A stretch of DNA of 64,000 nucleotides from Candidatus Kaiserbacteria bacterium. GTDB taxonomy: Bacteria > Patescibacteriota > Minisyncoccia > Phycocordibacterales > Phycocordibacteraceae. How positions within the stretch are numbered: position 1 is the first letter of the stretch; every line of letters starts with the position of its first letter. Positions 1 to 64,000 of this stretch are shown piece by piece. Location: the NCBI GenBank assembly GCA_963813065.1, contig CAWEXP010000008.1:73289-137288 (forward strand), read 5' to 3'. Under the pieces are notes generated by a model, which made no database searches, had not been told where the DNA came from, and worked only from the letters and a program-made list of their open reading frames with translations. Both the position numbers and the translations under genes were made by a program.

Positions 1-2536
1 GAGTGGTTGTGGCCAATTCGTCACTCGTACTCGCCACTTCTTGCTGAATCACCGTGGGAATAGAAATACTCCCGCTCGGCACTGACGAGGTTGGCGGCAA
101 GGTCGAACCGGCACCCGAGGAAGACCCGGTCGACAGCGGGGGAGGAGTATCGGGGACCGGCGGCACGTATGAAGTTATTGCGCCAATTTGCGGAGTAATG
201 CTGATAACATTCTGCCCGTCACCATTTTCGTCTACCGAGAGCGGGGAGGACGTATCGAGGCCATTTGAAATAGTGAGCGTTGCGAGAGTATTCGCAGTGG
301 TCGGGACATTCGCGATGGTGCTCGATGCGAGAATTGAATCGTCGTCACTGAGCTCCTGCAGATCAATTGAGAAAGTTCCGTCGGCGAGACCATTCATCTT
401 CAGCGTGTACTGCGGGCCCTCGGGGGCGATAATATATTTCACGTCACCGAACTGGTTGTAGGTCGCGCCGGGGATTTGTTCGTCGGTGGTGCCGTCTCCC
501 GCGGGGCCAGTATGGTTGCCGGTAGAGTCGTACAGGCCGAGGGTGAGTGGGGAGTGGAGGATGAAGAGAAGTTTTTTGCTCGCATCCAGTGTAGGAGGTT
601 CAGAAATGGTTATGTATTCTGGAAGTGTGCTTGTGCTATTTTCAATCAAATTAGTGACGATTTCTTGCGTTGGTTGTGCTTCAAGAATATTTTTGTGCTG
701 ATATGACGCGTGTTGGTCACGATTGTATTTTGCAAGATTGAGCCAGTAGTGCGTTACATCCATTGTTTTCGCCATCATTAGTGCGCTCGGGACGGGCACA
801 ACACTATCTCCATCCTCGGTGAAAATTGGGCGATACTCGCGAATGGGGTGTGCATCGTTCAGCGCGACTGCGGCGATTGGGGGGAGCGTATAGAAATCTA
901 TCCCCGCCACGGTGTCCACGCCCCAGCCCGCGATCTGGTCGACTTCGATGCCAGCAGGCGGCATCCAAGCGTCGAGGAGGCTGTGCTCGGCGTTGGTATA
1001 GGCGATCAGCGTCGGGTTAATCGGCGCGATGGTGGTGCCGAGGAGGAAACGGTCGAGCGTTGCTTGGTCAGAGATGGTAGAGCCGTAGGCTGATTCTTCA
1101 TTCTCATATGCGTCGCCCTCGAAACGAATGATGGGGTGGTGCGGATCGCCGGCGATGCTCGCGAGATACGCAGGAGAAGGGAGCAGGTGATACGCAACGG
1201 GCGCATTGAGCGCGAGACCTTGCGCCGTTTCTTCTGAGACGATGCGAGGGAAGTAATCGGGAATACCCTGGTCATAGCCGTAGAGGAGCGCACCGAGGTC
1301 GAGTGGTACGCCGGATTGCGGCACGCCGACAAAAATAACTTTATCCACCAAGGTCGAAGCTTCGGGGCCGAGCTCTTGCAAGAGCGCTTTCGCCACTAAA
1401 CCGCCATTGCTGTGTGCGACGATGGTTACTTTGCCAGTCTTCGAGCTTGCGGCGAGGCGGCGAAGCGTTTGTTCTATGTAGGGCGTGCTGGTCGCTTGGC
1501 CGTAATCGATGTGCGTACCGGTCTGGGCGCCTTTGGTGAGCAAGTCGTTGAGGGAAAGTCGCCAATCGTAGGCGACCGGCTCCCAGTCGTTGATGGTGCC
1601 GTTCTGTTTTAGCGTGTTCATCTGGCTGATGAAGGAGGCGTAATAGTCGGTGCCGCGCACCGAATCGACGAGCGAATCCTCCTTCGCGTAGACATCGTTT
1701 ACACTCGCGCCGCTCGGGTCGAGAAATAATTTTCGTATCGTGTCGTTCGCAGTGTTCCAGAGGAGCGAGGCCAAACTCTGCTCCGCGCCAGGTTCCCAGA
1801 GCTGGTTCTCGCAAGAGTCGTCGCCACACGAGCCCGCCTCATACAGTCGACTCCCTTCGATACCGGGCAAGAAGAGCACGTTCGAGACCAGTGGTGTCGC
1901 TGGCAGGGTAGGCGAGGTCGTAGCGGCAGTAACAGTGAAATTCGTCACGCCATAATAAAAGAGCGGGTCAGTTGAAGCGGGCCTCGGGCCCTGCGAGAAG
2001 GTTGACGTAACCCAGTCGGGACTCGCCATGCATCCTTCCATATAATTTGAATTGCACCCGCTGACGCCATTCGCCACGCGCATGAGATTTGATTCGTAAT
2101 AGACGGCCGAGTAGTTGCCGGGCTCAAAAAATTGAACCGACGAGGTTGCGCGCGGCTCTTCAGCACCAATGCCGTCATTTAATACGTCGCTCGAAAGAAA
2201 ATTTGCGTTCGAAAAAAGAGTTCCTTTGTAGAAGTCGAGGTGGTACGCAAGATTGGAAAAACTCAAGTCGCTGAGCGCATATTCATAATGGGTGAGTATC
2301 CCCATAAAATTGTTCTGGGGATAGTTGAACGTGACGGGGAGTACGGTATTGAGCGGAAGCGTCACCGTATCGCCATTAGAAATGGTCGTGCTCCCGATGG
2401 TGGTCTGCAATCCAAAGTTCGCGCACGGAGAGTCGGTGCCATCTTGGCAGGCGCTCGCGCGCGGCGGCACCGCGAGCGCGAGCAGGTAAAAAGAAAAGCC
2501 GAGAGCAATGAGCGTGCGAGCGCGCATTGCACACAT
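1..2536 (-). CDS. Secreted alpha/beta-hydrolase (lipase/esterase-like), partial; C-terminus runs off the window start
   Basis: Minus-strand frame is open from ATG (complement of 2534-2536) to the window start by hand translation. N-terminal signal peptide MCAMRARTLIALGFSFYLLALAVPPRASA. Nucleophile-elbow-like VTIVAHSNGG motif near 1380-1440. The frame is absent from the ORF track, consistent with no stop inside the window. The plus-strand ORFs listed here are antisense artefacts. Confidence 0.5.
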   Translation of the reverse strand, partial: MCAMRARTLIALGFSFYLLALAVPPRASACQDGTDSPCANFGLQTTIGSTTISNGDTVTLPLNTVLPVTFNYPQNNFMGILTHYEYALSDLSFSNLAYHLDFYKGTLFSNANFLSSDVLNDGIGAEEPRATSSVQFFEPGNYSAVYYESNLMRVANGVSGCNSNYMEGCMASPDWVTSTFSQGPRPASTDPLFYYGVTNFTVTAATTSPTLPATPLVSNVLFLPGIEGSRLYEAGSCGDDSCENQLWEPGAEQSLASLLWNTANDTIRKLFLDPSGASVNDVYAKEDSLVDSVRGTDYYASFISQMNTLKQNGTINDWEPVAYDWRLSLNDLLTKGAQTGTHIDYGQATSTPYIEQTLRRLAASSKTGKVTIVAHSNGGLVAKALLQELGPEASTLVDKVIFVGVPQSGVPLDLGALLYGYDQGIPDYFPRIVSEETAQGLALNAPVAYHLLPSPAYLASIAGDPHHPIIRFEGDAYENEESAYGSTISDQATLDRFLLGTTIAPINPTLIAYTNAEHSLLDAWMPPAGIEVDQIAGWGVDTVAGIDFYTLPPIAAVALNDAHPIREYRPIFTEDGDSVVPVPSALMMAKTMDVTHYWLNLAKYNRDQHASYQHKNILEAQPTQEIVTNLIENSTSTLPEYITISEPPTLDASKKLLFILHSPLTLGLYDSTGNHTGPAGDGTTDEQIPGATYNQFGDVKYIIAPEGPQYTLKMNGLADGTFSIDLQELSDDDSILASSTIANVPTTANTLATLTISNGLDTSSPLSVDENGDGQNVISITPQIGAITSYVPPVPDTPPPLSTGSSSGAGSTLPPTSSVPSGSISIPTVIQQEVASTSDELATTT

Positions 2537-2548
2537 GATACTATATGC

Positions 2549-2995
2549 ATGATGGAATATCAGGTTCCGCAGTTCATAGAAGTGGAGGATAAGATTGTTG
2601 GGCCGCTCACGCTCTCGCAATTCATCTACATCGCGGGTGCCGGCGGTCTCTGCATCGTATTCTTCTTCTATCTGCCGCTTATTTTCGCGCTCTTCTTCTC
2701 CGCGCCGGTGGTTGCGCTCTCTGCCGCGCTCTCTTTTTATCGCGTCAATGGCAAACCGTTCATCGAGGTGCTCGAAGCGGCGGTGAATTACTACACCTCC
2801 TCGCATCTCTTCATCTGGAAACACCAGGCTAAACCCGGCCCAGGCCCGGCCGGGTCGCCCGGCACTGCGCAGGACGCAGTGCTTAGGGAAAAACCATTGC
2901 GTGCCACGCCGCGACTCACGAGCGGGAAGCTCTCCGAGCTCGCGTGGCAACTCGACGTGAACAAGTCCCGCGCGCCGCAATCCTCACAATCCTGA
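2549..2995 (+). CDS. Small membrane protein, PrgI-like (T4SS-associated)
   Basis: ATG at 2549 (MMEYQVPQFIEV...). Hydrophobic segment LSQFIYIAGAGGLCIVFFFYLPLIFALFF. Position immediately upstream of the VirB4-like ATPase is typical of CPR/Gram-positive T4SS loci. The track ORF 2240.. begins at an upstream GTG inside the divergent lipase gene. Confidence 0.45.
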   Translation: MMEYQVPQFIEVEDKIVGPLTLSQFIYIAGAGGLCIVFFFYLPLIFALFFSAPVVALSAALSFYRVNGKPFIEVLEAAVNYYTSSHLFIWKHQAKPGPGPAGSPGTAQDAVLREKPLRATPRLTSGKLSELAWQLDVNKSRAPQSSQS

Positions 2996-2996
2996 T

Positions 2997-3638
2997 ATGG
3001 CTACCACCCCCGCCACCGCAACCCAAAATTTCGTCCCGGTCCGCGAGATTCGGAACGGCGTCATCATCCTCAAAGATGGAAGCTATCGCGGCGTGCTCAT
3101 CTGCTCCTCGGTCAACTTCGGGCTCAAGTCGGCGGACGAACAGCACGCCATCATCGGCGGCTTCCAGAACTTCCTCAACACGCTCGATTTCTCAATCCAA
3201 ATCGTCGTGAACTCGCGCAAAATGGACCTGCGACCGTACCTCGCGCTCCTCGCGGAGAAAGCGCCTGCGCAGAAGACCGAGCTCCTGCGCCTCCAGCTCC
3301 GCGAATATGAAGAATTCATCCGCTCCTTCGCTGAGCAATCCAATATTATGGTGAAGTCGTTCTACATCATCGTGCCGTACTCTCAACAAATCGAGATAGG
3401 GAAGAGTGCGTCGAGCCTCCTTTCGCGCAAACCGACGGCGGCCGCGAGTGCCGCGGCGCTCGACATCTCCTTTGAAGAAGACCGTGCTCAGCTCGACCAG
3501 CGCCTCGCGCTCGTCTCGAGCGCGCTCTCGGGCACGGGCGTGAGCGCCGTGCCGCTCGGTACCGAGGAAGTTATCGAGCTCCTCTATCGCGCCTTCAACC
3601 CCGGCGAATTGGAAAATCCCATCCGCCTCGACGCATGA
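2997..3638 (+). CDS. Hypothetical protein, T4SS-associated (possibly VirB4 N-terminal-domain-like)
   Basis: 213-aa ORF, co-oriented and 24 bp upstream of the VirB4-like ATPase. The intergenic gap is AT-rich (atttaaacatttaaacatttt). Confidence 0.35.
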   Translation: MATTPATATQNFVPVREIRNGVIILKDGSYRGVLICSSVNFGLKSADEQHAIIGGFQNFLNTLDFSIQIVVNSRKMDLRPYLALLAEKAPAQKTELLRLQLREYEEFIRSFAEQSNIMVKSFYIIVPYSQQIEIGKSASSLLSRKPTAAASAAALDISFEEDRAQLDQRLALVSSALSGTGVSAVPLGTEEVIELLYRAFNPGELENPIRLDA

Positions 3639-3662
3639 AATATTTAAACATTTAAACATTTT

Positions 3663-5483
3663 ATGTCACTCCTCGATTTTATTAATCGCAAGAAAGAAGA
3701 CACGCCGGAAATCGTGCCGATCTTGCCGAAGGATATTTATAAGCAGGGGGCGCTTGATCTCGTCGACACCATCGCACCTTCGGCGCTGAAGGTGGGTGCA
3801 CGAGAGATCGAGCTTGGGGAAAAGTTCGCCCGCAGTTTCTACACCATCTCGTATCCGCGATTCCTCGCCGACAGTTGGTTCTCGCCCGTCATCAACCTCG
3901 ACAAGGTGCTTGATGTCTCGATCTTCATCCATCCGGTCGAGACGCAGATGGCGCTCCGCAGTTTCCAGAAGAAGGTCGCCGAGGTACAAAGCCAGATTAA
4001 TGAGCGCGAGGCGAAAGGTCTCGTGCGTGACCCACTCCTCGACACCGCGTACCAAGATCTCGAAAGTTTGCGCGACAATCTCCAGCAGGCGCAGGAGAAA
4101 CTCTTTGATGTCGGCCTCTATCTCGCACTCTACGGCGATTCGAAAGAGGAAATTGACAAGACCGAAGGTGACATTCGCGGCATCCTCGATGCCAAGCTCG
4201 TCTACACCAAGCCTGCGCTCTTCCAGCAGGAGCAGGGCTTCCGCTCATGCTTGCCGCTTGGCACCGACGAGCTCTTGGTCAATTCAAAATTGAACTCATC
4301 GCCACTCTCATCAATCTTCCCCTTCGTTTCTTTCGACCTCACGAGCGACCGGGGAATTCTGTACGGTATCAATCGCCACAATTCGTCGCTGATTCTTTTC
4401 GATCGTTTCTCGCTTGAGAACTACAACTCCGTGACCTTCGCCAAGTCGGGCTCGGGCAAGTCGTACGCGACCAAGCTCGAGATTTTGCGCTCCTTGATGT
4501 TCGGCACCGACGTTATCATCATCGACCCCGAGCGCGAATACGAACAGCTCGCCGAGGCGACCGGCGGCCGCTCCTTCCATATCTCGCTCTCCTCGGAGCA
4601 CCACATCAATCCCTTCGACCTGCCACCCGTGCGCGAAGACGAGGACCCGAAGGATATTTTGCGTAACAACATCATCACACTCGTCGGGCTCTTCCGCATC
4701 ATGCTCGGCGGCCTCTCGCCCGAGGAGGACGCCATCATCGACCGCGCCATCAGCGAGACCTACGCGCTCAAGGACATCACCGGCGACGCCAATTTCACCG
4801 GCGCGGAGCCACCTTTGCTCGCCGACTTCGAGCAGGTGCTCTCGGGCATGGAGGGGAGCGAGTCACTCGTCCAGCGTTTGAGCAAGTACACACACGGCAC
4901 CTGGTCGGGCTTCATGAACCAGCCGACCAACATCGATATCAATCAGCAGTTCGTCGTCTTCTCGGTACGCGACATGGAGGATGAGCTCAAGTCGGTGGCA
5001 ATGTATATCATCACACACCATATCTGGAATGCCGTGCGCCACGAGCTCAAGAAGCGCCTCATGGTGATCGACGAGGCGTGGTGGATGATGAAGAGCGAGG
5101 ACACTGCCTCATTCCTCTTCACCCTGGTCAAGCGCGGTCGCAAATATTTCCTCGGCGTGGCCACCATTACCCAAGACGTCGAAGACTTCATGGGCACGCA
5201 GTATGGTCGCGCCATCGTCAGCAACTCCTCGATTCAACTCCTGCTCAAACAATCGTCGAGCGCGATCGATTCCTTGCAAGACGTCTTTAAACTCACGGAG
5301 GAAGAGAAATATCTCTTGCTCGAAGCGGGCGTCGGCGAAGGGCTCTTCTTCGCGGGATCGAAACACGTCGCGATCAAAGTCGTCGCGAGCTACACCGAAG
5401 ATCAAATCATCACCTCCGACCCATCGCAATTACTCGCGATAAAGGCCGAGAAGGATCGCTATGCCACCGCGGACAAGAAGTAA
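3663..5483 (+). CDS. virB4: VirB4/TrbE/CagE-family conjugal-transfer ATPase
   Basis: Walker A (FAKSGSGKSYATK) and the VirB4-type Walker B (LMVIDEAWWMM). 606 aa. Confidence 0.8.
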   Translation: MSLLDFINRKKEDTPEIVPILPKDIYKQGALDLVDTIAPSALKVGAREIELGEKFARSFYTISYPRFLADSWFSPVINLDKVLDVSIFIHPVETQMALRSFQKKVAEVQSQINEREAKGLVRDPLLDTAYQDLESLRDNLQQAQEKLFDVGLYLALYGDSKEEIDKTEGDIRGILDAKLVYTKPALFQQEQGFRSCLPLGTDELLVNSKLNSSPLSSIFPFVSFDLTSDRGILYGINRHNSSLILFDRFSLENYNSVTFAKSGSGKSYATKLEILRSLMFGTDVIIIDPEREYEQLAEATGGRSFHISLSSEHHINPFDLPPVREDEDPKDILRNNIITLVGLFRIMLGGLSPEEDAIIDRAISETYALKDITGDANFTGAEPPLLADFEQVLSGMEGSESLVQRLSKYTHGTWSGFMNQPTNIDINQQFVVFSVRDMEDELKSVAMYIITHHIWNAVRHELKKRLMVIDEAWWMMKSEDTASFLFTLVKRGRKYFLGVATITQDVEDFMGTQYGRAIVSNSSIQLLLKQSSSAIDSLQDVFKLTEEEKYLLLEAGVGEGLFFAGSKHVAIKVVASYTEDQIITSDPSQLLAIKAEKDRYATADKK

Positions 5484-6024
5484 ATCGCCGCCTCCGCCGG
5501 AGTGCATGACCTGGGGTGGGGCATTGCCGCTCCTAGTGATTGCTGGGATACTCGATGCGCTCCGCTATTTTTTTCTCTTCTTCTGGTTCTTCGGGCCGGC
5601 AATAGTTGCGTCACAAACGAATAGTGTCGTGGGTCTGGCCGTCGGCGTCTTTACGGGCCCTGCGCTCACCATCTTCGGCGTCATTATGTCGATTGCGGTC
5701 GCGATTGCCGGATTCCTCATCGTGTTCATCACGCTCGCCTTTACCGACTTCCGCATCTTCGAGCGCGAGACAATGGCGCCGCTCTGGTTCCTCGCTGGTA
5801 TCGGTGCCAGCCTCACCCTGATGACGTGGCGTCTCTACGCGACACAAATCAAGCAGGAAAAAGCAGAACTCAAAAAATGGGAGGCGCAGTATGCGGCCAC
5901 GAGTCAGCGCGACCGCACCGCCCAAGTTGCGTATCTTAATGCCCAGAGAGCCGCACAACAACAAGAAGCCGAGAGTGAACAGGAAAACGAAATCCCCGAT
6001 ACCGAACCTGAACCCGCATACTGA
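5461..6024 (+). CDS. Polytopic membrane protein (T4SS cluster), start uncertain
   Basis: Several hydrophobic helices (LLVIAGILDALRYFFLFFWFFGPAIV, GVIMSIAVAIAGFLIVFITLAF). Overlaps the virB4 3' end. An alternative ATG near 5506. Confidence 0.4.
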   Translation: MPPRTRSKSPPPPECMTWGGALPLLVIAGILDALRYFFLFFWFFGPAIVASQTNSVVGLAVGVFTGPALTIFGVIMSIAVAIAGFLIVFITLAFTDFRIFERETMAPLWFLAGIGASLTLMTWRLYATQIKQEKAELKKWEAQYAATSQRDRTAQVAYLNAQRAAQQQEAESEQENEIPDTEPEPAY

Positions 6025-6050
6025 CCGCGCCGAGGATATATACTATAGGC

Positions 6051-7040
6051 ATGGCTCTCTCTCGTTCGCGAGGCATCCTCCTCATGGTCGCGGCCAGCGT
6101 TCTCGCTCTGCCGTTGTCTGCGTTCGCACAGTCGGCACCTCCGGCGTTCACCATCTCCGCGAGTCCGCAGTATCCCGTGCCCTATGGCACAGTCAGCATC
6201 GTACCCGCATCAAACCTTCTCGATCTATCGAGCGGCACCTTTGTCGTCTCAGTCAATGGTGCTGAAATCTATCGCGGTAATGCCCAGCCGGTGGCCGTCA
6301 CCCTTGGTGCGGGGGGTAGTGTGACGAATGTTACAGGAACTTTCATTACGGGAAGCACCAATTACAGTCAGCAACTTACTATCATCCCACAGGACGTTGC
6401 GCTCGTCGTCGAGCCCATCGCCTCGGTGCCACCCCTCTATCTCGGTAAGCCACTGGAGCCACTAGAGGGTTCCTCACGCATCGTCGCGGTAGCCAATATG
6501 CGCACGAAGGACGGTACCGCACTCGACCCAACCACGCTCTCCTATGCGTGGACCATCGATGGCACCGCTATCACCAGCTCCTCGGGCATCGGTAAGGCTT
6601 CGATAATCGCCGCGAGCCCGCTCCAGTACCGCGCGAGTACGGTCTCGGTAGTGGTCACCAGCCCCGACGGCACCCTGGTCGGCGGCGATTCGGTCGCGCT
6701 CAATCCACAGGAAGCAAGTGTGCGCCTTTATGCAAACAATCCACTCATGGGTATCCGCTTCGACCGCGCACTCGCCGGCGCTATTGCTCTGACCGGCACC
6801 GAGGAATCGCTCTATGCGGCCACCTACTCACTCCCGACGAGTTCGGGGAATCCGCTTCTCCAATGGTTCCTCAACGGCACCTCCGCACAATCCGGCGCAC
6901 TCATCACCCTGCGGCCGACCGGGCAAGGGGCTGGCACCGCGAACGTATCGCTCACGGCGACAGCCGGAGCAACAACCGCCTCAGCGAATCTCTCCCTCTC
7001 CTTCGGCTCCAATTCTGGCACTAACTTATTTGGCCTATGA
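6051..7040 (+). CDS. Secreted hypothetical protein
   Basis: Signal peptide MALSRSRGILLMVAASVLALPLSAFAQSA. Thr/Ser/Gly-rich, no recognisable catalytic motif. Confidence 0.45.
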   Translation: MALSRSRGILLMVAASVLALPLSAFAQSAPPAFTISASPQYPVPYGTVSIVPASNLLDLSSGTFVVSVNGAEIYRGNAQPVAVTLGAGGSVTNVTGTFITGSTNYSQQLTIIPQDVALVVEPIASVPPLYLGKPLEPLEGSSRIVAVANMRTKDGTALDPTTLSYAWTIDGTAITSSSGIGKASIIAASPLQYRASTVSVVVTSPDGTLVGGDSVALNPQEASVRLYANNPLMGIRFDRALAGAIALTGTEESLYAATYSLPTSSGNPLLQWFLNGTSAQSGALITLRPTGQGAGTANVSLTATAGATTASANLSLSFGSNSGTNLFGL

Positions 7041-8575
7041 AAAAAACACTTCTAGCCCTCGCGTTCCTGGCCATCGCTCCTGTCGCTTTTGCGGAGAACA
7101 CTTCTTTTAGCAATGCCGGCACGCTCGGCGCTTTCTGTGACGGTGCCACGTTCGGTTGTCAGACCGGACTCACCTGCGACACCACTGTCGGCGACACGAA
7201 CTACCAGACCTGCCAGACAGATCTCAGCGTCAACCTCAACACCACGCCGACCGGCGCGAGTGGTGGTTGCACCACCAACAGCACGGCAGCCCAATGCAAA
7301 AACGCACAGCTCAATTCCGCGATACAAAATGCTACCAATAACGTCGTCAACGGCACCTACACCTGCAAGCCTGCTTGCACCACCGGGTACACCTGCACGC
7401 CGGGCACCCTCGGTAATACCTGCGTAGCGAGCCAGCAGGGCATCACCCAGAGCATCCAGACTTCGAATAGCGCCCCTAATAGTTTTGTTCCGCTCGCGCC
7501 CATCCCCGGCCTGACCCAAGGCGCGACGAGCGATAGCTCGGGTATCGCGAGCTTCCTCAACAATCTCTATAAATATCTCATCGGCCTCGCCGCCGCACTC
7601 GCCGTCATCGAGATTATCTGGGGCGGACTCGAGATCGCGACCCAGGACTCGGTAAGCAAGAAGAGCGATGGACGGAAGCGCATCACCGACGCCGTGCTCG
7701 GTCTCGTACTCATCCTCGCGCCCGTACTCGTCTTCACCATCATCAATCCGAGCATCCTTAATCTCTCGGTGGGTATGCCGGCGCTCAATACGCCGACGGG
7801 GACATGGGCGGGTGGCGCCACAACGCCCATCGATCAAGGAGTCGCCTGCGCCAGTGGTACGGATTGTTCTGCCGCGACCCAACAATGCAATTCAGCGACG
7901 GGGCAGGACCAGTCGGCGAACAATGAGCCTCATGCGTGCCTAAAAACAGGAGGAACTATCGATACTTCAATTGCAAAAAACTGCGTTATGTATCTGACGA
8001 AAGTCCCTGATGTGTGCCCCGCAGACTGTACTGCGGCTGGGGATACGTATGGTATCGAGTGCACTGGAAATTCTGTTGCGAATGGCGCTGGCCAAGCAGG
8101 GTTAACTACTGCTCAGATTCTCGCGGGCGCGGATTCGCGATTTAACGGAAGCTATGACACACTTGTCAAGTTTACGGGGGTGGACGCTGTGCATCAAGCA
8201 CAGAACTATCCGTGTCAGGGGGGTTCGTCACAAACGCATCAGTCATTTGCTTGCACGGGATCCGCGACTGATTGTGTGTATGCGCTGTGCACCACACCTC
8301 AACTGACATACTTAGGAATACAAATCGGATCGGTTTTTACACCAAGCATAGAATCGAATACTAATTATATTGCCTATTCAGGCCAGTGCCAATCGATCAA
8401 AGACGATCTCTCCGCGGATGGTGCCACGCGAGCCGATGGTGTCACGTGGACCACTGTATTCGATAACGGTGCCAGCAATGCGCCGGCCGGAGGAACCGTT
8501 CTTTGTTCAACCACCCAAGCGGCGGGTCAAAAACCCCAGTGTGTACAAGTTACCGCTACTTGTAAATTGCAATAA
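7037..8575 (+). CDS. Cys-rich secreted protein with central TM hairpin (pilin/VirB2- or VirB6-like candidate)
   Basis: Signal peptide MKKTLLALAFLAIAPVAFA. Many Cys residues. Two hydrophobic helices (LIGLAAALAVIEIIWGGL, LGLVLILAPVLVFTIINP). 4-nt overlap with the upstream gene. Confidence 0.45.
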   Translation: MKKTLLALAFLAIAPVAFAENTSFSNAGTLGAFCDGATFGCQTGLTCDTTVGDTNYQTCQTDLSVNLNTTPTGASGGCTTNSTAAQCKNAQLNSAIQNATNNVVNGTYTCKPACTTGYTCTPGTLGNTCVASQQGITQSIQTSNSAPNSFVPLAPIPGLTQGATSDSSGIASFLNNLYKYLIGLAAALAVIEIIWGGLEIATQDSVSKKSDGRKRITDAVLGLVLILAPVLVFTIINPSILNLSVGMPALNTPTGTWAGGATTPIDQGVACASGTDCSAATQQCNSATGQDQSANNEPHACLKTGGTIDTSIAKNCVMYLTKVPDVCPADCTAAGDTYGIECTGNSVANGAGQAGLTTAQILAGADSRFNGSYDTLVKFTGVDAVHQAQNYPCQGGSSQTHQSFACTGSATDCVYALCTTPQLTYLGIQIGSVFTPSIESNTNYIAYSGQCQSIKDDLSADGATRADGVTWTTVFDNGASNAPAGGTVLCSTTQAAGQKPQCVQVTATCKLQ

Positions 8576-8580
8576 TTATT

Positions 8581-9762
8581 ATGCGCCGCTACCTCATCAT
8601 CTCTGCGATAGGATTGCTCGTTATTGGAGTCTTGTTTGCGGTATATGTGTATTTCTTCACGGGTGGATCTGGTGTCGCGGTCACGCCGAGCGGCACTCTG
8701 CCGGTGGCGGGGCAGGGGAATCAAACGACGAATACCGGCACAGCCTCAGGCACTACTAATCCAGGCACGCCCGAGAAGGTCTCGGCGCGCCTCGTGCGCA
8801 TCGATGCGGGGCCAGTGGTGCCGGGCGAAGTCGCCACGGATGTAGGTACAAGCTCACCAGACATCAACGTGAGCTATATCGAACGTGAGAGCGGCAATGT
8901 TTTTTCGTACCTTGTGCACACCGGCGTTTTGACACGCACCAACAACACCACCGTCCCGCGCCTGCAGTCTGCGCTGTGGCTCCCCGACGCATCCTTCGCG
9001 CTCGTGCAATATCTCTCGGGCGATATTTCAACCCTCAATACCTACGCTCTGCCGGCGACGAACACGAAGAGTGGATTCTTCTTGCCCCAAAATCTCTCGG
9101 GGCTGGCGGTTTCCTCTTCCGCGATCCTGGCGCTCGCTTCAGGCGTCAACGGTTCAGTCGCCGAGATCGAACACACCGATGGTACGCACGTCGCGCAAGC
9201 GTTCACGACACCTCTTTCTGATGTTCGCGTCGGTATTGCCGGTAAGAATTATGTCGCGGTTACTAAATCTGCCGCCACACTCGAGGGCGACGCCTACCTC
9301 GTCGACGCGAGTGGCCGCTTCTCGCGCATCGCCGGCCCTTTGATGGGCCTCTCGGCGCTCGTGAGTCCTTCAGGAAAGTATGCCTTCGTGAGTTACACCG
9401 GTGCTGGCACTCTAAAAACTGAGCTGGTAACCGTGGCAACGGGTGTAGCGCTCCCTCTTCCACTCACCACCATCGCCGATAAGTGCGTGTGGGCGGCAGA
9501 TGATTCTGCGGTCTATTGCGGCGTACCGACTTCTGTTCCCGCAGGTTACGCATATCCCGACGACTGGTACCAGGGTGCGGTTCATTTCTCAGACAAGATG
9601 TGGAAAGTCGATGTTGCAGGTCGGTATGCCGAGCTTGTGCTCGATTTCAGTTCCGCCAACGCTGGCTCGCTCGACGCGACGAATCTCGCCGTCGATCCGG
9701 CGAATTCAGTGCTCGTATTTCTCAATAAAAACGACGGCTCGCTCTGGAGCTATCAACTTTGA
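8581..9762 (+). CDS. Membrane-anchored hypothetical protein
   Basis: N-terminal TM MRRYLIISAIGLLVIGVLFAVYVYFF followed by a Thr/Gly-rich linker. Confidence 0.45.
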   Translation: MRRYLIISAIGLLVIGVLFAVYVYFFTGGSGVAVTPSGTLPVAGQGNQTTNTGTASGTTNPGTPEKVSARLVRIDAGPVVPGEVATDVGTSSPDINVSYIERESGNVFSYLVHTGVLTRTNNTTVPRLQSALWLPDASFALVQYLSGDISTLNTYALPATNTKSGFFLPQNLSGLAVSSSAILALASGVNGSVAEIEHTDGTHVAQAFTTPLSDVRVGIAGKNYVAVTKSAATLEGDAYLVDASGRFSRIAGPLMGLSALVSPSGKYAFVSYTGAGTLKTELVTVATGVALPLPLTTIADKCVWAADDSAVYCGVPTSVPAGYAYPDDWYQGAVHFSDKMWKVDVAGRYAELVLDFSSANAGSLDATNLAVDPANSVLVFLNKNDGSLWSYQL

Positions 9763-10484
9763 GTTTGGCGGAGTGAGTGGCGAACGTAATATTCCTGGAC
9801 GATGCCCACAAGGTTCGTCGTGAGGAAATAGAGCGCGACCGCGCTCGAGGCGGTATACGAAATGACGCCAATCAGGAACGGGAAGACGAACTTCAACTGC
9901 AGACCCATCATCTTCTGGAAGTCGGCCTGCATGCCAGTGCCTCCCTCTGAGGGCTTCATGGTCCCTGCGAGCGCGGCGCGTGCTTGGAAGAATTGGGTGA
10001 TGCCCGCAAGCACTGCGAGAACAATTGATTTTCCTGCAACCGAGATGATGCCGAGGAAGAGGAGCGAGGCATGTGCGGGCACGGGTGTAAAAGGGTAGAG
10101 CCGTGCAATATCAATAGATGAGAACGGCTCGTAGCGGAAGACCCAGTAGAGCGCAAGGAGGACCGGTAATTGAATAAACGCGGTCAAAATACTCGCAAAA
10201 GGATTTACTTTGCGTTCTTTGTAGAGCGCCAGCGTCTCGATGGCTTCTTTTTCTTTGTCGTCTTTATGTTTCTCCTTCAGCGCCTTCAAGTGCGGCTCGA
10301 GCTCTTTCATCGCGCGCTGGGTGCGTGCCGCCGAGAGTGTAAAAGGGAGCAGAACGAGTCGGATGCCGATGGTGAGAATAATAACCGCGATGCCTACGTC
10401 GCCACCCGGCACAAAGGCGACGAGCGCGACGAGCGCGTTGTAGATTGGATTATAGAAAGCGGCGTGGAAGAAACTGCTGATCAT
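9753..10484 (-). CDS. yidC: Membrane protein insertase YidC (short form)
   Basis: YidC/Oxa1 core similarity. Sits in the canonical rnpA-yidC position. Confidence 0.85.
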   Translation of the reverse strand: MISSFFHAAFYNPIYNALVALVAFVPGGDVGIAVIILTIGIRLVLLPFTLSAARTQRAMKELEPHLKALKEKHKDDKEKEAIETLALYKERKVNPFASILTAFIQLPVLLALYWVFRYEPFSSIDIARLYPFTPVPAHASLLFLGIISVAGKSIVLAVLAGITQFFQARAALAGTMKPSEGGTGMQADFQKMMGLQLKFVFPFLIGVISYTASSAVALYFLTTNLVGIVQEYYVRHSLRQTQS

Positions 10485-10495
10485 GTATGTGTAGT

Positions 10496-10819
10496 CTACG
10501 GTCTCGGGGTGATTTTAGAAAGGAGGCCTACGAGCTCGGTCTTCAGGTCGCCAGGCGAGAGGTCGCTGGCACTGGCCTTGGGGAATACCACGAGCGCAGG
10601 CGGCAGAGTGAGCCCGCGCAGGAGCGCTAGGACGCGGCGTTTGAGCCGATGACGAGTGACCGAGAGCCGCGCCGTCTTCTTCGAGATAACGACCGAATAC
10701 CCACACACTTCGCCAGAGGGGACGACCAGCGAGAGATGGGTCGAGGATAGTCGCTTGCCTCGAATAACCGCGGGACTATCGAAATCGGCGCGGGTGAGGC
10801 GAGAGCGGCGGGGGAACAT
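10496..10819 (-). CDS. rnpA: RNase P protein component
   Basis: 107 aa, basic. Its start overlaps the rpmH stop. Confidence 0.8.
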   Translation of the reverse strand: MFPRRSRLTRADFDSPAVIRGKRLSSTHLSLVVPSGEVCGYSVVISKKTARLSVTRHRLKRRVLALLRGLTLPPALVVFPKASASDLSPGDLKTELVGLLSKITPRP

Positions 10820-10959
10820 TAGCGAGAGAGGGTCTTGCGGCCCTGGCGACGGCGCTTCAAGAGAATTTTGCGGCCGGCGCTAGTCTCACTGCGCTTGCGG
10901 AATCCGTGCGTCGTGGCGCGCTTACGCTTATTCGGTTGGTAGGTCTGCTTGGTTGACAT
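10819..10959 (-). CDS. rpmH: 50S ribosomal protein L34
   Basis: Hand translation: [45 protein letters not shown]. Too short for the ORF track. Confidence 0.8.
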
Positions 10960-11055
10960 GAAAAGATGAATTAAAAGTTATACCCACCATACTAACAGGT
11001 TCTCCACCTTGCGCCAGGGTTTGCAGACTTCGTGGGACGCGTATAATCAACCGAC

Positions 11056-12405
11056 ATGGATACCGGAAATCCGCGCGAACTTTGGGAATATGTACTCACA
11101 CAAGTCGAGCTCTCTATTTCCCCCGCGAATTTCAACACCTGGTTCCGCGACAGTCATGTCGTGAAGATAGAAGAGGGCGTTTTGTATGTCGGCGTGCCGA
11201 GTCAATTCTTCAAAGATTGGTATATCAAGAAGTTCCACGCACTGCTCCTGAAGATTCTCCGCGATCTTTCATACGAATTCCGCAATATTGAGTATCTGAT
11301 CGTGAAAGACGAGCGCCGGAAGCCGCCCAAGGAGCCACGACATGACCATTCTGTTCCCGAGCTCCCGCTCGGCGATTTCTATATCAATAAGAGCGACAAT
11401 TTGAATCCGCGGTATACCTTCGATGCGTTCGTGGTGGGTTCCTTCAACGAGCTTGCGTATACCGCCGCTCAAGCAGCCATCAATCGCCCCGGCATCACCT
11501 ACAATCCGCTCTTCATTTATGGTGACACGGGCCGCGGCAAGACGCATCTTATCCAAGCTATCGGCAATCAATTTAAGAAACTCTATCCGACGCGCAAAGT
11601 TTTTTATCTCACTTCAGAGAAATTCGCAATTGATTACACCGATTCTATCCAGGCAGGTAATGCAAACCGTTTCAAAGACAAGTATCGCCAGTACGATCTC
11701 CTGATTATGGACGATGTACAGTTCCTCTCGAAAAAAGAGAAGACTCAGGAGGAGTTGTTCCATCTCTTTAACACCCTCCACGACACCAACAAACAAATTG
11801 TGTTCTCTTCAGATCGCCCGCCGGTCGCAATTCCGGATATCGCCGAGCGCCTGAAGGGTCGTCTCGCGAGTGGAATGACTATTGATATCTCTGAGCCAGA
11901 CACTGAATCGAGAATGGCGATTGTGCACCGGAAAGCATCTCTCAATGGCATTATCCTCTCGGATGAGGTTATTGAATATGTCGCCACCAACACCACCGGT
12001 TCTATCCGCGAGCTCGAGGGGATGGTGAATAGTATTGTCTGTCACGCACAAGTGAAGGGTATGTCGCCTGATATCGCTGAGGTACGACAGTCGCTCCGCT
12101 CATTTACGCGACCACAGAAGACTATCTCGGTGAAAAATGTCGTCGGGAAAGTCGCAGAGTTCTATGGTATCGAGGAAGAAAGTATCTATGAAAAGACCCG
12201 GAGGAGGGAAGTCGTGCGTCCACGCCAGATCATTATGTACCTTTTGCGAGAGGATTTTAATATTTCATACCCCACTATCGGTACGAAATTGGGTGGGCGC
12301 GATCATACAACGGTTATCCACTCCTGCGAGAAGATAAAGCGTGAAGTAATTGTGGATAGTGACCTCGCGAAAGATATTCAAAGTATTCGTACATTGTTGG
12401 TCTAG
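11056..12405 (+). CDS. dnaA: Chromosomal replication initiator DnaA
   Basis: AAA+ Walker A (GDTGRGKTHL), Walker B (LLIMDDVQF), C-terminal DnaA-box-binding domain. Confidence 0.95.
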   Translation: MDTGNPRELWEYVLTQVELSISPANFNTWFRDSHVVKIEEGVLYVGVPSQFFKDWYIKKFHALLLKILRDLSYEFRNIEYLIVKDERRKPPKEPRHDHSVPELPLGDFYINKSDNLNPRYTFDAFVVGSFNELAYTAAQAAINRPGITYNPLFIYGDTGRGKTHLIQAIGNQFKKLYPTRKVFYLTSEKFAIDYTDSIQAGNANRFKDKYRQYDLLIMDDVQFLSKKEKTQEELFHLFNTLHDTNKQIVFSSDRPPVAIPDIAERLKGRLASGMTIDISEPDTESRMAIVHRKASLNGIILSDEVIEYVATNTTGSIRELEGMVNSIVCHAQVKGMSPDIAEVRQSLRSFTRPQKTISVKNVVGKVAEFYGIEEESIYEKTRRREVVRPRQIIMYLLREDFNISYPTIGTKLGGRDHTTVIHSCEKIKREVIVDSDLAKDIQSIRTLLV

Positions 12406-12514
12406 AACTTATGGAGACTTATCAACAGCATCAAAAGTGGGGTGGGGTTGAAAAAGCAAGTAAATACAAAGCTTATTTGCCTATCCCCAGTATCCACCGC
12501 TATAATAAGGGCGT
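12406..12514. promoter_or_regulatory. Candidate oriC segment with DnaA-box-like 9-mers
   Basis: dnaA-dnaN intergenic region contains TTATCAACA (12419-12427, 8/9 to TTATCCACA), TATCCCCA and TATCCACC (12482-12498). The rpmH-dnaA spacer (10960-11055) has weaker box-like motifs. Confidence 0.4.
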
Positions 12515-13615
12515 ATGATTGTTTCTCTAAATAAAAAAATATTCTCTGAAGCAGTGTTGATAAGTGCACGATTCGCCGAGCGCCGAGCGACCACCCTACC
12601 CGTTCTTGCCGCAATTCTTATCATTGCCGCTGATGAGGGAATCAAATTGCGCGCAACCAATCTCGAAACTGCCGTCGATTTGAAAGTGAAGGGTGAATGT
12701 AAATCGACGGGAGTGGTCGCTGTCCCGGCGAACATACTTCAACAAATTGCTTCATCGCTTGGTGGAGAAGGAGATATTACTCTTGAGCACACAGGGTCTT
12801 CTCTCACACTCAAGAACGGTTCGAGTAAAAGTGTACTAAAAACCATCCCGTACGACGATTTTCCTTCCATACCATTCCCTGAAAGTTCTAAAAATAGACT
12901 TCTCCTCTCTGGAGCGATGTTGAAATCTCTTTTCACCACTCTTGTTTCTTGTGCTTCGAATTCAACCGTCCGTCCTGAGCTCGCCAGCATCTATCTCTCT
13001 ATTGAAGGAGGAATGTTGACCGCAGTCGCGACTGACTCATTCCGTCTCGCGGAGAAGAAAATTCCACTCGCGAGTCGTGGTGCACAAGGGAAGATACTTA
13101 TTCCCGCAAAGAATGCCGCCGAAATTGCTCAAGCACTTCCCGATGAAGAGATTATTGTTTCCTTCGATGAGCATCAATGCGCATTTATCGGGAGTCATGG
13201 CATGTTCGTCACCCGCCTCACGAATGCCACCTATCCTGATTATCGCCAAATCATTCCAAAAGAATCGGTGGTTGAAGCAGTTGTTCTTAAAAAAGATTTT
13301 GAAAGCGCGTTGAAGCGAACTACTATCTTTGCTGATTCATTCCAGAAAGTAAAAATAACGTTTGAGCCGAAGACGCATAAACTCTCCTTCTTCGCCCACA
13401 ATGCCGATCTTGGAGAATCCTCAGAATCAATTCCGGCACAAATGTCGGGCACGAATCTCGACCTCTCGTTCAACCACCGCTACCTCTCTGCGGCACTCTC
13501 GCTGACGCATGCCGAGAGTATTTCAATCACTGCCGCAGGTCCGGGGCGTCCCGTGCTTATTAAAGGTGTTGGCGACTCATCATTCCTCTATCTTGTTTCG
13601 CCAATGAATAACTAG
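12515..13615 (+). CDS. dnaN: DNA polymerase III beta sliding clamp
   Basis: 366 aa, three-domain clamp architecture, located after dnaA. Confidence 0.9.
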   Translation: MIVSLNKKIFSEAVLISARFAERRATTLPVLAAILIIAADEGIKLRATNLETAVDLKVKGECKSTGVVAVPANILQQIASSLGGEGDITLEHTGSSLTLKNGSSKSVLKTIPYDDFPSIPFPESSKNRLLLSGAMLKSLFTTLVSCASNSTVRPELASIYLSIEGGMLTAVATDSFRLAEKKIPLASRGAQGKILIPAKNAAEIAQALPDEEIIVSFDEHQCAFIGSHGMFVTRLTNATYPDYRQIIPKESVVEAVVLKKDFESALKRTTIFADSFQKVKITFEPKTHKLSFFAHNADLGESSESIPAQMSGTNLDLSFNHRYLSAALSLTHAESISITAAGPGRPVLIKGVGDSSFLYLVSPMNN

Positions 13616-13620
13616 TCTTG

Positions 13621-13665
13621 AGTGAGATCAGACCTAAACAGCAACTGTTTAGGTCTGATCTCACT
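13621..13665. terminator. Perfect 21-bp inverted repeat (3-nt loop) between convergent dnaN and PBP1A genes
   Basis: agtgagatcagacctaaacag-caa-ctgtttaggtctgatctcact. Confidence 0.5.
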
Positions 13666-15818
13666 CATTCACTAGAAGAAAGAGGGACCGGGAGCATGAC
13701 ACCACCAGAGAAGAGGTTAGGGTGCGACGCATACCATGCTTGGACGCCATACTCCCAGTAGGAAAACTGTGGATCGCTTGCAGGATTCGAGGGTGGCGCA
13801 CCTTGCGGATTATTTTTATCAGTCCAGTAGAGCAGATCATGCGGAGTAAGTGAGCCTGAAGAATCGGGAATCTGCCAATTACCTTGGAGGAGTGGCGGCA
13901 CGCTCGAGAAAATCGGATCGGGCTCGCCGAAGTAGGTCTTCGAATATTTAGAAACGGCATAGGTCATCGCATCGTGCCACATCGGAGCGACAATGAAACC
14001 AGCAATCGACTTCACCATGGGGCTGTTGTCATTATTGCCTGCCCAGACGCCAAGTGCGATCGAAGGGGTGTAACCAATCGTCCAAGCATCGCGGGTGTCA
14101 TTAGTGGTACCCGTCTTCACTGCGACATCATAGCCAGGAATGGTGAGGGGAGAATCGAGTGCATATTCAGGTACCCGTGCCGGTGCATCAGAGAGCATCG
14201 CGGATACGTCACGCGCGATATTTGCGGGGATCACCCGTGTCGAATTCGGCGTGTATTGCTGGAGCATAGTCCCTGACGCATCTTGCACCTCAAGAATCCC
14301 GGTCGACGGATTGAGGACTCCATCGTTGCCGAAGGCGCCATACGCATTCGTGAGGTCGAGGAGTCGTACCTCGCCACCGCCGAGCACGAGTGTGAGGCCG
14401 TATTGCGCGGCATTGCCGAGCGACGAGAGACCAAATGATTCGGCGAGACCGATCGCATTCTGGATACCAACCAAATAGAGTACTTTGATCGCCGGCACAT
14501 TGATTGATTGTGCGAGCGCCGTCTCGAAGGTCATTGGTCCGCGGAAGGTCCCGTCGAAGTCCTGGGGCGCGTAGCAGGGTGGAGTGTCATTGGTGACGTC
14601 AGAAGGGGAACAGGCGGTAGAGAATTGGGTTGGAACATCGAAGACGACGGTGTCGCGGGTATAGCCGTGCATGAGCGCGAGGCCGTAGATAAAGGGCTTC
14701 ATGGTCGAGCCAGGCTGGCGAGAAGCAAGTGCCGCATTGTATTGGCCGTCAGTTGTGGTGCTGAAGAAATTGTTCGAGCCGACCATCGCTAATATCTGGC
14801 CCGTAGAGGGATCAGTCGCTACCAAGGCCTCGTTACTCGCTTTGAAATTCTTTAAATTACTTGCCGCGTAACTTTCCACTACTGATTCCATATGCACCTG
14901 GAGATCAGCATCGAGTGTAGTGGTCACTTTGAGTCCCCGCGCGAGGGCGCTCTCGCCGTAGGTCTGCTCAAGCTGGTCGAGAATGTAGAACACAAAATGC
15001 GGCGCGATAATGGAATGTTGACCCGCGGGATTCGTCGTCGCGAAAGAAACTTTCTCAACTTTTGCCGAAGCATAGTCGGCATCGGAGATGAATCCCAGTG
15101 TATGCATACGATCGAGTACCAAATCCTTCCGTGCATCGAGCGCGGCCCGGTGTTGGCCATAGGGCGAGTAATACGAGGGTGCTTGTATCATCGCAGAGAG
15201 ATATGCCGACTCAGCGATGGTCAGATCTTTTGACGACACTCCAAAGTACGCCTCACTCGCTGATTCGATGCCGTAGAGGGTGCCGCCATAGGGGATGGCA
15301 TTGAGGTAGGCTTCGAGTATCTGATTTTTTGAATACGCCTGCTCGAGACGAATGGCCAGAATCCACTCATGCACCTTACGTGTGATGCTTTTCTCGTTGG
15401 TGAGAATGGTGTTCTTCACCAACTGCTGGGTAATCGTCGAACCGCCCTGCGTCGAGCCGCCCGGTATGAGGTCGGCGAGTGCCGCACGAATGATGGAGGT
15501 GAAGCGGACGCCGCCGTGTTCGTAGAAACTCGAGTCTTCAATGGCAATAGTTGCATTAATTGCCTCGGGCGCGATTGACGCAAGAGGTACGACCTCACGT
15601 CGCGCGTCGCGATTGTAGTCATAGAGGAGCACTTGCCCCGTGCGGTCATAAATCTTGGTCGACTGATCGACCTGGCGCGCGGTGAAGGACGCGATGTCCG
15701 GCGTCGGCGTGAACGCCGCGCCAATGAGGAGGATTCCCGCAAACAAGAAGCCAAGGCCAAGGACGGCGAAACAGATAGTGAGCAGGATATGCTGAACCCG
15801 CTTCGGGTGCTTGCGCAT
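13665..15818 (-). CDS. mrcA: Penicillin-binding protein 1A (transglycosylase + transpeptidase)
   Basis: N-terminal TM. GT51 motifs (EDSSFYEHGG, GGSTITQQLVKN). Transpeptidase motifs STMKPF and KTGT. Confidence 0.9.
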   Translation of the reverse strand: MRKHPKRVQHILLTICFAVLGLGFLFAGILLIGAAFTPTPDIASFTARQVDQSTKIYDRTGQVLLYDYNRDARREVVPLASIAPEAINATIAIEDSSFYEHGGVRFTSIIRAALADLIPGGSTQGGSTITQQLVKNTILTNEKSITRKVHEWILAIRLEQAYSKNQILEAYLNAIPYGGTLYGIESASEAYFGVSSKDLTIAESAYLSAMIQAPSYYSPYGQHRAALDARKDLVLDRMHTLGFISDADYASAKVEKVSFATTNPAGQHSIIAPHFVFYILDQLEQTYGESALARGLKVTTTLDADLQVHMESVVESYAASNLKNFKASNEALVATDPSTGQILAMVGSNNFFSTTTDGQYNAALASRQPGSTMKPFIYGLALMHGYTRDTVVFDVPTQFSTACSPSDVTNDTPPCYAPQDFDGTFRGPMTFETALAQSINVPAIKVLYLVGIQNAIGLAESFGLSSLGNAAQYGLTLVLGGGEVRLLDLTNAYGAFGNDGVLNPSTGILEVQDASGTMLQQYTPNSTRVIPANIARDVSAMLSDAPARVPEYALDSPLTIPGYDVAVKTGTTNDTRDAWTIGYTPSIALGVWAGNNDNSPMVKSIAGFIVAPMWHDAMTYAVSKYSKTYFGEPDPIFSSVPPLLQGNWQIPDSSGSLTPHDLLYWTDKNNPQGAPPSNPASDPQFSYWEYGVQAWYASHPNLFSGGVMLPVPLSSSE

Positions 15819-15836
15819 CCTACGATGCTAACACAA

Positions 15837-16328
15837 TTAGACGTCGAGTTGCGAAAAAACTATTTTTTGTGCAAGTGCCGCAATCCCCAGGGCAATAGCG
15901 TCGAGCTCGTCGTCGCGGCGCTTACGGGGCGGAAGCGCAATAAGTCGAGGAATCATGCGGGCCACAGCCGCCTTGTCGGCATTGCCGTATCCGGTGACCG
16001 CGAGCTTGACCTGTTGGGGTGAACACTCGAGAACGAGAACCCCCGCAAGACCGGCGGCAGAGAGGATGACACCGCGCGCCTCGGCAACAGGCAGAGCGGT
16101 TTTCTTATTGTTCGTACTGAAAAAGAGTGTTTCGATTGCGAGGAGGTCGGGCGCATATTTTTTGAGCGCTCCCGCGACAGCGCGATGCACCTCGGCAAGG
16201 CGCGCAGGCGGAGAACCTTTCTTGGGCTCGACGCAATCACTCCAGACCAGTTGTGGCTTGCTCGCGTCGCCTTCGACGACCGCGATGCCGAGCCGGTCGT
16301 AGCCCGGGTCAATCGCTAGTACTCTCAT
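15837..16328 (-). CDS. ruvC: Holliday junction resolvase RuvC
   Basis: MRVLAIDPGYDRLGIAV... (RNase H-like fold). The track ORF is extended upstream; the real start is the ATG at complement 16326-16328. Confidence 0.8.
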   Translation of the reverse strand: MRVLAIDPGYDRLGIAVVEGDASKPQLVWSDCVEPKKGSPPARLAEVHRAVAGALKKYAPDLLAIETLFFSTNNKKTALPVAEARGVILSAAGLAGVLVLECSPQQVKLAVTGYGNADKAAVARMIPRLIALPPRKRRDDELDAIALGIAALAQKIVFSQLDV

Positions 16329-16866
16329 ACCCGCGTGCATTAGTGAAGATGATTTGGACATCTTCATGATCGTCGAGCGCTTCGAGGAGCTGAGAGAGCT
16401 TCTCCTCATCAGCGCCTGCGACCTCGGCTAGGGGCTCATTCGCCGCGTAGCCGCCCTCGGCCTTCTTCGAGAAGGCCCAGAGTGCGGAGCCAGGTGCCGC
16501 AAGCTCGACACCATGTTGGGAAAGAAGGTGCTTAATCTCCTGCGTCGTACGATTCTTGTTATCAGTCATCGCTTCGACGATAAGCGCCGCGCCTGAGGGA
16601 CCATAGGCCTCGTAGACGACCTGTTCGAGACTGCCCGCGTCCTTCGACATTCCCTTCGCGATAGCGCGCTCGATATTGTCCTTCGGCATATTTGCCGCCT
16701 TCGCGCGCGCGATAACCGCCGCGAGTGCGGGCGCCGCGACCGCACCGTTCGCCTTCTTCGATTCGAGCGCGATGTGGCGCGCGAATCGTGAGAAGACACG
16801 ACTCCGCGCGCCGTCGGTGACCGCTTTTTGTCGCTTTATCTGCGCCCATTTATTGTGTCCGGACAT
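16309..16866 (-). CDS. YebC/PmpR-family transcriptional regulator
   Basis: MSGHNKWAQIKRQKAVTDGARSRVFSRFARHI is the conserved N-terminus of the family. Confidence 0.8.
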   Translation of the reverse strand: MSGHNKWAQIKRQKAVTDGARSRVFSRFARHIALESKKANGAVAAPALAAVIARAKAANMPKDNIERAIAKGMSKDAGSLEQVVYEAYGPSGAALIVEAMTDNKNRTTQEIKHLLSQHGVELAAPGSALWAFSKKAEGGYAANEPLAEVAGADEEKLSQLLEALDDHEDVQIIFTNARGYESTSD

Positions 16867-17332
16867 GGTGAGAGTGTAAACAATAATGAGAGTACCAGCA
16901 CACAGCTAACAGGCTCGCGAGTATCAGCGTGAGATCCATAAAGACGAGCGGACTGAGGAATGTGACGCCGTTCGTCGCGACTTGCATCCAGAAATGAGTC
17001 GGCGATACGAACACGAATCTGCCTTGGGTGACGAGTGATACACCCGAGGGGAGCGCGAGCACTTCGCCAACAATGAAAGCGCCGCCAATCCGTGTCCCGT
17101 ACCGCCACACGTCGGGCACGAGGGCACCTGCCGCATATGCCAAGCAAGCACCCAGCGCCACATCAATCAGCAAACGGAGCACAAGGATGACGTACCAGAG
17201 AACTACGAAGCTCAGTGAAGGGGCGAGGTAGGGCAATACGACATAGTTCGCGATGAGCGGCGTGAGCGACCAGCCGAAAAAGCCCACTACGAGCGTTACG
17301 AGGAAAAAGAAAACGAGCGGACGCCAGGTCAT
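16850..17332 (-). CDS. Polytopic membrane hypothetical protein
   Basis: Four predicted TM helices, between yebC-like and ruvB. Confidence 0.4.
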   Translation of the reverse strand: MTWRPLVFFFLVTLVVGFFGWSLTPLIANYVVLPYLAPSLSFVVLWYVILVLRLLIDVALGACLAYAAGALVPDVWRYGTRIGGAFIVGEVLALPSGVSLVTQGRFVFVSPTHFWMQVATNGVTFLSPLVFMDLTLILASLLAVCWYSHYCLHSHHVRTQ

Positions 17333-18348
17333 AACAGTTTCTGCAGAGCTGATTGCAAATATTCGCGCCCTTTCTCGGTCAAGATGCGTCCGCGCGGCGA
17401 GCGCTCGACGAGGCCGAGGCGCAGGAGATAGGGCTCGTAGACGTTCTCGAGTGTCTCGACCTCTTCGTGGAGACCCGAGGCGAGCGCGCGGATACCTGCC
17501 GGCCCACCTCTGAAGCTGTGTTGAAGAGTTTCGAGATAGCGACGGTCATCTTTGGTCAGGCCGAAAGCGTCGACACCGAAGAGTTCGCACGCTTCATCGC
17601 AGAGCTCGGCCGAGAGCGGGCGTTCACGCACTTCGGAGAAGTCACGGACGCGCTTCAAGAGTGAATTCGCGACGCGCGGAGTCGCGCGACTCCGCGCCGC
17701 AATGCGATCAATGACGGCCTCAGGCGCATCGAGCCCGAGGAGGAGGGCCGATCGGCGAATAATATCGCGCAATTCTTTTTCGCTATAGAAATCGAGCTGG
17801 TACGTGCCGCCGCCGAAGCGTGAGCGTAGGGGGCCCGAGAGTTCGGCGACGCGGGTAGTCGCGCCGACGAGCGTAAAGGGTGGAAGCGGGAGCTCAACGG
17901 TTCGCGCTGAAGGGCCTTTCCCCAAGACGATGTCGAGATGACCGCTTTCGAGCGCGGGGTAGAGCAATTCTTCAATCTTGCGCGAGAGGCGATGGATTTC
18001 GTCGATGAACAGCACGGTGCCCGGTTCGAGATTGGTGAGAATGGCGGCGAGATCGGCCGCGCGTTCGATGGCGACGCCCGACGTATTCTTCAAATGGGCG
18101 CCGAGGGTGTTCGCGACGAGGTGGGCGAGGGTCGTTTTGCCGACGCCTGGGGGGCCATAGAAGAGAATGTGTTCGGGCATGCCGCCGCGCTTCTTGGCGG
18201 CGTCAATGGCGATGCGGACATTCGCCTTGATCTGTTCCTGCCCGACATACTCCTCCCAGCGCGCGGGGCGGAGCGCCGCATCGAGCACTTCCGTCACTAC
18301 CATTCCACCTTCTGCATCTTGTTTGACGGTCGGTCGAGGACTTGACAT
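17329..18348 (-). CDS. ruvB: Holliday junction branch-migration helicase RuvB
   Basis: AAA+ motifs FYGPPGVGKTTLAHLVA and LFIDEIHRL, C-terminal winged helix. Confidence 0.95.
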   Translation of the reverse strand: MSSPRPTVKQDAEGGMVVTEVLDAALRPARWEEYVGQEQIKANVRIAIDAAKKRGGMPEHILFYGPPGVGKTTLAHLVANTLGAHLKNTSGVAIERAADLAAILTNLEPGTVLFIDEIHRLSRKIEELLYPALESGHLDIVLGKGPSARTVELPLPPFTLVGATTRVAELSGPLRSRFGGGTYQLDFYSEKELRDIIRRSALLLGLDAPEAVIDRIAARSRATPRVANSLLKRVRDFSEVRERPLSAELCDEACELFGVDAFGLTKDDRRYLETLQHSFRGGPAGIRALASGLHEEVETLENVYEPYLLRLGLVERSPRGRILTEKGREYLQSALQKLL

Positions 18349-18360
18349 AAAAATGGGCTA

Positions 18361-18654
18361 GTGCTACCATCGTACCACAGAGTTTTGATCCTGTTCATAT
18401 TCCTCCTGGCAAGGCTTGACGGCTTCGGGCGTTACCCCAAGGACCTTCTGGTCCCGCATTTCGGTGCGGGTACTGGTCTCATCCTCAGGTGTCTCGTCCA
18501 CGCACCACTCCGGTGGAGCGATCGCCTGGAGGAATATGAACGGGATTGGCCCGTTCTTTCTACGGAGGAAGCTGTGGAGTTCATCAATCCATACAAAAAA
18601 CGCGTTTCAGGATTATTTCAACGCCACTCTGAACTGAATCCCAAGCCCCGCTAA
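18361..18654 (+). CDS. Small ORF (97 aa, GTG start) or structured ncRNA; identity unresolved
   Basis: About 320-bp interval between ruvB and pilB containing multiple stable hairpins (ggacc-ttct-ggtcc, cccgca-tttcgg-tgcggg, gaacggg-attgg-cccgttc) and ending in a plus-strand intrinsic terminator. Confidence 0.2.
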   Translation: MLPSYHRVLILFIFLLARLDGFGRYPKDLLVPHFGAGTGLILRCLVHAPLRWSDRLEEYERDWPVLSTEEAVEFINPYKKRVSGLFQRHSELNPKPR

Positions 18655-18672
18655 CCGCGGGGCATTTTATTT
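18645..18672 (+). terminator. Rho-independent terminator (plus strand)
   Basis: gccccgc-taacc-gcggggc followed by attttattta. Confidence 0.5.
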
Positions 18673-20377
18673 ATCTCGGCAAGTCGACGGTGGTAGCGAC
18701 TTCGGCGAGGGAGGTGATGCCGGAGAGCGCTTTGAGGATGCCATCTTGCGCCATGGTGAGGTAGCCCTGCTTGCTCGCAAGCTTTGCGATTTCGTTGGCG
18801 GGCGGGTTTTCACGGAGGAATTCGGCGAGCTCGTCGTCCATAAATATGGCTTCATAGAGACCAATGCGGCCGTGGTAGCCGGTCTCGCCCGTTTCTGTGT
18901 TGGGAACTGGCTCCCACACCGTTTCTACTTTTTCTGGTAGCAAACTTTTGTCAGTGAGCGGCTCGAATACTTTGGCAATCATCGCTTTCTCGGCGTCGGT
19001 CAGCGGACGTTCTTTTTTCTTATCCGGATCGAGTTTGCGCAGGAGGCGTTGTGCCATCGAGACGGTGATGGCCGAACCAAACGATTTCGGGTCAGCCCCG
19101 AGGTCGCAGAGGCGAGGGAAGGTGCCTGCGGCGTCGTTGGTGTGGAGGGTGGAGAAGACGAAGTGCCCGGTGAGCGCGGCTTGGATAGCGATATTGGCCG
19201 TGTCGGCGTCGCGGATTTCGCCGACCATGATGACGTCGGGGTCTTGACGCACAATCGAGCGGAGACCCTCGGCGAAGGTGTACTTGGTCTCGTCGACCTG
19301 GGTCTGCACGATACCTTCGAGGTGATACTCGATTGGATCTTCGATGGTGATGACTTTTATTTCCGGATTCTGAATCTCGCGGAGGAAGGAGTAGAGCGTC
19401 GTCGTCTTGCCCGATCCTGTGGGGCCGGTGGTGAGGAGCATGCCATTAGCGCGCCGAATCTCGTGCTCAAGCCGCTCAAGGAGCTTGGGGTGAATGCCGA
19501 GATTCTTGAACGAGACTTTCGTCGTTTCGGGGTCGAGGAGACGGAGAACGATCGACTCGCCGTAATTGCCGGGGATAAAGGAGGAGCGTACCTCCACTTG
19601 CACCGGGCCTCGCGCGATGCTGAAGCGGCCATCCTGCGCGCGATTCGCAATATTTAATTTCACCGCCGAGAGGAGCTTGATGCGCGAATTGAGCTGATGA
19701 TAGGTGGTGGGATCGAAAAAATAAGCATCGACGAGGAGACCATCGAGGCGTAGGCGCAATCGAGTCTGCGTTTCTTCCGGCTCGAAGTGGATGTCTGAGG
19801 CGCGGAGTGCGAGCGCACCTGCCAATACAATCTCGGTAATGTGCGAAACACGATCGAGCGACTTCAGCTCCACCGCCGCATCGAGCGCGGACTTGAGGCT
19901 CGCAAGTGTGGTGATTGGCGCATTCGCGACATCGGGCGCGAGCTCGAAGACGCCCGCGCGGCTCTCGGTGGTGAAGGGGAGGTCGGCATAGCGCGCGAGT
20001 GCTTTTTGAAAACTTTTTTCCGATACGAGGAACTGCGTAACCGAGAAACCATCGCTCGCGAGATCGGTGAGGAGTCCGGGCAACGCAGAATTCGCGGGAT
20101 TGTGAACCGCGAGCGAGAGGTTCTTGGCCGAGCGCGCGAAGGGGATTGCTTCGGCGGCCTCAGCCTTCTCGCGTGGTACCGCGCGCAGAGCCTCGGTATC
20201 TACTTGGAGCAGTGAGAGATCGGCATATTCCATGCCGTACTTCTCTGAGAGAATGTGCGCAACATCTTCTTCTTCGCGTTCACGCACACCAGCAAGCTCA
20301 GCATCTTCCTTTTCAAGATCAAACGGGGAATCCATACGCGGAATGATAGCACCCAAAAACAGGGCAGAGGGGGACAC
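18671..20377 (-). CDS. pilB: Type IV pilus assembly ATPase PilB/GspE family
   Basis: Walker A (LLTTGPTGSGKTTTLYS), Asp box and His box of secretion ATPases, tetracysteine motif absent. Confidence 0.9.
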   Translation of the reverse strand: MSPSALFLGAIIPRMDSPFDLEKEDAELAGVREREEEDVAHILSEKYGMEYADLSLLQVDTEALRAVPREKAEAAEAIPFARSAKNLSLAVHNPANSALPGLLTDLASDGFSVTQFLVSEKSFQKALARYADLPFTTESRAGVFELAPDVANAPITTLASLKSALDAAVELKSLDRVSHITEIVLAGALALRASDIHFEPEETQTRLRLRLDGLLVDAYFFDPTTYHQLNSRIKLLSAVKLNIANRAQDGRFSIARGPVQVEVRSSFIPGNYGESIVLRLLDPETTKVSFKNLGIHPKLLERLEHEIRRANGMLLTTGPTGSGKTTTLYSFLREIQNPEIKVITIEDPIEYHLEGIVQTQVDETKYTFAEGLRSIVRQDPDVIMVGEIRDADTANIAIQAALTGHFVFSTLHTNDAAGTFPRLCDLGADPKSFGSAITVSMAQRLLRKLDPDKKKERPLTDAEKAMIAKVFEPLTDKSLLPEKVETVWEPVPNTETGETGYHGRIGLYEAIFMDDELAEFLRENPPANEIAKLASKQGYLTMAQDGILKALSGITSLAEVATTVDLPR

Positions 20378-20419
20378 TTGACAATAGTGGTCTAATCTGA
20401 TACCCTACACACAGACTTT

Positions 20420-20845
20420 TTGAAGGAGAAAATCATGCGTTCCTTGATTCTCGCAATCGCCGCGCTGGCAGTAACTGCCGGTGCGGCATTGGCCGATAAT
20501 GTTGCTGTGCGTGGCACGACGTCAGTCATAAAGCCGACGTCAGGGCAACCGATCATCCTGCCCATGCCGGAGCAGGGCTCCCACTGGGCCTGCGTTGCCG
20601 TCTCGGGCACCGACACCGAGCAATGCACGGTGACAGAAGGTCCAGTGGTCCCGCCGCCTGCCCCACAGCCCATTGCACAGCTTGCACCCCCACCAGTCGT
20701 GGTGATGGCGAATCCCGCCTGCTACATGGTGCCCGTCCGCGTAGGCTTTGTTTGGATAAACGAACCCATGTGTCCGGGCGACCTCATGATCGGCTTCGAC
20801 CTCTTCGGTGGCCACCATGGCTTCCATGGAGGACATCATCATTAA
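20420..20845 (+). CDS. Small secreted protein with His-rich C-terminus
   Basis: Signal peptide MRSLILAIAALAVTAGAALA. C-terminal GGHHGFHGGHHH. Likely starts at the ATG at 20435. Confidence 0.45.
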   Translation: MKEKIMRSLILAIAALAVTAGAALADNVAVRGTTSVIKPTSGQPIILPMPEQGSHWACVAVSGTDTEQCTVTEGPVVPPPAPQPIAQLAPPPVVVMANPACYMVPVRVGFVWINEPMCPGDLMIGFDLFGGHHGFHGGHHH

Positions 20846-20854
20846 ACTCTTCAG

Positions 20855-20886
20855 GCGCCCCCGAGCAATCGGGGGCATTTCTTTAT
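20855..20886 (+). terminator. Rho-independent terminator
   Basis: gccccc-gagcaatc-gggggc followed by atttctttat. Confidence 0.5.
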
Positions 20887-20927
20887 GATGCGTTTTATTG
20901 AATCGTATTCGAGAGTACAATGGCCGA

Positions 20928-21377
20928 ATGGAACAGCGGATTGAAAATCTCGATGAGCTCGGGCTCGCGGCGCAGGCCTTTGTTGCGCAATTGGTGCCGC
21001 GAAGAGAGGGTGCGACGCTCGTCACCCTCTCGGGCGAGCTCGGGGCGGGGAAGACCGCGTTTACCAAGGGGGTTGCGAAAGCGCTCGGTATCGAGGAAGT
21101 GGTCACCAGCCCCACGTTCGTTTTGGAAAAAATATACCAACTCAAGAATCAAAAATTTACGCGTCTCATTCATATAGATGCTTACCGTCTCGAGTCTGCC
21201 GCCGACCTCGCGTCGCTCGGTTTCGACGAAAGTATGAAGGATCCGGGGAACCTCATTTTCCTCGAATGGCCGGAACGAGTTGCTGGGGGCTTGCCGAACG
21301 CCCCGGTCGAGCTCACCTTTTCCGTCCTCCCCGACCATTCTCGCCATCTGCGGATTACAGGTACAATAGGAGGGTGA
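20928..21377 (+). CDS. tsaE: tRNA t6A biosynthesis protein TsaE (YjeE)
   Basis: P-loop LSGELGAGKTAFTKG. Probable ATG at 20928 (the track ORF starts at an upstream TTG). Confidence 0.7.
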   Translation: MEQRIENLDELGLAAQAFVAQLVPRREGATLVTLSGELGAGKTAFTKGVAKALGIEEVVTSPTFVLEKIYQLKNQKFTRLIHIDAYRLESAADLASLGFDESMKDPGNLIFLEWPERVAGGLPNAPVELTFSVLPDHSRHLRITGTIGG

Positions 21378-23689
21378 CCAAGAAACGCCTCGTCCTCTTA
21401 GACGCCCACGCGATTATCCATCGCGCGTATCACGCCTTGCCAGACTTCACCGGCCCCACAGGCGAGCCGACGGGCGCGCTCTACGGCGTCGTCGCGATGT
21501 TGCTGAAGATTATCACCGAACTCAAGCCGGATTATATTGCCGCATGCTACGACTTGCCCGGCCCCACCGTGCGCCACGAGGCCTATGCCGAGTACAAGGG
21601 CACGCGTGCGAAAACGGATGATGCACTGGTCGCTCAGCTCAATAGTTCGCGCAAAGTCTTCGAGGCGTTTTCGATTCCGGCGTATGATCGTGCAGGATTC
21701 GAGGCTGACGACTTGCTCGGCACCATCGCGCATGAGATGGAATCAAAGAAAGATATTCAAGTCATCATCGCGTCGGGCGATATGGACACGCTCCAGCTCG
21801 TTGATGACAAGCGCGTGATGGTCTATACGCTGAAGAAGGGAATTAATGACACTATTTTATACGACGAAGCAAATGTGAAAGAACGGTTTGGATTCAAGCC
21901 CGCGCTCATTCCGGATTACAAAGGCCTTCGCGGTGATCCGTCCGACAACATCAAAGGCGTCCCCGGTATTGGCGACAAGACGGCGACCGAGCTCATTGTT
22001 AATTTTGGCACCATCGAACAGCTGTATAAAAAATTGAAGAAGAGCGAGACGGTGTTGGTAGAAAAAGGCGTCAAGAAACGCGTCATCGAACTCTTGAAAG
22101 CACACGAAGAAGACGCGCTCTTCTCGAAGAGTCTTGCGACGATTCGCACCGACGCGCCGATTGCCTTCGGATTACCGAAAGACTCATGGCGCGAGGGTGT
22201 TGATGAGAAAAAAATTCTCGCAATGTGCGACGAGTTCGGATTCCGGTCGCTCAAAACGCGTATTAAAATGACGCTCGGCGGGCAGAAGCAATTTGATGAA
22301 GCTTTGGATCCGCATAGGACGAACGGGGTTGGCGAGGGCGTTCCGCCAAAGCCTTCACAAATTCCTCCTACCCGCCTCGCGCAAGCACAAGTGATGCTTT
22401 GGCTCATCTCTTCTGAATTCACTGACGCAACACTCGACGACCTGCTTGCGTTTACCAAGAAAGAAAATTTCGACGCCGCATATGCCGAGCTCGAGAAACA
22501 GCTCGGCGAGCTGGGGCGCGTGCGCGACGTGTACGAGAACATCGAGAAGCCACTCATCCCGGTTATCCGCGGGATGGAGGAGCGCGGCATTCTCGTCGAC
22601 CCCGCCGTGCTCGCGGATCTCGCGAAGAAATATCGCGCCGAGCTTGAGTCAATCGAGAAGAAAATTTATAAAGCGGCGGGGCACGAGTTCAATATCGCCT
22701 CGCCCAAACAGCTCGCGGTGGTTCTCTTCGACGAGATGCACCTCGTGCCCGAGAAGCAGAAGAAGACGCCGGGTGGCGAACGCTCGACACGCGAGAGCGA
22801 GCTGGAAAAAATAAAAGAACTGCACCCCATCGTCGCGCAGATTCTCGATTATCGCGAATTGAAAAAGTTACTCTCGACCTACATCGATAACTTGCCGCCC
22901 TTACTCGACCTTGGGCACCGCCTCCACGCACGTTTCGTCCAGACGGGTACCACCACCGGCCGCATGAGTAGCCAGGACCCGAATCTGCAGAATATTCCAC
23001 TCCATTCCGAGCGCGGCAAGGCGATTCGTCACGCATTTGTTGCAACCGATGGTTTCGAGCTTGTCTCACTCGACTATTCGCAAATCGAATTGCGTATTGC
23101 CGCCATCCTCTCAGGCGACGAGAAACTCTGCGAGATATTCCGCCACGGGCGCGACGTGCACACCGAGGTCGCATCGATGGTCTTCGGCGTTGAGGCGGAG
23201 AAGGTGGATCAAGAAATGCGCCGCCGGGCCAAGGTGATCAACTTCGGCATTCTCTACGGCATGGGCGCCAATGCTCTGCGCGCTCAACTCGGCAGCTCGA
23301 CCGCCGAGGCACATCAGTTCCTCGAAGATTATTTCCACACCTTTAAAACGCTGGCCGAATATCTCGAGACAACGCGAGGGTTCGCGCGCAAGCACGGCTA
23401 CACCGAGACCCTCTTCGGTCGCCGCCGCCAATTCTCGGAGATGAAGTCGCCTCTGCCGTATGTCCGCGCGCAAGCCGAGCGCATGGCGATCAATGCACCA
23501 ATCCAGGGTACGCAGTCAGATATCATCAAGCTCGCAATGGTGCGCGCCGACGAGATGTTGAAAGAGAAAAAGCGTCTGATGACGCACATCTTTTGCTCCA
23601 AGTGCATGACGAACTGGTCTACGAGATACAAAAAGAGCGCGTCACCAATCTCTCGGCGCGTATCAAGAAAATTATGGAATCGGTGTTGA
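21374..23689 (+). CDS. polA: DNA polymerase I (5'-3' exonuclease + polymerase domains); 3' end frameshifted, continues to 23769 in the -1 frame
   Basis: GTG start at 21374 preceded by AGGAGG. Pol A motifs RRRAKVINFGILYGMG and QGTQSDIIKLAM. After ADEMLKEKK the frame is lost. The -1 frame reads HLLLQVHDELVYE...GPNWGNLKVV-stop (canonical motif C and C-terminus). Break at the A5 run 23567-23571. Confidence 0.85.
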   Translation: MTKKRLVLLDAHAIIHRAYHALPDFTGPTGEPTGALYGVVAMLLKIITELKPDYIAACYDLPGPTVRHEAYAEYKGTRAKTDDALVAQLNSSRKVFEAFSIPAYDRAGFEADDLLGTIAHEMESKKDIQVIIASGDMDTLQLVDDKRVMVYTLKKGINDTILYDEANVKERFGFKPALIPDYKGLRGDPSDNIKGVPGIGDKTATELIVNFGTIEQLYKKLKKSETVLVEKGVKKRVIELLKAHEEDALFSKSLATIRTDAPIAFGLPKDSWREGVDEKKILAMCDEFGFRSLKTRIKMTLGGQKQFDEALDPHRTNGVGEGVPPKPSQIPPTRLAQAQVMLWLISSEFTDATLDDLLAFTKKENFDAAYAELEKQLGELGRVRDVYENIEKPLIPVIRGMEERGILVDPAVLADLAKKYRAELESIEKKIYKAAGHEFNIASPKQLAVVLFDEMHLVPEKQKKTPGGERSTRESELEKIKELHPIVAQILDYRELKKLLSTYIDNLPPLLDLGHRLHARFVQTGTTTGRMSSQDPNLQNIPLHSERGKAIRHAFVATDGFELVSLDYSQIELRIAAILSGDEKLCEIFRHGRDVHTEVASMVFGVEAEKVDQEMRRRAKVINFGILYGMGANALRAQLGSSTAEAHQFLEDYFHTFKTLAEYLETTRGFARKHGYTETLFGRRRQFSEMKSPLPYVRAQAERMAINAPIQGTQSDIIKLAMVRADEMLKEKKRLMTHIFCSKCMTNWSTRYKKSASPISRRVSRKLWNRC

Positions 23690-23765
23690 CCAAAGAAGAG
23701 GCGCGCCATGTGCCCATCCTCGCCGCAGAAAAGATTGGTCCGAATTGGGGCAATCTGAAAGTCGT

Positions 23766-24374
23766 ATGATCTACCTTTTCCACGGTTCTGACGTCGAAAA
23801 AGTGCGGCGGCAGGCGTTCGCTTTTATCGAAGCGGCACGGAAGAAGCAGCCCGACCTCGCGTATGTGCGCCTCGCGCGCGAAGAAATGACTGCGGGCGCG
23901 CTCGAGGAAGTTGCGAGCGCTGGGGGGCTCTTCGTCAGCCGCTTGCTGGTGCTCCTTGATGACCCCTTCTCGGGCGACACCAATCTCGTCGAGGAATATA
24001 TCGAACCACTCGCGAAGTCCGACAATGCGATCATTGTTCTCGCGCCGAAATTGCCGCCTGCAAAAGCAAAAAAACTTTCCGCGAAGGCGGCGAAGTCGTA
24101 CGAGTTCAATGCCGCCGCGCGCGAGGACGCGCGCGGATTTAATTCCGCACTCGTCAACGCACTCGGCGCTCGCAATCCTCAGAAACTCTGGCTCGAAGTC
24201 GTCCGCGCGCTCTCGAAGGGTGATGCACCCGAACAAGTCCACGGCCTCTTGCACTGGAAGGCCCGCACCATGTCGCGCGAACTCTCCTTGTCGCTTATTG
24301 CGCTCCTTATGGATTCTCGCCGCGCTGGCATCGACCTCGCTGAATCGCTCGAGCGCTGGGCCCTTTCTATTTAA
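23766..24374 (+). CDS. holA: DNA polymerase III delta subunit-like (HolA-like, short)
   Basis: MIYLFHGSDVEKVRRQAFAFIEAA resembles the HolA N-terminus. Start overlaps the restored polA stop (ATGA). Ends 12 bp before repeat 1. Confidence 0.45.
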   Translation: MIYLFHGSDVEKVRRQAFAFIEAARKKQPDLAYVRLAREEMTAGALEEVASAGGLFVSRLLVLLDDPFSGDTNLVEEYIEPLAKSDNAIIVLAPKLPPAKAKKLSAKAAKSYEFNAAAREDARGFNSALVNALGARNPQKLWLEVVRALSKGDAPEQVHGLLHWKARTMSRELSLSLIALLMDSRRAGIDLAESLERWALSI

Positions 24375-24386
24375 ATCTCAGCTACA

Positions 24387-24423
24387 GTTGCACAATATCC
24401 TTTTTCCGAAGGTGGTGTGCAGG
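24387..24423 (+). repeat. Array repeat R1
   Basis: Exact 37-mer, 12 bp after the holA-like stop. Confidence 0.9.
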
Positions 24424-25041
24424 TAACTCTCGCGCTGACGGGCGCGCGAATATCGGAAGTACTGGCGCTAACCGGCGAACGTAGTGCAGAAATGTCATGG
24501 AGATGCTCGGTCAGAAACTACGCTAATCTATACAAATTTAACAATTCACTTAGAACCTCATCACGTTGACTCCGTTGAGAACACCCACCGCCTTGGCAAA
24601 GTTAATTAGCATCTAGTCGTTTCGATCAACTGAGACATTACCGGATGGGCGTCGTAATGGATCGGCCAATGAGGCTGACGCTGAGCCCGGTCTAACTCGT
24701 ATCGGCCCCGTCAACAGGGGCAAGCATTGGTCCTTTCAGCGCGGCCCGCGAGACGGTCACAGTTTGGCGTGAGATGCCGGGAGCGGACCCGCCCCATCGG
24801 TTCAGACGTAACGAGCCTTCGAGTTGCATCGGTGAAGCTATCCACACGCGGGCCTGGGCCCAATGAATACCCAAAAGTCAGAGCGCTTGCTTAGTGCGCC
24901 TAGTCGATTACATAATGGTTACTGTGTGATATTATCCACATGCGCGTCTCTGAACTTTGTGGGGAGATCGGATGAGCGTATATGTTGCCCCCAGATTACT
25001 CAGCCTTCAAGGCAAACATGAACCGAGGCCATAAGTAGAGC

Positions 25042-26265
25042 ATGTCAAACGAAGAGCGCTTAGATCAAATCCTGTCGCGTGGCGTTATCAAACAGATACT
25101 GCCGAGCGAGCAAGAGTTCAAAGAACGTATGCTCAGCGGCGCACCGCTGCGGTTTTACATCGGTGCTGATCCAACTAGTAATGCTCTCCACCTCAGTCAC
25201 GCCAAGAACTATCAAGTCTTGGAAGAATTTCGCCTACTCGGCCATGAGGTAATTGTCTTGTTCGGCGATTTCACCGCGCGTATCGGCGATCCCACAGACA
25301 GGACCGCGGCTCGATCACGTCTCACCGGCGATGAGATACGGAAAAACGTTGAGGATTGGATGAGGCAAATCCGTCCATTAATGGACTTCAGTGCCAAAGA
25401 AAACCCTCCGCGAGTTCTCTTCAATTCTGAATGGCTATCTCCTCTGACTTTCGAAGAGGTTGTGAACTTGGCATCCAACATGACAGTGCAAAGGATGCTT
25501 GAGCGAGATATGTTCGAGCGGCGCATGGAAGAGCAGAGGCCTATCTTCCTACATGAGTTCCTATATCCTCTTATGCAAGGGTACGATAGCGTCGCTATGA
25601 ATGTGGACGTTGAATTATGTGGGACTGATCAGATATTTAACGCTCTCGTTGGCCGCTCCCTTCAAAAGACGTACAACAATAAAGACAAGTTTGTAGTGGC
25701 CGTGAATCTAATGGAAAATCCGGTGACTGGAGCTCTGATGTCAAAGAGCCGAGGTACTGGAGTGTTTCTGGATGCGGAACCGTTCGATATGTACGGATCC
25801 ATAATGGCGCAACCTGACGAAATGATAGAGATAATTCTCCTCAACAATACGCGTTTGCCTAAGGACGAAATCGTCCGAGTGTTGGCCCTCGGCCCACGCG
25901 ACGCAAAAATGAGAACGGCATTTCTCGTCACCACTTTGTTTCATGGTGAGGAAGCTGCTTTCGCGGCCGAACAGAGGTTCGTTGAGGTGATACAGAAGAA
26001 AATGGCCCCCACCAGTATTCCAACCATCGGTGTTAGTAGAGAGACACCAGCTGCGTTCGAGATTGTCAGGGCGTGCCTCGACGCCAACGTATCAAATAGC
26101 GAAATAGGTCGGCTGTTCAAACAGCGCGCAATCAGGATCGATGGTGATGTCGTAGATGACCGCGACAAGGTGATCAGGCTGTCGGCCGAGGGAACGAAGG
26201 TAAATGTCGGGAAACGAAAATGGTTCAACGTCGTCGCAGCGCGTTGCGCTGACGGAGCTAGCTAG
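25042..26265 (+). CDS. tyrS: Tyrosyl-tRNA synthetase (class I, with C-terminal S4 domain) carried in cassette 1
   Basis: HIGH-type motif (ADPTSNALHLSHA), KMSKS-type motif (LMSKSRGTGV), C-terminal S4-like RLFKQRAIRIDGDVV. 407 aa. Confidence 0.8.
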   Translation: MSNEERLDQILSRGVIKQILPSEQEFKERMLSGAPLRFYIGADPTSNALHLSHAKNYQVLEEFRLLGHEVIVLFGDFTARIGDPTDRTAARSRLTGDEIRKNVEDWMRQIRPLMDFSAKENPPRVLFNSEWLSPLTFEEVVNLASNMTVQRMLERDMFERRMEEQRPIFLHEFLYPLMQGYDSVAMNVDVELCGTDQIFNALVGRSLQKTYNNKDKFVVAVNLMENPVTGALMSKSRGTGVFLDAEPFDMYGSIMAQPDEMIEIILLNNTRLPKDEIVRVLALGPRDAKMRTAFLVTTLFHGEEAAFAAEQRFVEVIQKKMAPTSIPTIGVSRETPAAFEIVRACLDANVSNSEIGRLFKQRAIRIDGDVVDDRDKVIRLSAEGTKVNVGKRKWFNVVAARCADGAS

Positions 26266-26533
26266 CGATTTCTTGAACGAAATTCTGCTCAGAACATCGT
26301 GGTTTGCTGGTCTGAACGCTCCATTGCCACTTTGGGATGTCCTATTTATTGGCGGCTCCCTAAAGTACAACATTGCACGTCCTGACTCAGATGTTGATCT
26401 GTTTCTCGTTATGCCAAGGCATATCCAGTTAGAGCGTCAGATCAACCCCGTTTACGAATTTCGATTTCGTCACCACATACAAGTCGTTTGCGTATGCATT
26501 TCTGCTGACGAAAAACAGGTGTCACACGAATAA
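26204..26533 (+). CDS. Minimal nucleotidyltransferase-fold protein (MNT-like)
   Basis: GS-x9-DxD signature (FIGGSLKYNIARPDSDVDLFLV). Overlaps the tyrS 3' end by 62 nt, so the start is uncertain. Confidence 0.45.
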   Translation: MSGNENGSTSSQRVALTELASDFLNEILLRTSWFAGLNAPLPLWDVLFIGGSLKYNIARPDSDVDLFLVMPRHIQLERQINPVYEFRFRHHIQVVCVCISADEKQVSHE

Positions 26534-26747
26534 ATGGTTGTCGTACGATCTTTGCAGATTTTCTCCGACTGTCCACGTTCTTCTATCGCGCCTGACGCAA
26601 CGAAATGGGTTGTCCAGTGACTTTTTTATACAGATGAACCAGCTATGGGGGCAACTCTTGTCTGAAGTTGGACTTACGGCAACGAAAGGCATATCATGGT
26701 CTAATCAAAACCTAGACTTGTTGCTCTTTCAATAGAGGGGCACCGCG

Positions 26748-27635
26748 ATGAACGACCACTTCGTAGCATCGTATTTTGACTTTTCTGCATTGCCGATTGA
26801 CTTTGTTGGCAAGCAGACTTTGTGGGGGGTCTCGCCGGTCTCGCCACTTCACTTGGGCTATGATGCGTTGTTTGGCATGCAGTCGCAGTTGTGCGAATTG
26901 GGTGCAAAACCTCGGACGCTGCTAGCCGACGTCCACGCGATGATGTCTCACGGGTTATCCAAGAACGACGTGGTAGTCCGTGCCAGCTACTACGATCACG
27001 TTTTGAGGGACGTGTTTTCCATAGACACAGAAGTAATTCTCGGTTCAGGGTTTGAATACACGGAAGGCTACACAGCAATTTTGTACAAAACCATGCAACA
27101 CTTTACCGTTGGTCAGTCGAAACAGGCTGCTGGAGCGACAAAGAAGAACACCCGCGACACCATCGACCGTTACGTTTATCCGCTAATGCAGTGTGTGGAC
27201 GCAGCAATTCTCGGTCCAGACATCATTGTGGCCGAGAGAAGTCAGGAAAAAATCTATAGGCTGATGAGATCGATGGCTGATGAGCCGGTTTTTGACTCAA
27301 TTTGTGCGTGGTTGTCGTCAGTACACATTGTCTATGTGGAATCAACGCACGATTTGAACGGCGAAAGGATGCAGAACAGCTCGCGGCACACCCGGATAAG
27401 CTACCACGACGAAGCTGATGTAGTGGAGGCGAAAGTGAGGAAAATGTTTGCGCCACCAGAGGCGAAACAACAAGGTGAGAAAGGGAATCCACTCTTGGTT
27501 GCACAATATCCTTTTTCCGAAGGTGGTGTGCAGGTCTTGGTTGCGGCAACGAATGGACGCGAGCCTCAATGGAGAGATATTGAAGGCCGAAAAATGGCAC
27601 TCATGCCAGAACCGCAATCTGCAGTGAGAATTTGA
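26748..27635 (+). CDS. Class I aminoacyl-tRNA synthetase-like protein (TrpRS/TyrRS family), 3' end replaced by array repeat R2
   Basis: HIGH-like region GVSPVSPLHLGYDALFG and a catalytic-core-like middle. The last ~46 codons are encoded by the repeat plus flank. Likely a truncated paralogue. Confidence 0.5.
   Translation: MNDHFVASYFDFSALPIDFVGKQTLWGVSPVSPLHLGYDALFGMQSQLCELGAKPRTLLADVHAMMSHGLSKNDVVVRASYYDHVLRDVFSIDTEVILGSGFEYTEGYTAILYKTMQHFTVGQSKQAAGATKKNTRDTIDRYVYPLMQCVDAAILGPDIIVAERSQEKIYRLMRSMADEPVFDSICAWLSSVHIVYVESTHDLNGERMQNSSRHTRISYHDEADVVEAKVRKMFAPPEAKQQGEKGNPLLVAQYPFSEGGVQVLVAATNGREPQWRDIEGRKMALMPEPQSAVRI
27498..27534 (+). repeat. Array repeat R2
   Basis: Exact 37-mer. Lies inside the 3' end of the aaRS-like ORF 26748..27635 (encodes VAQYPFSEGGVQ). 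Confidence 0.9.
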
Positions 27636-27683
27636 TGGGGAAAAGCACTTCCGCCCTAAATTTCGAGACTTTATCCGGAGGAG

Positions 27684-28712
27684 ATGATGGAAAATCGTGA
27701 TTTGGCAAGCCAAGAATTATCTGGGCTATTGTTTTCGGAGTTCGACGCGAACAAACCCATAGAGTGGAAGAATGATAGAATGTCGGCGTTTCTATTGCGA
27801 GCAGCATTTAATATTGTTCGCTGTGACGAATACCTAAGTACCATTCCCCTCACTCGGGTTCGTCCGAGCATACATCGCGAACTTTATGGCGCTCTGCGAA
27901 ACTACGCGTTGAAAGGTGACTTGGGGTTTGAAGAACATGACGAATGGAAGTTTTGGTCCATAAGTTGCTTGATCAACGACGCCCAATATCGAATCGCGGC
28001 AACGTTCGATCGATGCATAGCCCACTGGATTATTAAGTTCTTCCGTGACGTGGAGCCGTCGCATCCTCAAAAAGAAAGGGCAGCGCCCATAGAAGATCTG
28101 CTCCACTCCTGGGAGTCGGTAAAATTGATGACGCTCAAAATCTCTTTGTCGAGCATGAAACAAGTGTGCGATGCGATGCCAGACGAGAGTGGTTCGACGC
28201 TTTCTGAGTCACTCCACAAAAGCATGTTATCAATCGAAAGAATCTCTTCTGCTTTGTGGTTATCTGGAACAGATACTGCAGCAGGTGCTATTCGACATGC
28301 TCAAAATGCATACTGCAGACGCATCAGAGAGGTGGCCACATCAGGTGATTGCCTTTCGGCATACAGGCTAATCGACCAATTGTCGGTATGCAGACAGGAT
28401 GCGAAAGGGAAGATTTATGAGCGAGCGAATAACATGAACGATGAGGAATGTCTTGCTATTGTTATTGGGCGGGTAAACGATTTCAAACATCGAGCAATCG
28501 GACCAAATATTGAAGAGGAGCTGAAAGAGGAGGCGAAGCCGTACCTGCGTCACATCGAGCTTGCCATTACAATTCAGGCATTGCGCATAGTGACGCGATT
28601 TTTCAAAGCTATGTCTGCGTGTATAGAAAAAGCCTCCGAACTGGGTTTGGAGGCTTCAAAGAACAATCAAGCGCGCACTGGAGAAGTTGTACCGTTCAGT
28701 AAAGCATTGTAG
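27684..28712 (+). CDS. Hypothetical protein (cassette 2)
   Basis: 342 aa, no recognisable motif, AT-rich codon usage unlike the flanking core genes. Confidence 0.4.
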   Translation: MMENRDLASQELSGLLFSEFDANKPIEWKNDRMSAFLLRAAFNIVRCDEYLSTIPLTRVRPSIHRELYGALRNYALKGDLGFEEHDEWKFWSISCLINDAQYRIAATFDRCIAHWIIKFFRDVEPSHPQKERAAPIEDLLHSWESVKLMTLKISLSSMKQVCDAMPDESGSTLSESLHKSMLSIERISSALWLSGTDTAAGAIRHAQNAYCRRIREVATSGDCLSAYRLIDQLSVCRQDAKGKIYERANNMNDEECLAIVIGRVNDFKHRAIGPNIEEELKEEAKPYLRHIELAITIQALRIVTRFFKAMSACIEKASELGLEASKNNQARTGEVVPFSKAL

Positions 28713-29074
28713 CGCTTAAGACATTGAGGCGCCCAATGTTCCTCAAACGCCTTCGCACTTTCCTTCCCGACTCCTACGTGAAATGTCAAAATGCTGACTG
28801 CCGGTATCGCCAATGCGCGGCCTCTCAGTGCAACCGCCTTCTTAAGCAACAAGAGCTCACCTTTGGACTTTGATGTGGTGTGCTCATTCTCCAATTCGTC
28901 ATCAATTGCATCCAGCGCGCGGTCCACTTCGTCGATTGTCAGAAGTATACCGGCCGATCCTACAAACACATTAAGCAACGATGGATGCGCAAGAGCTTTC
29001 AATATAGGATGGCGAACTTCCCATTCAAACTGATCGCTGTCGCAGCATGATACCCTTGCATCTAGTGTCGTCAT
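28667..29074 (-). CDS. Hypothetical protein (only minus-strand ORF in the array)
   Basis: 135 aa, overlaps the 3' end of 27684..28712. Weak call. Confidence 0.25.
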   Translation of the reverse strand: MTTLDARVSCCDSDQFEWEVRHPILKALAHPSLLNVFVGSAGILLTIDEVDRALDAIDDELENEHTTSKSKGELLLLKKAVALRGRALAIPAVSILTFHVGVGKESAKAFEEHWAPQCLKRYNALLNGTTSPVRA

Positions 29075-29309
29075 TGCACTCTCCTGATTAGGTCAACCGA
29101 GTTCCGACGATCCAGAACCCGGCATTCGCCAACCAAGAAGCCAAGTGCTTGCACCTGAGATGTGGAGTATACGAAGTAATCAATGTAAAGGCAACTTGCC
29201 ATAGTGCTCAGTATACAGACTTAACACTATGAGCAATATTGTTCAGTATTTACTAGCCGGTCAACTACTTTCTTCTTGCTTGCTTTGAGTATGCCGCCAA
29301 CCTTGATTT

Positions 29310-29891
29310 ATGTTGTTTGATCAAGCAGGTACGCGCAAATACCTCACTGCCGATGAACGACGCGCCTTCATTCGCGCGGCAAAGCGGTTCGTTCCTCCGG
29401 TCGAAACATTCTGTCTGACCCTAGCGCTCACGGGAGGGCGAATTTCGGAGATACTCGCGCTCACGCCCGACCGCATCGACCGAGCGAGCCACACGATCAT
29501 CATTGAGAGCCTCAAAAAGCGGCGTAGCGGTGTTTTTAGAGCCGTTCCTGTGCCGGACTACCTCATAGACAAGCTGACCGCCGTTCATGGCGTTTCTAGC
29601 GGTACAGGCGACACGTCGTTACGCAGCGAGCGACTCTGGCGGTGGAGCCGAACAACGGCGTGGCACTACATAAAGACGGTGATGGTCGCTGCTGGAATTC
29701 CCCGAAACGTGTCGAAGCCAAAGGCGCTGCGCCATGGCTTCGGCGTCGCCGGTACGCAGTCAGGCGTACCACTCAATATCATCCAGCGCTGGATGGGCCA
29801 CTCTCGTCTCGAAACCACGGCGATCTATACCAACGCTGTTGGTGATGAAGAGCGCGCCTTGGCCAAGCGGATGTGGAACGGGATGCCGTAA
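29310..29891 (+). CDS. Small tyrosine recombinase / phage-integrase-family catalytic domain
   Basis: Box I Arg (LALTGGRISEILAL). Motif RHGFGVAGTQSGVPLNIIQRWMGHSRLETTAIYT (H-x-x-R ... Y nucleophile). Only 193 aa. Confidence 0.8.
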   Translation: MLFDQAGTRKYLTADERRAFIRAAKRFVPPVETFCLTLALTGGRISEILALTPDRIDRASHTIIIESLKKRRSGVFRAVPVPDYLIDKLTAVHGVSSGTGDTSLRSERLWRWSRTTAWHYIKTVMVAAGIPRNVSKPKALRHGFGVAGTQSGVPLNIIQRWMGHSRLETTAIYTNAVGDEERALAKRMWNGMP

Positions 29892-29911
29892 AGAGTCACA
29901 TAGAGAACCGC

Positions 29912-29948
29912 GTTGCACAATATCCTTTTTCCGAAGGTGGTGTGCAGG
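29912..29948 (+). repeat. Array repeat R3
   Basis: Exact 37-mer, 20 bp after the tyrosine recombinase stop. Confidence 0.9.
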
Positions 29949-30303
29949 GTATCCACTGCGACCATTATTTGCAGTGAGATTCAATTTCCAAAGCTGAAGT
30001 AGTTGTCGGCGACCCAAACATTAATTCAGTATACTGATTAAACAGAATGAAGGCATTCTGTTCAGTGTCAGCAAACTACATCCGTCTCGAAGGCGGGGCT
30101 TTGCTCCCAAAGATAGATAGGAATCTGTAGGCCGGGCACCGCGACGATTAGGGGAAAGTGCGGAAACGCAGCCGTCTTGGGACCAGAAACGACCAAAACA
30201 GCTCAATAACCGCGCCAATCCCTGGGGACAAACATCGTGGATCGATGGCGAAGCCACGGACATTGTTGCAATATTGCTCGCGGCGAATCAGTTGTAAGCT
30301 ATA

Positions 30304-31080
30304 ATGATCCTTGCACCTATGACACCTATGCGGGATGAGTGCATCTACTCGAAGTATGCGCGGTATTTCGATTTGCTTTATCCGCATGACAAGTACGAAC
30401 GGCAAGCCAACATTCTTGACGCTGTGTTTGCTCGATACAGCAACCGGAAAATATCGCACATCCTCGACTTGGCATGTGGCACTGGTTCGCTTGCGAACCT
30501 ATTGGTCAAACGGGGTTATGCAGTAACGGGTCTCGAATTGAGCAAAGAGATGATTGCTATTGCGCAAAGCAAGGTTCCCGAGTTGCATGCCGTGCAGGGC
30601 CGCCTCGAAGAATTTCCAATACGTGGATCATATGATGCCATTACGTGCGTTTCAGCGCTGAACTACCTAGAATCAGCAGGCGCTCTGGAAGAATTGTTTG
30701 CGCACTGTAGCGAGTCACTAGTCGATGGTGGGTTATTGATTATACAGAATGCGCTAGTCCGCGGACGGTCTCACAAGTTTGGGCAGCTTCACGTCAATAC
30801 TTTTTCCAACGGTTCGATTTCTCTTGCTAAGTTCGGCACCTGGGACCTGGATGAGGCAACGAACGAGTGTCAAGCAAAGTTCTGTATCTTGCTCAAACAG
30901 CACGGTCACACCAAATTCGACATAGACCTACACCGTCTTCGTGTGTTCTCAACGGGAGAAATTACGTCTGCTTTACAGAAGAGCGGTTTGCAACCGTACG
31001 TGCTTGATGAAAAGACACTTGCACCATATTTGAAATCTACGGCGCCTGCGCTCTTCGTGGGGCGCAAAATTGTATCGTGA
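30304..31080 (+). CDS. Class I SAM-dependent methyltransferase (cassette 3)
   Basis: Motif I ILDLACGTGSLANLLVKRGYAVTGLELS. Confidence 0.8.
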   Translation: MILAPMTPMRDECIYSKYARYFDLLYPHDKYERQANILDAVFARYSNRKISHILDLACGTGSLANLLVKRGYAVTGLELSKEMIAIAQSKVPELHAVQGRLEEFPIRGSYDAITCVSALNYLESAGALEELFAHCSESLVDGGLLIIQNALVRGRSHKFGQLHVNTFSNGSISLAKFGTWDLDEATNECQAKFCILLKQHGHTKFDIDLHRLRVFSTGEITSALQKSGLQPYVLDEKTLAPYLKSTAPALFVGRKIVS

Positions 31081-31288
31081 TAGTCAATTCGCTTTATTTC
31101 GGAAATTGGTATTTTCCTCAGTATCAGAGCTTGGGCGAGCGCTGCACTTTCGTTATCTGCGCGATGTATGGCATTTAATAGATATTTGCGGCCTCGAAAA
31201 AAAATCGGGGTTCTGACTCCAAACCGATAACGCAATGAAGACAGTGCGCACAGATGTGGTGCGGTGTGGTCTCCACACACAGCACGAA

Positions 31289-31325
31289 GTTGCACAATGT
31301 CCTTTTTCCGAAGGTGGTGTGCAGG
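31289..31325 (+). repeat. Array repeat R4 (variant)
   Basis: 37-mer with a single A>G change (CAATGTCC). Confidence 0.9.
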
Positions 31326-31647
31326 TAGCAGATGTCGAATACTTCATGCAGTTGGCGGCGGCGAATGGTGGTCGATGAACAGTATAAGAGTGTTCCTTCT
31401 CCGGCCTCGGACACATCCGAGGCCAGTTCGTACTTGCTGCAAGTATCGTTCTTGGGTCCCTGCTGTATTCTGTCGGCCGCATTTTCGTATATGCCCACGA
31501 TACGCGGCAGAACGATTCGTGGTCCACAAGTGGCAATGCGTTCGAAGTTCCTATGCTACAATTCCGTCATGGCTCACCAATATATGTCGCAGCAAGCAAT
31601 CACCATCCCGTTCTCAAATCAAATGACACGCGGCAACCCAGATTTTT

Positions 31648-32547
31648 ATGGAGTGGTTGGCTAGTTTCAGCTCAACCGGACTGCACTTCCTCCTGGCACT
31701 GTTCGTGGGGGTTATTTCGTTGGTCCATCCAACCCCGTCGCTGGTTTGGCAGACCGTTACTGTATCTCAAGCGTCGACCACCGCACTATCATCTGCCGTG
31801 CAGACGCAAGCTACCCAGCCGTCTGCTATGCAGACACAATCTGTTCAATGGGTGCCAATCGCAGCGGCTTCAAGCACGAGCTACTCGCAAAGCGGTTCGA
31901 TGATCTATTACGAAGGTCAGCAAATCGTCACGGCAGACCCGACTACATTCCATGTTTCGTATGACCCTTTCAGTCCAAACTCATACGCAAAGGACAAGGA
32001 TCAGGTGTACTTCGGTCACGATGCAGGTGTCGATGTTCCCTCTGTCGCAGCCGGAGCCGATGTAATTGCGGGCGCGGACCCGTCGACATTCACGCCGATC
32101 TATGACGCGGCCGGATACTTTACTTTCTATGCAAAGGACAAGAATCGCGTGTTTTATGGTGGTGGGCGTCTTTTCCACACTGAAGCGCTCCCTGCCACTT
32201 TCGTCGTTCTACCAAGCGGCGAGCCACCCGATCCAAACGTTGCTTTTTCAAAGGATCAAAATCATGTCTACACATGGGCCGGGATAGTTGTCGATGCCGA
32301 TCCGGCGTCATTTGTAGTGATTGGAACTGTTCCCTACGCACCAGAGTTCGGCAATAGTGGCCCTGTCTATGCAAAGGACAAGAGCCATGTTTTTGTATCG
32401 GATGGACGAACGCTCGCGAGAGTTATCCCGGGTGCTGATCTATCGAGTTTTGTAATCAGCCCTTATTCAGCAACATCCACCTATGACGCGGAGGACAGCA
32501 ACCACTTCTATCTCGATGGCAGGGTCGTGGCGAATGGCGCCCTGTAA
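31648..32547 (+). CDS. Secreted DKNYY-repeat protein (cassette 4)
   Basis: Signal/TM N-terminus. Repeated YAKDK(D/N)xVYFG...GADPSTF units (PF13644-like). Paralogous to 44221..45832. Confidence 0.65.
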   Translation: MEWLASFSSTGLHFLLALFVGVISLVHPTPSLVWQTVTVSQASTTALSSAVQTQATQPSAMQTQSVQWVPIAAASSTSYSQSGSMIYYEGQQIVTADPTTFHVSYDPFSPNSYAKDKDQVYFGHDAGVDVPSVAAGADVIAGADPSTFTPIYDAAGYFTFYAKDKNRVFYGGGRLFHTEALPATFVVLPSGEPPDPNVAFSKDQNHVYTWAGIVVDADPASFVVIGTVPYAPEFGNSGPVYAKDKSHVFVSDGRTLARVIPGADLSSFVISPYSATSTYDAEDSNHFYLDGRVVANGAL

Positions 32548-32576
32548 CGAGAAGTCGCGATCAACCCACGTGTCAA

Positions 32577-33176
32577 TTGACCTTTCGTTGTAACCCTAAA
32601 CTACGATTGCACGAAGGTCGCTCGTCATCCCGAAATGCTGACTTCAAAAAAGTCGGTTGCATAAAAGCCTTGAACGTCATTTGGTGCGAGGGAATTGTTA
32701 GGGCGTTGCACAATATCCTTTTTCCGAAGGTGGTGTGCAGGTTCGCTGGATCTCTAAATAGCGCTGGGCAACAGGTCGAGTCATTCATTGGTATTGTTGA
32801 AAATGGTTTTTTCGACTGGCTTAGCACATACGGCCAATCAGTTGGTGGCGGAGCGTTTGGGCAGGCCGCCGGGATTACAAATACGGCAATAGAGACAGCA
32901 AAGGTCGTAGCCGAAATTCTAGATGACGCCATAAAGTCAAAACCGGCGACTCGGCAATATCTCGATTACGAACTCCAATCATTCTGCAACGGCTCGACTT
33001 GTAGCGCGTCCCAGCTGGCCCAAGCTGCCAACGACCTCAATCAATACTCCGACGCAAAGGTTGGATTGAATCTCGTAAAACAAGGATTTGCATTGCCTAG
33101 CATGACCGAAGTCGAGTTCCTTCAGAATGCGCTAACGCAATACGCTCTTGAAAAGGGCTACAAGGTGGTAAACTGA
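32577..33176 (+). CDS. Hypothetical protein (cassette 5); true start probably downstream of repeat R5
   Basis: The track ORF reads through repeat R5 (LHNILFPKVVCR is an artefact). Downstream part is Gly/Ala-rich. Confidence 0.3.
   Translation: MTFRCNPKLRLHEGRSSSRNADFKKVGCIKALNVIWCEGIVRALHNILFPKVVCRFAGSLNSAGQQVESFIGIVENGFFDWLSTYGQSVGGGAFGQAAGITNTAIETAKVVAEILDDAIKSKPATRQYLDYELQSFCNGSTCSASQLAQAANDLNQYSDAKVGLNLVKQGFALPSMTEVEFLQNALTQYALEKGYKVVN
32705..32741 (+). repeat. Array repeat R5
   Basis: Exact 37-mer. Confidence 0.9.
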
Positions 33177-33244
33177 GTGGGCATTCACTGGGGAAGTTCT
33201 CAACCCGTGAGGCGACTTGCGCTACGTAATATCAACATCATTTT

Positions 33245-33895
33245 ATGTTTCTCATTCCGAAAGTCACATTTTATTCGTCCGCGGCATGTCTCGGCCTACT
33301 GGCGATAAGCATTGCGGTTTTTGCAATTCGCAGCGACCAACGACTACATACGCTTCCATCGGATCAGGATAGATTTGTAGCTGATTGCCTAGGGGCCAAT
33401 AGTCTCGTCACCGCATCAGATACGACCTTGTGGGCAACGTATCAAACAGCCGATGTTGTTGGAATTCCAGCGTTAAACTTCAAATATCCTAAGGGTTTCG
33501 GAATTCCGCAGTCCAAGGTGGCGGATGGTACTGAGGAAATTCTGTTTTATGACTCGATGGGAGCAATAGGTTCCCCCCTGCCATTTTGCTCCGCACTTGT
33601 CGTTGTTCCCATCAGGCTAAAACCGGATCAATCACTAGATTCGCTCGTTGCGGAACAAGCTCTCCCTATCGAAAAATTTAAAGTCACCAATCAGTTCGTC
33701 ATTAATGATTATCGCGTGGTAAGCCAAGCAGCAGCCCCTAATGCGTCAACAATTGACTACTACGTCCAGATGAATGGCGACCAAGTTTTGGACTTTGTCT
33801 TTTCGCGTTCAGGTCCCGACGGCAACTTAAATCAAATGTCAGAATACGCTGCGCTCAGCAAGCAAATCATGTACACGGTGCAGTTCACGCCTTAG
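33245..33895 (+). CDS. Membrane-anchored/secreted hypothetical protein (cassette 5)
   Basis: N-terminal TM MFLIPKVTFYSSAACLGLLAISIAVFAI. Confidence 0.45.
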   Translation: MFLIPKVTFYSSAACLGLLAISIAVFAIRSDQRLHTLPSDQDRFVADCLGANSLVTASDTTLWATYQTADVVGIPALNFKYPKGFGIPQSKVADGTEEILFYDSMGAIGSPLPFCSALVVVPIRLKPDQSLDSLVAEQALPIEKFKVTNQFVINDYRVVSQAAAPNASTIDYYVQMNGDQVLDFVFSRSGPDGNLNQMSEYAALSKQIMYTVQFTP

Positions 33896-34073
33896 CGTGC
33901 GGCTTCCCTGCCTAATCAGTCAGTGACTTCTGCTCAAGCATGTGACAAAGCGGCCTCGGTAACACCGAGGCCGCGGAAAAAACAGGGTTACAATCCTTAT
34001 TGACCAGCTTTCGCCGCCGAAAGCTGCATGAGGTATTCGACAGCCTCTTGCGCCTTGCTCGCGGCGGTGAAGA

Positions 34074-34110
34074 GTTGCACAATATCCTTTTTCCGAAGGT
34101 GGTGTGCAGG
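34074..34110 (+). repeat. Array repeat R6
   Basis: Exact 37-mer, 32 bp from the cas2 stop (34143). Confidence 0.9.
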
Positions 34111-34142
34111 GACAGGTGAATACTGGCTGGAATCGCGGATTT

Positions 34143-34439
34143 CTAGACAATTTCAAAAGACTTAGCATTATATTGCTCCTCAATAGTGGCGCTGGCAGTC
34201 GAGTTCGTCGCGCATGATTTGCAGGAGGCGAGTAGGTGCAGACGGTCTCGCTTTCCTGATAGCAATGATAACATTCGCGCCTCGAACTCCCGACGTTCTT
34301 TAAAGGAAAGGCGTCCGACGTAGAGTGTTGGTTGCAGCTTGGACAGAGCATAATTTTTGGAGAACTGCTCTGCCTGAGCCTGCCGCTTTTTGTTAGCGGT
34401 TCGCCACGCGGCGATAGTGAGGAAGCCTGGATCACTCAT
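34143..34439 (-). CDS. cas2: CRISPR-associated endoribonuclease Cas2 (divergent)
   Basis: 98 aa. 4-nt ATGA overlap with the cas1 stop. Beta1-basic stretch-beta pattern (FLTIAAW...KKRQAQ...LQPTLYVGRLS...RDRLHLL) matches the Cas2 fold order. Sequence is divergent, so identity rests mainly on size and coupling to cas1. Confidence 0.55.
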   Translation of the reverse strand: MSDPGFLTIAAWRTANKKRQAQAEQFSKNYALSKLQPTLYVGRLSFKERREFEARMLSLLSGKRDRLHLLASCKSCATNSTASATIEEQYNAKSFEIV

Positions 34440-35488
34440 GGTGCGTACTCGAAGGGTATATACATCGTCTCTTTCTCCATAAATATCCGCGCGAGGAGCT
34501 CGCTCTGCTCGGTAATCGCGGCTTTGAGCGTGCGGCGCTTGCCGCGATGGGGCACCTTGAGCTCAAGGTGCTTGAGTACCGCCTCGACCACTTTGCTTTT
34601 ACCTTGCGCCGAGAGCCGATATTCGTTTTTGCTGACCTGCTCAAAGTCGCCACGCTTGCCGAGCTCTTTGGAGATGAAAAGAGGAATGACGGCGGCATCG
34701 ACGGCTGGCACGCGAAACTCCTCGATGAGGTCCAAGACGAGCGCTGGCTTGCCATATCGTTCGGAGTGGTAGAGACCGAGGTATGGGTCGAGGCCGATAT
34801 AGAGGCAGGCGCGCTCAATCTCATTGTAGAGGATACCGTAGCCATAGTTGAGCGCGCTATTGAACTTGTCACGGCCCTGCGGGATGCGACCGGGGAACTT
34901 GAAGAGTAATCTCATGCTTTGCCAATAGCGTTCGGCGATAGAGCCCTCGAAGCCGAGCAGCTCCTCATTTGCGCGATTGCTCGGGAGCAATTTTGCGATT
35001 GACTCAAACATCGTCTCTGCCTGCATGCGTTCCTTGGCATTTTCCGCTCCGTACCGGTCGGTGAGGTGACGCATAAAGCGGATTTGGTTGCGGCACTTGC
35101 CGATGACAAACGTGCGCGCGAGTTCAAACGATTTGGTCGGGTCGGAGGAAACTGCCAGCTGTGCGCGGCGTAGCGTCGCGAGCCCCTTCGGGTCGCTGGA
35201 GAATATGCGCCCGACCGGCTTGCCGAACGCACCGAGATAAACGATGTCCACCTCATGTGCTAACGCGAGCTGTACCGCATGCATGGAGATAGAGGATGGG
35301 CGCAGTATGACAATTTTACTCAACCTACGAATTGGGTATTCTTTCTTCACGCGCGGCGGCTTCGGGAGCCCTATTGCTCGGCGTTTCCGGCCCCTCGGCA
35401 ATGGCGGTTTGGGCCCGGGGAGGGAGATGGTAATCCGCTCGCCCGTCGCGCCGATAAATGTGCCGTAGGTGTCTATCAGCAAATCCAT
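34436..35488 (-). CDS. cas1: CRISPR-associated endonuclease Cas1
   Basis: Hallmarks ERYWQSMRLLF, NSALNYGYGILYNE and GLDPYLGLYH...ALVLDLIEEFRVPAVD (compare S. pyogenes NAGLDYGYTLL / GLKH...DIMEPFRPLVD). Unusual Lys/Arg/Pro-rich insert near the N-terminus. Confidence 0.9.
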   Translation of the reverse strand: MDLLIDTYGTFIGATGERITISLPGPKPPLPRGRKRRAIGLPKPPRVKKEYPIRRLSKIVILRPSSISMHAVQLALAHEVDIVYLGAFGKPVGRIFSSDPKGLATLRRAQLAVSSDPTKSFELARTFVIGKCRNQIRFMRHLTDRYGAENAKERMQAETMFESIAKLLPSNRANEELLGFEGSIAERYWQSMRLLFKFPGRIPQGRDKFNSALNYGYGILYNEIERACLYIGLDPYLGLYHSERYGKPALVLDLIEEFRVPAVDAAVIPLFISKELGKRGDFEQVSKNEYRLSAQGKSKVVEAVLKHLELKVPHRGKRRTLKAAITEQSELLARIFMEKETMYIPFEYAP

Positions 35489-35630
35489 TGGCGAAAAAAT
35501 ACCACCGCACTTGACCGATAGTCAAGAGACTTGCTTTGTCCTCCGCGGGGGGGGGGTTCGAACCCGCGTATGCTATCATATAAAGGTAGTCGTCAAACTT
35601 GACTACAAGTGGTAGTGTTCGGCGAGACAT

Positions 35631-35702
35631 GCGCCCGTAGCTCAGCGGTAGAGCAAGAAGCTTTTAACTTCGAGGTCGGTGGTTCGATCCCACCCGGGCG
35701 CA
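35631..35702 (+). tRNA. tRNA-Lys (anticodon TTT)
   Basis: Acceptor GCGCCCG/CGGGCGC, D-arm GCTCAGCGGTAGAGC, anticodon loop CTTTTAA, T-arm GGTGGTTCGATCCCACC. No encoded CCA. Confidence 0.85.
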
Positions 35703-35703
35703 C

Positions 35704-36534
35704 ATGACTGTTTCTTTTCGAGAGCGGTGTCGAGCTCTGCGCCAGCAAGGCAAGAGGATCATTGAGATTGTGAAGATAACTGACCGGGCCAAATCTTCTG
35801 TCTATACGCACATACGAGACATGCCCCTTAGTGCGGACCGGATGCGGGCAGTGCGCGTTGCATCGGGGCGGCATATTCGGCTCTATGCGCTCGCGAGAAA
35901 GGGAAAGAGTGCGCGAAAGTTTAGGACATTCAAAAAATGGACGCCCGAGCTGGTGCTCCTCGTTGCCCACTTATTGTTTGACGGCGAAATATATCGCGGC
36001 GGAATCTACAACAACCGAAACACCGCGCTTATTGAACGCGTTGAGCAATACATGCGAATACTGTACGACTATGAACCGAAACGGTATACGAATCCCCTGA
36101 CGGGTGTGCATCGGATTAGTTATCATAATGTAGAATTCGGCGCGTTTCTAAAAGCAAAATCTCGAGAGTTACTTACGAAAGTAAAACGAATGCCGCCCGA
36201 GCTAAAACGAGAATTTTTGCGAGCATTTTTCGACGACGAGGGATGCATGGACTATCGGCCCAATGAAAATCGGAGAATGGTACGCGGGTACCAAAAAGAT
36301 GTCAGAATTCTCAAGCTCGTAAAAACGCTCCTGCAAGATTTCAGAATCTCCGCTCGTATAGTGAGACCGAACGAGGTGGTGATTGTGGGAAAAGAGAATC
36401 TAAAACGATTTCAATGCGAGATCAACTTCTCTCGCGGCATTTTTATGAACGGCGATCGCCCAAATAGTCGCTGGAAAAAACATATGGAAAAACGCGAGCT
36501 GTTGCGGCTCGCCATTGCGTCATTTAAAAATTAG
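35704..36534 (+). CDS. Double-motif LAGLIDADG homing endonuclease with N-terminal HTH
   Basis: Motifs LVAHLLFDGEI and LRAFFDDEGCM. ATG starts 2 nt after the tRNA-Lys discriminator base. Confidence 0.7.
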   Translation: MTVSFRERCRALRQQGKRIIEIVKITDRAKSSVYTHIRDMPLSADRMRAVRVASGRHIRLYALARKGKSARKFRTFKKWTPELVLLVAHLLFDGEIYRGGIYNNRNTALIERVEQYMRILYDYEPKRYTNPLTGVHRISYHNVEFGAFLKAKSRELLTKVKRMPPELKREFLRAFFDDEGCMDYRPNENRRMVRGYQKDVRILKLVKTLLQDFRISARIVRPNEVVIVGKENLKRFQCEINFSRGIFMNGDRPNSRWKKHMEKRELLRLAIASFKN

Positions 36535-37476
36535 TACGTGAATGCGTCCACGGTCTTACCCGAAGCGTCGAGGAGTTTTACTTCCTCGTGTTGTGGTCGC
36601 CACATACTAGAGCTACGACCAAGATAGATGCGCCAGGTGTTGCCCTCGAAGTCGGCGTCGGTACGGTGCTCCTGTACACAGCCGTTGTAATTGAGGTACG
36701 TGGTGAGGAAGGTCTGGCACGCGCCCGAGACGGTGGTGGGCGGCGTGAGTTGTGCCGAACAGCGCGAGAGCTTGTTTACGTAATTAATGCAGGCGACATC
36801 GCGCAGATAGTCAGGATAGTTCGCGAGGAGCTCGGTGGAAGGTGTGGGGCAGGTGAGGGGGAGTGCCGGTGAAAATTTCTGATACGTGCTGAAATAGCCG
36901 ATGCACTTATTCTCGCGGAAAGAGGCGCCGATGGGCGAGGAGCCGGAGACGATAATCGCAGTGTCACCGGGTTTGAGCGTAATATCCTGTACTGCTTGGA
37001 TGGTGCCCGAGAGCGGAACCTCGGTGCCCTCAGGGATCGTCGAGGCGTTACCACTCGCGGCACTCTCGATGGTCCAACCCGCGAGATTGACGGGTGCGCT
37101 CGCGGTCGAGGAGAGGCGGAATCTCAACCGACTCTTTTGCGGGAGTGCTCCCCGCGCCCGAGACATAGCCGTCGAGCAGAACGCTCCCGCGGTAGGGCGA
37201 CGGAGTGCCGAAGGCAATACCCGCGATTGGTGAGGGGGTGCCACTCGTGCTTCCACTGGTCTCAGTGCCAGCCGAGGAGCCGTTCAGGGTGATATTGGAA
37301 TTGCCGATGGTGAAAGGGGCCTGGGGGAGTGAGAGGTAGGTGCCGCCGCCGAGAACGCCCGGCTCGGAGAGTCGCGGGCCGCTGAGCGCGAGCTGATGGT
37401 TCGGGCCACCAGTAGCCGCCCAGATAAGGAACACGAATACGAATATGCCGATGAAGAAAAAGGCATCGTGTTGCAT
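36531..37476 (-). pseudogene. Lamin-tail-domain (LTD) secreted protein, split by a frameshift
   Basis: ORF 37048..37476 (N-terminal TM + Gly/Ser/Thr-rich) and ORF 36531..37256 (LTD-like NLAGWTIE...TLKPGDTAIIV) overlap in different frames. Confidence 0.4.
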
Positions 37477-37478
37477 AC

Positions 37479-38620
37479 CTAAGATGATAGCAGGCGTTTG
37501 AGCTCTTCGCGCACGACCGCGGCGTCGCTCCAGGGCGTTTTCTTTCCGTGCGCTTCCATGATGTACGGGTCAGTACCTTTGCCAGAAATGAGCACTGCAT
37601 CGCCCGGGCGCGCCGCGCGGAGCGCGGCGCGTATGGCCTCGCGGCGATCCATAATGATCTCCGGCTTTTTCTCTTTCATACCCGCAGCCATTTCTTGGAT
37701 AATTTTCTCTGGTGATTCGTCGTACGGGTCTTCGTTGGTGAGGATGACGTGCGCGCACTCGTGCTCGGCAATCTGCGCCATCAGGGGGCGCTTCCAGGTG
37801 TCGCGACCGCCACCCGTGTTCCCAAGCACGCAGATCTTGCGCTCGGTGGGGAAAGCGCCATACAGCGCCGTGAGTGAGTCGGGTGTGTGCGCGTAGTCGA
37901 CGACCGCGATGAAATCTTGTCCGGCATCAATGCGTTCGACGCGTCCGCGCACGACCGGGAGTTCTGCGAGCGCTTTTGCAGATATTTTCTGGTCAACGCC
38001 AAACGCGTTCGCCATCTTTATTCCCGCAAGCGCGTTCATTGCGTTGAAGGTGCCGGCAATCGGAAGGAGAAACTCTCATCAGAATATTTGAAATGTACAC
38101 GGTGATTGTCGCTCGCAAGCTCCGCAAGCTCGCTCCGCGAGAATCCGATTGTTTCGGAAACTGTGGCATCAAGAAATTTTTTCGTCTCGGGCACGTCCTC
38201 ATTTGAAACGAGTACGCGACGGCGTTTGGGCGAGTGTTCGAGGGTCGCGACAATCGCGCGTTTCGCGGCCACATACTTATCGAAGCCGCCATGGCTCTCG
38301 AGGTGTTCGCGCTGGATGTTCGTCACGATGAGCCCGTCGAGGTCGAGGAACCAGTGGCGATAATTCAACGTACTTTCAGAGGTGACCTCGACCACTACGT
38401 GTGTGCACCCGGCGCGAAGTGCTTTGCGCAGAAACTTTTGCGCGAAGCCGCGGCCCTGGAGCGTCATTTTAAATTTATTCGGCTCCGATTCGTCCTCAAT
38501 CGCGAAGCGAATGGTTGAAAGCAGTGCCGTTTTGTATCCTTTCGCGCGCAGGATGGCGAAGAAGCATCTCGGCGGTCGTCGACTTGCCCTTGGTGCCCGT
38601 GATGCCGATAACCGTCAGCC
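37479..38620 (-). pseudogene. Mur-ligase-family protein (MurE/MurF/FolC-like) broken into 3-4 reading-frame segments
   Basis: P-loop ITGTKGKSTTAEMLL (about 38560-38610). Central domain VVVEVTSESTLNYRHWFLDLDGLIVTNIQREHLESHGG (ORF 38036..38467). C-terminal domain NAMNALAGIKMANAFGV (ORF 37479..38039). Segments are in different frames; breaks near 38565 and 38060. Confidence 0.55.
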
Positions 38621-39311
38621 GGCGAGCGGGAAGCCGTAGGCGAGCGCCATGAGGAACGCAAGCGATGCGTGATACGCCGGTCGCAGTGGCCGCACCACCG
38701 ACTCCGGCACAATCTGCTTCAAAAAGCGCACGACGACGTCGACGAGTCCGTACATACCTGAGCCGCCGGAGGAGAGTGCCGCGCGCAGTCGCGCCTCTTT
38801 GCCGGCAATGTGCTCGGCGATGCCCGAGACTGCGCGCCTCGCCTCGCGTTCGGTGTAGCCGAGCGCGACCAACGTGTCGAAGACTTCGGCATCATCGCCA
38901 CTGCCGCCGCTCTTCGTATCGCCCATTTTCTCGGCAAGCTCGACCGCGAGCTTTTCTGCCGATTTCTTGCCGAGTCCGGCGACGCGCGTCAAATAAGTAA
39001 TATCGCGACGCGCGATGGCGCGTTCGAGCCCCTCGCGCGGAGAGCGGCGGAGAATCCCGAGCGCAGTCTTGGGTCCGATGCCCGAGACCGAGAGCAATTT
39101 CTCGAAGAAGTCGCGGTCGGCGACATCGCTGAATCCGTAGAGATTCATGCCGTTCTGCGAGATCGCGAGGTGTGTCGCGAGTGTTGCCTTCACTTCCCTC
39201 GGCCAGCCCTTCGGTTGAGGCAACGAAAACTTCGATACCGAAGCCTGCGACCTCGACCACCACGCTCGCAAGACCGAGCGAGAGCACCTTTCCGCGAATC
39301 TGCCGAATCAT
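38615..39311 (-). CDS. ruvA: Holliday junction DNA helicase RuvA, internal frameshift
   Basis: N-terminus MIRQIRGKVLSLGLASVVVEVAGFGIEVFVASTEG in one frame. Remainder KATLATHLAISQNGMNLYGF...ERDFFEKLLSVSGIGPKTALGIL...GYTEREARRAV in the +1 frame. Break near 39185-39200. Confidence 0.75.
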
Positions 39312-39369
39312 GCATCCATAGTACCGCAAACCTTGCATAATTGCCCCGCATCCCGTAAGGTAATCGCAC

Positions 39370-39615
39370 ATGGCAATCACCAGCTCAGCGAAGAAAGCAA
39401 TCCGCGTCAGTGCGCGGAAGCACGTCTTTAACCTCCGTCGCAAGGATGCGCTCTCGCGCACGACGAAATCTTTTACCAAGGCACCTACCACTGCCAGCCT
39501 CTCGGCCGCTTACAAGGCAATCGACAAGGCCGCCAAGCAGAACGTCATCACCAAGAACACCGCCTCGCGCAAGAAGAGCCGCCTCGCCAAAGCGCTCGCA
39601 AAAGTTTCTAAGTAA
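39370..39615 (+). CDS. rpsT: 30S ribosomal protein S20
   Basis: MAITSSAKKAIRVSARKHVFNLRRK... is the typical S20 N-terminus. 81 aa. Confidence 0.85.
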   Translation: MAITSSAKKAIRVSARKHVFNLRRKDALSRTTKSFTKAPTTASLSAAYKAIDKAAKQNVITKNTASRKKSRLAKALAKVSK

Positions 39616-39798
39616 TTGTGTGTCCCGCCTCGGCCTCGAACTTCGCCGCGTGCCGAGGGTTTTTGAACGAGTTAAATAAGACGGAGTCGAACCCCCGCAG
39701 TCGGGCACGATGCTATTGACACTTAGCATTCAACCTGCTAACATATAATCCAGATTGGGCAATTTGCTCGAACTCTGTCTGGCTATCGACAGCGATCT

Positions 39799-40185
39799 TT
39801 GGAGAAATCAATGAAAAAGCTCTTGCTCTCAGCGGGGCTGTGTGTGCTTCTGGCTCCGGTGTTCGCCTCAGCCCACGATGCCCCGAACTGGCTGGGCCAG
39901 TACAACCGTGAAGCGGTTGCGGACGCGCGAAATGCGGCCCGCAACACGCAGCCGAGTTATCCCTACTCGTCCCTCGCGCAGGAACGCCGGGCGCTCGACT
40001 ACGAGGTTGCGCACACGAACATTTCGCACTGCGCCTATCTCAATCAAGGCGAAGATTACGTGGGCAGTTCGTGCGACACCTACGAGATCGAATATCGCTA
40101 CAAGCGCATCGGCTACATCACCAAAGTGCTCGGCGACGGCGATACACGGGACTTTCTCTCGCGCTTCGGTTTCCACGACGACTAA
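39799..40185 (+). CDS. Secreted hypothetical protein
   Basis: Signal peptide MKKLLLSAGLCVLLAPVFASA. Confidence 0.45.
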   Translation: MEKSMKKLLLSAGLCVLLAPVFASAHDAPNWLGQYNREAVADARNAARNTQPSYPYSSLAQERRALDYEVAHTNISHCAYLNQGEDYVGSSCDTYEIEYRYKRIGYITKVLGDGDTRDFLSRFGFHDD

Positions 40186-40206
40186 GTGGCGAGATCATGA
40201 CATCAC

Positions 40207-40238
40207 CCGGCGGACCAATCATCCGCCGGCTTTTTTAT
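40207..40238 (+). terminator. Rho-independent terminator
   Basis: cccggcgg-accaatcat-ccgccgg followed by cttttttat. Confidence 0.45.
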
Positions 40239-40275
40239 GTAAAGTGTCTCGGTCAGTTGAACTAGTACTAGTGTG

Positions 40276-40347
40276 TGCTCTCGGTCGGAATCGAACCGAC
40301 ATTGGCCCCTTCGGAGGGGGCTATCCTATCCGTTGAATGACGAGAGC
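40276..40347 (-). tRNA. tRNA-Arg (anticodon CCG)
   Basis: Reverse complement folds as a cloverleaf: acceptor GCTCTCG/CGAGAGC, anticodon stem GCCCC/GGGGC with loop CTCCGAA, T-arm GTCGGTTCGATTCCGAC. Confidence 0.8.
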
Positions 40348-40391
40348 GAAGTGAGGCCAAACGAATTTGAGTAATCTGCTATCCTTGCGCA

Positions 40392-41065
40392 ATGGACGTT
40401 CCCGACTATCTCGAAAAGTATTATTGGTGGGCGTACGTGCGTCCCTGGGCCGTGCGGGTCTTCGAGCGCCCGTGGCTCATCAATCTTATCCTGTACGGCA
40501 ATTATACGAAACTACGCGACGTCACTGTGGCCGAGCTCGCACCGAACCTTGGCGGACGCACACTACAATCTCGGCGTGCTACGGCTCGCTCGTGCCGACG
40601 ATTGCCGAGCGCGCGCGGAGCGCCGGTGGTCACTACGAGCTCATCGACCTGTTGCCGACACAGATTGCGAATGCGCGACGCAAAGTTGGCGACAACTCTG
40701 CGGCACACATCCAGCAGATGAACGCCGTCGCACTCGATTTCCCTGACCATTCATTCGACAACGTCCTCCTCTTTTTCTTACTGCACGAACTGCCGCAGGA
40801 CTGGCGCGAGCGCGTTATGGCTGAGGCTCTGCGCGTCCTGGCGCCCGGCGGGAAAATGGTCATCACCGACTTCGGCAAGCCCGCAGGGTGGAATATCTTT
40901 TTCCGCTTCTTCTGGCTCCCCATGCTCGGCATTCTTGAACCGTTCGCGATACCGCTGTGGCGCCACGAACTCGCCGACATTCTCCCCGCGCAAATGGGCC
41001 AGCGCACCTGGCACCAACAAAAATATTTCGGCGGACTCTTTCAGAAACTGGTCGGAACAAAATAG
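40392..41065 (+). CDS. Class I SAM-dependent methyltransferase (type 11), frameshifted at an AA dinucleotide
   Basis: N-terminus in ORF 40392..40721. After GGRTLQ the continuation (I)SACYGSLVPTIAERARSAGGHYELIDLL...VLAPGGKMVITDFG is in ORF 40367..41065. Restoring one A at 40567-40568 joins them. Confidence 0.55.
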
Positions 41066-41067
41066 TG

Positions 41068-41139
41068 TGCCCCCGGTAGGAATCGAACCTACATTACAAA
41101 CTCCGCAAGCTTGCGTCCTATCCATTGAACGACGGGGGC
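41068..41139 (-). tRNA. tRNA-Arg (anticodon GCG by hand fold; verify)
   Basis: Acceptor GCCCCCG/CGGGGGC, D-arm GTTCAATGGATAGGAC, anticodon stem CAAGC/GTTTG with loop TTGCGGA, T-arm GTAGGTTCGATTCCTAC. Confidence 0.65.
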
Positions 41140-41172
41140 AATTCGGTGACTCTACACTCTTTTAATAATTTC

Positions 41173-41646
41173 TCAAAGCCCGAGCCATGCCGCGACGAGG
41201 TCGCTGATGGTGTGTTCGTGCGCGGCTTCATCGACCTGCGCGAGGAAGTAGCTGTAGACGGCGTCCGCGTCGACATTTTCGAGCGGGATGACGAGGTGCG
41301 GCGAGAGCAGGCTCTCGGTCTTGATTGAGAGTAGGGGAGGCTCGGCGCCCTCAATGTCCTCGAGGACCGAGAAGGAAGTCATGCGCGAAAAAGGGTGGAG
41401 CTCATCGCCAATCATCAGGCCTTGCTCAGTGAGCTGGAATTGGTGCACCTTGGGGTGCTTTGCCCCATGGAGCGCGAGGGCCGCGGCGGCGACGACAATC
41501 AAGAATGCGAGCAAATATTCGCTGAAGAGGAGTGCGGCTACCGCGAGCGCGACGGCCATGATACCGAGCGCCCAATACCAGTCGGCACTGCGGGGATTGT
41601 GCTCGTATTCTCGTCCTTCCCAGGTGAAAAGTGCAGAGCGGGGCAT
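41173..41646 (-). CDS. Membrane hypothetical protein
   Basis: Two N-terminal TM helices (WYWALGIMAVALAVAALLF, LLAFLIVVAAAALAL). Confidence 0.4.
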   Translation of the reverse strand: MPRSALFTWEGREYEHNPRSADWYWALGIMAVALAVAALLFSEYLLAFLIVVAAAALALHGAKHPKVHQFQLTEQGLMIGDELHPFSRMTSFSVLEDIEGAEPPLLSIKTESLLSPHLVIPLENVDADAVYSYFLAQVDEAAHEHTISDLVAAWLGL

Positions 41647-41736
41647 GGAGAAAGTATATCACCAGGTGCCGGTTGCACTCGCTCGAGCAGGGTATACTTA
41701 TACGAGCGGCACAACCGCTTTAGCATCTCTAACTAA

Positions 41737-41973
41737 ATGCACTGCATGAAGTCATTGCATATGATCGCGTTCGCGCTCCTCGTTATCGGTGGGCTCAACT
41801 GGGGCCTCATCGGTCTCGGTGGATTCGCCGGTGCGGACTGGAACGTCGTCCACATGATCCTCGGCGCCTGGCCGGTGGTCGAGTGGATTGTCTACGTCCT
41901 CGTCGGCCTCTCGGCAGTCATCCTTGCCTTCACTCACTGCAAGGACTGCAAGATGTGCTCGACAAAGATGTAA
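41737..41973 (+). CDS. DUF378-family small membrane protein
   Basis: IAFALLVIGGLNWGLIGLGGF signature. Confidence 0.55.
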   Translation: MHCMKSLHMIAFALLVIGGLNWGLIGLGGFAGADWNVVHMILGAWPVVEWIVYVLVGLSAVILAFTHCKDCKMCSTKM

Positions 41974-42020
41974 TCAACAGGATGCATCGAGAAACCGGCC
42001 CCACAAGGGTCGGTTTCGTA

Positions 42021-43130
42021 TTAGAAGCGCACCGTGAGTGGGGAACCGAGGCCCGTGATGTAATCGTAGTGCGCGCGGGCATCGCAGAGATACCCACAGT
42101 CGCCATTCGTACCGCTCGTGATGTCGCGGAAATATTGACGGGTGCTTGCCGACGACTTGTCGGCGTAGAAATGTGCATTCGAGGCGCCACTGCCAAGTGC
42201 GACGATGGCGGCCCACTGCGGTGCACCGGCCGACGTGCCACCCACCACGTACCATTTCCCGAGTCGTACCACCGAGAAGCCGCTCGCGGGGTCGGCATCG
42301 TAGCTGACGTCGGGAATGGCGCGATAGCCGCCGCTCTTTGGGATTTTGTAACTCGATTGGAATGCCGGTGCTTTTTCATAGGCACTCACGCCACCGCCCG
42401 AACCGCTCCACGCTGTCTCGTGCGCGACAGAGCCACCCGCGGTAAACATGAGTGACGTGCCGCCGACGCCAATCACATTCGGCGAAGCCGCCGGCCACGA
42501 AGCGCCCGAGCCTTTGTCGCCCGCAGACGCGAAGAACACGGCGCCATTTTTCGAAATGAAATGCGTATCGAGTATCGTCTCGTCAGAAAATTCTGCACCA
42601 CCGAAGGACATCGAGACAGCGACCACGTCCGAGCGGCTTGCGGCGTAGTCAACCGCAGAGAGCAAGTTCGCGCCGGAGGGCGTCGGTGCTTCAATCAGCA
42701 AAATCTTCGCCGAGGGCGCGATGGCGTGCGCCCATTCGACGTCGAGCGTTGTCTCCATAGGCCAGTTGCTATTCGCGGATTCGCTCGATTTCATTTTGTG
42801 CACTTCAAGACATCCATTTTTCGCGGTGCAGGGTGCGAGAGTAAATTGTGTATCGAACGCCGATAGGTCACTCTCAATCGAGGCATCGGCGTAGGCATCA
42901 ATAATCGCGATGGTGCCTGTGCCACCAGTCGCGGGGAGATTGTACGCGGATTTTATTTGTACCGGTGTCAGTCCGTGCGGCACTTTACTCGTGCCCGCAT
43001 TGATGTGGATAGGCGGCCGGCCCCGATAGTTTGAAAAATGATACGCGGCGCTCGCGCTCCTCGCGCCGCCGAGCGCGAGTATGAGAATGAAAACAATCGA
43101 GAGCGAGCGTGCGAGCATCGCACTCGCCAT
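42021..43130 (-). CDS. Secreted serine peptidase, S8/S53 (sedolisin/kumamolisin-like)
   Basis: Signal peptide, GTSAGAPQWAAIVAL serine motif, AGDKGSGASWPAASP region. Confidence 0.7.
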   Translation of the reverse strand: MASAMLARSLSIVFILILALGGARSASAAYHFSNYRGRPPIHINAGTSKVPHGLTPVQIKSAYNLPATGGTGTIAIIDAYADASIESDLSAFDTQFTLAPCTAKNGCLEVHKMKSSESANSNWPMETTLDVEWAHAIAPSAKILLIEAPTPSGANLLSAVDYAASRSDVVAVSMSFGGAEFSDETILDTHFISKNGAVFFASAGDKGSGASWPAASPNVIGVGGTSLMFTAGGSVAHETAWSGSGGGVSAYEKAPAFQSSYKIPKSGGYRAIPDVSYDADPASGFSVVRLGKWYVVGGTSAGAPQWAAIVALGSGASNAHFYADKSSASTRQYFRDITSGTNGDCGYLCDARAHYDYITGLGSPLTVRF

Positions 43131-43423
43131 TATACCTTATTGATATGGTGCTCCATCACTTCGCGCACGACATCCCAGTGGTGCGGGCCAACCATCGTCG
43201 TACCCGGGTGCTTCTGCATGTAGCCGAGCGTCGTGTCGAGCGTCTTCTGGTCGACGCCCGCCTTCCAGCTCGGGTGATCCGGATCACCCATGAGGCTCGA
43301 ATGGAACGCCATCTCGACTTGGTTAATCTGGTGCTCAGTGAATCCGCGATTCATCAAGCTCGGTCGCACCTCATGCATGAATTCGTGTGGCGTAACGCGC
43401 AAACGGCTTGCTCCGGTGTCCAT
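43130..43423 (-). CDS. Hypothetical protein
   Basis: 97-aa ORF translationally coupled to the peptidase gene. Confidence 0.3.
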   Translation of the reverse strand: MDTGASRLRVTPHEFMHEVRPSLMNRGFTEHQINQVEMAFHSSLMGDPDHPSWKAGVDQKTLDTTLGYMQKHPGTTMVGPHHWDVVREVMEHHINKV

Positions 43424-43492
43424 AGAATAAGAATTGCTGGTAACGGGACTATCGTACCACGGGCGAGCTACTCAGCATTCAACGCTTCGATT

Positions 43493-44062
43493 TTATAGAC
43501 CAACCGCACTAGCGCCGTACTCTGCTTGGGATTGTGTGTATTTATCGTATTCCAACTGTGCAATTAAGCTATCGCGCGAAAAAGCGGAATATGACATGTA
43601 CTGTTTGGCCGCCTTAGCCGCCTGCTCATTCCAGTTAGCACCGGAATTATCCGCACCATAAACCGCATCGGCAGGTGAGAATTGGTCGTACTCTAACTGG
43701 GCAATCAACCCGTCGTGAGAAAATGCTGTGTATTTTAAGTAAGATTGTGCCGCTCGAACTGCATTTTGTTGACTAACCGTTTCGTTTGAAACTGGGGGAG
43801 TGTTTTGACTGCTTGTTTGTATTGCTGTTGGAGTGGGCGCGGTCGAAGGTGCGGGTTGTTGCACCGGTTTGCTCGCCGCAGGTTTCTTCTGAACATCTGT
43901 GGTTTGTACGGATGTTGTTCCAGTGGCTGGGGCGGTAGTGGTTACGGCAGGGGAGGTGTTAGAACTGCCACTCTCTCCAATCACCACAATGACCAAAACG
44001 ACAATAATCCAGAACCACCATTGTTTATAGAACTTACCTTTTGTTTTTTCCTGCGAGTCCAT
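43493..44062 (-). CDS. Ltp-family surface lipoprotein-like (two Ltp repeats)
   Basis: N-terminal TM. Thr/Pro-rich linker. Two repeats AQSYLKYTAFSHDGLIAQLEYDQFSPADAVYGA and AKQYMSYSAFSRDSLIAQLEYDKYTQSQAEYGA. Confidence 0.6.
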   Translation of the reverse strand: MDSQEKTKGKFYKQWWFWIIVVLVIVVIGESGSSNTSPAVTTTAPATGTTSVQTTDVQKKPAASKPVQQPAPSTAPTPTAIQTSSQNTPPVSNETVSQQNAVRAAQSYLKYTAFSHDGLIAQLEYDQFSPADAVYGADNSGANWNEQAAKAAKQYMSYSAFSRDSLIAQLEYDKYTQSQAEYGASAVGL

Positions 44063-44220
44063 AAGGGGGTTTGTTACTATCCAACCCCATAATCGGGCTG
44101 GTATGGATATTATATATTGTTTGGCGGTGTCTCGGGGATTCGAATTTTTTAGGCAAGGCCTTGTAAGCGTTCTTTCGTGGGTTTTCGAGCAGCCAGCCGA
44201 GGTCTCGGGGTCGCTTGGGT

Positions 44221-45832
44221 TTACTGCACTACCTGCCCATTTAGATATTTATGGTTCTTGTCTTGGGCGTCGTATTTACAACTGATTCCGCAGGAAGGCC
44301 ATTGATAATCAGAAGGTTGAACAGTAGTGAAGGTCGCTGGATCAGCTCCAATCAGCAACTGACCGCCCCAATAAACATTGTTTTTATCTTTTGCGTATGA
44401 GGTGTTTGGTATGTAAGAGAAGGTTACTATATCAACGCCGGGAATCGGAGTAACAGGTTCGGTGCTGCCGTTTGTAAGGTTACCAAGGGCATATGCCTGA
44501 TTCTTATCTTTTGCATAACCTCCTCCCATATACACAAACGTGTTCGGATCGGCTCCCGGTATCGGATAATTACCGAAATATACGTGCACCCCATCCTTTC
44601 CAAGTTCGTAATTTACACCATCGCCAGCAATATAGACGAATGTCTGAGGATCGGCACCTGGTATCACTTGTGCTCCAGGATATGACGAGGGAAAATAGAC
44701 ATATTTGTCGTCTTTTCCGTACTCACTATTGTTGCCGGCAACCCAAGTGAAGGTGGTTGGGTCGGCCCCTTGCACTATTTGCCCATTTTCGTAAACAGCA
44801 GCCTTATCTTTACCGTACCCTTCACCTAAAAAGATAAACGACGCAGGAACCGCGCCCGGGATCTCGCTGTTTTCGAAGTATACATTTTGGGCATCTTTAA
44901 AGTATGGAGTTGTTGAGCTAAGTGAAATAAAAGTTGCGGGGTCTGTCCCTGCGACAACGTTACTCCCGTAGTAAACATTATTTTTGTCTTTGCCAAATAC
45001 ATTACGTAAAGCGTCTTCGTAGAGTATTTGAAAAGTGGTAGCGTCGGCTTGTGGCATGAGAGGGGAGATGCCCCCATCGATATATATAGGGAAACCGATA
45101 TAAACGTGCTTGGCGTCTTTAGAGTAAGAGTCGAGAGGATCGACTCCAAAACTTAAACTCTCGAACGTACCAGGATCGGCACCGTCCACGCGCCCCAGCC
45201 ATTCACCGTCGACGCCTACCTCATATGCGTAGACATACTCCTTATCCTTCGCAAACCAGGAGAATTGATTTTGCTTGTCGTATACTAACGTAAAAGTGCT
45301 TGGATCTGGATTCGCGACTTGGTTATTCGGACCATCATAAACCTCGATTATTGCGCCGCCTTCATAGATGTGTATTGTCTTTAGCAAAGTCTTCAGTTCC
45401 AAATTCTTGCGCGTCAGAGGAAACGACGAAGCTTGCCGCGTCGGCCCCTAGTATCGATGAAGTTGCGTTACCGTAGTAAATTTGACCGTTTCTTTCGGAG
45501 TAGCCCGATGGATTGCCTAAGGGGAGTTCTGTAACTGGTATCCAACGGAAAGGTTTGTTTTGATCCACGACTGTGCTTGAGGTGGCTGTTGCATTAGTCG
45601 ATAGAGGCGCTTGATTCGATACCAATAGATTTATCACTCCTGGTACCCATAGTTTGTATGTAGCAATAAGACCAAGGCCGATGATGATAAGCACAAGCAG
45701 GATGATTCTAACTACTTTTATCGCCATGCTTGGACCTGTTGGTATCAGAGTTGTCGGCGGCTGTGCCGGATTTTGTTGCTCAGGTGAAGGAGGCATACGT
45801 GCTTCAACTCTAGCAGGTTTCGACCGATTCAA
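44221..45832 (-). pseudogene. Membrane-anchored DKNYY-repeat protein, frameshifted
   Basis: ORF 45362..45832 (TM anchor + first repeat) and ORF 44221..45402 (multiple YGKDKxxVY...GADPxTF repeats) overlap by 41 nt in different frames. Confidence 0.55.
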
Positions 45833-45920
45833 AACTCGGTTATCAACTTGCGCAACTTAGGCCTCAAGGTCGCACTAACGCCTCAGGCCTCAGGGTTGGT
45901 CCGATACAAAAGTCTTCGGG

Positions 45921-46003
45921 CGGAGGGGGTGGGACTCGAACCCACAAGGCCTTTCAGCCGCTAGTTTTCAAGACTAGTTCCTTACCATTCGGAGCACCCC
46001 TCC
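45921..46003 (-). tRNA. tRNA-Ser (anticodon TGA)
   Basis: Acceptor GGAGGGG/CCCCTCC, anticodon stem CTAGT/ACTAG with loop CTTGAAA, long variable arm CGGCTGAAAGGCCTTG, T-arm TGGGTTCGAGTCCCA. Confidence 0.85.
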
Positions 46004-46004
46004 G

Positions 46005-46487
46005 TTACTGATGCTTTTTCGATTTACGCAACCAGCTGTGTTGCAAATAATGCTGTTCAGCGTGGCAATTCGGGCAAATCAACTCCAAGTTAGATAGGTC
46101 GTTATTATTTCGATTCTTATCTTTATGGTGCACATGCAGAATTTCAATCCTGTCGTAGCCACACCGCTCACATACTTCGCCTCTTTCGGCGATTAGTCGG
46201 AGTTTTAGGGAGCGCTGATTTTTAACTTTGTCTTTCTTCGGTCGCCCGAGATATGAAATCCCGGCCCTATGTTTATTTGCGCATGCCCGACTGCAGGTCT
46301 TTGCGTTGGCGCTAGCCAAAATCGGAGTCCCGCATACCACGCACGGAGTTTCTATCCTGTTCGCCTTTCCGTAACATGCCTGACTACAAAAGACCCGACC
46401 TTTCTGCAACTCAGCCGGCCGACGATATACCGGCGTACCGCAGATTAGGCATTTTGTATTCGGATTTCTTTTATAATACTCAGACAC
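46005..46487 (-). CDS. HNH endonuclease with Cys-rich zinc fingers
   Basis: ILHVHHKDKNRNNNDLSNLELICPNCH HNH motif. Stop is 1 nt from the tRNA-Ser 5' end. Confidence 0.75.
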   Translation of the reverse strand: MSEYYKRNPNTKCLICGTPVYRRPAELQKGRVFCSQACYGKANRIETPCVVCGTPILASANAKTCSRACANKHRAGISYLGRPKKDKVKNQRSLKLRLIAERGEVCERCGYDRIEILHVHHKDKNRNNNDLSNLELICPNCHAEQHYLQHSWLRKSKKHQ

Positions 46488-46520
46488 TCATCCAGTATAC
46501 CACTCACTACACCGATCAGT

Positions 46521-46793
46521 TTACGCCGGTACTGATGAATGATGCGCCGGCGTGTGAGGGAGGTCTTTGCGGAACCAGATGAGATAGACGATTTCGAGGA
46601 TGCCGAGGGTGTTGATGACGAGGAGGGCGACGAACCACCACTTCTGTCCGCTCCGCGCGGCGTGCCAGAGGGCAAAGCCTTTGAGGATAATGGTCCAGAC
46701 CAGCGCGGCGAGGAGGAATGGCATAAAGAGCCCGACAAACCCGGCAAAAGGGTAGGGGCCATAGATTGGCGAAAACGAGTGTGCGTACATCAT
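46521..46793 (-). CDS. Small membrane protein (DUF5652-like, common in CPR)
   Basis: LKGFALWHAARSGQKWWFVALLVINTLGILEIVYL. Confidence 0.5.
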   Translation of the reverse strand: MMYAHSFSPIYGPYPFAGFVGLFMPFLLAALVWTIILKGFALWHAARSGQKWWFVALLVINTLGILEIVYLIWFRKDLPHTPAHHSSVPA

Positions 46794-46815
46794 GCGGATA
46801 GGATAGCATGGGAGT

Positions 46816-47229
46816 ATGAAATATCTAGGGGTGGATTATGGGAGCAAAAAAGTCGGCCTCGCGCTCTCGGACGAGGGCGGCGCGATGGGATTCCCGCACA
46901 CCATTCTCCCGAACACGCCAAAGTTGATCGAAGAAATATGCGCGCTGATTGCACGCGAGAATGTCGGCGCAGTGGTGATTGGCGACTCGAAAGATTTCGC
47001 CGGCGTCGACAATCCTATTATGAGTGCGGCCCGCGCGTTCGGTGGGCAGATCGCCGAACGCGCGGGTGTGCCGGTCGCGTACGAATCCGAGGTGCTCACC
47101 AGCGCCGAGGCGCGCCGCAAGCCGGCGAAGGAAATGAAAACCCGCGCGCCCAGGGCGCGCGGGAACGTGGACGCCTCGGCCGCCGCGCTCATTCTTACTA
47201 GTTACCTTTCCCATACGCACCATGGATAA
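46816..47229 (+). CDS. ruvX: Putative pre-16S rRNA nuclease / Holliday junction resolvase-like YqgF
   Basis: MKYLGVDYGSKKVGLALSD... RNase H-like N-terminus. Confidence 0.85.
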   Translation: MKYLGVDYGSKKVGLALSDEGGAMGFPHTILPNTPKLIEEICALIARENVGAVVIGDSKDFAGVDNPIMSAARAFGGQIAERAGVPVAYESEVLTSAEARRKPAKEMKTRAPRARGNVDASAAALILTSYLSHTHHG

Positions 47230-47560
47230 ACCGCGCATCAGCATCGAAGAATTTTCTAAGATTGAAGTGAAGGTCGGTACCGTGAAGAGTGCCGAGCGTG
47301 TCCCCGAGACTGACAAATTATTTCGGTTAGTTGTTGATTTTGGTGAAACGGAACCACGACAAATTATTTCCGGCATCGCCGCATATGTGGCCGACCCACT
47401 GTCGCTTATCGATCGCCAGCTCGCCTTCGTGACGAATCTCGAGCCGCGCACCATCCGCGGGCTGGAGAGCAACGGCATGCTCTTCGCGGTCGGCGATGGC
47501 GACTCTTTTACGTTCATGGTTCCCGATCGCGCAGTTCCACCAGGAACTTCTGCGCACTGA
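47222..47560 (+). CDS. tRNA-binding protein (CsaA/Trbp111, Myf domain)
   Basis: KIEVKVGTVKSAERVPETDKLFRLVVDFGE...ISGIAAY is the OB-fold tRNA-binding signature. Confidence 0.75.
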   Translation: MDKPRISIEEFSKIEVKVGTVKSAERVPETDKLFRLVVDFGETEPRQIISGIAAYVADPLSLIDRQLAFVTNLEPRTIRGLESNGMLFAVGDGDSFTFMVPDRAVPPGTSAH

Positions 47561-47561
47561 A

Positions 47562-47616
47562 CGCAACCAAGGTTAAACCTTAAGAGTCTGACCCAAGGTT
47601 TAACCTTGGTTGCGTT
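47562..47616. terminator. Perfect 21-bp inverted repeat with 13-nt loop
   Basis: acgcaaccaaggttaaacctt ... aaggtttaaccttggttgcgt. Confidence 0.4.
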
Positions 47617-48716
47617 ATACTTATCAAATGCCTTCCGTATTTCGCGCACGATTGCACACCGCGTTTCGTCCGCCCCAGTATCTCGCGCCACCGGCGGTCG
47701 GCCTCGATCTCTCGGCGAGCAATTTGAAAGGGGTGCGCCTCTCGCGCGGAACGGGTGGCATCATCCTCGATGCGTATGCCGACGTCCCGATGACCGTGGG
47801 CGCCTTCGCGCGTGGCGAAGTGGTCGATCGTGTGGCGGTTGCCTCCGGCATTACGATTATCGCGGGAAAGCTCGGTGTCAGCTCTGCCGCGGTAGGTCTG
47901 CCCGAGGCGAAATCGTATCTCTTCGAGACACTCGCAAGTGGCAGTTCTAAAGAAGAATGGAAAGTTGCCGTTGAGCAACATCTCGGCGAACTCGTCCCCC
48001 TACCGCCCGTGGAGACTGTGTTCGATATTGTGAACACGGGCCAGGCGAGTTTCGCCGATGCACATGTGGTCGGTATCGGTTTTGCGCACCGCGTCATCGA
48101 AGAAGAGCTCGCGGCTTTTGATGCGGCATCAGTTTCCGTCACCGCGTTCGAGGGCGAACTCTTCGCGATGGCGCGAGCGCTCCTGCCAGCGGGGGACAGC
48201 TCGACGACGCTCATCGTCGACCTCGGCCGCGCGACCACCAAGCTCGGCATCGTCTCCGCGCGCGTGCCGCGCTTCAGCACCACGGTCGCGATCGGTGGCC
48301 ACGCCATCACCCTCGCGGTGCAGAAACACTTCGGCGTCACCGAGGAGGATGCGCGGCGCGTGAAAATTGACTACGGACTCACGCCACCATCCGGCAACGA
48401 GGAATATCTCTCGGCGATTATTTCGACGATTTCTGCAATTCGCGACGAGGTTGTCCAACGTTTTGCGTACTGGCAGAAGACCGCGGCAGTGGGCTCTCTG
48501 CATGAACCCATCACGCATGTCCTGGTCGTCGGCGGCAATGCGTCTATCCGTGGCCTCAGCGAATACTTCGAGAGTGAACTCAAGGTACCGGTTGCCACGG
48601 GTGATGTCTTCACCAATTTCGCACCGCGCGCTACCTGGCTCCCACCACTCTCATACGCCGAGTCACTCGCCTACGCCACCGCTATCGGCCTCGCACTTCG
48701 CTCCTATGATGTCTGA
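47610..48716 (+). CDS. pilM: Type IV pilus assembly protein PilM (actin-like ATPase fold)
   Basis: 368 aa. LIVDLGRATTKLGIV and VVGGNASIRGL segments. Confidence 0.75.
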   Translation: MRYTYQMPSVFRARLHTAFRPPQYLAPPAVGLDLSASNLKGVRLSRGTGGIILDAYADVPMTVGAFARGEVVDRVAVASGITIIAGKLGVSSAAVGLPEAKSYLFETLASGSSKEEWKVAVEQHLGELVPLPPVETVFDIVNTGQASFADAHVVGIGFAHRVIEEELAAFDAASVSVTAFEGELFAMARALLPAGDSSTTLIVDLGRATTKLGIVSARVPRFSTTVAIGGHAITLAVQKHFGVTEEDARRVKIDYGLTPPSGNEEYLSAIISTISAIRDEVVQRFAYWQKTAAVGSLHEPITHVLVVGGNASIRGLSEYFESELKVPVATGDVFTNFAPRATWLPPLSYAESLAYATAIGLALRSYDV

Positions 48717-49260
48717 CCTCACCAATCTCTTACCCGAGGAGCGCCGCCGCGCGCTCGATCGCGGCTATCTCCTCCGGCTCGGTACGGTCGCGATTCTCGC
48801 CGTGGTACTCCTCTTCGCCTGCGCGGCGGCGCTCCTGGTGCCCACCGAAGTGTTTCTCGCGGACGCCATCAATACAAAAAATGCACGGCTCACAGTTCTC
48901 AATAATTCGCTCGACTCCGCAGATGCCGCCGCGCTCTCGGCTCGACTCGCCACACTCGGCAACAATGTGTCTGCGGTCTCGACGCTCGCCACCGTGCCAC
49001 ATGCGAGCTCGGTGATGAGCGAGATACTCGCGATTGTGCATCCGAGCATTGTGCTCACGGGATTCACCTACGTGCCGCCCGTGAAGAAAGCACCCGCAAC
49101 GATCGCGGTGAGTGGTACCGCCGCGACGCGCGATGCACTCCGGTCGTACCAACTCGCGCTCCAGAGCGCACCGTTCGCGAGTGCGGTCGACTTGCCGGTC
49201 TCGGCCTACGCGCAAGATGCGAACATTTCGTTCACCATGACCGTCACCCTTGCGCCATGA
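48706..49260 (+). CDS. pilN: PilN-like pilus assembly protein
   Basis: ATG at 48706 (MMSDLTNLLPEERRR...) followed by a single TM. The track ORF is extended upstream in-frame inside pilM. Confidence 0.55.
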   Translation: MMSDLTNLLPEERRRALDRGYLLRLGTVAILAVVLLFACAAALLVPTEVFLADAINTKNARLTVLNNSLDSADAAALSARLATLGNNVSAVSTLATVPHASSVMSEILAIVHPSIVLTGFTYVPPVKKAPATIAVSGTAATRDALRSYQLALQSAPFASAVDLPVSAYAQDANISFTMTVTLAP

Positions 49261-49859
49261 GATCTCCCACCACCCAAGCATTTCTCGCGCTCGCACTCCT
49301 CGCGCTTACCGTCGTTGGGTACGGCGTGTGGTATGCGACCGTCTCTGCCTCGTCGGCGCAGGCCGCGAATCTCGAGACCCAGATCGAATCGAAAACGCAG
49401 GCCGAGAATCGCGTGGCCGCGGCGCGCGCGACACTCGACGAGATCGCGAGCGAAGAATCGATTGTCGACGGTTACTTCGTCTCGCAAGCGGGCGTGGTCT
49501 CGTTCATCAGTGCCCTCGAATCGCTCGGCACCACGCTCGGTACGAAAGTGACGATTCTTTCGGTGTCGACGGGCGGAACCAAGAACCAACCACAACTCAT
49601 CATTGTGCTCTCGGCCGAGGGCTCCTTTAGTGCCGTTATGCGCACCGTTGGTACCATCGAATTCGCGCCCTACGACCTCACCCTTGCGGGGCTCGCGGTG
49701 CGTAAGAATCCGACGGGCGATTGGACGGCGTCGCTCACGATTACGCTCGGCTCGACCGTGAGCAACCAGCCCTCAGGCTCGGCACCGGCACCAGTCATTC
49801 CGGCGGCGACGAGTACTTCATCGGTCTTCCAGCCTCTGCCGAACCCCCAAGCATCATGA
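49257..49859 (+). CDS. pilO: PilO-like pilus assembly protein
   Basis: N-terminal TM then coiled-coil (LETQIESKTQAENRVAAARATLDEI). Confidence 0.5.
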   Translation: MRSPTTQAFLALALLALTVVGYGVWYATVSASSAQAANLETQIESKTQAENRVAAARATLDEIASEESIVDGYFVSQAGVVSFISALESLGTTLGTKVTILSVSTGGTKNQPQLIIVLSAEGSFSAVMRTVGTIEFAPYDLTLAGLAVRKNPTGDWTASLTITLGSTVSNQPSGSAPAPVIPAATSTSSVFQPLPNPQAS

Positions 49860-50164
49860 AAAACTTTCCCTTCATCGAGCATCTTCGCGCCTGGCTTCGC
49901 CTGGGTGATCGAGCGCATCCCGAGCGAGACTGGTTCGCGCTCGTGACGGTCGTCGCGCTCGTACTCGCTGTTCTCGTCGTCTGGAATCTCTGGGCCTTCG
50001 ACACGGTCGCCGGCGGTGGCACTATTGGTTCGGCTACCTCGGCACCAGCACCAGTAGTGAATCGTTCCTCGCTCGACACCGTGCAAAAAATATTCAGCGA
50101 CCGCGCGACTGAGGAATCGAAGTATGCGACGGGTGTGTATCAATTCACTGATCCTTCGCAATAG
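49856..50164 (+). CDS. Small membrane protein of the pilMNO operon (PilP-like candidate)
   Basis: ATG at 49856. TM WFALVTVVALVLAVLVVW. Confidence 0.35.
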   Translation: MKNFPFIEHLRAWLRLGDRAHPERDWFALVTVVALVLAVLVVWNLWAFDTVAGGGTIGSATSAPAPVVNRSSLDTVQKIFSDRATEESKYATGVYQFTDPSQ

Positions 50165-50195
50165 AACACAAAGTGCGGTAGGGTTTAGCAGTCTC

Positions 50196-50267
50196 GCCTC
50201 TGTAGTTCAATGGATAGAACACCGGACTTCTAAGCCGGTTATGTAGGTTCGATTCCTACCAGGGGCA
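50196..50267 (+). tRNA. tRNA-Arg (anticodon TCT)
   Basis: Acceptor GCCTCTG/CAGGGGC, D-arm GTTCAATGGATAGAAC, anticodon loop CTTCTAA, T-arm GTAGGTTCGATTCCTAC. Confidence 0.85.
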
Positions 50268-50312
50268 CAGCGGTCAGGGCCCCAGTTTTCGTCTGCGAGG
50301 CCTCAAAAATAG

Positions 50313-50328
50313 TTCGCAACCGCGAGGG
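50313..50328 (+). repeat. Direct repeat copy 1 (TTCGCAACCGCGAGGG), candidate att site
   Basis: 18/20 identity with 53890-53909 (agtYcgcaaccgcgagggMt). The pair brackets the toxin-antitoxin plus serine recombinase element. Confidence 0.4.
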
Positions 50329-50454
50329 CTATTCGCGTTGCAGGAGGTCCAAATATGTCCTATAGTGCCAGTAACACTCTGTTCACACCCGCGTCATATA
50401 CACTGTTGTTTACTGGGCTAGATGCGCGACAATAGACACAGAAGACACATAAAA

Positions 50455-50961
50455 ATGGCCTCTACTCTCAACAAGGAAAAGTACACGAACGCGCTCCTGT
50501 ATTTCATTACGGAGTGTGGCAATGAGAAGTTGGGCATTATGAAGCTCAACAAGCTTTTCTACTACCTCGACTTCATCTCCTATCGTGACCGCAAGGCAAG
50601 CGTCACCGGCGAAACATACGTCCATCTTCCGAAAGGCCCACTCGCTTCCTCGCTTGAAACTGAAATCATCGCCTCCGCCCAAAAGGCCAAGCTCATCGAG
50701 CGCAAGGAGGACGAGAGCGAAAAGTACGGCAAGCGGAACCGCTTCCAAGCACTCAAGGAAGCCGATCTCTCATTGTTTGATGAGTACGAGCAAGGATTGC
50801 TCAAGTATCTCTCCTCGACATTCAAGGACTGGAGTACCGATAAAATGGTCGCCCAGACGCACAGCGAAGCACCGTGGGTTTTCTCGAACCCGAGTAAGCC
50901 GCTCGATTATAAGAATGCTGACGACATCGAATTCTTTACGGAACACGCAGTAGCGGCGTAG
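50455..50961 (+). CDS. Panacea-domain (SocA/DUF4065-like) antitoxin-type protein
   Basis: KLNKLFYYLDFISYRD motif. ATG at 50455. Confidence 0.55.
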   Translation: MASTLNKEKYTNALLYFITECGNEKLGIMKLNKLFYYLDFISYRDRKASVTGETYVHLPKGPLASSLETEIIASAQKAKLIERKEDESEKYGKRNRFQALKEADLSLFDEYEQGLLKYLSSTFKDWSTDKMVAQTHSEAPWVFSNPSKPLDYKNADDIEFFTEHAVAA

Positions 50962-50981
50962 GGATTTCGGCTCCTTCTCGT

Positions 50982-51365
50982 ATGGCTTGGCGCGTGGAGC
51001 GGACAGAGAGTTTCGACAGGTGGTGGAAGAAGGAAAAGGTTGAGGAGGCGAACTACAAATACCACAAGCAGGCTCTTGAGGATTTTCAACCGATCTCGCT
51101 CCCGCACAACGTGCAGAGCTGCATTTTCAAGAACACGAGCTTTGAGTGCTGGGTCACGCGGTTGCCGGATAAGATGCGGCAGCAGGGCAAGTCAGGCGGA
51201 TTCCGCGTCGTGCTCGTTCTCGACCTTGAAGAGAAGGTGCTCTGGCTCCAGGGCATATTCCGTCGCGGTCATCTTTCGTGGCAGGGTAGCAGCGGCAAAC
51301 ACGACGATGCATACGATGCTCTCGTGAAGGATTTGGCGCAACAGTTTGTAGAAGCTAAGCACTAA
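50982..51365 (+). CDS. Putative toxin partner (RelE/ParE-like fold)
   Basis: [24 protein letters not shown] resembles the RelE/ParE core. Adjacent to the Panacea gene. Confidence 0.4.
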
Positions 51366-52698
51366 CAATTTCCGCGTCAGCGAGTTTGATTATTCGATCA
51401 TTCAAGATAAGCCGGTCTCTCAGATGCTCCAGCAGCTCCCGCTTCTCTTCCCGGCTACCATTCTTCAGTAGATACTTAGCGTATTTGCGTATGTCCATCT
51501 CCTTGGCCTCGATGGTTTCTGAGGTGCCCTCAACCTCAGCCCGCAGCTTGTTGTACCTCGATACCTCGCGCTCAATCAGGTGTCGTGCCCCGATCTCGTC
51601 GAGGGATATACGGTCGATGAGGGTGACCAGCTGGTCGAGCACCTTTTCCTCGCGCAGATACGGGTTCTTGCACTGGGTATCCTTGGCGCGGGAACAGGAA
51701 TAATAGATGTACGATACCGGCTCTCCGGTACTGAGCAGTTTAGATTTTTCTTGCGCTGTGATGCCTGAGCCGCAGTACCCGCAGAGGAGGAGCTTGGTGA
51801 AGTTCCATTCCTTGAATCTGGTCTTTGGGCGATTCTCCTCTGCGATCTTTTCTTGTACCGCTTGGAATAATTCCTGAGTGATGAGCGGCGTATGCTTGCC
51901 GGTATACCAATTGCTCGAGCCTCGTGGATATTCGAAGACGCCACAGTAGAAGGGATTCTTGAGCATTTTGTATAGGGTAGATAGGTTCATGCTCTTGCCG
52001 ATTCGGGAGGCGAAGTGCACATCGCGCTTGAGCCACCCGTGTACCTTGCGGCCGCTCCAACGCTCGACACCAACTTTCTCAAACACTTGCTTGATGATAG
52101 GGGAGCGGACTGGATCAACGAGTACCTCACAGCGATGATCCTTTCGACCATCATTCAAGTATCCCGTTGGCGCGATGCCAGGCCAGAGTCCCATTTCGAC
52201 TCGCGCTCTGAGACCGCGCTTCACGTTGACGCGCTTGTTGTCGTTCTCGAGCTTGGCCTGCGAGCCGAGAATCATGAGCAAGAACTTCTCATTCGGGTTA
52301 TTGCCGAACCGCTGGCCGTACGTCCTAATGTCCACCAAGTGCTTGCTGTCCATTAAGTCCACGATGCGGCCGAGGTCTCCGGCGTTCCTGCTAATGCGGT
52401 CTGGTGCCCAGGTTAAGATGCCGTTGAACTTGCCCGCCCGCAGCTCGTCCACGATCTCGTTGAACACCGGCCGCGCCCCGGCTTCCTTGGCCGAGTGCGA
52501 TTCGCGCTTCATTTCGACAATCTCCAATTTCTCCTTCTTCGCCAAGGCGAGCATCTCCTTCACCTGGCTCTCGATGCTGAGCACCTGCTGTTCTTCGCTC
52601 TCGGTGCTCTTCCTCGCATACAAGCAGTACCGCACCGTCTGCACCTCCACCAAGGGAGGAGCCGCCCCGAAACCGCCCTGAATCATTGCTGTTTCCAT
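51355..52698 (-). CDS. Large serine recombinase (resolvase domain + recombinase + zinc-ribbon)
   Basis: Resolvase N-terminus [19 protein letters not shown] with catalytic Ser. C-terminal [11 protein letters not shown] zinc ribbon. 447 aa. Confidence 0.9.
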
Positions 52699-52862
52699 AC
52701 ATGTGCCGTTATTGCTAACGGTCTAAGGGATGACGCAACCCCTCACGGGTGTCCAGCGAGGGGCTGTTGGTATCTAAAAGGCCTGTCCCCATGAGCGCTA
52801 CCGCCCTACAAAATGTGAGGTAAAATGGGGGCGTACCCTTAATTTGATTACCACTCGTAATT

Positions 52863-53489
52863 ATGTCTGCTGAAAACCCGTTTGCGAAATCACCAATACG
52901 CGAGGTCACTGCTGAAGACCTTGGTATCCCACCGGAAGCCGAGGCGCTCGTTGCTGCCCCACCACCCGTCGCAGAGACCGCCTCTGAAATTCCTGCGGTT
53001 GAATCAGAGCGTGCTCAGCAAATCGGCAAGCAGATGGAATCCCTTAGCGCGACTGGGGGCAGGTCCGCAGAAAAACTGCGACGCATTGAGATGGAGGCCG
53101 ACCGGCATCCCGAATACTTCGGCGGGAATCCGGAACTGTCTAATCAGTTTTGGACGCGCGTGCAGGAAAAGGCCGCAGAACTCCGCACCGGGCCAGAGCT
53201 GATGCGTAAGAAAGAAGAGTTTTGGGATAAATGGAAGAAGGGTTCGATGATTACGGCTGGCGTAGGTGTGCTAGCTGGCGTTGCGGGAGCCGCTTGGAGT
53301 GCAAAATACGGCTTTGACCACACCTACATGAAAGAAGTTCTCGGGCAATCTCTGAATGTGCCAATGGTTGCCGGATTTGCAACCGCCGCCATTGCGGAGG
53401 GTTCAGCTGGTATTGGGAAGCTCATGGAGATGCTTCGAGGCCAAAAGCGCTCCGATCTCCAGGATAATTTAAGGAGGAATAAAATCTAA
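52863..53489 (+). CDS. Hypothetical protein with C-terminal hydrophobic segment
   Basis: 208-aa ORF. TM MITAGVGVLAGVAGAAW. Confidence 0.35.
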   Translation: MSAENPFAKSPIREVTAEDLGIPPEAEALVAAPPPVAETASEIPAVESERAQQIGKQMESLSATGGRSAEKLRRIEMEADRHPEYFGGNPELSNQFWTRVQEKAAELRTGPELMRKKEEFWDKWKKGSMITAGVGVLAGVAGAAWSAKYGFDHTYMKEVLGQSLNVPMVAGFATAAIAEGSAGIGKLMEMLRGQKRSDLQDNLRRNKI

Positions 53490-53495
53490 AGCACC

Positions 53496-53690
53496 ATGGA
53501 CAACAATCAAAATTTCAACTCCCTCGATTTGCAGCAGATTTTCGAGAGCCTGCCGGACGACAAGAAAGTCGAGTTCCTGAAAGACCTCCAAGAAATCGTA
53601 TCTCTCGGCGATCAGCAGATTTTCGACGTCGAGCGCATCATCGGCGAGACAATCAAGGAATTTGAAGATAAAAAGGCCGCTACAGCATAG
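53496..53690 (+). CDS. Small acidic hypothetical protein
   Basis: 64-aa ORF followed by an intrinsic terminator. Confidence 0.3.
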   Translation: MDNNQNFNSLDLQQIFESLPDDKKVEFLKDLQEIVSLGDQQIFDVERIIGETIKEFEDKKAATA

Positions 53691-53708
53691 TCACTCCCCA
53701 GGAGAAAC

Positions 53709-53739
53709 CCGCCGCGCTAGATAAACGCGGCGGTTTTCT
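53709..53739 (+). terminator. Rho-independent terminator
   Basis: ccgccgcg-ctagataaa-cgcggcgg followed by ttttctg. Confidence 0.45.
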
Positions 53740-53891
53740 GATTCTAGGTATTTGTAGGCATTTTGCGGCCTGCCGCATGAGTGTCTAATGTGTCTAACCC
53801 CTCAAAATGCAACACGCCACAAACGCCCTTTTGGCGTTGCATTCTATATCATTTTGACCCCCGACCCCCTGTCAGATTTGTAAGATTTCAG

Positions 53892-53907
53892 TCCGCAACC
53901 GCGAGGG
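53892..53907 (+). repeat. Direct repeat copy 2 (TCCGCAACCGCGAGGG), candidate att site
   Basis: See 50313..50328. Confidence 0.4.
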
Positions 53908-54135
53908 ATGCACTGGAAACAGGCGAGACACGCTCTAAACGTTAGAATACCCTTATTCTGCTTGCTGGAATCGCTAAAACGAGACAGTGTCCGATATACC
54001 CGACCCGTGTCTCATTTGTCTCATTTTGTACCCGACCGCGAGGCCTCGATCCGGGTGAGCGACTACTCGCCAAACGGCCCTTGTGTTGCCTCACCTGGTC
54101 CAGTTCAGTACAGTGAGGGGGCACAAATAACTGCG

Positions 54136-54232
54136 TGGTGCCGAGGGGGGGACTTGAACCCCCAATCCCTTGCGGGAACTACGACCTGAACGTAGCGTGT
54201 CTGCCAATTTCACCACCTCGGCTTTTGTTGCT
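54136..54232 (-). tRNA. tRNA-Leu (anticodon CAG), CCA encoded
   Basis: Acceptor GCCGAGG/CCTCGGC, anticodon stem CTACG/CGTAG with loop TTCAGGT, long variable arm, T-arm GGGGGTTCAAGTCCCCC, then ACCA. Confidence 0.85.
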
Positions 54233-54247
54233 CGCGTATGCCAGCTG

Positions 54248-54321
54248 TGCGCGGTGAGGGATTCGAACCCCCGACCTTTCGCGTGTAAGGCGATCGCTCT
54301 AACCAACTGAGCTAACCGCGC
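54248..54321 (-). tRNA. tRNA-Val (anticodon TAC)
   Basis: Acceptor GCGCGGT/ACCGCGC, D-arm GCTCAGTTGGTTAGAGC, anticodon loop CTTACAC, T-arm GGGGGTTCGAATCCCTC. Confidence 0.85.
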
Positions 54322-54384
54322 GCACCGCTACACTAGCAAGTAATCAACAGTCCTCCAATGTTTCGAACCCCGGTATAGTATACT

Positions 54385-55092
54385 GTGTTGTATACATCTA
54401 TGAAACGGCAAGAGCGGGACAAGTCGATTTTACTTAGAAAACGTGGCATGTCTCTCGGTGAGATTGCGCGCAGACTCAAAGTCTCAAAAGCCATCGTAAG
54501 TGTATGGGTACGGAGCGTTCCTCTTTCCAAAAAACAACGAGAATCTTTGAATGATCGTGGGTTTAGTATTGGTGCGATAGAAAAAAGAAGGGAAGCGAGA
54601 ATCGCACATACTCAACAGAGGCACCGAAAAGTAATCGATACAGCGAAAACCAGCATCAAGGAAATCTCAAAAACAGATTTAAAACTAATTGGTACGGCCC
54701 TGTACTGGGGAGAGGGTGGAAAGTCTCTGCGAGGCGGTGCGCGCATTGCCAATAGCGATCCTCGCATTATTGTCATAATGATGCGTTTCTTCCGTGAAGT
54801 TTTCTCGGTGCCCGAAACAAAGTTTCGAGGACAAGTGCATACGTTTTCACACCTCAATGCTGGAAAAGCAGAACGATACTGGTCAAAAGTGTCGGGCATC
54901 CCAACTACACAGTTTTATAAGACGTATTCGAAACCAAGTATTGCGAGTCAGGGAAAGAAAGATAACTTGCCAAATGGAACTTTTGATATTTACGTCTCTG
55001 ACACAATCATATTTCTCACCATCCAAGGATGGATTGAAAGACTTGCAGAACTCGGGGCTGAAGTTCCGCATCGCGCGCTCAAGATGGAGTAG
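54385..55092 (+). CDS. LAGLIDADG-type endonuclease with N-terminal HTH (single motif)
   Basis: HTH MSLGEIARRLKVSKAIVSVWV. LAGLIDADG-like LIGTALYWGEGGKS. 64 bp from the tRNA-Val/tRNA-Leu pair. Confidence 0.55.
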   Translation: MLYTSMKRQERDKSILLRKRGMSLGEIARRLKVSKAIVSVWVRSVPLSKKQRESLNDRGFSIGAIEKRREARIAHTQQRHRKVIDTAKTSIKEISKTDLKLIGTALYWGEGGKSLRGGARIANSDPRIIVIMMRFFREVFSVPETKFRGQVHTFSHLNAGKAERYWSKVSGIPTTQFYKTYSKPSIASQGKKDNLPNGTFDIYVSDTIIFLTIQGWIERLAELGAEVPHRALKME

Positions 55093-55098
55093 TATAGG

Positions 55099-55938
55099 TT
55101 GATGAACGAAGTTGCTCGCTACTACGACTACACACTGCCATTTTACAAACTCTTTTGGCATGGCGCGACGCATGCGCTCCACTACGGCATCTGGGATACG
55201 ACAACGAAGACGCATGCCGAGGCGCTTATCAACAGTAATCGGACACTGGCGCAGAGGGCGCGGATAACGAACGCAGATACGGTTCTTGACGCAGGCTGTG
55301 GTGTTGGAGGGAGTAGCCTCTGGCTTGCCAAGCATACCGGAGCGCACGTCACGGGCATCACGGTCAGTTCCCGGCAATGCGAGAAGGCACAGGAGCTCGC
55401 GATGCGCGAAGGCCTTGCATCAAAAACACACTTTCTGGTCCGCGACTACCTCGACACCAAGTTTCCCTCGGAGTCATTCACGGTTGTGTGGGGACTCGAG
55501 AGCCTGTGCTATGCGCACGATAGAGTCGACGCTCTCGCCACCGAACTCTATCGCGTGCTCAAGCCAGGCGGGCGGTTGGTCGTTGCAGATGGATTCCTCG
55601 GTAAATCCGGCAATCTCTCTGAACACGAACGCCGACTCGTGCGGATATTTGAAGACGGATTCGTTCTGCCTCCGATGACTACACCCGAGGCGTTCTCGGT
55701 GGCGCTCGGGCGTGCCGGGTTTAAAAATATAGAAGTGACCGACGTGACAGCGTACATTCTCCCAACGGCCCGCAGGATGTGGCGACTGTGCTTCTGGACA
55801 TATCCGCTCGCGGTTCTGCTGGCGTATCTGCGATTCGTTCCCGAGTTGCTACGAAAAAATCATCGGACTGCCATTGTCCAACGTGAGCTTTTCGAGAAGC
55901 GATCGTTGGTCTATTGTGTTCTCTACGCTGAAAAGTAA
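55099..55938 (+). CDS. Class I SAM-dependent methyltransferase
   Basis: Motif I VLDAGCGVGGSSLWLAKHTGAHVTGITVS. Motif post-I LKPGGRLVVADGF. Confidence 0.8.
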   Translation: MMNEVARYYDYTLPFYKLFWHGATHALHYGIWDTTTKTHAEALINSNRTLAQRARITNADTVLDAGCGVGGSSLWLAKHTGAHVTGITVSSRQCEKAQELAMREGLASKTHFLVRDYLDTKFPSESFTVVWGLESLCYAHDRVDALATELYRVLKPGGRLVVADGFLGKSGNLSEHERRLVRIFEDGFVLPPMTTPEAFSVALGRAGFKNIEVTDVTAYILPTARRMWRLCFWTYPLAVLLAYLRFVPELLRKNHRTAIVQRELFEKRSLVYCVLYAEK

Positions 55939-55962
55939 CCAGTACGTTACCTTATTCTCTTC

Positions 55963-56682
55963 ATGCCCGTTCCCATTACTATGGCTCAAGGACCACTTTC
56001 AGTCGGCATCATCATGGACGGCAATCGCCGCTGGGCGAAAGAGCGCGGGCAGAGCTCCCTCGATGGGCACGAGGCGGGCGCACGACTCCTGCTTACACTC
56101 CTCGACGAGTATCGCGCGATCCGCGACGAGTGGGGCACCGCGCACTATATTTTTTATGCATTCTCGACCGAGAATTGGAGTCGGACCCAGGAGGAAGTTG
56201 CGAATCTGCTCGGCATCTTCGAACGCGCGTTTAAGAGTATTGAAGAGCGACTACCGAAACTGCTCGAAGACGGTGTGCGCGTCCGTTTCATTGGCGACCG
56301 CTCCCGCTTCTCCCCACAACTGCAGGCACTGATGCGTGGCGTGGAAGAAAAAACAAAAGAGGGCACGCGGGGCACCATCGCCATTGCGGTCTCGTATGGC
56401 GGCCAAGCGGACATTCTGCAAGCGAGCAGTCGGCTATTGAAAGAGGGCAAGAAAGAAATGTCTGCCGAGGATCTCTCCTCGGTGCTCTGGACTCACGGCA
56501 TCCCCGCGCCGGACCTCATCATCCGCACCGGCGGCGAACACCGGCTCTCCAATTTCCTCACCTGGGAATCGGTCTACAGCGAACTCTTTTTCATCGACAC
56601 ACTCTGGCCGGACTTCTCTCGCGCCGAACTCGAAAAAATCTTTACCGACTTCAGGACGCGCGAGCGCCGGCACGGGAAATAA
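55963..56682 (+). CDS. uppS: Undecaprenyl pyrophosphate synthase
   Basis: SVGIIMDGNRRWAKERG and FSTENWSR motifs. Confidence 0.9.
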   Translation: MPVPITMAQGPLSVGIIMDGNRRWAKERGQSSLDGHEAGARLLLTLLDEYRAIRDEWGTAHYIFYAFSTENWSRTQEEVANLLGIFERAFKSIEERLPKLLEDGVRVRFIGDRSRFSPQLQALMRGVEEKTKEGTRGTIAIAVSYGGQADILQASSRLLKEGKKEMSAEDLSSVLWTHGIPAPDLIIRTGGEHRLSNFLTWESVYSELFFIDTLWPDFSRAELEKIFTDFRTRERRHGK

Positions 56683-56698
56683 GTGATAGGGTAGAGCC

Positions 56699-57418
56699 AT
56701 GAATCTCCCGATTCTCTATGAGGATGCCGACGTGGTCGCGGTCAATAAGCCTGCGGGACTCGTCACGCACCGCGACGGAAGAACGATAGAAGAAAGCGCC
56801 GACGAGTGGTTCAAAAAGAAGTATTCCGAGGTGACGCTGGAGCGGCCGTACGTGCATCGGCTCGACCGCGATACCTCGGGTGTGTTGGTGTTCGCAAAAA
56901 ATGAAGCGGCGTACGATTTTCTCCGCAAAGCATTTACGGATAGGGACGTGAAGAAAGAATATCTCGCCTTTGTATACGGCGTGCCGAAAGAGAAAAACGG
57001 CACGATTGATTTCGATATTGGCCGCTCGCGAAAAGATTTCCGTTTGCGCAGTGCCCAGCCAAAGGCGCGCGGCACGCTCCGCTCTGCGGTGACGAAGTAC
57101 ACTGTGCTCGATACCGACGAGGGAGGCCAGCACGCCCTCTTGAAGGTGGAGCCCGAGACCGGTCGCACGCACCAGATCCGCGTGCACCTGAAGGCGATTC
57201 ATCATCCAATCGTTTCTGATCCACTCTATGCGCCGAATCAGCCGCACGACCTCGGCTTGAATCGTCTCGGCCTACACGCGTATCAGATTGAGCTCCCGCT
57301 CCCATCCGGTACTCAAAAAATAATCACCGCGCCCATTCCCAACGATTTGAAGATCGCGTTTGCGCAGTTTCCTCAGCAAAGGTATCTTTCAGGACAGGCA
57401 CTGAACGGAGTGAATTGA
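56699..57418 (+). CDS. RluA-family pseudouridine synthase
   Basis: HRLDRDTSGVLVFAKN catalytic Asp motif. Confidence 0.85.
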   Translation: MNLPILYEDADVVAVNKPAGLVTHRDGRTIEESADEWFKKKYSEVTLERPYVHRLDRDTSGVLVFAKNEAAYDFLRKAFTDRDVKKEYLAFVYGVPKEKNGTIDFDIGRSRKDFRLRSAQPKARGTLRSAVTKYTVLDTDEGGQHALLKVEPETGRTHQIRVHLKAIHHPIVSDPLYAPNQPHDLGLNRLGLHAYQIELPLPSGTQKIITAPIPNDLKIAFAQFPQQRYLSGQALNGVN

Positions 57419-57419
57419 T

Positions 57420-57683
57420 TTGGAACACGGTCAAAAAGTTCTGCTGGAGCGACTTGTCACGCATCTCGTTATCACGCACCCGTTGCCCTGGCGTATCGAG
57501 TCGGATTGGACGCAAGAAGTAACTGCCGCCGACGGTACGATCATTGTGAAGTGTCTGACTACGGAAGAAGCACAAGCACTCATCGACTTGGCCGAGAAGA
57601 AACGGAAGGAACTGGACGAACCGAGCGAAGCAGAGCTCATTAGTCAATTCCGCGCAGTATTTCCTCGGCAGAAGTGTCGATAA
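57420..57683 (+). CDS. Hypothetical protein
   Basis: 87-aa ORF immediately following rluA. Confidence 0.3.
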   Translation: MEHGQKVLLERLVTHLVITHPLPWRIESDWTQEVTAADGTIIVKCLTTEEAQALIDLAEKKRKELDEPSEAELISQFRAVFPRQKCR

Positions 57684-57752
57684 ACCAATCACGGCGGGCC
57701 AAGTGCCCGCCGTTTTGCTTTTTTATGAGGCCAGTGCTACAGTGCGCGGACT

Positions 57753-58220
57753 ATGAAGGTGATGACGCCAGTCAATGTCGAGGGGCGCGCCAAGCTCGGG
57801 ATCCGCCCGGGTGACACTGTGCGCGTCACCCAGAAGATTGTCGAGCTCAAGAAGGGCAAGGCCGCCAACAAGAAGGAGGTCTCGACCAAGACCGCGCGCA
57901 CCCAGGTCTTCGAGGGCCTCGTGCTGGCGGTCAAGCACGGGCGGGAAGCGGGCGCGATGTTCACCGTCCGCGCGACCCTCTCGGGCGTCGGCGTCGAGAA
58001 AATTTTCCCGCTCTATTCGCCCGCCATCGATTCTATCGAGATTGTGAAGCGTTCCAAGGTCCGCCGCGCCAAGCTCTACTTCATCCGCGAGAAGGCGGCC
58101 AAGGTGGTCCGCCGCCAGCTTAGGAACGCGCGCATGATGCACGTGAAGAGCGACGAGGAGATGCCCGTTGCTGAGGTTGCCGAGGCAGAGGCACCAGTCG
58201 CCGCAGAGGTCGCGGCATAA
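57753..58220 (+). CDS. rplS: 50S ribosomal protein L19 with Ala/Glu-rich C-terminal extension
   Basis: IRPGDTVRVTQKIVELKKGK...FEGLVLAVKHG...FTVRATLSGVGVEKIFPLYSP...KVRRAKLYFIR. Confidence 0.85.
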   Translation: MKVMTPVNVEGRAKLGIRPGDTVRVTQKIVELKKGKAANKKEVSTKTARTQVFEGLVLAVKHGREAGAMFTVRATLSGVGVEKIFPLYSPAIDSIEIVKRSKVRRAKLYFIREKAAKVVRRQLRNARMMHVKSDEEMPVAEVAEAEAPVAAEVAA

Positions 58221-58285
58221 GAGAAACATCCGGTTATCCACCGGATTTTTGTTAAAATAAACTGGTATACGCTTATACTTGAGGT

Positions 58286-58990
58286 ATGGCGAAACGCGGG
58301 GCAAAGCCGAAGGGGAGGGAAGTGAGGTGGTCATCAGAATTGGCATATGCAGTTGGGTTGATGGCCTCGGATGGATGCTTATCAAGTGACGGAAGGCATC
58401 TCCTCTTCGTTTCAAAAGATATTGAGCAAATCCGGAATCTTAAGAAGTGTCTCGGATTAAAAGCGAAAGGTGAAAATCATCGACCGGGGCGGAAACGAGG
58501 AGTCGGCATTTGTTACCGCATCCAGTGGAGCGATGTCATTTTGTATAGTTTTTTGTCAGATGTTGGACTTACTCCACACAAATCACGCACTCTCGGGCCA
58601 CTCAACATACCCGATGCATATTTCTTTGATTTCTTGCGCGGAAGCTTCGATGGCGATGGTTCTTTTTATAGTTATTACGACCCGCGCTGGAAGTCGAGCT
58701 TCATGTATTACCTGTCTTTCAATTCAGCGAGTCTCGCCCATACGCTCTGGATACGTACAGTGCTCAAGCGCCTCATCGGAGTTCGAGGGCATGTTTCAAG
58801 AACGAAGCCGGACACACAAAAAAAGAATCCCATAGCAAGTTTACGCTATGCAAAAAAGGAGGCCTTGGTTGTTGTGCGCGCGATGTATGCGATGCCAGAT
58901 GCGCCACACCTCTCGCGTAAGAAGTTGAAAATCAAGCGTACATTGCGTATAGTGGGAAAGTCTTTGCTTGCACAGTCAGCAAGAGATTGA
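58286..58990 (+). CDS. Double-motif LAGLIDADG homing endonuclease
   Basis: Motifs LAYAVGLMASDGCL and FLRGSFDGDGSF. Stop 9 nt before tRNA-Leu(GAG). Confidence 0.75.
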   Translation: MAKRGAKPKGREVRWSSELAYAVGLMASDGCLSSDGRHLLFVSKDIEQIRNLKKCLGLKAKGENHRPGRKRGVGICYRIQWSDVILYSFLSDVGLTPHKSRTLGPLNIPDAYFFDFLRGSFDGDGSFYSYYDPRWKSSFMYYLSFNSASLAHTLWIRTVLKRLIGVRGHVSRTKPDTQKKNPIASLRYAKKEALVVVRAMYAMPDAPHLSRKKLKIKRTLRIVGKSLLAQSARD

Positions 58991-58999
58991 CAAGATAGC

Positions 59000-59084
59000 G
59001 CCCGGGTGGCGAAACTGGCAGACGTACCACCTTGAGGTGGTGGCGCCCGTTAAGGGCATGGAGGTTCGAGTCCTCTCCCGGGCA
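59000..59084 (+). tRNA. tRNA-Leu (anticodon GAG)
   Basis: Acceptor GCCCGGG/CCCGGGC, anticodon stem CCACC/GGTGG with loop TTGAGGT, long variable arm, T-arm GGAGGTTCGAGTCCTCT. Confidence 0.85.
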
Positions 59085-59165
59085 CAACAGTCAGCACGCG
59101 GTCTTTAGACCGTTTGGCCCTAAGTAGGCCGTAGTTTTGGTGCGGTACCTTTAGGGGTGTTTGAC

Positions 59166-59200
59166 GACAAAACCGCGCGATATTCATCGCGCGGTTTTGC
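59166..59200. terminator. Hairpin terminator (aaccgcgcga / tcgcgcggtt) flanked by A- and T-runs
   Basis: acaaaaccgcgcgatattcatcgcgcggttttgc. Confidence 0.4.
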
Positions 59201-59210
59201 TATGGTCGCT

Positions 59211-60032
59211 CTAATTCTCGAGTGCGATCTTTCGGTCCTTCATAATAATCTTTCCTTTCAGATGTCCGAGCAGTTCTCGTTGCTCGGCTGGCGATCCGTT
59301 CTCAAGCAGGTACTTCGCATATTTCCGCACGTCCATCTCATCCGCTTTCACCTTCTCGCTTTTATCCTGCATCGCCGCTCGCAGTTTGTTGTATCGGGAT
59401 ACTTCTTTCTCGATAAGATGCCGCGCCCCTATCTCGTCGAGATTGATGTTGTCCAAGAGAGCCAGCAGTTGCTCGATCAATCGATCCTCTCGGATATAGG
59501 GATTCTTGCACGCACGATTCTTGGACTTGGAGCAGGAGTAGTACACGTAGAAGTGGAAGCCACCATCAGCGGCATTTTTGTGTTTCTCTTGAGACGTAAT
59601 GCCACTCCCACATACTCCGCAGATCATGATCTTAGTGAAGGTCACGTCGTGCGTCTTGAGCTTTGGACGGCTCTCCTCCGCAAGCTTCTCCTGTACCGCT
59701 TGGAAGAGGTCGCGCGTGATGAGTGGGGTATGCTTGCCGGTATACCAGTTGCCCGAGCCCTTGGGATACTCGAAGACGCCACAGTATAGGGAGTTCCTGA
59801 GCAGATTATAAATATTGCTCAAGCTCATGGTCTTATTCGTGCGCGATAAGAAGTGCAGGTCGCTCTTGAGCCAGTGGTATATCTTTCTGCCGCTCCACCG
59901 TTCATTGCCCACCTTCTCGAACATCTGTTTCATCACTCCCGAGCGCAGAGGGTCGACGAGCATTTCGCATTTGTGGTCACTCCGTTTGTCATTGAGGTAT
60001 CCGCAGGGCGCGAGTCCTGGCCAGAGGCCCAT
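59211..60032 (-). pseudogene. 5'-truncated large serine recombinase remnant (paralogue of 51355..52698)
   Basis: 273-aa ORF alignable to the C-terminal ~270 aa of the intact recombinase ([27 protein letters not shown] vs [27 protein letters not shown]). No resolvase catalytic domain upstream. Confidence 0.7.
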
Positions 60033-60118
60033 CTCGGCCCGTGCTTTCCCTTCAAGGGGCGGGGTACGGTTAATAAAAATAGGCGTAGCCGCCGTGATAC
60101 GATACTAGTAATTGCTCT

Positions 60119-61516
60119 ATGCGCAGGATTATTTTTGGACGGGGAATATTACTCGTATTGCTCGCGGGTGTCGTATTTGATACTTCGCGCGTTACATTCG
60201 CGGCGGATACTGCATCGCAGAATTATCAAGTACTCGCACCGGTTATCACAACTGGTGGAGGATACGCGAGTTCAAACAATTATTCCGTCCTTGGCGTTAT
60301 TTCCGAATTTTCTCACGACCTTTCAAATTCAACATCTTTTAATCTCGTTCCCGGGTTTGCGGCTTACCCGTTCGTTTCAACGCCGGTCGTAAGTGTTACT
60401 GCTGGAGATGGCTCGGCAAGCCTGTCGTGGACCGCCGCAACAGGCGTCCTCGGCTATTCCGTCTCCGGATATTCTATTGGGAAATCGAGCACTTCCGGAG
60501 GTCCGTATTCATTTACTTCGATTGGGAATGTTCTCTCCAGTTCCGTTTCGAGTCTGACAAACGGCTCGACCTATTACTTCGTTATTCGCGTGCATGATCC
60601 CTACAGCATCGTTATCGCCACATCTTCAGAAGTTTCTGCAACGCCAGCTAACGCCTGCACTGGAGTTACTACCTGCGGTGTATGTGGCAATTCCGCGTGT
60701 GTCAACAACAATAATAATAATGGCGGCGGCGGCGGTGGCGGAGGAGGTGGTGGAGGGTCAATTGCACCGCCGACCGTTACTTCTTCCGGCAACGCGACCG
60801 TGAATTTTAGCGGGCGAGCGTATCCTCGCAGTACAATCACTCTGCTGAAAGATGCTCAAGTAGTGACATCGACTGTTGCGGATGCTAACGCAGCTTTCCA
60901 GATCTCTTTGTCCAACATGTCCGGAGGCAATTATATTTTCTCGGTTTATAGCGAAGATTCCGCAGGAAACCGCTCTAGCCTCCTTTCGTTCCCCGTCAGC
61001 GTTACAGCAGGGGCGACTACCAATATCGGCGGCATCTTTATCAGCCCGACGATTGATGTTGATAAAAGCCAGGTAAAACAAGGCGACAATTTAACCATCT
61101 TCGGACAGAGTTCCCCACAAAGTTCCATTACCATCACCGTCAATTCTACCAACGAGCTTTTCTTGCAGGCCAAGTCCGATTCTATCGGCGCATATCTCTA
61201 CAATCTCGATACGAGTCCTCTCGAAATGGGTTCGCACTCGACAAAATCAAAAGCGGCGTTATCAGGCGGGATAAGTGATTTCGGTCAAACAGTCGCTTTT
61301 GATGTAGGGACCCAAAATGTTCTGAAGAAAGCTACACAAAAAACTATTGTCGGTGATCTTGCTGGTCACGGGCGTGTCAATCTCGTTGATTTTTCTATCA
61401 TGGTGTACTGGTTCCATCGTCCGCTTTCAGGCAACGGTCTGAAAGCAGATCTCAACCACGATGGTAAAGTCGATCTCGTCGATCTCTCCATACTGGCGTC
61501 CCACTGGACCGGATAA
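60119..61516 (+). CDS. Secreted surface protein with Ig/FN3-like repeats, poly-Asn/Gly tract and C-terminal dockerin-like repeat
   Basis: Signal peptide. NNNNNNGGGGGGGGGGGS low-complexity tract. C-terminal DLNHDGKVDLVDLSILASHW resembles a dockerin Ca-binding repeat. Confidence 0.5.
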   Translation: MRRIIFGRGILLVLLAGVVFDTSRVTFAADTASQNYQVLAPVITTGGGYASSNNYSVLGVISEFSHDLSNSTSFNLVPGFAAYPFVSTPVVSVTAGDGSASLSWTAATGVLGYSVSGYSIGKSSTSGGPYSFTSIGNVLSSSVSSLTNGSTYYFVIRVHDPYSIVIATSSEVSATPANACTGVTTCGVCGNSACVNNNNNNGGGGGGGGGGGGSIAPPTVTSSGNATVNFSGRAYPRSTITLLKDAQVVTSTVADANAAFQISLSNMSGGNYIFSVYSEDSAGNRSSLLSFPVSVTAGATTNIGGIFISPTIDVDKSQVKQGDNLTIFGQSSPQSSITITVNSTNELFLQAKSDSIGAYLYNLDTSPLEMGSHSTKSKAALSGGISDFGQTVAFDVGTQNVLKKATQKTIVGDLAGHGRVNLVDFSIMVYWFHRPLSGNGLKADLNHDGKVDLVDLSILASHWTG

Positions 61517-61521
61517 TTACC

Positions 61522-62415
61522 ATGACCATAAAAAACAGATTCTCATTATTTCTTGCGGCGCTTCTTTTCTTACTGCCAGCAACGGCTTCTGCGGCGACAA
61601 TTTCGTTTCAGGCAGTACCAGTGCATGTCGGTGTAGGCGATGTCGTGCGCGTAAACATTCTCCTTGACAGCGCAATTCCGACTAATGCTTTTTCCGGCAC
61701 CGTGTCTTATTCCGCAGCGACAGTCGAACCAATTGCCATAAGTGACGGGAATTCAATCGTAAACCTATGGGTCACACATCCTACAGTACCGGCTACCGGC
61801 GTTGTAATCCCATTTGCAGGAATTACCCCGGGAGGATTTTCCGGTAACGCCGGAACGCTCTTTTCAATTTTGTTTCGAGCAAAAGCATTAGGACTCGCCG
61901 ATATTTCTATCGGAAATGTTGAAGTGTTGCGTAACGACGGTGCGGGAAGTAAGGAGCCAGTGACGATAAAGCAATTCGCTCTTTCTATAGGGTCGAAACC
62001 TTCTGGAGGATATGTAGAGCCCGCTGACACCACACCGCCAGAACCATTTACCGCATATCTGGGTTCCGATTCGCAATTCAGTGGCGAATCATATCTTGTC
62101 TTCATGGCGGTTGATAAGGGTTCTGGAATAGACCATTATGCGGTCGCCGAAAGTCGCCTACCGTCGTTCTTGTTCCCACTTTTCCCACTTGCGTGGCATA
62201 CAGCAGCAAGTCCGTATGTGCTTGCCGATCAAAATCTAACCAGCACGGTGTATATCAAAGCAGTAGACCGTGCCGGTAACGGGCGATTAAGCATTTATCC
62301 ACCCTCACATCTCTTTACAGTGTATGAAAAGGTTGTGCTTATAGTTATACTTGTGGGAGTCGTCTTTCTTTTCTGGCGGAGATGGGTAGGAAGGCGATTT
62401 AATAAGAACTTATGA
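61522..62415 (+). CDS. Cohesin-like domain protein with C-terminal TM anchor
   Basis: Signal peptide. TISFQAVPVHVGVGDVVRVNILLDSA...FSGTVSYSAATVEPIAISDG resembles a cohesin beta-sandwich. C-terminal TM VVLIVILVGVVFLFW. Confidence 0.4.
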   Translation: MTIKNRFSLFLAALLFLLPATASAATISFQAVPVHVGVGDVVRVNILLDSAIPTNAFSGTVSYSAATVEPIAISDGNSIVNLWVTHPTVPATGVVIPFAGITPGGFSGNAGTLFSILFRAKALGLADISIGNVEVLRNDGAGSKEPVTIKQFALSIGSKPSGGYVEPADTTPPEPFTAYLGSDSQFSGESYLVFMAVDKGSGIDHYAVAESRLPSFLFPLFPLAWHTAASPYVLADQNLTSTVYIKAVDRAGNGRLSIYPPSHLFTVYEKVVLIVILVGVVFLFWRRWVGRRFNKNL

Positions 62416-63890
62416 CATCGCATTCTCGAGCATGTGTGGTGGCGCTTACCGCCCTTGTTTTCGTGCTGCCGTCGGCGACACATGCGGCGACACTCGGCCT
62501 CTCACCAGCCAATGTTTCTGTTACTGCGGGCTCGAGCTTTACTGAAACAGTGATGGTATCGAGCGCAGATCAGGCACTGAATGCCGTTTCCGGGACGCTG
62601 TCATTTCCAACAAATCTTCTCCAAGTAGTCTCGGTTTCGAAAGCGAGTTCAATATTGTCATTGTGGGTCGCGGACCCCTCGTTTTCAAACACCGATGGCA
62701 CAATTTCTTTTAGCGGCATTGATCCAAATCCAGGCTACATAGGCAGTAGCGGCAGAATTTTTTCAATCCAATTCCGCGCGAAGGGAACGGGTACGGCGAC
62801 AATAGTTTTTTCTTCCTCGTCGCAAGTGCTTGCGAATGATGGCAATGGTACGGATATATTGCTTAATACTCAACCTGCAACTATAACCGTTGCCGCTTCT
62901 ACACCTGCTGCAACTCCTACCCCAACTCCTACACCAACACCGACGCCAACATCCTCTTCGTCAACAGTAGGCACCGATCTTCTTGCACAGATCACTTCGT
63001 CGACACACCCGGATCAAACACAATGGTACAAGCTTTCACACGCGATCTTTGACTGGACGAACGCTCAAGGTGTTTCCGCCGTTCGACTCGGATATGACCA
63101 AAACGCAAACGGCAATCCGATCGTTCTGTATACGGAACCAATATCACATAAAGAATTAGATCTGAACGACGGCATCTGGTATTTCCATGTGCAAGAAAAA
63201 GGTTCAAGCGGATGGGGTCCTGTGAGCACGTATAAAATACAAATTGATACTGTGCCGCCTTTGCCATTTACTCTGACATTCTTGAACGGCACGAGCACAC
63301 AATCCGGTAGCCCGATCGCTGTGCAATTTACCGCAACAGATGAACTCTCCGGCATAGATCACTACCAACTTGCGATTGACGGAAAAGAGTCAACGGCGAG
63401 TGCTGATGAAGGGAGTAAACCATATGCCATCACTGCTGATTCTGGCACACATGTGCTTGTCGTGCAGGTATTTGATAAAGCAGGAAATGTGACGAGTGCG
63501 CAAGGAAAGTTTTCGGTGGTAGGCGGAACACCGCCGCCCGCACCATCGCCGCTCTTTACTGTCGGATGGTTGGCGATCAATTATCTCTCTCTAGCTCTTA
63601 TAGCTTTTGCGATACTCGGCACGCTGCTTTTCGGAGCATGGTACATCCGCGTACATTTCTCGGCGTACCGCAGTAATCTCAATCGCCGACTCGGCCTGAC
63701 CCACGCGCATATTCATAAAGAATTCGATAATCTTAAAGATGCTATCACTGAAGAAGTGCTCAGACTCGAACAGGTAAAGTCGGCACGCGCTCTAACCCGC
63801 GAGGAAGAACATCTTGTCGCCCGCTTCAAAAAGCTATTGGACCAAGCCGAAAAAGAGATAGAAAAGGAAATAGAAGACATTCCGAGATAA
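62412..63890 (+). CDS. Cohesin-like domain protein with PT linker, TM and C-terminal coiled coil
   Basis: Paralogous N-terminus (TLGLSPANVSVTAGSSFTETVMVSS...). PT-rich linker TPTPTPTPTPT. TM. Charged coiled-coil tail. Confidence 0.4.
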   Translation: MTSHSRACVVALTALVFVLPSATHAATLGLSPANVSVTAGSSFTETVMVSSADQALNAVSGTLSFPTNLLQVVSVSKASSILSLWVADPSFSNTDGTISFSGIDPNPGYIGSSGRIFSIQFRAKGTGTATIVFSSSSQVLANDGNGTDILLNTQPATITVAASTPAATPTPTPTPTPTPTSSSSTVGTDLLAQITSSTHPDQTQWYKLSHAIFDWTNAQGVSAVRLGYDQNANGNPIVLYTEPISHKELDLNDGIWYFHVQEKGSSGWGPVSTYKIQIDTVPPLPFTLTFLNGTSTQSGSPIAVQFTATDELSGIDHYQLAIDGKESTASADEGSKPYAITADSGTHVLVVQVFDKAGNVTSAQGKFSVVGGTPPPAPSPLFTVGWLAINYLSLALIAFAILGTLLFGAWYIRVHFSAYRSNLNRRLGLTHAHIHKEFDNLKDAITEEVLRLEQVKSARALTREEEHLVARFKKLLDQAEKEIEKEIEDIPR

Positions 63891-64000
63891 ATCTCGGCGA
63901 GACGAGATTTCCTTTATATACAAGCCCGTTTGGCGAGATTATTGTCTGGAGCAGGCGTAGGTCGTGGTCAGTTTGTTTTGAACTATTTTCCTGAACCTCT

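Follow-up and report, generated by a model that had tools for sequence, protein, structure and literature searches.

Three-frame translation of the window, the 64-kb stretch of DNA analysed here, together with Pfam matches split across adjacent frames shows that eight small indels break six genes within approximately 22 kb (23,567-45,371). These are polA, ruvA, a MurE-type ligase, a methyltransferase, an LTD protein and a DKNYY protein, all of them listed in the initial annotation and all found to be broken where it had placed the damage. The genes, their lesions and the associated features are as follows.

21374-23769, plus strand: polA (DNA polymerase I), split between two frames
23567-23572, plus strand: polA lesion, 1-nt deletion in GAG AAAAA GCG (A5 for A6, or G for GG)
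24387-46500, no strand: strain-variable segment with three insertions relative to syntenic relatives (24.4-35.6, 39.7-41.1 and 41.7-46.5 kb)
35547-35556, no strand: intergenic G10 run, G9 in contig L001 of the independent Logan assembly; a further indel discrepancy in the same stretch
36531-37476, minus strand: LTD-domain membrane protein, split between two frames
37116-37125, minus strand: LTD lesion, 1-nt insertion (GAGATTCCGC); with one base taken out it reads VEIRLSS and is colinear with six relatives
37479-38755, minus strand: MurE-type Mur ligase, in four segments that switch back and forth between two frames
38061-38070, minus strand: MurE lesion 3, 1-nt deletion (TCTCCTTCCG); repair gives FSLPIAGTFN, matching relatives
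38555-38567, minus strand: MurE lesion 2, 1-nt insertion (ATGCTTCTTCGCC); repair gives AEMLFAILRA, matching relatives
38625-38632, minus strand: MurE lesion 1, 1-nt deletion (TTCCCGCT); repair gives YGFPARRLTVIG, matching relatives
38759-39311, minus strand: ruvA, split between two frames
39188-39198, minus strand: ruvA lesion, 1-nt insertion (GGGAAGTGAAG); 46 nt in place of 15 codons in relatives
40392-41065, plus strand: UbiE/Methyltransf_11-type SAM methyltransferase, broken in the window and intact (224 aa) in Logan contig L002
40567-40568, plus strand: methyltransferase lesion, G absent between two A's (window CAATC, Logan CAGATC)
44221-45796, minus strand: DKNYY-repeat protein, split between two frames
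45362-45371, minus strand: DKNYY lesion, +1 or -2 nt in ACACATCTATG

Structure of the broken genes

In polA one frame matches positions 3-328 of the DNA_pol_A model and the adjacent frame positions 322-380, which agrees with a break at the A5 run at 23567-23571. Motif C (QVHDEL) thereby falls outside the reading frame, and insertion of a single base restores EKKASDDAHLLLQVHDEL, colinear with relatives. The ruvA break, expected near 39185-39200, was likewise located, with RuvA_N 1-32 in one frame and HHH_5 and RuvA_C in another. The codon at the position of the relatives' ruvA stop is TCA (38759-38761), so that ruvA reads in frame into murE; this lost stop codon is probably also a consensus error. 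Three-frame translation and alignment placed the LTD break inside the interval 37050-37250 that had been suggested for it, and the DKNYY break lies within 45362-45402 as proposed. For the Mur ligase the breaks near 38060 and 38565 hold, but the description of two breaks and three to four frames does not, there being three breaks and only two frames. The first of them throws the P-loop out of frame and is directly followed by a TGA stop.

All eight sites are indels of 1-2 nt, and single-base repair yields in each case a full-length ORF that is colinear with its orthologues and 60-78 % identical to them, the orthologues being uninterrupted in dozens of relatives. Alignment showed this colinearity for the repaired PolA, LTD, RuvA and DKNYY proteins individually, and the repaired MurE, at 426 aa compared with 423-429 aa in relatives, aligns end to end. 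Neither internal stops in the correct frames nor larger deletions were found in the six genes, only tiny indels. At 228 columns that are otherwise invariant the repaired MurE shows 8 changes private to it, the relatives having 0-17; its amino-acid conservation is normal, which indicates that the gene is under no relaxed selection, and the three lesions fall inside 570 nt of an essential murE that is otherwise undamaged.

In database searches, uninterrupted, full-length proteins made up 120 of the 120 MurE matches listed and 120 of the 120 PolA matches listed (the window's own broken product aside). A near-identical intact copy was found in the protein database for neither, the best among the matches listed reaching 78 % for PolA and 74 % for MurE (own fragments aside), and no close MurE relative was seen in scans of GTDB genomes (at most 73 % identity) or JGI metagenomes (at most 56 %). 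The frameshifted 771-aa PolA product is the sole member of its 90 % cluster. An uninterrupted DKNYY homologue of 529 aa (P0254) is 70 % identical. A composite query joining segments from five of the lesion sites yielded two DKNYY-type matches and nothing else, and is uninformative for the other genes, RuvA and LTD included; many of the fragments and neighbours looked up as exact proteins were absent, owing to start-codon choice or missing Logan coverage.

The whole window was compared by blastx with ORFs from 52 related loci. Frame-switch junctions backed by 22-49 relatives occurred only at polA, LTD, MurE and ruvA, with none in 15.8-23.5 kb or 46.5-50.2 kb, and Pfam scans found no split domains in the other large ORFs. 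The other peptidoglycan and recombination genes of the window, PBP1, RuvB and RuvC, are intact. Three further candidates were rejected: YebC, whose approximately 190 aa are normal for the clade; the overlapping stop-to-stop ORFs at 46.8-50.2 kb, which are separate intact genes; and the recombinase at 59214-60104, a 5'-truncated paralogue and not a frameshift.

Comparison with an independent assembly

As independent data we utilized the Logan assembly of run ERR11630400, which comes from the same population as the window; a search for literature on this run found none. Its contigs cover approximately 15.3 kb of the window, over which they show one synonymous SNP and two indels, each of the indels falling within the lesion-bearing stretch. 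No difference from the window occurs anywhere in contigs L057, L075, L004 and L076, nor in the 1,361 aligned nt of L074. Contig L002 corresponds to window positions 39644-41704 plus one extra G, which restores the 224-aa methyltransferase; the frameshift is thus absent from an independent assembly whose DNA is otherwise identical. This is the only lesion directly verified, one of the eight having been checked against independent data. The position of the break had been given correctly, but the missing base is G rather than A, the addition of an A giving the same amino acid (Gln). Logan and the window are separated by the synonymous SNP and so do not represent exactly one clone; true polymorphism between strains could account for the difference at the methyltransferase.

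The start of Logan contig L076 coincides exactly with the DKNYY lesion, at position 45371. Neither the MurE fragments nor the S20 protein of the 37.0-39.6 kb interval were found in Logan, so the Logan assembly fails at this hotspot too; this non-assembly is the only hint on read depth and an indirect one.

The cas1 and cas2 genes are intact, as had been stated (TIGR00287, 222 bits), and over the two genes the Logan contig matches the window without any difference. Beside them six CRISPR-type repeats, spanning 24387-34110, separate five gene-bearing "spacers" of 1.3-3.1 kb, and Logan contigs across repeats 3-5 independently confirm part of this array. Nowhere is the contig less reliable than in the interval 23.6-45.4 kb, which holds the cas1-cas2 array, and detailed statements about the array should therefore be based on 29920-37037, which the independent assembly confirms.

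Lesion type and clustering

Frame arithmetic, with the verified methyltransferase site as its calibration, gives four 1-nt deletions, three 1-nt insertions and, for DKNYY, +1 or -2. At least two of the frameshifts had been assigned to short A-runs; this is not borne out, as polA alone breaks at a run of more than 3 nt and the methyltransferase lost the G in CAGATC. In the homopolymer census the 66 runs of at least 6 nt coincide with none of the eight detected lesions, and three such runs sit inside polA itself, upstream of its only detected break. A homopolymer-deletion model was rejected on the strength of the frame arithmetic, the Logan comparison and the census together, and the classic homopolymer signature of nanopore, 454 or IonTorrent errors is absent. 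Because the lesions are not associated with homopolymers, the artefact would be of the random-indel, low-depth type. A model based on GATC methylation motifs was also rejected: a GATC contains the methyltransferase lesion that was verified and might contain the LTD lesion, while the other six contexts share no motif.

The lesions are clustered beyond chance. Assuming eight uniformly placed sites, the probability of a span of at most 21.8 kb in 64 kb is 0.003, and that of the hotspot at 37.1-39.2 kb, where five lesions fall in 2.07 kb, is 0.00026. All eight lie within the strain-variable segment or at most 0.8 kb from it. As to sequencing platform, depth profile and the cause of the clustering, we infer that the 137.9-kb metagenome-assembled contig may be a consensus from few noisy reads whose polishing was incomplete, a profile suggested by small, roughly balanced indels at non-homopolymer positions with few or no substitutions. 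Over strain-specific insertions only this strain's reads would support the segment, and effective depth, and hence consensus quality, would drop. Low depth alone would not be a full account of the clustering, because Logan is fragmented outside the cluster too (L057 ends at 21490, and no lesion occurs in 15.8-23.5 kb).

Interpretation and alternative explanations

Taken together, the eight frame breaks, and with them the G10 run, are very probably consensus errors of the assembly and not mutations of the organism, and the organism itself most likely has PolA, RuvA, MurE, LTD, methyltransferase and DKNYY proteins that are all intact. Their expected lengths would be about 798 aa for PolA, about 184 aa for RuvA, 425-426 aa for MurE, about 315 aa for LTD, 224 aa for the methyltransferase and about 525-530 aa for DKNYY. 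Small-indel frameshifts are described as a failure of long-read genome and metagenome assemblies (bioRxiv 10.1101/2021.08.23.457338; PMC9262707). Our verdict is a local failure of consensus quality rather than biology. The earlier proposal of indel errors stands on this point, supported by the intact Logan methyltransferase, the colinear repairs and the lack of decay in MurE; its homopolymer-deletion signature does not.

A mixed case, in which the polA, ruvA, murE and LTD lesions are errors and those of the methyltransferase, DKNYY or both are real segregating indel polymorphisms, is unlikely. It draws on the methyltransferase allele that is intact in Logan and broken in the contig and on the synonymous SNP, which implies some true strain variation, as well as on both genes lying in insertions absent from relatives. 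The Logan contig that ends exactly at the DKNYY lesion is what a branch in the read graph would produce; however, a k-mer graph branch can equally stem from recurrent read errors or a coverage gap. Further, the methyltransferase site is not a phase-varying type of repeat tract, and the five-lesion hotspot is left unexplained.

Very recent genuine pseudogenisation would make polA, ruvA, murE and three accessory genes null, in a lineage either dying or complemented by host or sister cells, and we regard it as quite improbable. Bacteria of the candidate phyla radiation (CPR), to which the source of this contig belongs, are reduced, host-dependent organisms, a lifestyle in keeping with such losses; the lesions are present in the deposited sequence, the database holds the species' PolA only as the frameshifted version, and the independent check reached one of eight sites. 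Against this, the same population yields an unbroken methyltransferase when assembled independently, MurE has no substitution decay, tiny indels are the sole kind of damage, nonsense mutations and larger deletions being absent, and three independent lesions strike one 1.3-kb essential gene when there are none in 42 kb of flanks. PBP1, RuvB and RuvC remain intact in the window, and orthologues are intact in all relatives (among the PolA and MurE matches listed, and in the GTDB scan). Loss of these genes from the lineage, as had been suggested, finds no support in view of the Logan methyltransferase, the normal substitution load of MurE and the lack of nonsense mutations, large deletions or other accompanying decay.

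It is highly improbable that the indels are real and arise from a local mutational process, such as error-prone break repair around an active Cas1-Cas2 locus that has integrated kilobase-sized DNA in the form of the six-repeat array; were this so, the flanking core genes of the strain would be in the course of destruction, or the population would segregate broken and intact alleles. Restoration of the frame in vivo by programmed ribosomal frameshifting or transcriptional slippage, for which the A5 run at the polA lesion might speak, is effectively refuted by orthologues that are single uninterrupted ORFs in dozens of relatives, the other seven sites having no slippery heptamer or long A/T tract, corrections of both +1 and -1 being required, three of them in one gene, and a stop codon following immediately on the first MurE shift.

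The significance of the lesions is mainly one of quality control. Read at face value, the sequence describes a CPR bacterium without functional PolA, RuvA or MurE and might lead to mistaken claims that genes were lost; the frame breaks would lower completeness estimates, and the six genes yield at least 14 fragments in protein databases, where fragments are already present. The genes should be repaired before conclusions are drawn from them.

Comparison with known systems

The lesions most resemble those of long-read or poorly polished assemblies as these are described for proovframe (10.1101/2021.08.23.457338) and by Sereika et al. 2022 (PMC9262707), in that conserved genes are split by 1-2-nt indels, the repaired ORFs match orthologues, substitutions are rare and the one testable lesion is absent from an independent assembly. 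They differ from what those accounts describe in not being concentrated at homopolymers, in that insertions are about as common as deletions, and in their confinement to one 22-kb stretch rather than the whole contig.

In the pseudogenes of reductive evolution, as in Mycobacterium leprae and recent endosymbionts, frameshifts are accompanied by stops, deletions and accelerated amino-acid change genome-wide. The likeness lies in several housekeeping genes being interrupted by frameshifts, whereas here there are tiny indels only, conservation is normal and the lesions are local. Programmed frameshifts, such as the +1 shift of prfB and the -1 shift of dnaX, have sites conserved among orthologues and defined slippery motifs. 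They share with the present genes the placing of two halves of one protein in different frames, but the lesions here have neither conservation among orthologues nor slippery motifs.

Breaks in the conserved genes and their repair

The breakage of six genes in the window is, as biology, no real feature. Stop-to-stop ORF maps, three-frame translations and Pfam scans showed all six genes named in the initial annotation to be broken, namely polA, ruvA, a Mur ligase that is a MurE orthologue, a methyltransferase (40392-41065), an LTD protein and a DKNYY protein, with the count raised to eight small frame-breaking indels (lesions), three of them in murE; in addition, ruvA has lost its stop codon and one G run disagrees in length with an independent assembly. 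Shift directions were derived from frame arithmetic calibrated on the methyltransferase lesion, for which the answer is known, and from orthologue alignment lengths.

Lesions and their direction in the window
polA, 23567-23571: 1-nt deletion
LTD, 37116-37125: 1-nt insertion
MurE-3, ~38061-38070: 1-nt deletion
MurE-2, ~38555-38567: 1-nt insertion
MurE-1, ~38625-38632: 1-nt deletion
ruvA: 1-nt insertion
Methyltransferase, between 40567 and 40568: 1-nt deletion
DKNYY, 45362-45371: +1 or -2

In polA, one frame matches positions 3-328 of the family-A polymerase model and the next frame positions 322-380, with the switch at GAG-AAAAA-GCG (23567-23571), and adding one base gives ...EMLKEKKASDDAHLLLQVHDEL..., colinear with relatives. 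The murE gene lies in four pieces alternating between two frames, and a TGA stop directly after the first shift means that the P-loop is lost. In ruvA, RuvA_N positions 1-32 are found in one frame and HHH_5 and RuvA_C in another, and the codon that is a stop in every relative reads TCA (38759-38761, minus strand; GGC GGC TCA GGT ATG versus GGC GGC TGA CCGT ATG at the relative's locus L031), so that ruvA reads in frame into murE; the probable cause is a wrongly called base in this low-quality stretch.

The repaired 426-aa MurE can be aligned over its full length with relatives of 423-429 aa at 71-74 % identity and has 8 private differences at 228 columns invariant among six relatives, which themselves have 0-17. 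Repaired LTD, RuvA, PolA and DKNYY proteins are likewise colinear with their orthologues, and alignment of the repaired genes to orthologues revealed no decay beyond the frameshifts. Three independent frameshifts in one essential and otherwise undamaged 1.3-kb gene are unlike real pseudogenes.

Comparison with an independent assembly

Exact-protein look-ups identified seven short Logan contigs (run ERR11630400) from the same population.

Logan contigs compared with the window
L057, 19554-21490: no difference
L075, 29920-32732: no difference
L074, 32713-34073: no difference within these coordinates; final 4 nt divergent
L001, 34082-37037: one synonymous SNP at 36570; G9 versus G10 in the window at 35547-35556
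L002, 39644-41704: one extra G
L004, 41684-43227: no difference
L076, 45371-48056: no difference

L002 has its extra G precisely at the site of the methyltransferase lesion (CAGATC, against CAATC in the window) and thereby encodes a 224-aa methyltransferase, a single protein in the Logan gene calls with matches to Ubie_methyltran and Methyltransf_11. This lesion is therefore absent from an independent assembly, a comparison that the initial annotation had called for, and since L002 restores the gene, the repaired peptide proposed there was right. What the window lacks is a G, outside any repetitive sequence, rather than an A in an A-run. L076 starts exactly at the DKNYY lesion, as expected where a read graph branches or fails; with ~14 contig ends, we estimate the probability that any lies within 10 nt of the eight sites by chance at P≈0.03. 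The hotspot at 37.0-39.6 kb was not recovered from Logan, exact-protein look-ups for the MurE fragments and the S20 gene matching nothing but the NCBI/ENA contig. The G10 run (G9 in L001) is intergenic, between cas1 and tRNA-Lys.

We consider it unlikely that the methyltransferase lesion, the DKNYY lesion or both are real accessory-gene polymorphisms and the core-gene lesions alone errors, a mixed case favoured by the synonymous SNP between Logan and the window and by the end of L076 at the DKNYY site. Genuine pseudogenisation of the broken genes is very unlikely, given that the independent assembly has an intact methyltransferase, that decay is absent, that only tiny indels occur and that the damage is local. 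Programmed frameshifting is excluded, since the orthologues are uninterrupted and slippery motifs are absent. The intact Logan methyltransferase, the lack of decay and the locality bear out the original conclusion of sequencing or assembly indel errors.

Type and clustering of the errors

The homopolymer-deletion signature proposed for these errors was not borne out, and the homopolymer census and the indel balance do not fit homopolymer compression. None of the 66 homopolymers of at least 6 nt in the window coincides with a detected lesion, including three (A6, A7, A6) inside polA upstream of its sole detected break; polA has the only lesion at a run >3 nt, insertions are about as frequent as deletions, and substitutions are scarce, with the ruvA stop codon as the sole candidate. 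Such an indel profile suggests that the consensus rests on few, noisy reads and was incompletely polished. Long-read (meta)genome assemblies are documented to suffer from frameshifts caused by small indels (10.1101/2021.08.23.457338; PMC9262707).

When the whole window was compared by blastx with the ORFs of 52 related loci fetched around MurE, frame-switch junctions backed by 22-49 relatives were found at polA, LTD, MurE and ruvA only, with none in 15.8-23.5 kb (RuvC, YebC, RuvB, PilB, TsaE and most of PolA) or in 46.5-50.2 kb, and in Pfam scans the other large ORFs had complete domains. The clustering of the lesions is real, simulation of eight uniformly placed sites giving P = 0.003 for a span of <=21.8 kb and P = 0.00026 for five within 2.07 kb.

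Relatives share the order RuvC-YebC-RuvB-PilB-TsaE-PolA-(HolA-like)-LTD-MurE-RuvA-S20, followed by RuvX and PilM/N genes, relative to which the window carries three insertions (24.4-35.6, 39.7-41.1 and 41.7-46.5 kb). None of the eight lesions lies more than 0.8 kb outside this variable segment, and the five-lesion hotspot is the conserved block between two insertions. Where structurally differing strains co-exist, the assembled path would be backed by the reads of this strain alone, and depth, and hence polishing quality, may drop in the strain-variable segment. Low depth alone is an incomplete account of the clustering because the Logan contigs are short outside the cluster too.

Genomic setting

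The window is gene-dense (~55 % G+C), derives from a deposited NCBI/ENA contig of 137,901 bp that the GTDB species representatives do not include, and is of patescibacterial origin (CPR; Kaiserbacteria/Paceibacteria-like), the closest PolA relatives (75-78 % identity) being labelled Candidatus Kaiserbacteria, Paceibacterota or Minisyncoccia. Near rnpA-yidC and dnaA-dnaN lies a conjugation/T4SS-like gene set (2961-9759), which also holds several membrane ORFs without assigned function.

Mobility-related genes
3648-5480: TraG/VirB4-type P-loop ATPase, in the T4SS-like set
7025-8572: T4SS-pilin/TrbC-like protein, in the T4SS-like set
51358-52722, minus strand: large serine recombinase, paralogue 1
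59214-60104, minus strand: large serine recombinase, paralogue 2

Paralogue 2 covers only residues 172-449 of paralogue 1 (64 % identity), without the catalytic resolvase domain, and is therefore a 5'-truncated remnant rather than a frameshift. The stretch that the two recombinases flank, with a Panacea-domain (SocA-like) antitoxin and tRNA genes, is possibly an integrated element. Elsewhere, a LAGLIDADG_3 homing-endonuclease-like ORF (276 aa, 35631-36534) begins at the base directly after tRNA-Lys(UUU), and a homologue (63 % identity) holds the same position beside the LTD gene at the relative's locus L021.

A repeat array beside cas1-cas2

The insertion at 24.4-34.1 kb is bounded and split by six same-orientation copies of a sharply delimited, hairpin-forming 37-nt CRISPR-type repeat, GTTGCACAATATCCTTTTTCCGAAGGTGGTGTGCAGG, one copy having one mismatch.

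Array and adjacent genes
24387-34110: array, repeat copies starting at 24387, 27498, 29912, 31289, 32705 and 34074
34143-34439, minus strand: cas2
34436-35488, minus strand: cas1

The last copy and cas2-cas1 are 32 nt apart, and effector cas genes were not seen anywhere in the window. The five "spacers" (3074, 2377, 1340, 1379 and 1332 nt) have a lower G+C (0.49-0.52). They carry an entire TyrRS and a TyrRS-like gene truncated by a repeat, together with genes for a small tyrosine recombinase, a SAM methyltransferase and a DKNYY protein; among their further ORFs, which lack an assigned function, one is 5'-truncated at a repeat. The block (24387-34110) is missing in syntenic relatives. As L075 independently spans repeat3-cassette3-repeat4-cassette4-repeat5 at 100 % identity, the arrangement does not stem from an error of this assembler. 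L074 matches cassette 5 without a difference through the final base (34073), then reads TCGC (positions 1362-1365) against GTTG of the repeat (34074-34077). Either the same fragment may also sit in a second context in the sample, as donor sequence or an alternative array state, or this end may be a graph tip. A literature search found no description of such a kilobase-spacer array. The array resembles the outcome of kilobase fragments being integrated, with duplication of the repeat, in the manner of Cas1-Cas2.

Follow-up and report, generated by a model that had tools for sequence, protein, structure and literature searches.

Introduction

Canonical Cas1–Cas2 is a strict molecular ruler. Casposons are self-synthesising transposons with a Cas1-solo 'casposase', and integrons combine the tyrosine recombinase IntI, an attI site and gene cassettes bounded by attC. 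Here we describe a locus that shares features with each of these and for which we found no published description, which bears out a sequence-only reading of the same DNA that knew of no described system of such shape. The locus lies in a stretch of 64,000 nucleotides from a Candidatus Kaiserbacteria bacterium, hereafter the window, and consists of a cas1–cas2 pair and 37-bp repeats separated by giant spacers.

Results

A cas1–cas2 module with kilobase spacers

The module and its repeats have the following layout, the repeats being listed on the strand of the cas genes:

35496..35525, minus strand: promoter-like TTGACT-18-TATTTT with TG, upstream of cas1 (consensus match only; such matches are overall at chance level in the region)
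34436..35488, minus strand: cas1, 350 aa, apparently catalytically intact (PF01867 9e-64, TIGR00287 1e-65)
34143..34439, minus strand: divergent cas2 by family profile and fold, 98 aa, with a 4-nt overlap with cas1
34111..34142, minus strand: leader, 32 nt, from the cas2 stop to the first repeat (direct reading)
34074..34110, minus strand: repeat R6, leader-proximal, cas-strand reading CCTGCACACCACCTTCGGAAAAAGGATATTGTGCAAC
32705..32741, minus strand: repeat R5 (37-mer match)
31289..31325, minus strand: repeat R4, the only one of the six with a base change (A>G at 31299)
29912..29948, minus strand: repeat R3 (37-mer match)
27498..27534, minus strand: repeat R2, within the apparent ORF 26748-27635
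24387..24423, minus strand: repeat R1, most distal, 12 nt past the holA stop

The six copies share one orientation, the 37-mer lying on the plus strand. No copy is expected by chance in a search of the 64-kb window, and none was found there outside the six array positions. Alignment of 100 nt from each side gave a repeat unit of exactly 37 nt with unrelated flanks, and the gaps from R1 to R6 measure 3074, 2377, 1340, 1379 and 1332 bp. The sequence-only reading had reported this geometry, and our search confirmed the positions of the six 37-mers on one strand, the single change in R4, the kilobase spacing, the 32 bp between R6 (ending at 34110) and the stop of a cas2-sized ORF (starting at 34143), the 4-nt overlap of the two ORFs and the attachment of CRISPR-type repeats to a genuine cas1–cas2 pair. 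The palindrome that it had noted is less general, its inner stem being peculiar to the window variant and lacking conservation across the family; no structural covariation was found in the family repeats. The repeat ends in ...ATTGTGCAAC, which on our reading resembles the ATTGAAAC-type ends that many type I/III repeats have.

By its profile HMM matches, the 350-aa ORF is unambiguously identified as Cas1, as its motifs had suggested. Residues E181, H241, D253 and E256, placed on our reading of the family in the conserved Cas1 active-site motifs, are invariant among 38 clade members; the protein looks active, and this conservation suggests that the clade has retained the integrase. It best fits CRISPR Cas1 models and gives no casposase-specific signal. 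A profile check of the putative Cas2 was less direct: alone, the 98-aa ORF had no above-threshold match among the Pfam and TIGR profile HMMs, but its family profile and fold point to Cas2. The best six matches of the family profile in the PDB are all Cas2, PF09827 is matched below threshold by 17 of 22 family members, and an AF2 model shows a beta-alpha-beta-beta-alpha-beta topology, for which the 17 best Foldseek matches in the PDB are again all Cas2. Judged from profile and predicted fold, the ORF is a divergent Cas2, with the usual beta1 Asp replaced (W-R/E/Q-T), and it is conserved beside cas1 in all clade loci.

PADLOC and Pfam summaries of the whole window showed no interference or effector gene among the 25 commonest families that they list, and individual annotation of its large ORFs and of the cas neighbours in two related loci (L002 and L003) revealed no effector either. 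The module comes without Cas4 or Cas6 genes.

The giant-spacer layout is no artefact, and it is not confined to the window. As an independent assembly we used Logan contigs of ERR11630400, from the same strain: contig L001 reproduces the R6–leader–cas2 junction at 100% identity, and contig L088 reproduces the R5–cassette junction and covers 32713-34073 at 100%. Short-read assemblers break at repeats, and both contigs end within them, as could be expected if contigs had been misthreaded through the 37-bp repeat. However, the same architecture is found in many independent assemblies and projects, including an 876-kb record titled 'chromosome: 1' (L016), and the repeat bounds every segment on both sides, so the junctions are real whatever their order. 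Chimerism, which we regard as hardly credible, would at most have misplaced the five window cassettes relative to one another.

Conservation of the layout across the Cas1 clade

We surveyed 41 loci of the Cas1 clade from Patescibacteria, a few other bacteria and DPANN archaea. A related 37-nt repeat follows cas2 after ~30 nt in 37 of them, always co-oriented with cas1, and 19 loci have at least two repeats. The 49 spacers of these 19 arrays are 140–4243 bp long (median 1473), and none is shorter than 100 bp. This layout spans Cas1 identities from 39% to 100% in bacteria and archaea; outgroup Cas1 loci (25–33% identity) have normal arrays with a period of 65–80 bp. Repeat copies are identical within a locus, the one mismatch of R4 in the window aside, and differ between loci in step with Cas1 divergence. 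Such identity is what copying of one repeat from the next would produce; cassettes arriving with sites of their own would not be expected to show it. The family leader is ~30 nt long, and most loci have GGCT directly before the repeat (TGTC in the window); the GGCT–repeat junction is kept only at the cas-proximal repeat, and arbitrary sequence precedes internal repeats. Solitary leader–repeat units without spacers are common (e.g. L003, L008, L012 and L030), and in decayed remnants all that is left is the final 26 codons of cas2 plus the repeat. Gene conversion is a further process that could keep repeats identical.

Content of the giant spacers

The five spacers of the window and their genes are, from the leader outward:

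32742..34073, no strand: spacer c1, 1332 bp, GC 0.49, between R5 and R6
33245-33895, plus strand: 216-aa ORFan in c1, complete, with signal-peptide-like N-terminus (ORF reading)
32742-33176, plus strand: open frame of 144 codons in c1, beginning at the R5 boundary (ORF reading)
31326..32704, no strand: spacer c2, 1379 bp, GC 0.52, between R4 and R5
31648-32547, plus strand: DKNYY-family protein in c2, 299 aa (PF13644 7e-21)
29949..31288, no strand: spacer c3, 1340 bp, GC 0.49, between R3 and R4
30304-31080, plus strand: SAM-dependent methyltransferase in c3, 258 aa (PF13649 8e-17)
27535..29911, no strand: spacer c4, 2377 bp, GC 0.50, between R2 and R3
27684-28712, plus strand: 342-aa hypothetical protein in c4 (ORF reading)
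29310-29891, plus strand: tyrosine recombinase in c4, 193 aa, catalytic domain only (PF00589 7e-20)
24424..27497, no strand: spacer c5, 3074 bp, GC 0.50, most distal, between R1 and R2
25042-26265, plus strand: intact TyrRS in c5 (collinear with L086)
26204-26735: degraded middle gene in c5 (remnant of a longer gene)
26748-27497: TyrRS-like gene in c5, cut at residue 250 (homology stops exactly at R2)

Spacer c5 is collinear with positions 8165-10904 of L086, which has an intact cluster of TyrRS, middle gene and TyrRS-like gene. The comparison revises two gene calls of the sequence-only reading. The 'second aaRS-like gene' is not intact: residues 4-250 align with residues 11-256 of 336 of the intact L086 copy (57% identity), and the gene covers model positions 38-261 of 342 of NF006330; no continuation was found beyond R2, which truncates it at residue ~250 of ~336, the ORF merely appearing to continue. 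The supposed minimal nucleotidyltransferase is instead what is left of a longer middle gene. ORF 32577-33176 similarly runs through R5. The c4 recombinase is FimB/XerA-like in size, its residues 8-176 matching positions 9-179 of 200 of the NF007370 invertase model, and its gene and R3 lie together between 25-nt direct repeats whose core is palindromic. The 216-aa protein, encoded in what would be the newest cassette, has no homologs among 5.8e9 proteins. No cassette is similar to the rest of the window, and no high-identity donor was found for any, the best reaching 81% at the protein and 76% at the DNA level. Most window spacer boundaries are intergenic and most window genes complete, unlike random cutting of gene-dense DNA, and some selection or end preference must therefore be assumed.

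Across the clade, GC was lower than in the host flank in 37 of 40 cassettes, by 5.5 points on average. The 74 cassette ORFs of the 19 arrays represent 70 Pfam families, none seen more than twice; they include one integrase and one IS200 transposase only, and no recurrent recombinase. Gene orientation is mixed, cassettes lack TIRs, end motifs and effector genes, and no cassette is shared between arrays; a closely related array pair with common cassettes was not found. Several domains are cut exactly at a repeat: protein kinase (model positions 157-259 of 263), NDK (57-134 of 135), FAD_binding_3 (1-220 of 349) and patatin (2-118 of 191); a TPR ORF in one cassette has neither start nor stop. What the spacers contain is arbitrary DNA, mostly foreign and lower in GC, with whole genes in some and gene stumps in others. 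The label of a gene-cassette array, given by the sequence-only reading, is only half apt: complete genes do occur in some spacers, yet the units themselves are fragments of arbitrary DNA and no tidy cassettes.

Mobility of the module

The sites compared are the following:

23745..24374, plus strand: holA, left host flank of the ~11.1-kb island (TIGR01128)
35631..35703, plus strand: tRNA-Lys(UUU), right host flank of the island, tRNA promoter-region sequence conserved with L003
18349..18673, no strand: empty counterpart of the L003 module site, ruvB to T2SS ATPase (comparison with L003)

The holA to tRNA-Lys interval, which had been singled out for comparison, is an empty site in the relative L003 (Cas1 84% identical), with tRNA-Lys ~95 nt after holA. 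The reciprocal holds for the window: the L003 module starts right after a conserved non-coding element that is found within 18349..18673 and ends ...GGAATATGAACGGGAT, and the last 18 bp of this element are duplicated past the repeat in L003. No flanking duplication was seen at the other module copies examined. One MAG contains four module copies of 99.7–100% identity with sharp boundaries at the repeat's last base; one of them is itself a spacer, a 5'-truncated cas1–cas2–leader ending exactly at the leader/repeat junction. The module is often lower in GC than the host. The cas1–cas2–leader–repeat unit (~1.45 kb) is thus mobile between genomic sites and genomes.

Discussion

The anatomy of the locus is conserved across the clade, and we hold with moderate confidence that it derives from a CRISPR adaptation module, has no effectors and uses Cas1–Cas2 to integrate long DNA with duplication of the repeat. 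Its components are Cas1, which looks active, the divergent Cas2, the leader of ~30 nt and the 37-bp repeat. We infer that Cas1–Cas2 performs the integration, inserting long dsDNA (0.14–4.2 kb as observed, possibly up to 12 kb) rather than measured ~35-bp prespacers, and that insertion is polarised at the leader-proximal repeat. The usual staggered attack by Cas1 would duplicate the 37-bp repeat at each event, and successive events would build an array of giant spacers. Captured whole genes may be expressed (in the window, the TyrRS, the methyltransferase, the DKNYY protein and the small recombinase), and the likely role would be that of a homology-independent site for DNA and gene capture in genome-reduced symbionts. 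Kilobase-scale capture by Cas1–Cas2 was one of three candidates raised from the sequence, and the within-locus repeat identity, the leader–repeat junction, the mid-domain cuts and the clade-wide layout favour it; acceptance of kilobase-long DNA by a Cas2-containing complex counts against it, given the canonical ruler, as do the mostly intergenic boundaries in the window, the failure to find a high-identity donor and the possible upkeep of repeat identity by gene conversion.

The same integration chemistry could serve a different biology. The four near-identical, sharp-ended copies in one MAG, the different sites in close relatives, the often reduced GC of the module, the L003 duplication, reminiscent of a target-site duplication, the decayed remnants and the many spacers made up of gene stumps would suit a selfish, minimal casposon-like element whose kilobase spacers are by-products of a sloppy integrase without benefit to the cell. 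We consider this unlikely, as the unit has neither TIRs nor a family-B polymerase, the copies examined other than L003 have no flanking duplication, and Cas1 groups with CRISPR models; the invariant active-site columns fit, but do not prove, a host-level role.

The two other candidates from the sequence fared worse. Integron-like or homologous recombination acting on the repeats, by the embedded tyrosine recombinase or another enzyme, would make cassettes exchangeable units and cas1–cas2 a relic or passenger. The small recombinase in one window cassette, the 25-nt repeats around it and the complete genes in most window cassettes agree with this, but no recombinase recurs in the 19 arrays, the repeats are identical within arrays and, unlike attC, show no covariation, cassette orientation is mixed, genes are truncated at repeats and arrays share no cassette, the first repeat stays ~30 nt from cas2 in 37 of 41 loci and the Cas1 active site is invariant; we find the proposal quite improbable. 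Ordinary arrays decaying after loss of their effectors, with short spacers replaced or swollen by MGE insertion and illegitimate recombination, would account for the missing effector genes, the clearly degenerate remnants at some loci and the transposase and integrase in cassettes. Yet not one of 49 spacers is short, the repeats are perfectly conserved within arrays, cassettes have no MGE ends and, in 74 ORFs, only one integrase and one IS200 transposase, conservation extends to Cas1 and Cas2, both of them intact, and the layout persists from 39% to 100% Cas1 identity in bacteria and archaea, which makes decay very unlikely. On the capture reading, the layout, which recurs across a whole clade of ultra-small bacteria and archaea, appears to be a route for writing large DNA into genomes that has not been described before.

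Among known systems, class 1-like CRISPR adaptation modules with 37-nt repeats share the conserved Cas1 active site, the presence of Cas2, the cas1–cas2 operon with a short leader behind it that leads to direct repeats of the usual length, the within-array identity of repeats co-diverging with Cas1 and the conserved leader–repeat junction. They differ in having spacers of ~30–45 bp, whereas those here span 140–4243 bp with no length ruler and can carry whole genes; here, moreover, effector, Cas4 and Cas6 genes are lacking, the module can move and occur in several copies, Cas2 has diverged strongly and covariation lends the repeat structure no support. Off-target or non-canonical Cas1–Cas2 integrations and mini-arrays resemble the solitary leader–repeat units of the clade, and integration away from a canonical array seems possible, but the known cases use normal-length spacers, of which there are none here. 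With casposons the locus shares a Cas1-family integrase tied to kilobase-scale insertion, mobility of the element and duplication of a target segment (here the 37-bp repeat, and 18 bp around the L003 module); unlike them, it has no terminal inverted repeats or family-B DNA polymerase, has Cas2 and a CRISPR-type Cas1, and inserts arbitrary foreign DNA rather than itself, serially and at one fixed site, so building an array. Integrons differ in using IntI rather than Cas1–Cas2 and variable attC hairpins rather than identical 37-bp repeats, and the mixed gene orientation, the many truncated gene fragments and the lack of common cassettes set the present arrays apart; both nevertheless place ordered, kilobase-sized units, some with single complete genes, beside an integrase gene, and both are potential platforms for gene capture.

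Repeats and adaptation genes

A scan of the window located six plus-strand copies of the 37-mer GTTGCACAATATCCTTTTTCCGAAGGTGGTGTGCAGG, at 24387, 27498, 29912, 31289, 32705 and 34074 (R1 to R6, R6 being proximal to the cas genes), separated by 3074, 2377, 1340, 1379 and 1332 bp. Together with the ORF annotation, this upheld the core observation of the sequence-only reading, a 37-mer repeated at kilobase spacing and adjoining cas2-cas1. The sole substitution among the window copies is an A>G mismatch in R4 (31289), and an alignment of 100 nt on each side of the six copies showed a repeat unit of exactly 37 nt with unrelated flanks. No further copies were found outside the island in the 64 kb, chance expectation being none. 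From the end of R6, 32 bp lead to the stop codon of the 98-aa cas2 ORF.

Adaptation genes adjoining R6
34143-34439, minus strand: Cas2, divergent, 98 aa; overlaps the cas1 ORF by 4 nt
34436-35488, minus strand: Cas1, 350 aa; PF01867 9e-64, TIGR00287 1e-65

The profile-HMM check identified the 350-aa ORF as Cas1, as its motifs had indicated. Residues E181, H241, D253 and E256 are invariant in 38 sequences, and the NCBIfam matches were to CRISPR subtype Cas1 models (I-D, I-C and Cas1g), each below its own cut-off. The family is large and belongs to Patescibacteria (Paceibacterota/Parcubacteria and relatives), the best 120 database clusters all being at least 51% identical; no members of the Cas1 clade were found on IMG/VR viral contigs. 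The cas2-sized ORF proved to be a divergent Cas2. On its own it gave no Pfam or NCBIfam match above threshold, and the assignment draws on its family, which is conserved and encoded after cas1 in every related locus. The six best PDB matches of the family profile were all Cas2, in register (best E 0.005), and 17 of 22 family members showed below-threshold matches to PF09827. The AF2 model, built from a single sequence (pLDDT 61), has the beta-alpha-beta-beta-alpha-beta topology, and its 17 best Foldseek matches in the PDB were all Cas2.

Read on the cas strand, the related repeats of the clade (41 loci with related Cas1) have the consensus CCTGCAnAnnnnnGTCGCAAAAAGGATATTGTGCAAC. The first, cas-proximal repeat starts about 30 nt past the cas2 stop and is always oriented as cas1. 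Copies are identical inside each locus, the one substitution being that in the window's R4, and variation between loci falls mainly at positions 7-13 and tracks Cas1 divergence. The ...GGCT/CCTGCA junction 5' of the first repeat is kept family-wide, the window variant being TGTC; unlike the first repeat, internal repeats have arbitrary sequence on their 5' side. These properties fit CRISPR repeats produced by local duplication. The internal palindrome noted earlier stood in part: the sequence of the outer TGCA...TGCA stem is conserved, pairing in the inner one is found in only 49% of cells, and the hairpin has no covariation support. As a whole, this agrees more with recognition of the site by a protein than with a conserved RNA fold.

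The copies lack the distribution of a dispersed MITE or REP-type repeat, scattered in both orientations and unlinked to cas genes: within the 64 kb they lie solely inside the island, and those of related loci are always downstream of cas2 and co-oriented. A few single copies without cas genes occur on short metagenome contigs, and the exact 37-mer had no matches on viral contigs. A degenerate-repeat search of JGI metagenomes returned 19 loci, none of them with the window's exact repeat and hence no strain variants bearing on polarity. On four metagenome contigs (L067, L077, L079 and L084), the repeat is preceded by just the last ~26 codons of cas2, and two of these (L079, L084) have a degenerate repeat copy 3-4 kb from the intact one, on the side of the cas2 remnant; the four contigs look like decayed relics of the system.

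Layout across the clade

We gathered 61 genome loci with the Cas1 profile, plus the contexts of close relatives, and scanned them both with exact k-mers and with a profile of the repeat family. A related 37-nt repeat was present in 37 of the 41 clade loci (Cas1 identity 39-100%), and the clade takes in "candidate division FCPU426", a few other labelled bacteria and two DPANN archaeal contigs. At least two repeat copies were found in 19 loci, giving 49 spacers of 140-4243 bp (median 1473). Distant Cas1 loci from the same scan (25-33% identity; Chloroflexota, cyanobacteria, spirochaetes and others) have ordinary arrays with a 65-80-bp period. The layout recurs in many independent assemblies and reaches eight repeats in an 876-kb record titled "chromosome: 1" (L016). 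For the window's strain, an independent Logan assembly contains the junctions of R6-leader-cas2-cas1 (L001) and of R5 with c1, the cas-proximal and presumably newest spacer (L088), both at 100% identity. The kilobase-spacer feature is real and clade-wide, neither an artefact nor a one-off.

Two archaeal contigs, L038 and L040 (Aenigmatarchaeota and an uncultured archaeon), encode a 39% identical Cas1 and the same divergent Cas2, and the system therefore spans the boundary between bacteria and archaea among ultra-small symbionts; L038 has two repeats 1582 bp apart, beginning ~30 nt past cas2. The Logan contig L088 (ERR11630400) matches the window at 100% from inside R5 through the last base of c1 and then deviates: compared with window positions 34070-34077, TCGC replaces the repeat start GTTG, the contig ending in ...GGTGAAGATCGC. 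Such an end may reflect an assembly tip or a variant array; alternatively, it may show the newest cassette of this sample in its donor or unintegrated context.

Effector and interference genes (Cas3, 7, 8, 9, 10, 12 and 13) were absent from the families listed, from the large ORFs and from the module neighbours in two relatives. Cas1 was the sole cas family among the 25 families listed by PADLOC and Pfam for the 70 window ORFs; the large ORFs, annotated singly, were T4SS components, DnaA, DnaN, a serine recombinase, DKNYY and cohesin/dockerin proteins; and the module neighbours in L002 and L003 were housekeeping genes. The window has other accessory genes, several of them in stretches of lower GC: a TraG/VirB4-like ATPase and a T4SS pilin-domain protein (3663-8572) lie upstream of dnaA/dnaN (11056-13612), and the ranges 44224-45402, 51358-52698 and 60119-63887 hold a second, much stronger DKNYY, a large serine recombinase, and Ig-like/dockerin and cohesin-domain proteins.

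Island insertion and module mobility

The window is syntenic with L003, a close relative whose Cas1 is 84% identical. There, ~95 nt separate holA from tRNA-Lys, next to which comes a LAGLIDADG gene, and the tRNA promoter region is conserved. As holA and tRNA-Lys are contiguous in L003, the window's block from R1 through R6-cas2-cas1 (~11.1 kb) is an insertion. The LAGLIDADG homing-endonuclease-like gene of the window (35704-36534) begins 1 nt past tRNA-Lys, in the same place as in L003. The spacer between holA and tRNA-Lys, including 35540-35630, has a G10 run as well as tRNA-like TpsiC remnants, and this content suggests a hotspot of integration.

L003 bears its own cas1-cas2-leader with a single repeat elsewhere, between ruvB and the T2SS ATPase, directly after a conserved non-coding element; the same site in the window (18349-18673) is empty of the module. 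In L003, the terminal 18 bp of the element recur as a duplication past the repeat; the window's empty site has them once, and no flanking duplication was found at the module copies in L030 and L033. The element itself (window 18349-18600, L003 9760-9986) has TTGACA-type promoter-like sequence upstream and long internal complementarity and is apparently structured. Rfam returned tRNAs only for the window and L003, with no match for the element at 18.3-18.6 kb even at E<=1; it may be an unannotated small RNA gene serving as integration target.

In the genome bin MFD05512.bin.1.167, the module of ~1.5 kb is present in four copies of 99.7-100% identity, and the identity sets in ~100 nt upstream of cas1, at a hairpin, and runs up to the final base of the repeat. 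[quoted passage not shown] Its contig, CAVYRH010000003.1 (L033/L035), carries in order the full module, ~12 kb, a repeat, the truncated cas1-cas2-leader and five more cassettes. This multi-copy observation takes in L019 and L024 besides L033/L035, and L024 has an additional repeat 8.3 kb upstream of cas1. The GC of the module is often under that of the host. The module is mobile.

Spacer content

The spacers are arbitrary DNA fragments and not tidy gene cassettes. The "gene-cassette array" of the sequence-only reading held insofar as most window spacers contain complete genes; discrete cassettes they are not, for genes are cut at the repeats. Across the clade, repeat-abutting ORFs are truncated relative to Pfam models exactly at the repeat.

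Genes truncated at cassette boundaries
Protein kinase: model positions 157-259 of 263 only; cut at the repeat
NDK: model positions 57-134 of 135; the whole cassette is 386 bp
FAD_binding_3: model positions 1-220 of 349; cut at the repeat
Patatin: model positions 2-118 of 191; cut at the repeat
TPR ORF: internal piece without start and without stop, in a 673-bp cassette
NHL propeller: end cut off at the repeat

In the window, a 216-aa ORFan, DKNYY, a methyltransferase, a 342-aa hypothetical protein, the 193-aa recombinase and TyrRS are complete and have non-coding flanks, and this preponderance of complete genes points to selective retention or to some end preference. Cassette ends showed no conserved end motif, PAM-like signal or terminal inverted repeats, and promoter and terminator scans stayed at chance level. 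Gene orientation relative to the repeat is uniform in the window cassettes and mixed overall (13767 aa on one strand, 10033 aa on the other). The cargo is diverse, with 70 Pfam families in 74 ORFs, each occurring at most twice, among them metabolic enzymes, membrane proteins, dnaX, a MazF toxin and an IS200 transposase, and an all-against-all comparison found no cassettes common to different loci.

GC was below that of the host flank in 37 of 40 cassettes, by 5.5 points on average. Island cassettes showed no similarity to the remaining 53 kb of the window, that is, no self-derived fragments; blastn of the island gave nothing against phages and one marginal integrase match against plasmids, and PHROGs matched only the integrase and the methyltransferase among the cassette proteins. 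Exact-protein look-ups (P0006, P0121, the methyltransferase and the 342-aa protein) returned no record, and no donor was found for the newest cassette, c1, because its gene is an ORFan.

Two further resemblances within the array were seen. An inverted homology of ~95 nt (78%) links the outer ends of two neighbouring cassettes, 31326-31420 in c2 by R4 and 33955-34046 in c1 by R6, so that c1-R5-c2 has the appearance of a unit bounded by inverted repeats; the two fragments may have been captured, in opposite orientations, out of related donors or as both ends of a single element. At 29208-29232 and 30026-30050, flanking the 193-aa tyrosine recombinase gene and R3, lies a direct repeat of 25 nt (80% identity) with the palindromic core CAGTATACTG, which could represent the recombinase's sites or a chance match.

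The most distal cassette, c5 (24424-27497), is collinear with a three-gene cluster (TyrRS, a middle gene, a TyrRS-like gene) in ordinary chromosomal context on the 92-kb contig L086. TyrRS is 74% identical in protein sequence, the middle gene is degraded in the window, and in the TyrRS-like gene residues 4-250 align with 11-256 of 336 at 57% identity. This homology stops exactly at R2, the L086 gene continuing for 80 codons. The truncated gene is not resumed past R2, and the repeats were thus not simply dropped into pre-existing DNA. Such insertion of repeats into existing sequence was rejected, since cut genes do not resume past the repeat and the whole island is absent at the syntenic site of L003.

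The cassette TyrRS is of Patescibacteria type, its nearest relatives being 81, 80 and 72% identical; the contig of the 81% relative has a GC of 0.50, like the cassette, the host having 0.56-0.58. The arrangement of TyrRS, a ~259-aa protein and an archaeal-type TyrRS-like protein (336 aa) is found at window 25042-27497, at 8001-11147 of L086 and also in L087. One cluster-bearing contig has a GC of 0.64 and non-CPR-like genes including Crp, PilZ, TetR and aldehyde dehydrogenase. The distribution suggests a horizontally mobile module of aaRS paralogues.

Proposed mechanism and alternatives

We consider it somewhat probable that an effector-less Cas1-Cas2 integrates long double-stranded DNA at the leader-proximal repeat by staggered transesterification, with duplication of the 37-bp repeat per event. 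Long DNA would enter at that repeat through the standard staggered reaction of Cas1-Cas2, and every insertion would duplicate the 37 bp; the net effect would be ruler-free spacer acquisition, or an integration resembling that of casposons with foreign in place of self DNA. At ~140 bp, the smallest spacers come to roughly one persistence length of DNA, which would be the minimum for looping both ends onto one 37-bp target. Whether a natural Cas1-Cas2 lineage has lost both the spacer-length ruler and the interference machinery, and now inserts DNA of kilobase scale and arbitrary sequence, whole functional genes among it, at a defined genomic site while duplicating the 37-bp repeat, we hold to be evenly poised. 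The arrays may serve to capture genes and DNA in genome-reduced symbionts, or a selfish mobile module may produce them as a by-product; the two readings differ in biology, the chemistry being equal.

Three other explanations fare worse than integration by Cas1-Cas2. Recombination at the repeats by another enzyme had been suggested as an integron-like system using the embedded tyrosine recombinase. This lone recombinase lies inside one cassette, scores far below integron-integrase cut-offs and is non-recurrent; the defining parts of integrons are lacking as well, and the suggestion is not supported. Ordinary arrays that decayed and were swollen by mobile genetic elements would have to be set beside 19 arrays in which none of the 49 spacers is below 100 bp, and assembly chimerism beside the junctions recovered in the independent assembly.

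The textbook view is that Cas1-Cas2 stores memories of ~35 bp only. It would change if Cas1-Cas2 makes these insertions, as a CRISPR integrase would then work without a molecular ruler and move gene-sized DNA. If the proposal is true, ultra-small symbionts (CPR bacteria and DPANN archaea) would have a new, homology-independent route of horizontal gene acquisition, and these genome-reduced organisms a dedicated locus for gene and DNA capture. The system would functionally link casposon transposition with CRISPR spacer acquisition in living organisms; as an extant intermediate between casposons and CRISPR arrays, it would make the casposon-origin hypothesis of CRISPR adaptation directly testable. 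A two-protein integrase (350 and 98 aa) placing kilobase inserts at a 37-bp site without homology would also be of interest for DNA recording and large-payload integration.

Comparison with known systems

We rate the feature as a CRISPR adaptation module that probably makes kilobase "spacers" and for which no published description was found. CRISPR finders, CRISPRCasFinder included, presuppose short spacers, which would explain how kilobase-spacer arrays escape detection. The 2025 classification of CRISPR-Cas systems "including rare variants" detected arrays with CRISPRCasFinder (PMC12669027). Full-text literature including that classification gave no description of kilobase-spacer Cas1-Cas2 arrays; subscription journals were mostly outside this coverage, and an earlier description is possible.

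The locus agrees with CRISPR in Cas1, Cas2, repeat and leader: near-identical direct repeats in the 23-55 bp range (six 37-bp copies) adjoin cas genes with a leader present, the Cas1 integrase has conserved active-site residues, and Cas2 is encoded beside it. It departs in the absence of an effector and in spacer size, the 49 spacers of the 19 arrays not being the regular ~25-50 bp spacers of CRISPR. Integrons are alike in outcome, but none of their defining parts is found here. They have an IntI-type recombinase by the array, whereas the adjoining integrase here is Cas1; their attC sites are structured and sequence-variable, whereas these repeats are identical within arrays and show no covariation, the inner helix forming in 49% of cells; and their cassettes are mostly single co-oriented ORFs, whereas here orientation is mixed and genes are truncated at boundaries. 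Casposons have terminal inverted repeats, absent here from cassette ends and module ends, and a family-B DNA polymerase, absent from the island (the sole polymerase annotated is the host PolA, 21266-23689), but the locus may resemble them in moving kilobase DNA with target duplication, which was seen around the module in L003 (18 bp) and not at the copies in L030 and L033.

Follow-up and report, generated by a model that had tools for sequence, protein, structure and literature searches.

The window (the whole stretch of DNA that was analysed, 64,000 nt in length) corresponds to positions 73,289-137,288 of the forward strand of contig CAWEXP010000008.1, from the Candidatus Kaiserbacteria bacterium assembly GCA_963813065.1. 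Between positions 24387 and 34110 it harbors six copies of a 37-nt repeat, which reads GTTGCACAATATCCTTTTTCCGAAGGTGGTGTGCAGG on the plus strand; five copies are identical and one displays a single mismatch (Table 1). The entire 64 kb contains no further copies, and the expectation in shuffled sequence is 0. The segments between the repeats span 1332–3074 nt, are AT-richer, and carry genes chiefly on the plus strand, and the repeats begin 32 nt past a cas2–cas1 operon (34143–35488, minus strand). An initial annotation had already recognized this repeat-separated island, which is real, but had ended it at 34073 and had regarded cas1 as part of the flank; the sixth repeat (34074–34110) and the cas2–cas1 operon both belong to the feature.

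Table 1. Coordinates of the repeats, spacers and adjoining elements within the window
Feature	Position	Strand	Remarks
Repeat 1, cas2-distal	24387..24423	-	perfect copy, 12 nt past holA stop
Spacer 1	24424..27497		3074 nt, GC 0.50; tyrS – X – tyrS-like cluster fragment
Repeat 2	27498..27534	-	within read-through ORF 26748–27635
Spacer 2	27535..29911		2377 nt, GC 0.50; 342-aa gene and tyrosine-recombinase ORF
Repeat 3	29912..29948	-	
Spacer 3	29949..31288		1340 nt, GC 0.485; SAM-dependent methyltransferase 30304–31080 (+)
Repeat 4	31289..31325	-	one mismatch
Spacer 4	31326..32704		1379 nt, GC 0.52; DKNYY-family gene 31648–32547 (+), Pfam E 7e-21
Repeat 5	32705..32741	-	
Spacer 5	32742..34073		1332 nt, GC 0.49; membrane-anchored 216-aa gene 33245–33895 (+), identity unassigned
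Repeat 6, cas2-proximal	34074..34110	-	CCTGCACACCACCTTCGGAAAAAGGATATTGTGCAAC on cas strand
Leader-like stretch	34111..34142	-	32 nt between cas2 stop and first repeat, by direct reading
cas2, divergent (98 aa)	34143..34439	-	4-nt overlap with cas1 stop
cas1 (350 aa), module's presumed integrase	34436..35488	-	Pfam Cas_Cas1 E 9e-64
Promoter-like site 5' of cas1	35496..35525	-	TTGACT-18-TATTTT with TG; consensus match only
tRNA-Lys	35631..35703	+	right-hand chromosomal border of inserted module

The cas genes, the repeats and the spacers

Sequence and fold establish the identities of cas1 and cas2. The cas1 product scores 222 bits against NCBIfam model TIGR00287 (cut-off 72), with all subtype-specific models under their own cut-offs, and its best PDB profile match is the Cas1 structure 4n06 (E 4e-48); its candidate catalytic residues E181, H241, D253 and E256 are invariant across 42 relatives. 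The gene has a host-like GC3 of 0.71, and the higher identity of Cas1 to that of relative L064 in amino acids (84%) than in nucleotides (73.5%) indicates purifying selection. The cas2 product has no match in Pfam or NCBIfam. Five of its six top matches in a PDB profile search (E 0.08–0.7) are Cas2 proteins, three of them so named and two that we take to be Cas2, and its AlphaFold model (pLDDT 73) displays a beta-alpha-beta-beta-alpha-beta order. Of the top 30 Foldseek matches to that model in the PDB, 27 are named Cas2 or Cas1–Cas2 complexes, with E-values of 9e-5 to 7e-4 for the top 15; residues W12, Y30, G42, E48, C73, C76 and E96 are invariant across 19 relatives. At the position of the promoter-like site, relatives carry TTGACA and, after a spacer of 17–18 nt, a TAT.AT element that resembles a -10 box. 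In L064, a syntenic relative, 90 nt separate holA from tRNA-Lys, with nothing in between.

On the cas strand, the repeat belongs to a class ending in ...ATTGnnnAAC, with conserved inverted ends (TGCACA/TGTGCA). Stretches of approximately 32 nt with the end ...GCT-CCTGCA are found in L002 and L064, and with ...ACT-CCTGCA in L070; in other relatives the distance from the end of cas2 to the repeat is 2–38 nt. The distal copy is perfect even though it lies farthest from cas2, which is unusual among CRISPR arrays and could mean either gene conversion or a very recent origin.

The spacers have a foreign composition and carry genes of miscellaneous function. Spacer 1 contains an intact tyrS with its motifs present (25042–26265; TIGR00234, 298 bits), a broken middle gene, X (26204–26735), and a TyrRS-like gene (26748–27497) that is severed at the repeat border. 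This spacer is collinear with L075 and L076, with tblastx homology stopping exactly at 27497, and the L075 counterpart of the severed gene extends 243 nt beyond the window's cut point. In spacer 2, a 342-aa gene of no assigned identity (27684–28712, plus strand) precedes a tyrosine recombinase (29310–29891, plus strand; Phage_integrase E 7e-20) that consists of the catalytic domain only, a 193-aa C-terminal fragment that covers positions 94–258 of the 263 in the XerA model and scores 72 bits against a cut-off of 220. The cas-proximal border of spacer 5 retains the final ~25 codons and the terminator hairpin of a minus-strand gene; spacer 4 starts with a 3' fragment homologous to that gene end (78 nt, 76% identical), in reversed orientation and cut 24 nt further in. 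The GC content of the array is 0.50, versus 0.57 and 0.56 in the two 10-kb flanks, and GC3 is 0.475–0.60 in the array genes (with the exception of the recombinase, 0.66) versus 0.68–0.76 in ruvB, pilB, polA, holA, cas1, a Mur ligase and ruvA. The suggestion in the initial annotation that the island is AT-richer than its surroundings is thereby confirmed, and its corollary, that the segments between repeats were horizontally acquired, is supported.

Conservation of the architecture and the borders of the inserts

The same architecture is conserved over a clade of Cas1 proteins that are 39–89% identical and occur in Patescibacteria and in one archaeon of the DPANN group. Of 36 genome loci of this clade, most have a 37-nt repeat of related sequence just after cas2, on the cas strand (25 by a strict pattern and about nine more by inspection). 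Among them, 19 arrays with at least two repeat copies contain 50 spacers whose lengths run from 140 to 4242 nt, with a median of about 1.48 kb; not one has the canonical length of 20–72 nt. In contrast, Cas1 loci at 33% identity or less are accompanied by ordinary arrays with a 70–96-nt period. Within each of the 19 arrays, the copies differ by 0–1 mismatch, lie on one strand and include no degenerate copy, and variation between lineages sits chiefly in the middle of the repeat. Being identical within an array and array-specific between lineages, the repeats appear to be of local origin and not to have arrived with individual cassettes. Insert GC is below that of the flanks in most of 14 arrays compared, and the cargo includes outer-membrane beta-barrels, ArdC-like peptidases, DnaX, an IS200 transposase, PemK, metabolic enzymes and tyrS. 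No spacer was found to be common to two distinct arrays.

Reading frames are cut at insert borders as they would be by random breaks. In 12 of 13 arrays, those with spacers of at least 600 nt, the open frame abutting a border has a median length of 343 nt; cutting host DNA at random gives 440 nt (p = 0.06), and shuffled sequence gives 125 nt (p = 8e-23). In L063 and L031, repeats are abutted by an NDK-sized fragment and a fragment of cas1. Neither an end motif nor terminal inverted repeats were found on the inserts. Strains also differ exactly at the repeat edge: in a sister lineage, loci L064/65/69 and L066/67/68, which share one Cas1 protein, are 99.96–100% identical up to and including the repeat's final base, beyond which they are unrelated. 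The variable content at an equivalent site that the initial annotation had proposed to look for is therefore present in that lineage. The contigs of this polymorphic pair end before any second repeat could show; since an insertion was not captured in its entirety, we infer, rather than observe, the duplication of the repeat.

Effector cas genes were found neither among the 49 window ORFs scanned, nor in the Pfam-annotated flanks of four module-bearing relatives, nor among the 63 largest ORFs around 17 loci, and a Cas6-type gene was not seen near any locus examined. This survey describes the neighbourhood of the loci, and effectors or processing enzymes may be encoded in other parts of these genomes; for most relatives it covered ORFs of at least 380 aa, a threshold that small class 1 subunits could escape.

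Capture of long DNA as the favored reading

On balance, the locus probably derives from a CRISPR adaptation module and keeps long DNA in place of short spacers. Its components would be the promoter-driven cas1–cas2 operon and the CRISPR-type 37-nt repeat within 32 nt downstream. The 3'-OH ends of a linear fragment, held by Cas1–Cas2 as the presumed catalyst, would attack both borders of the leader-proximal repeat, and repair of the staggered joints would duplicate that repeat upon every insertion, using the chemistry of CRISPR spacer acquisition and casposon integration. Insertion would be polar. With the length ruler and trimming absent, fragments of 0.14 to over 4 kb would enter whole, and repeated rounds would place identical repeats between unrelated foreign pieces (whole genes, parts of operons and truncated genes). 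Identical repeats within arrays are what local duplication would produce, and the occurrence of the same layout in related bacteria and at least one archaeon suggests a CRISPR-derived machine for the capture of long DNA. Since effector genes do not accompany the module, RNA-guided immunity is probably not its function; its effect is best read as that of a gene-capture platform in hosts with tiny genomes, integron-like in outcome and CRISPR- or casposon-like in mechanism, some of whose captured genes may have been useful to the host.

A literature search found no description of such Cas1–Cas2 arrays with gene-sized spacers. The Cas1–Cas2 complexes characterized to date, so far as we are aware, measure their substrates, and we know of none for which kilobase integration has been shown in vivo. 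Ordinary CRISPR spacers are approximately 35 bases in length. The locus resembles a CRISPR system in several respects: (i) one operon encodes a Cas1 in which the acidic and histidine residues are conserved, together with a Cas2 that has a ferredoxin-like fold; (ii) a partly palindromic repeat of 37 nt and the ...ATTGnnnAAC class lies immediately downstream; (iii) identical direct repeats separate unique, compositionally foreign sequences; (iv) lineage-specific repeat variants travel with their own Cas1; and (v) the content of close strains diverges exactly at the repeat edge. It differs in that its spacers extend over a roughly 30-fold range of length (140–4242 nt, versus 21–72 nt in CRISPR) and contain whole genes, that effector, Cas6 and Cas4 genes are absent near the module, that a separate leader is nearly absent (cas2 ends 2–38 nt before the repeat), that the distal repeat is not degenerate, and that the cas1–cas2–repeat unit occupies differing chromosomal sites in close relatives.

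Stand-alone adaptation modules, which like this one comprise cas1–cas2 without an effector module, have been described as remnants after effector loss, in a study that leaves kilobase spacers unmentioned and that reported solo-Cas4 genes in CPR and DPANN, with signs of exchange between the groups (Hudaiberdiev et al. 2017, PMC5704561). Those are the two small-genome groups that carry the present module, which differs in possessing no cas4 and in its conserved, distinctive type of array.

Casposons, from the work of Krupovic et al. in 2014 and later biochemistry, are reportedly Cas1-dependent self-synthesizing transposons. As in casposons, a Cas1-family integrase would insert kilobase-scale DNA while duplicating a defined target segment, and successive insertions at a single target would yield tandem inserts parted by copies of that segment; the unit likewise lies directly after a tRNA gene in some relatives, and in one locus, L064, an 18-nt duplication flanks it as a whole. 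Unlike casposons, the module includes Cas2 and no family-B DNA polymerase, neither the inserts nor the unit have terminal inverted repeats, Cas1 best matches CRISPR Cas1 models and structures, and the inserts are miscellaneous and do not encode their own integrase.

Alternative readings

An unlikely alternative, though one to be taken seriously, is that the 1.4–1.5 kb unit of promoter, cas1, cas2 and one repeat is itself a selfish mobile element, and that its integrase yields the long inserts as an unselected by-product, from whatever DNA is around. The integration chemistry would be common to this reading and to the capture model; what is denied is a host function. In favor of this reading, five 1504-nt copies, 97–99.9% identical, lie in unrelated flanks with common ends (103 nt before the cas1 ATG on the left, the last base of the repeat on the right), and one MAG holds three of them together with a truncated fourth. 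Its site also differs despite ~40 kb of synteny, from holA/tRNA-Lys in the window to ruvB/pilB in L064, and the single-repeat loci L026, L029 and L020 display unrelated DNA on either side, which calls for a second process that the capture model leaves unexplained, namely movement of the cas1–cas2–repeat unit itself. In three relatives the cas1 ATG lies 64–73 nt beyond the end of a tRNA gene, and the L064 unit is bracketed by an exact direct duplication of 18 nt. Decayed cargo, such as the broken gene X and the recombinase without its N-terminal domain, would suit an unselected by-product, but much cargo is intact (for example, tyrS with its motifs, and a co-oriented block of five genes in L063). 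Against a selfish element, moreover, only one of the 15 loci tested has a flanking duplication, the unit is not delimited by terminal inverted repeats, an excision mechanism is not evident, and the clade is old and widespread with a host-like cas1 composition, which long-term residence fits as well.

It is rather improbable that the arrays constitute an unconventional immune memory, in which inserts would be transcribed from the cas side and would act on matching invaders or be processed into guides, with effectors encoded elsewhere or host RNases performing the work. The class of the repeat and its inverted ends, the plausibility of read-through transcription from cas1–cas2, the mobile-element type of some cargo (an ArdC-like peptidase, an IS200 transposase, PemK and an integrase fragment) and the unique array content of each lineage, as in CRISPR, are all in keeping with that idea. 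The cargo, however, is largely housekeeping or metabolic (tyrS, DnaX, NDK, polyprenyl synthase, SDR) and includes no phage structural genes; no DNA match was found among 50,697 phage records, nor Cas1 relatives on viral contigs; effector and Cas6-type genes were seen near none of the loci examined; and the paired ends of the repeat display no compensatory changes that would argue for RNA structure.

The initial annotation had favored integron cassettes, in which a site-specific recombinase would exchange ORF-plus-repeat units with the repeat serving as attC, and had set this geometry against that of CRISPR. The underlying measurements were largely reproduced. Roughly nine of ten cargo ORFs in the window ORF table lie on the plus strand; repeats 1 and 3 follow the stops of holA and the recombinase by 12 and 20 nt; repeats 4, 5 and 6 follow those of the methyltransferase, DKNYY and 33245 genes by 208, 157 and 178 nt; and the 3' end of the TyrRS-like ORF (described there as aaRS-like) contains repeat 2. 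The gap of 320-620 nt reported after each repeat holds for four of the five (618, 355, 322 and 503 nt) and fails for the other, at 149 nt. In each of spacers 3–5, a single complete gene on the plus strand does stop 157–208 nt short of the next repeat, and a tyrosine recombinase ORF lies inside the island. As in integrons, an integrase gene stands beside a fixed insertion point, followed by horizontally acquired segments that are parted by repeats and that vary among strains. The attC interpretation is nonetheless contradicted by the type of repeat, the fragmentary recombinase, the gene-cutting borders and the mixed orientation, and has very little probability left. The repeats are identical within an array, apparently generated locally and lineage-specific, fall at 37 nt outside the attC range of 57–141 nt, and depart from the attC core GTTRRRY, whereas integrons have cassette-specific attC hairpins; the segments are random and often cut genes, whereas integron cassettes are promoterless ORF-plus-attC units; and orientation over 13 arrays is mixed (43 ORFs on the cas1 strand, 27 opposite). 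The presumed integrase is Cas1–Cas2 in place of the tyrosine recombinase IntI: the recombinase fragment reaches 36 and 30 bits where the integron-integrase models have cut-offs of 265 and 435, no tyrosine recombinase occurs among the called genes of L063, L064 or L070/L077, and it is cas1–cas2 that constantly accompanies the repeats. The earlier interpretation is thus partly supported, in that this is not an ordinary CRISPR array, although its repeats are of CRISPR type and adjoin a cas2–cas1 operon.

Finally, an assembly artefact, in which unrelated contigs were joined at a common CRISPR repeat, can practically be dismissed: short-read assemblers do break or mis-join at repeats, and Logan contig L001, from a different assembly, ends within repeat 6, but there are no short spacers that assembly could have skipped, the same architecture recurs in about 19 independent assemblies from different projects, among its carriers are contigs of 0.3–1 Mb and one record whose label is that of an 876-kb chromosome, and one four-repeat array was recovered from two independent assemblies, with 5 mismatches in 20 kb.

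Architecture of the array and its adaptation genes

Six plus-strand copies of GTTGCACAATATCCTTTTTCCGAAGGTGGTGTGCAGG, one of them carrying a single mismatch, lie between holA and cas2, with no further copies elsewhere in the 64 kb and no matches in shuffled sequence. Numbered by rising coordinate (such that repeat 1 adjoins holA and repeat 6 adjoins cas2), they enclose five spacers of 3074, 2377, 1340, 1379 and 1332 nt. When read on the strand that encodes the cas genes, the repeat becomes CCTGCACACCACCTTCGGAAAAAGGATATTGTGCAAC, a 37-mer with inverted ends (TGCACA/TGTGCA) and an ...ATTGnnnAAC ending that is common among CRISPR repeats. Its length and its zero to one mismatches lie within the range expected of direct repeats (about 23-55 nt, near-identical), as is also the case in about 19 related arrays, and both cas1 and cas2 are found beside the repeats in the window. 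The spacers are about forty times longer than those of CRISPR arrays and contain genes; the feature has all the parts of a CRISPR adaptation module and array, with the exception of its spacers.

The initial annotation, which had likened this island to integron cassettes separated by attC-like repeats, described its anatomy correctly, including the assertion that these (at 1332-3074 nt) are not ordinary CRISPR spacers. It overlooked the role of the cas genes next to the array. The distances that it reported from gene ends to the next repeat were reproduced, both where they are short (12 nt from the end of holA to repeat 1, and 20 nt from the recombinase ORF to repeat 3) and where they are longer (208, 157 and 178 nt for the methyltransferase, DKNYY and 33245 genes), as was the location of repeat 2 within the read-through of a TyrRS-like ORF. 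Its impression that the island is AT-richer than its flanks holds by both measures: the segments display a GC content of 0.485-0.52, versus 0.56-0.57 in the 10 kb on each side, and the GC3 of their genes is (with one exception) 0.475-0.60, as compared to 0.68-0.76 in cas1 and in the core genes ruvB, pilB, polA, holA, Mur ligase and ruvA. A search for RNA families across 23-37 kb returned only the tRNA; promoter and terminator counts for the individual cassettes did not exceed those of shuffled sequences.

Coordinates of features in the window and in related loci (L-numbers denote loci or contigs from other assemblies)
Feature	Locus	Position	Strand	Remarks
Type IV secretion-like genes	window	3663-8575		TraG/VirB4-type ATPase, T4SS pilin
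Diverged copy of AGGGAGTATGAGCGGGAT	window	18530-18546		homologous, unoccupied ruvB–pilB site
polA	window	21266-23689		syntenic host gene
Repeat array	window	24387-34110	plus	six repeats
Spacer 1	window	24424-27497		tyrS cluster
cas2	window	34143-34439	minus	98 aa; ends 32 nt from repeat 6
cas1	window	34436-35488	minus	Pfam E 9e-64; stop overlapped by cas2 ORF
LAGLIDADG-domain ORF	window	35704-36534		directly after tRNA-Lys
Second low-GC island	window	43493-46487		GC 0.45-0.49; bounded by tRNA-Ser
DKNYY protein of that island	window	44221-45402		four repeats
Large serine recombinase gene	window	51355-52698
Recombinase-matching ORF	window	59211-60032
Cohesin- and dockerin-domain proteins	window	60119-63890
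Serine recombinase homologue	L002	8541-9940		directly upstream of cas1
tRNA-Gly	L010	9857-9928
tRNA-Ser	L011	8307-8394
tRNA-Arg	L012	~9849-9923
1504-nt unit	L015, L018, L020, L026, L029	9899-11402 each
Truncated unit	L031	9972-11126		repeat, cas1 without first 111 codons, cas2, repeat
Archaeal locus	L034	9947-12928
AGGGAGTATGAGCGGGAT, first copy	L064	9969-9986
AGGGAGTATGAGCGGGAT, second copy	L064	11419-11436
LAGLIDADG-domain ORF	L064	17871-18701
tyrS cluster	L075	8001-11147

The assignment of cas1 is firm: the gene scores 222 bits against the generic NCBIfam model (cut-off 72), with all subtype models below cut-off, and the top-scoring models and structures are those of CRISPR Cas1. Its best relative in the PDB is an archaeal Cas1, and the third-ranked match (6opm, a 431-aa chain labelled Cas1, 128 bits) is one that we take to be a casposase. 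The product of the adjacent ORF has no family match by itself; a profile built from 19 of its relatives matched mainly Cas2 chains in the PDB (with weak E-values), and an AlphaFold model based on a 4-sequence alignment (pLDDT 73) displays a beta-alpha-beta-beta-alpha-beta order, for which 27 of the top 30 solved structures found by Foldseek are named Cas2 or Cas1–Cas2 complexes. Across the clade, this Cas2 variant exhibits an invariant C-x-x-C pair, W12 and a C-terminal FE[ILMV][VIL] tail (alignment A3), while the residue following W12, presumably the position of the canonical aspartate at the end of strand 1, reads as E, R, Q, S or F. The family that this variant defines is small, with 62 clusters (50% identity) in a set of 1.84 billion representative proteins.

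Three observations together suggest that Cas1–Cas2 of this clade is an active enzyme: (i) the candidate catalytic residues of Cas1 (E181, H241 and D253/E256 in window numbering) are invariant; (ii) between the window and the sister-lineage contig L064, cas1 is more conserved as protein (84% identical) than as DNA (73.5%); and (iii) a sigma-70-like promoter upstream of cas1 is retained in five relatives, with the window representing a weaker match to the consensus.

Machinery for interference was sought at several loci. No other cas genes, including those for effectors or crRNA processing, were found among 49 scanned ORFs of the window, nor did Pfam annotation of the 10-kb flanks of four module-carrying relatives reveal any effectors. 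Around 17 additional loci, the 63 largest ORFs matched no Cas effector model in PADLOC, and the two matches that did arise (one DinG-like helicase and one PolA-like protein) are probably housekeeping genes. Because its spacers are not short and no effector is found at the locus, the feature is not filed under any described CRISPR-Cas type; a CRISPR adaptation module is the closest known system in its parts, from which the locus departs in the length of its spacers and in having no effector nearby.

Long-spacer arrays in related genomes and the capture of gene-sized DNA

The window Cas1 has hundreds of relatives, and those with a named source are labelled Patescibacteria, Parcubacteria, Paceibacterota or Nomurabacteria. 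A scan of one genome per species yielded 36 loci in which Cas1 is 39-89% identical; a related 37-mer follows cas2 directly on the cas strand in 25 of them under a strict pattern, and inspection revealed variant repeats at the equivalent place in nearly all of the others. Where the contig runs on, more identical copies of the repeat appear at kilobase distances, such as 1038, 1429, 2058, 1472 and 2873 nt (L025) or 213, 2526, 144, 579, 4007, 386 and 140 nt (OY969557.1, loci L012/L063, a record labelled as an 876-kb chromosome). The 50 spacers of 19 such arrays span 140-4242 nt with a median near 1.48 kb, and none falls within the canonical 20-72 nt, whereas loci in which Cas1 is only 25-33% identical (from Chloroflexota, cyanobacteria, spirochaetes and others) carry ordinary arrays with a period of 70-96 nt. 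An Aenigmatarchaeota (DPANN) MAG (L034) harbors a cas1 of the clade, 39% identical to that of the window at the protein level, together with the Cas2 variant, a repeat located 29 nt beyond cas2 and, past a 1545-nt spacer, another copy; L036, also an archaeal contig, resembles it. The family-level repeat pattern also matches four metagenome contigs (L071-L074). The long-spacer array is thus a trait of the family rather than an accident of the window genome.

The locus represents a real, conserved and apparently undescribed variant of CRISPR adaptation machinery. No description of kilobase spacers beside cas1–cas2 was found in the literature searched, a body of work from which subscription journals are mostly absent, and the 2025 classification update (PMC12669027) does not contain the terms 'Patescibacteria', 'CPR', 'long spacers' or 'solo'. 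Earlier papers report adaptation modules that stand alone, along with solo-Cas4 genes in genomes of CPR and DPANN (PMC5704561), and note partial cas operons in CPR genomes (PMC4742961). Arrays of this kind are presumably missed by CRISPR finders in which short, regular spacers are a requirement, and as a result cas1 at such loci is likely to be annotated as an orphan gene.

The content of the inserts is miscellaneous. Their products include outer-membrane beta-barrel proteins (unexpected in single-membrane Patescibacteria), ArdC-like peptidases, methyltransferases, DnaX, an IS200 transposase, PemK, isochorismatase, dehydrogenases and a GntR-led block of five genes; mobile-element genes are present in a few inserts, and insert GC is below that of the host flank in most of 14 arrays compared. 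No spacer is common to any two distinct arrays. Searches for a phage or plasmid source gave no matches: neither half of the array matched any of 50,697 phage records by blastn (phages of these organisms being poorly sampled), the inserts encode no phage structural proteins and have only generic PHROG matches, the 342-aa protein of unknown function has no plasmid match, and no relatives of Cas1 were found on viral contigs. Apparent gene decay between two almost identical contigs (L077 and L078) was discarded as a difference in gene calls.

The borders of the inserts fall within genes as well as between them. Spacer 1 shows collinearity with a cluster of three genes (tyrS, one unknown gene and another, archaeal-type TyrRS-like gene) that is conserved and intact on L075, a 92-kb contig of 64% GC, and partial on L076, a contig of 50% GC. 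In the window, tyrS is intact and its HIGH-like and KMSKS-like motifs are present, the gene in the middle is broken, and homology to the third gene extends no further than 27497, immediately before repeat 2, where the L075 gene has another 243 nt to run. The neighbors of the cluster on L075 (PilZ, Crp, MFS, TetR) look non-patescibacterial, and the two TyrRS genes, as a pair, may constitute a mobile cluster in their own right. In spacers 4 and 5, the last codons and terminator hairpins of homologous genes (76% identical) abut a repeat in opposite orientations, with the two cuts 24 nt apart; an NDK-family ORF spans the 386-nt spacer of OY969557.1, and one spacer, in L031, is a cas1 fragment that begins at residue 112 directly after a repeat. 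At the 74 borders analyzed, the longest frame without a stop codon that adjoins the border has a median length of 343 nt, as compared to 440 nt for random cuts in host flanks (p = 0.06) and 125 nt for shuffled sequence (p = 8e-23). The insert ends share no motif or PAM-like signal (at most 0.2 bit per position), and they do not form inverted termini, matching at 3.24 of 12 positions versus 3.14 by chance. The inserts are fragments of foreign DNA, and their ends are arbitrary.

The repeats, for their part, are identical or differ by one base within each array and lie throughout on a single strand, with no degenerate copies marking array ends at up to 11 mismatches; between lineages they vary mainly at positions 9-14, while their ends and a TCGCAAAAAGGA core are conserved. 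Such repeats, uniform within an array yet specific to a lineage, are the expected product of a local duplication at each insertion, and are the opposite of what would be generated by cassettes that each carry their own recombination site. Compensatory substitutions were not found in the inverted repeat ends, although end pairing is conserved, which favors recognition at the DNA level, by a symmetric complex, over an RNA hairpin.

Variation between strains, which the initial annotation had proposed as a check, was found in a sister lineage, with the breakpoint exactly at the repeat border. Among six contigs (L064-L069) from separate samples (ERZ27254752, ERZ28563803, ERZ4903055, ERZ4903072, ERZ27254767 and ERZ4903137) that share one Cas1 protein (84% identical to that of the window), three contain a single repeat followed by the native flank; the other three are 99.96-100% identical as far as the final base of the repeat, and then continue into at least 1.1 kb of unrelated DNA of 61% GC. 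Duplication of the repeat is here something that we infer, since the contigs stop before a second copy could appear. For the window itself, a search of the metagenome contig collection for strain variants did not recover the exact repeat, and the sole other copy of its cas1 is on a 2.9-kb Logan contig that breaks inside the repeat.

Given the chemistry of Cas1 in CRISPR adaptation and casposon integration, the simplest account of these loci, and one that we consider reasonably probable, is the insertion of long fragments by Cas1–Cas2 with duplication of the repeat. The 3'-OH ends of a linear fragment would attack both borders of the leader-proximal repeat, on opposite strands; gap repair would then duplicate the repeat; and a fragment of any length would be accepted, with neither a ruler nor a trimming nuclease (no cas4 is present). 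That the fragments are imported DNA is an attractive guess, prompted by an adjacent type IV pilus ATPase and the DNA uptake ascribed to such organisms, and is put forward as speculation. The array may serve its host as a platform for gaining genes, or may be simply tolerated. A broader proposal, offered tentatively and with somewhat less than even confidence, is that a clade of Cas1–Cas2 in ultra-small, symbiotic prokaryotes (Patescibacteria and DPANN archaea) has lost its ruler for spacer length and acts as a homology-independent, site-specific inserter of kilobase DNA that builds arrays of captured genes.

If that proposal is correct, the insertion of kilobase DNA by Cas1–Cas2 at a defined 37-bp site would be a new reaction. 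It would constitute a route of horizontal gene acquisition that had not been recognised before, and a living intermediate that links casposon integration to CRISPR adaptation. It would provide genome-reduced, host-dependent bacteria and archaea with a concrete mechanism for acquiring genes, and would be of biotechnological interest as a means of placing gene-sized payloads site-specifically without homology or RNA guides. It would also account for the persistence of cas1–cas2 in lineages that are reported to have next to no CRISPR immunity (Burstein et al. 2016, PMC4742961).

Mobility of the cas1–cas2 unit and comparison with casposons

The unit formed by the promoter, cas1, cas2 and one repeat has itself changed location. 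Synteny between the window and L064 extends over about 40 kb, with the unit at different sites: between holA and tRNA-Lys in the window, where the corresponding genes of L064 are 90 nt apart with nothing between them, and between ruvB and pilB in L064, where those of the window are 322 nt apart and equally empty. An exact 18-nt duplication, AGGGAGTATGAGCGGGAT, flanks the L064 unit; one diverged copy is found at the unoccupied window site, and the duplication looks like a target-site duplication created by insertion of the unit. Elsewhere, a 1504-nt unit that extends from 103 nt upstream of cas1 to the end of the repeat is 97-99.9% identical at five loci, which share its first and last base and have unrelated flanks on both sides. 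One MAG (MFD05512.bin.1.167) holds three of the five, together with the truncated copy L031 (on the same contig as L029), whose cas1 fragment is 99.9-100% identical to the intact copies of that MAG; self-capture or rearrangement is a possible origin. In three relatives, tRNA genes for Gly, Ser and Arg end 64-73 nt before the cas1 ATG, and the gap is filled by a conserved promoter-like element (TTGACA, a 17-18-nt spacer and a -10-like TAT.AT); the window tRNA-Lys is 142 nt from cas1, in divergent orientation. The left end of the unit resembles a degenerate repeat too weakly to be separated from chance.

This mobility between sites is what would be expected if the unit were a selfish, casposon-like element, an interpretation that we nevertheless regard as unlikely: the flanking duplication of the whole unit is found at L064 only, representing one of 15 loci tested, and no inverted repeats are seen at the ends of the unit. 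Nor does the wider comparison with casposons extend to all of their parts, as no annotated gene in the window array or at related loci encodes PolB (polA being a host gene) and terminal inverted repeats are absent from both inserts and unit. The 37-nt repeat on each side of every insert has the topology of a target-site duplication, and the locus would behave as a casposon integrase acting on a CRISPR-type target, differing in its lack of PolB and inverted termini and in its possession of Cas2. Insertion of captured fragments by Cas1–Cas2, as preferred here, would be relevant to how CRISPR adaptation arose from casposon-like integrases, since it combines a CRISPR-type target with inserts of casposon size.

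Comparison with integrons and neighboring features of the window

The integron to which the island was initially compared is similar in outcome, and the window feature departs from it in every mechanistic respect. The sole tyrosine recombinase, encoded in spacer 2, is a fragment of 193 aa comprising only the catalytic domain and scoring 36 and 30 bits against integron-integrase models with cut-offs of 265 and 435, which does not correspond to IntI; tyrosine recombinases are likewise absent from the called genes of OY969557.1 (L063), L064 and the related contigs L070/L077. Whereas attC sites are imperfect palindromes of 57-141 nt that are specific to each cassette, the repeats are 37 nt long and identical within an array, and GTTGCAC does not fit the GTTRRRY core; they behave as CRISPR repeats, and the attC analogy is abandoned. 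Complete, co-oriented cassettes are local to spacers 3-5; borders cut genes in spacers 1, 4 and 5 and across the family. The reported co-orientation of cargo genes is seen in all five window segments (two-sided p about 0.06), but is not a property of the system: over 13 arrays, ORF orientation relative to cas1 is 43:27.

Several additional features of the window were recorded. The LAGLIDADG-domain ORF (GC3 0.52, lower than that of neighboring core genes) follows a tRNA-Lys whose end is placed at 35703 by ARAGORN and at 35702 by Rfam; the ORF is also found on L064 and on L001, the Logan contig, and its presence in a relative without the module at that site indicates that it is not part of the module. 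The second low-GC island contains an Ltp-like lipoprotein and a DKNYY protein about 30% identical to that of spacer 4. Type IV secretion-like genes are located near one end of the window, and genes for cohesin- and dockerin-domain proteins near the other. The large serine recombinase gene has a 777-nt, 68% identical DNA match within a downstream ORF that may be a second copy, and in L002, the closest relative (Cas1 89% identical), a homologue of the recombinase (78% nucleotide identity) is located directly upstream of cas1.
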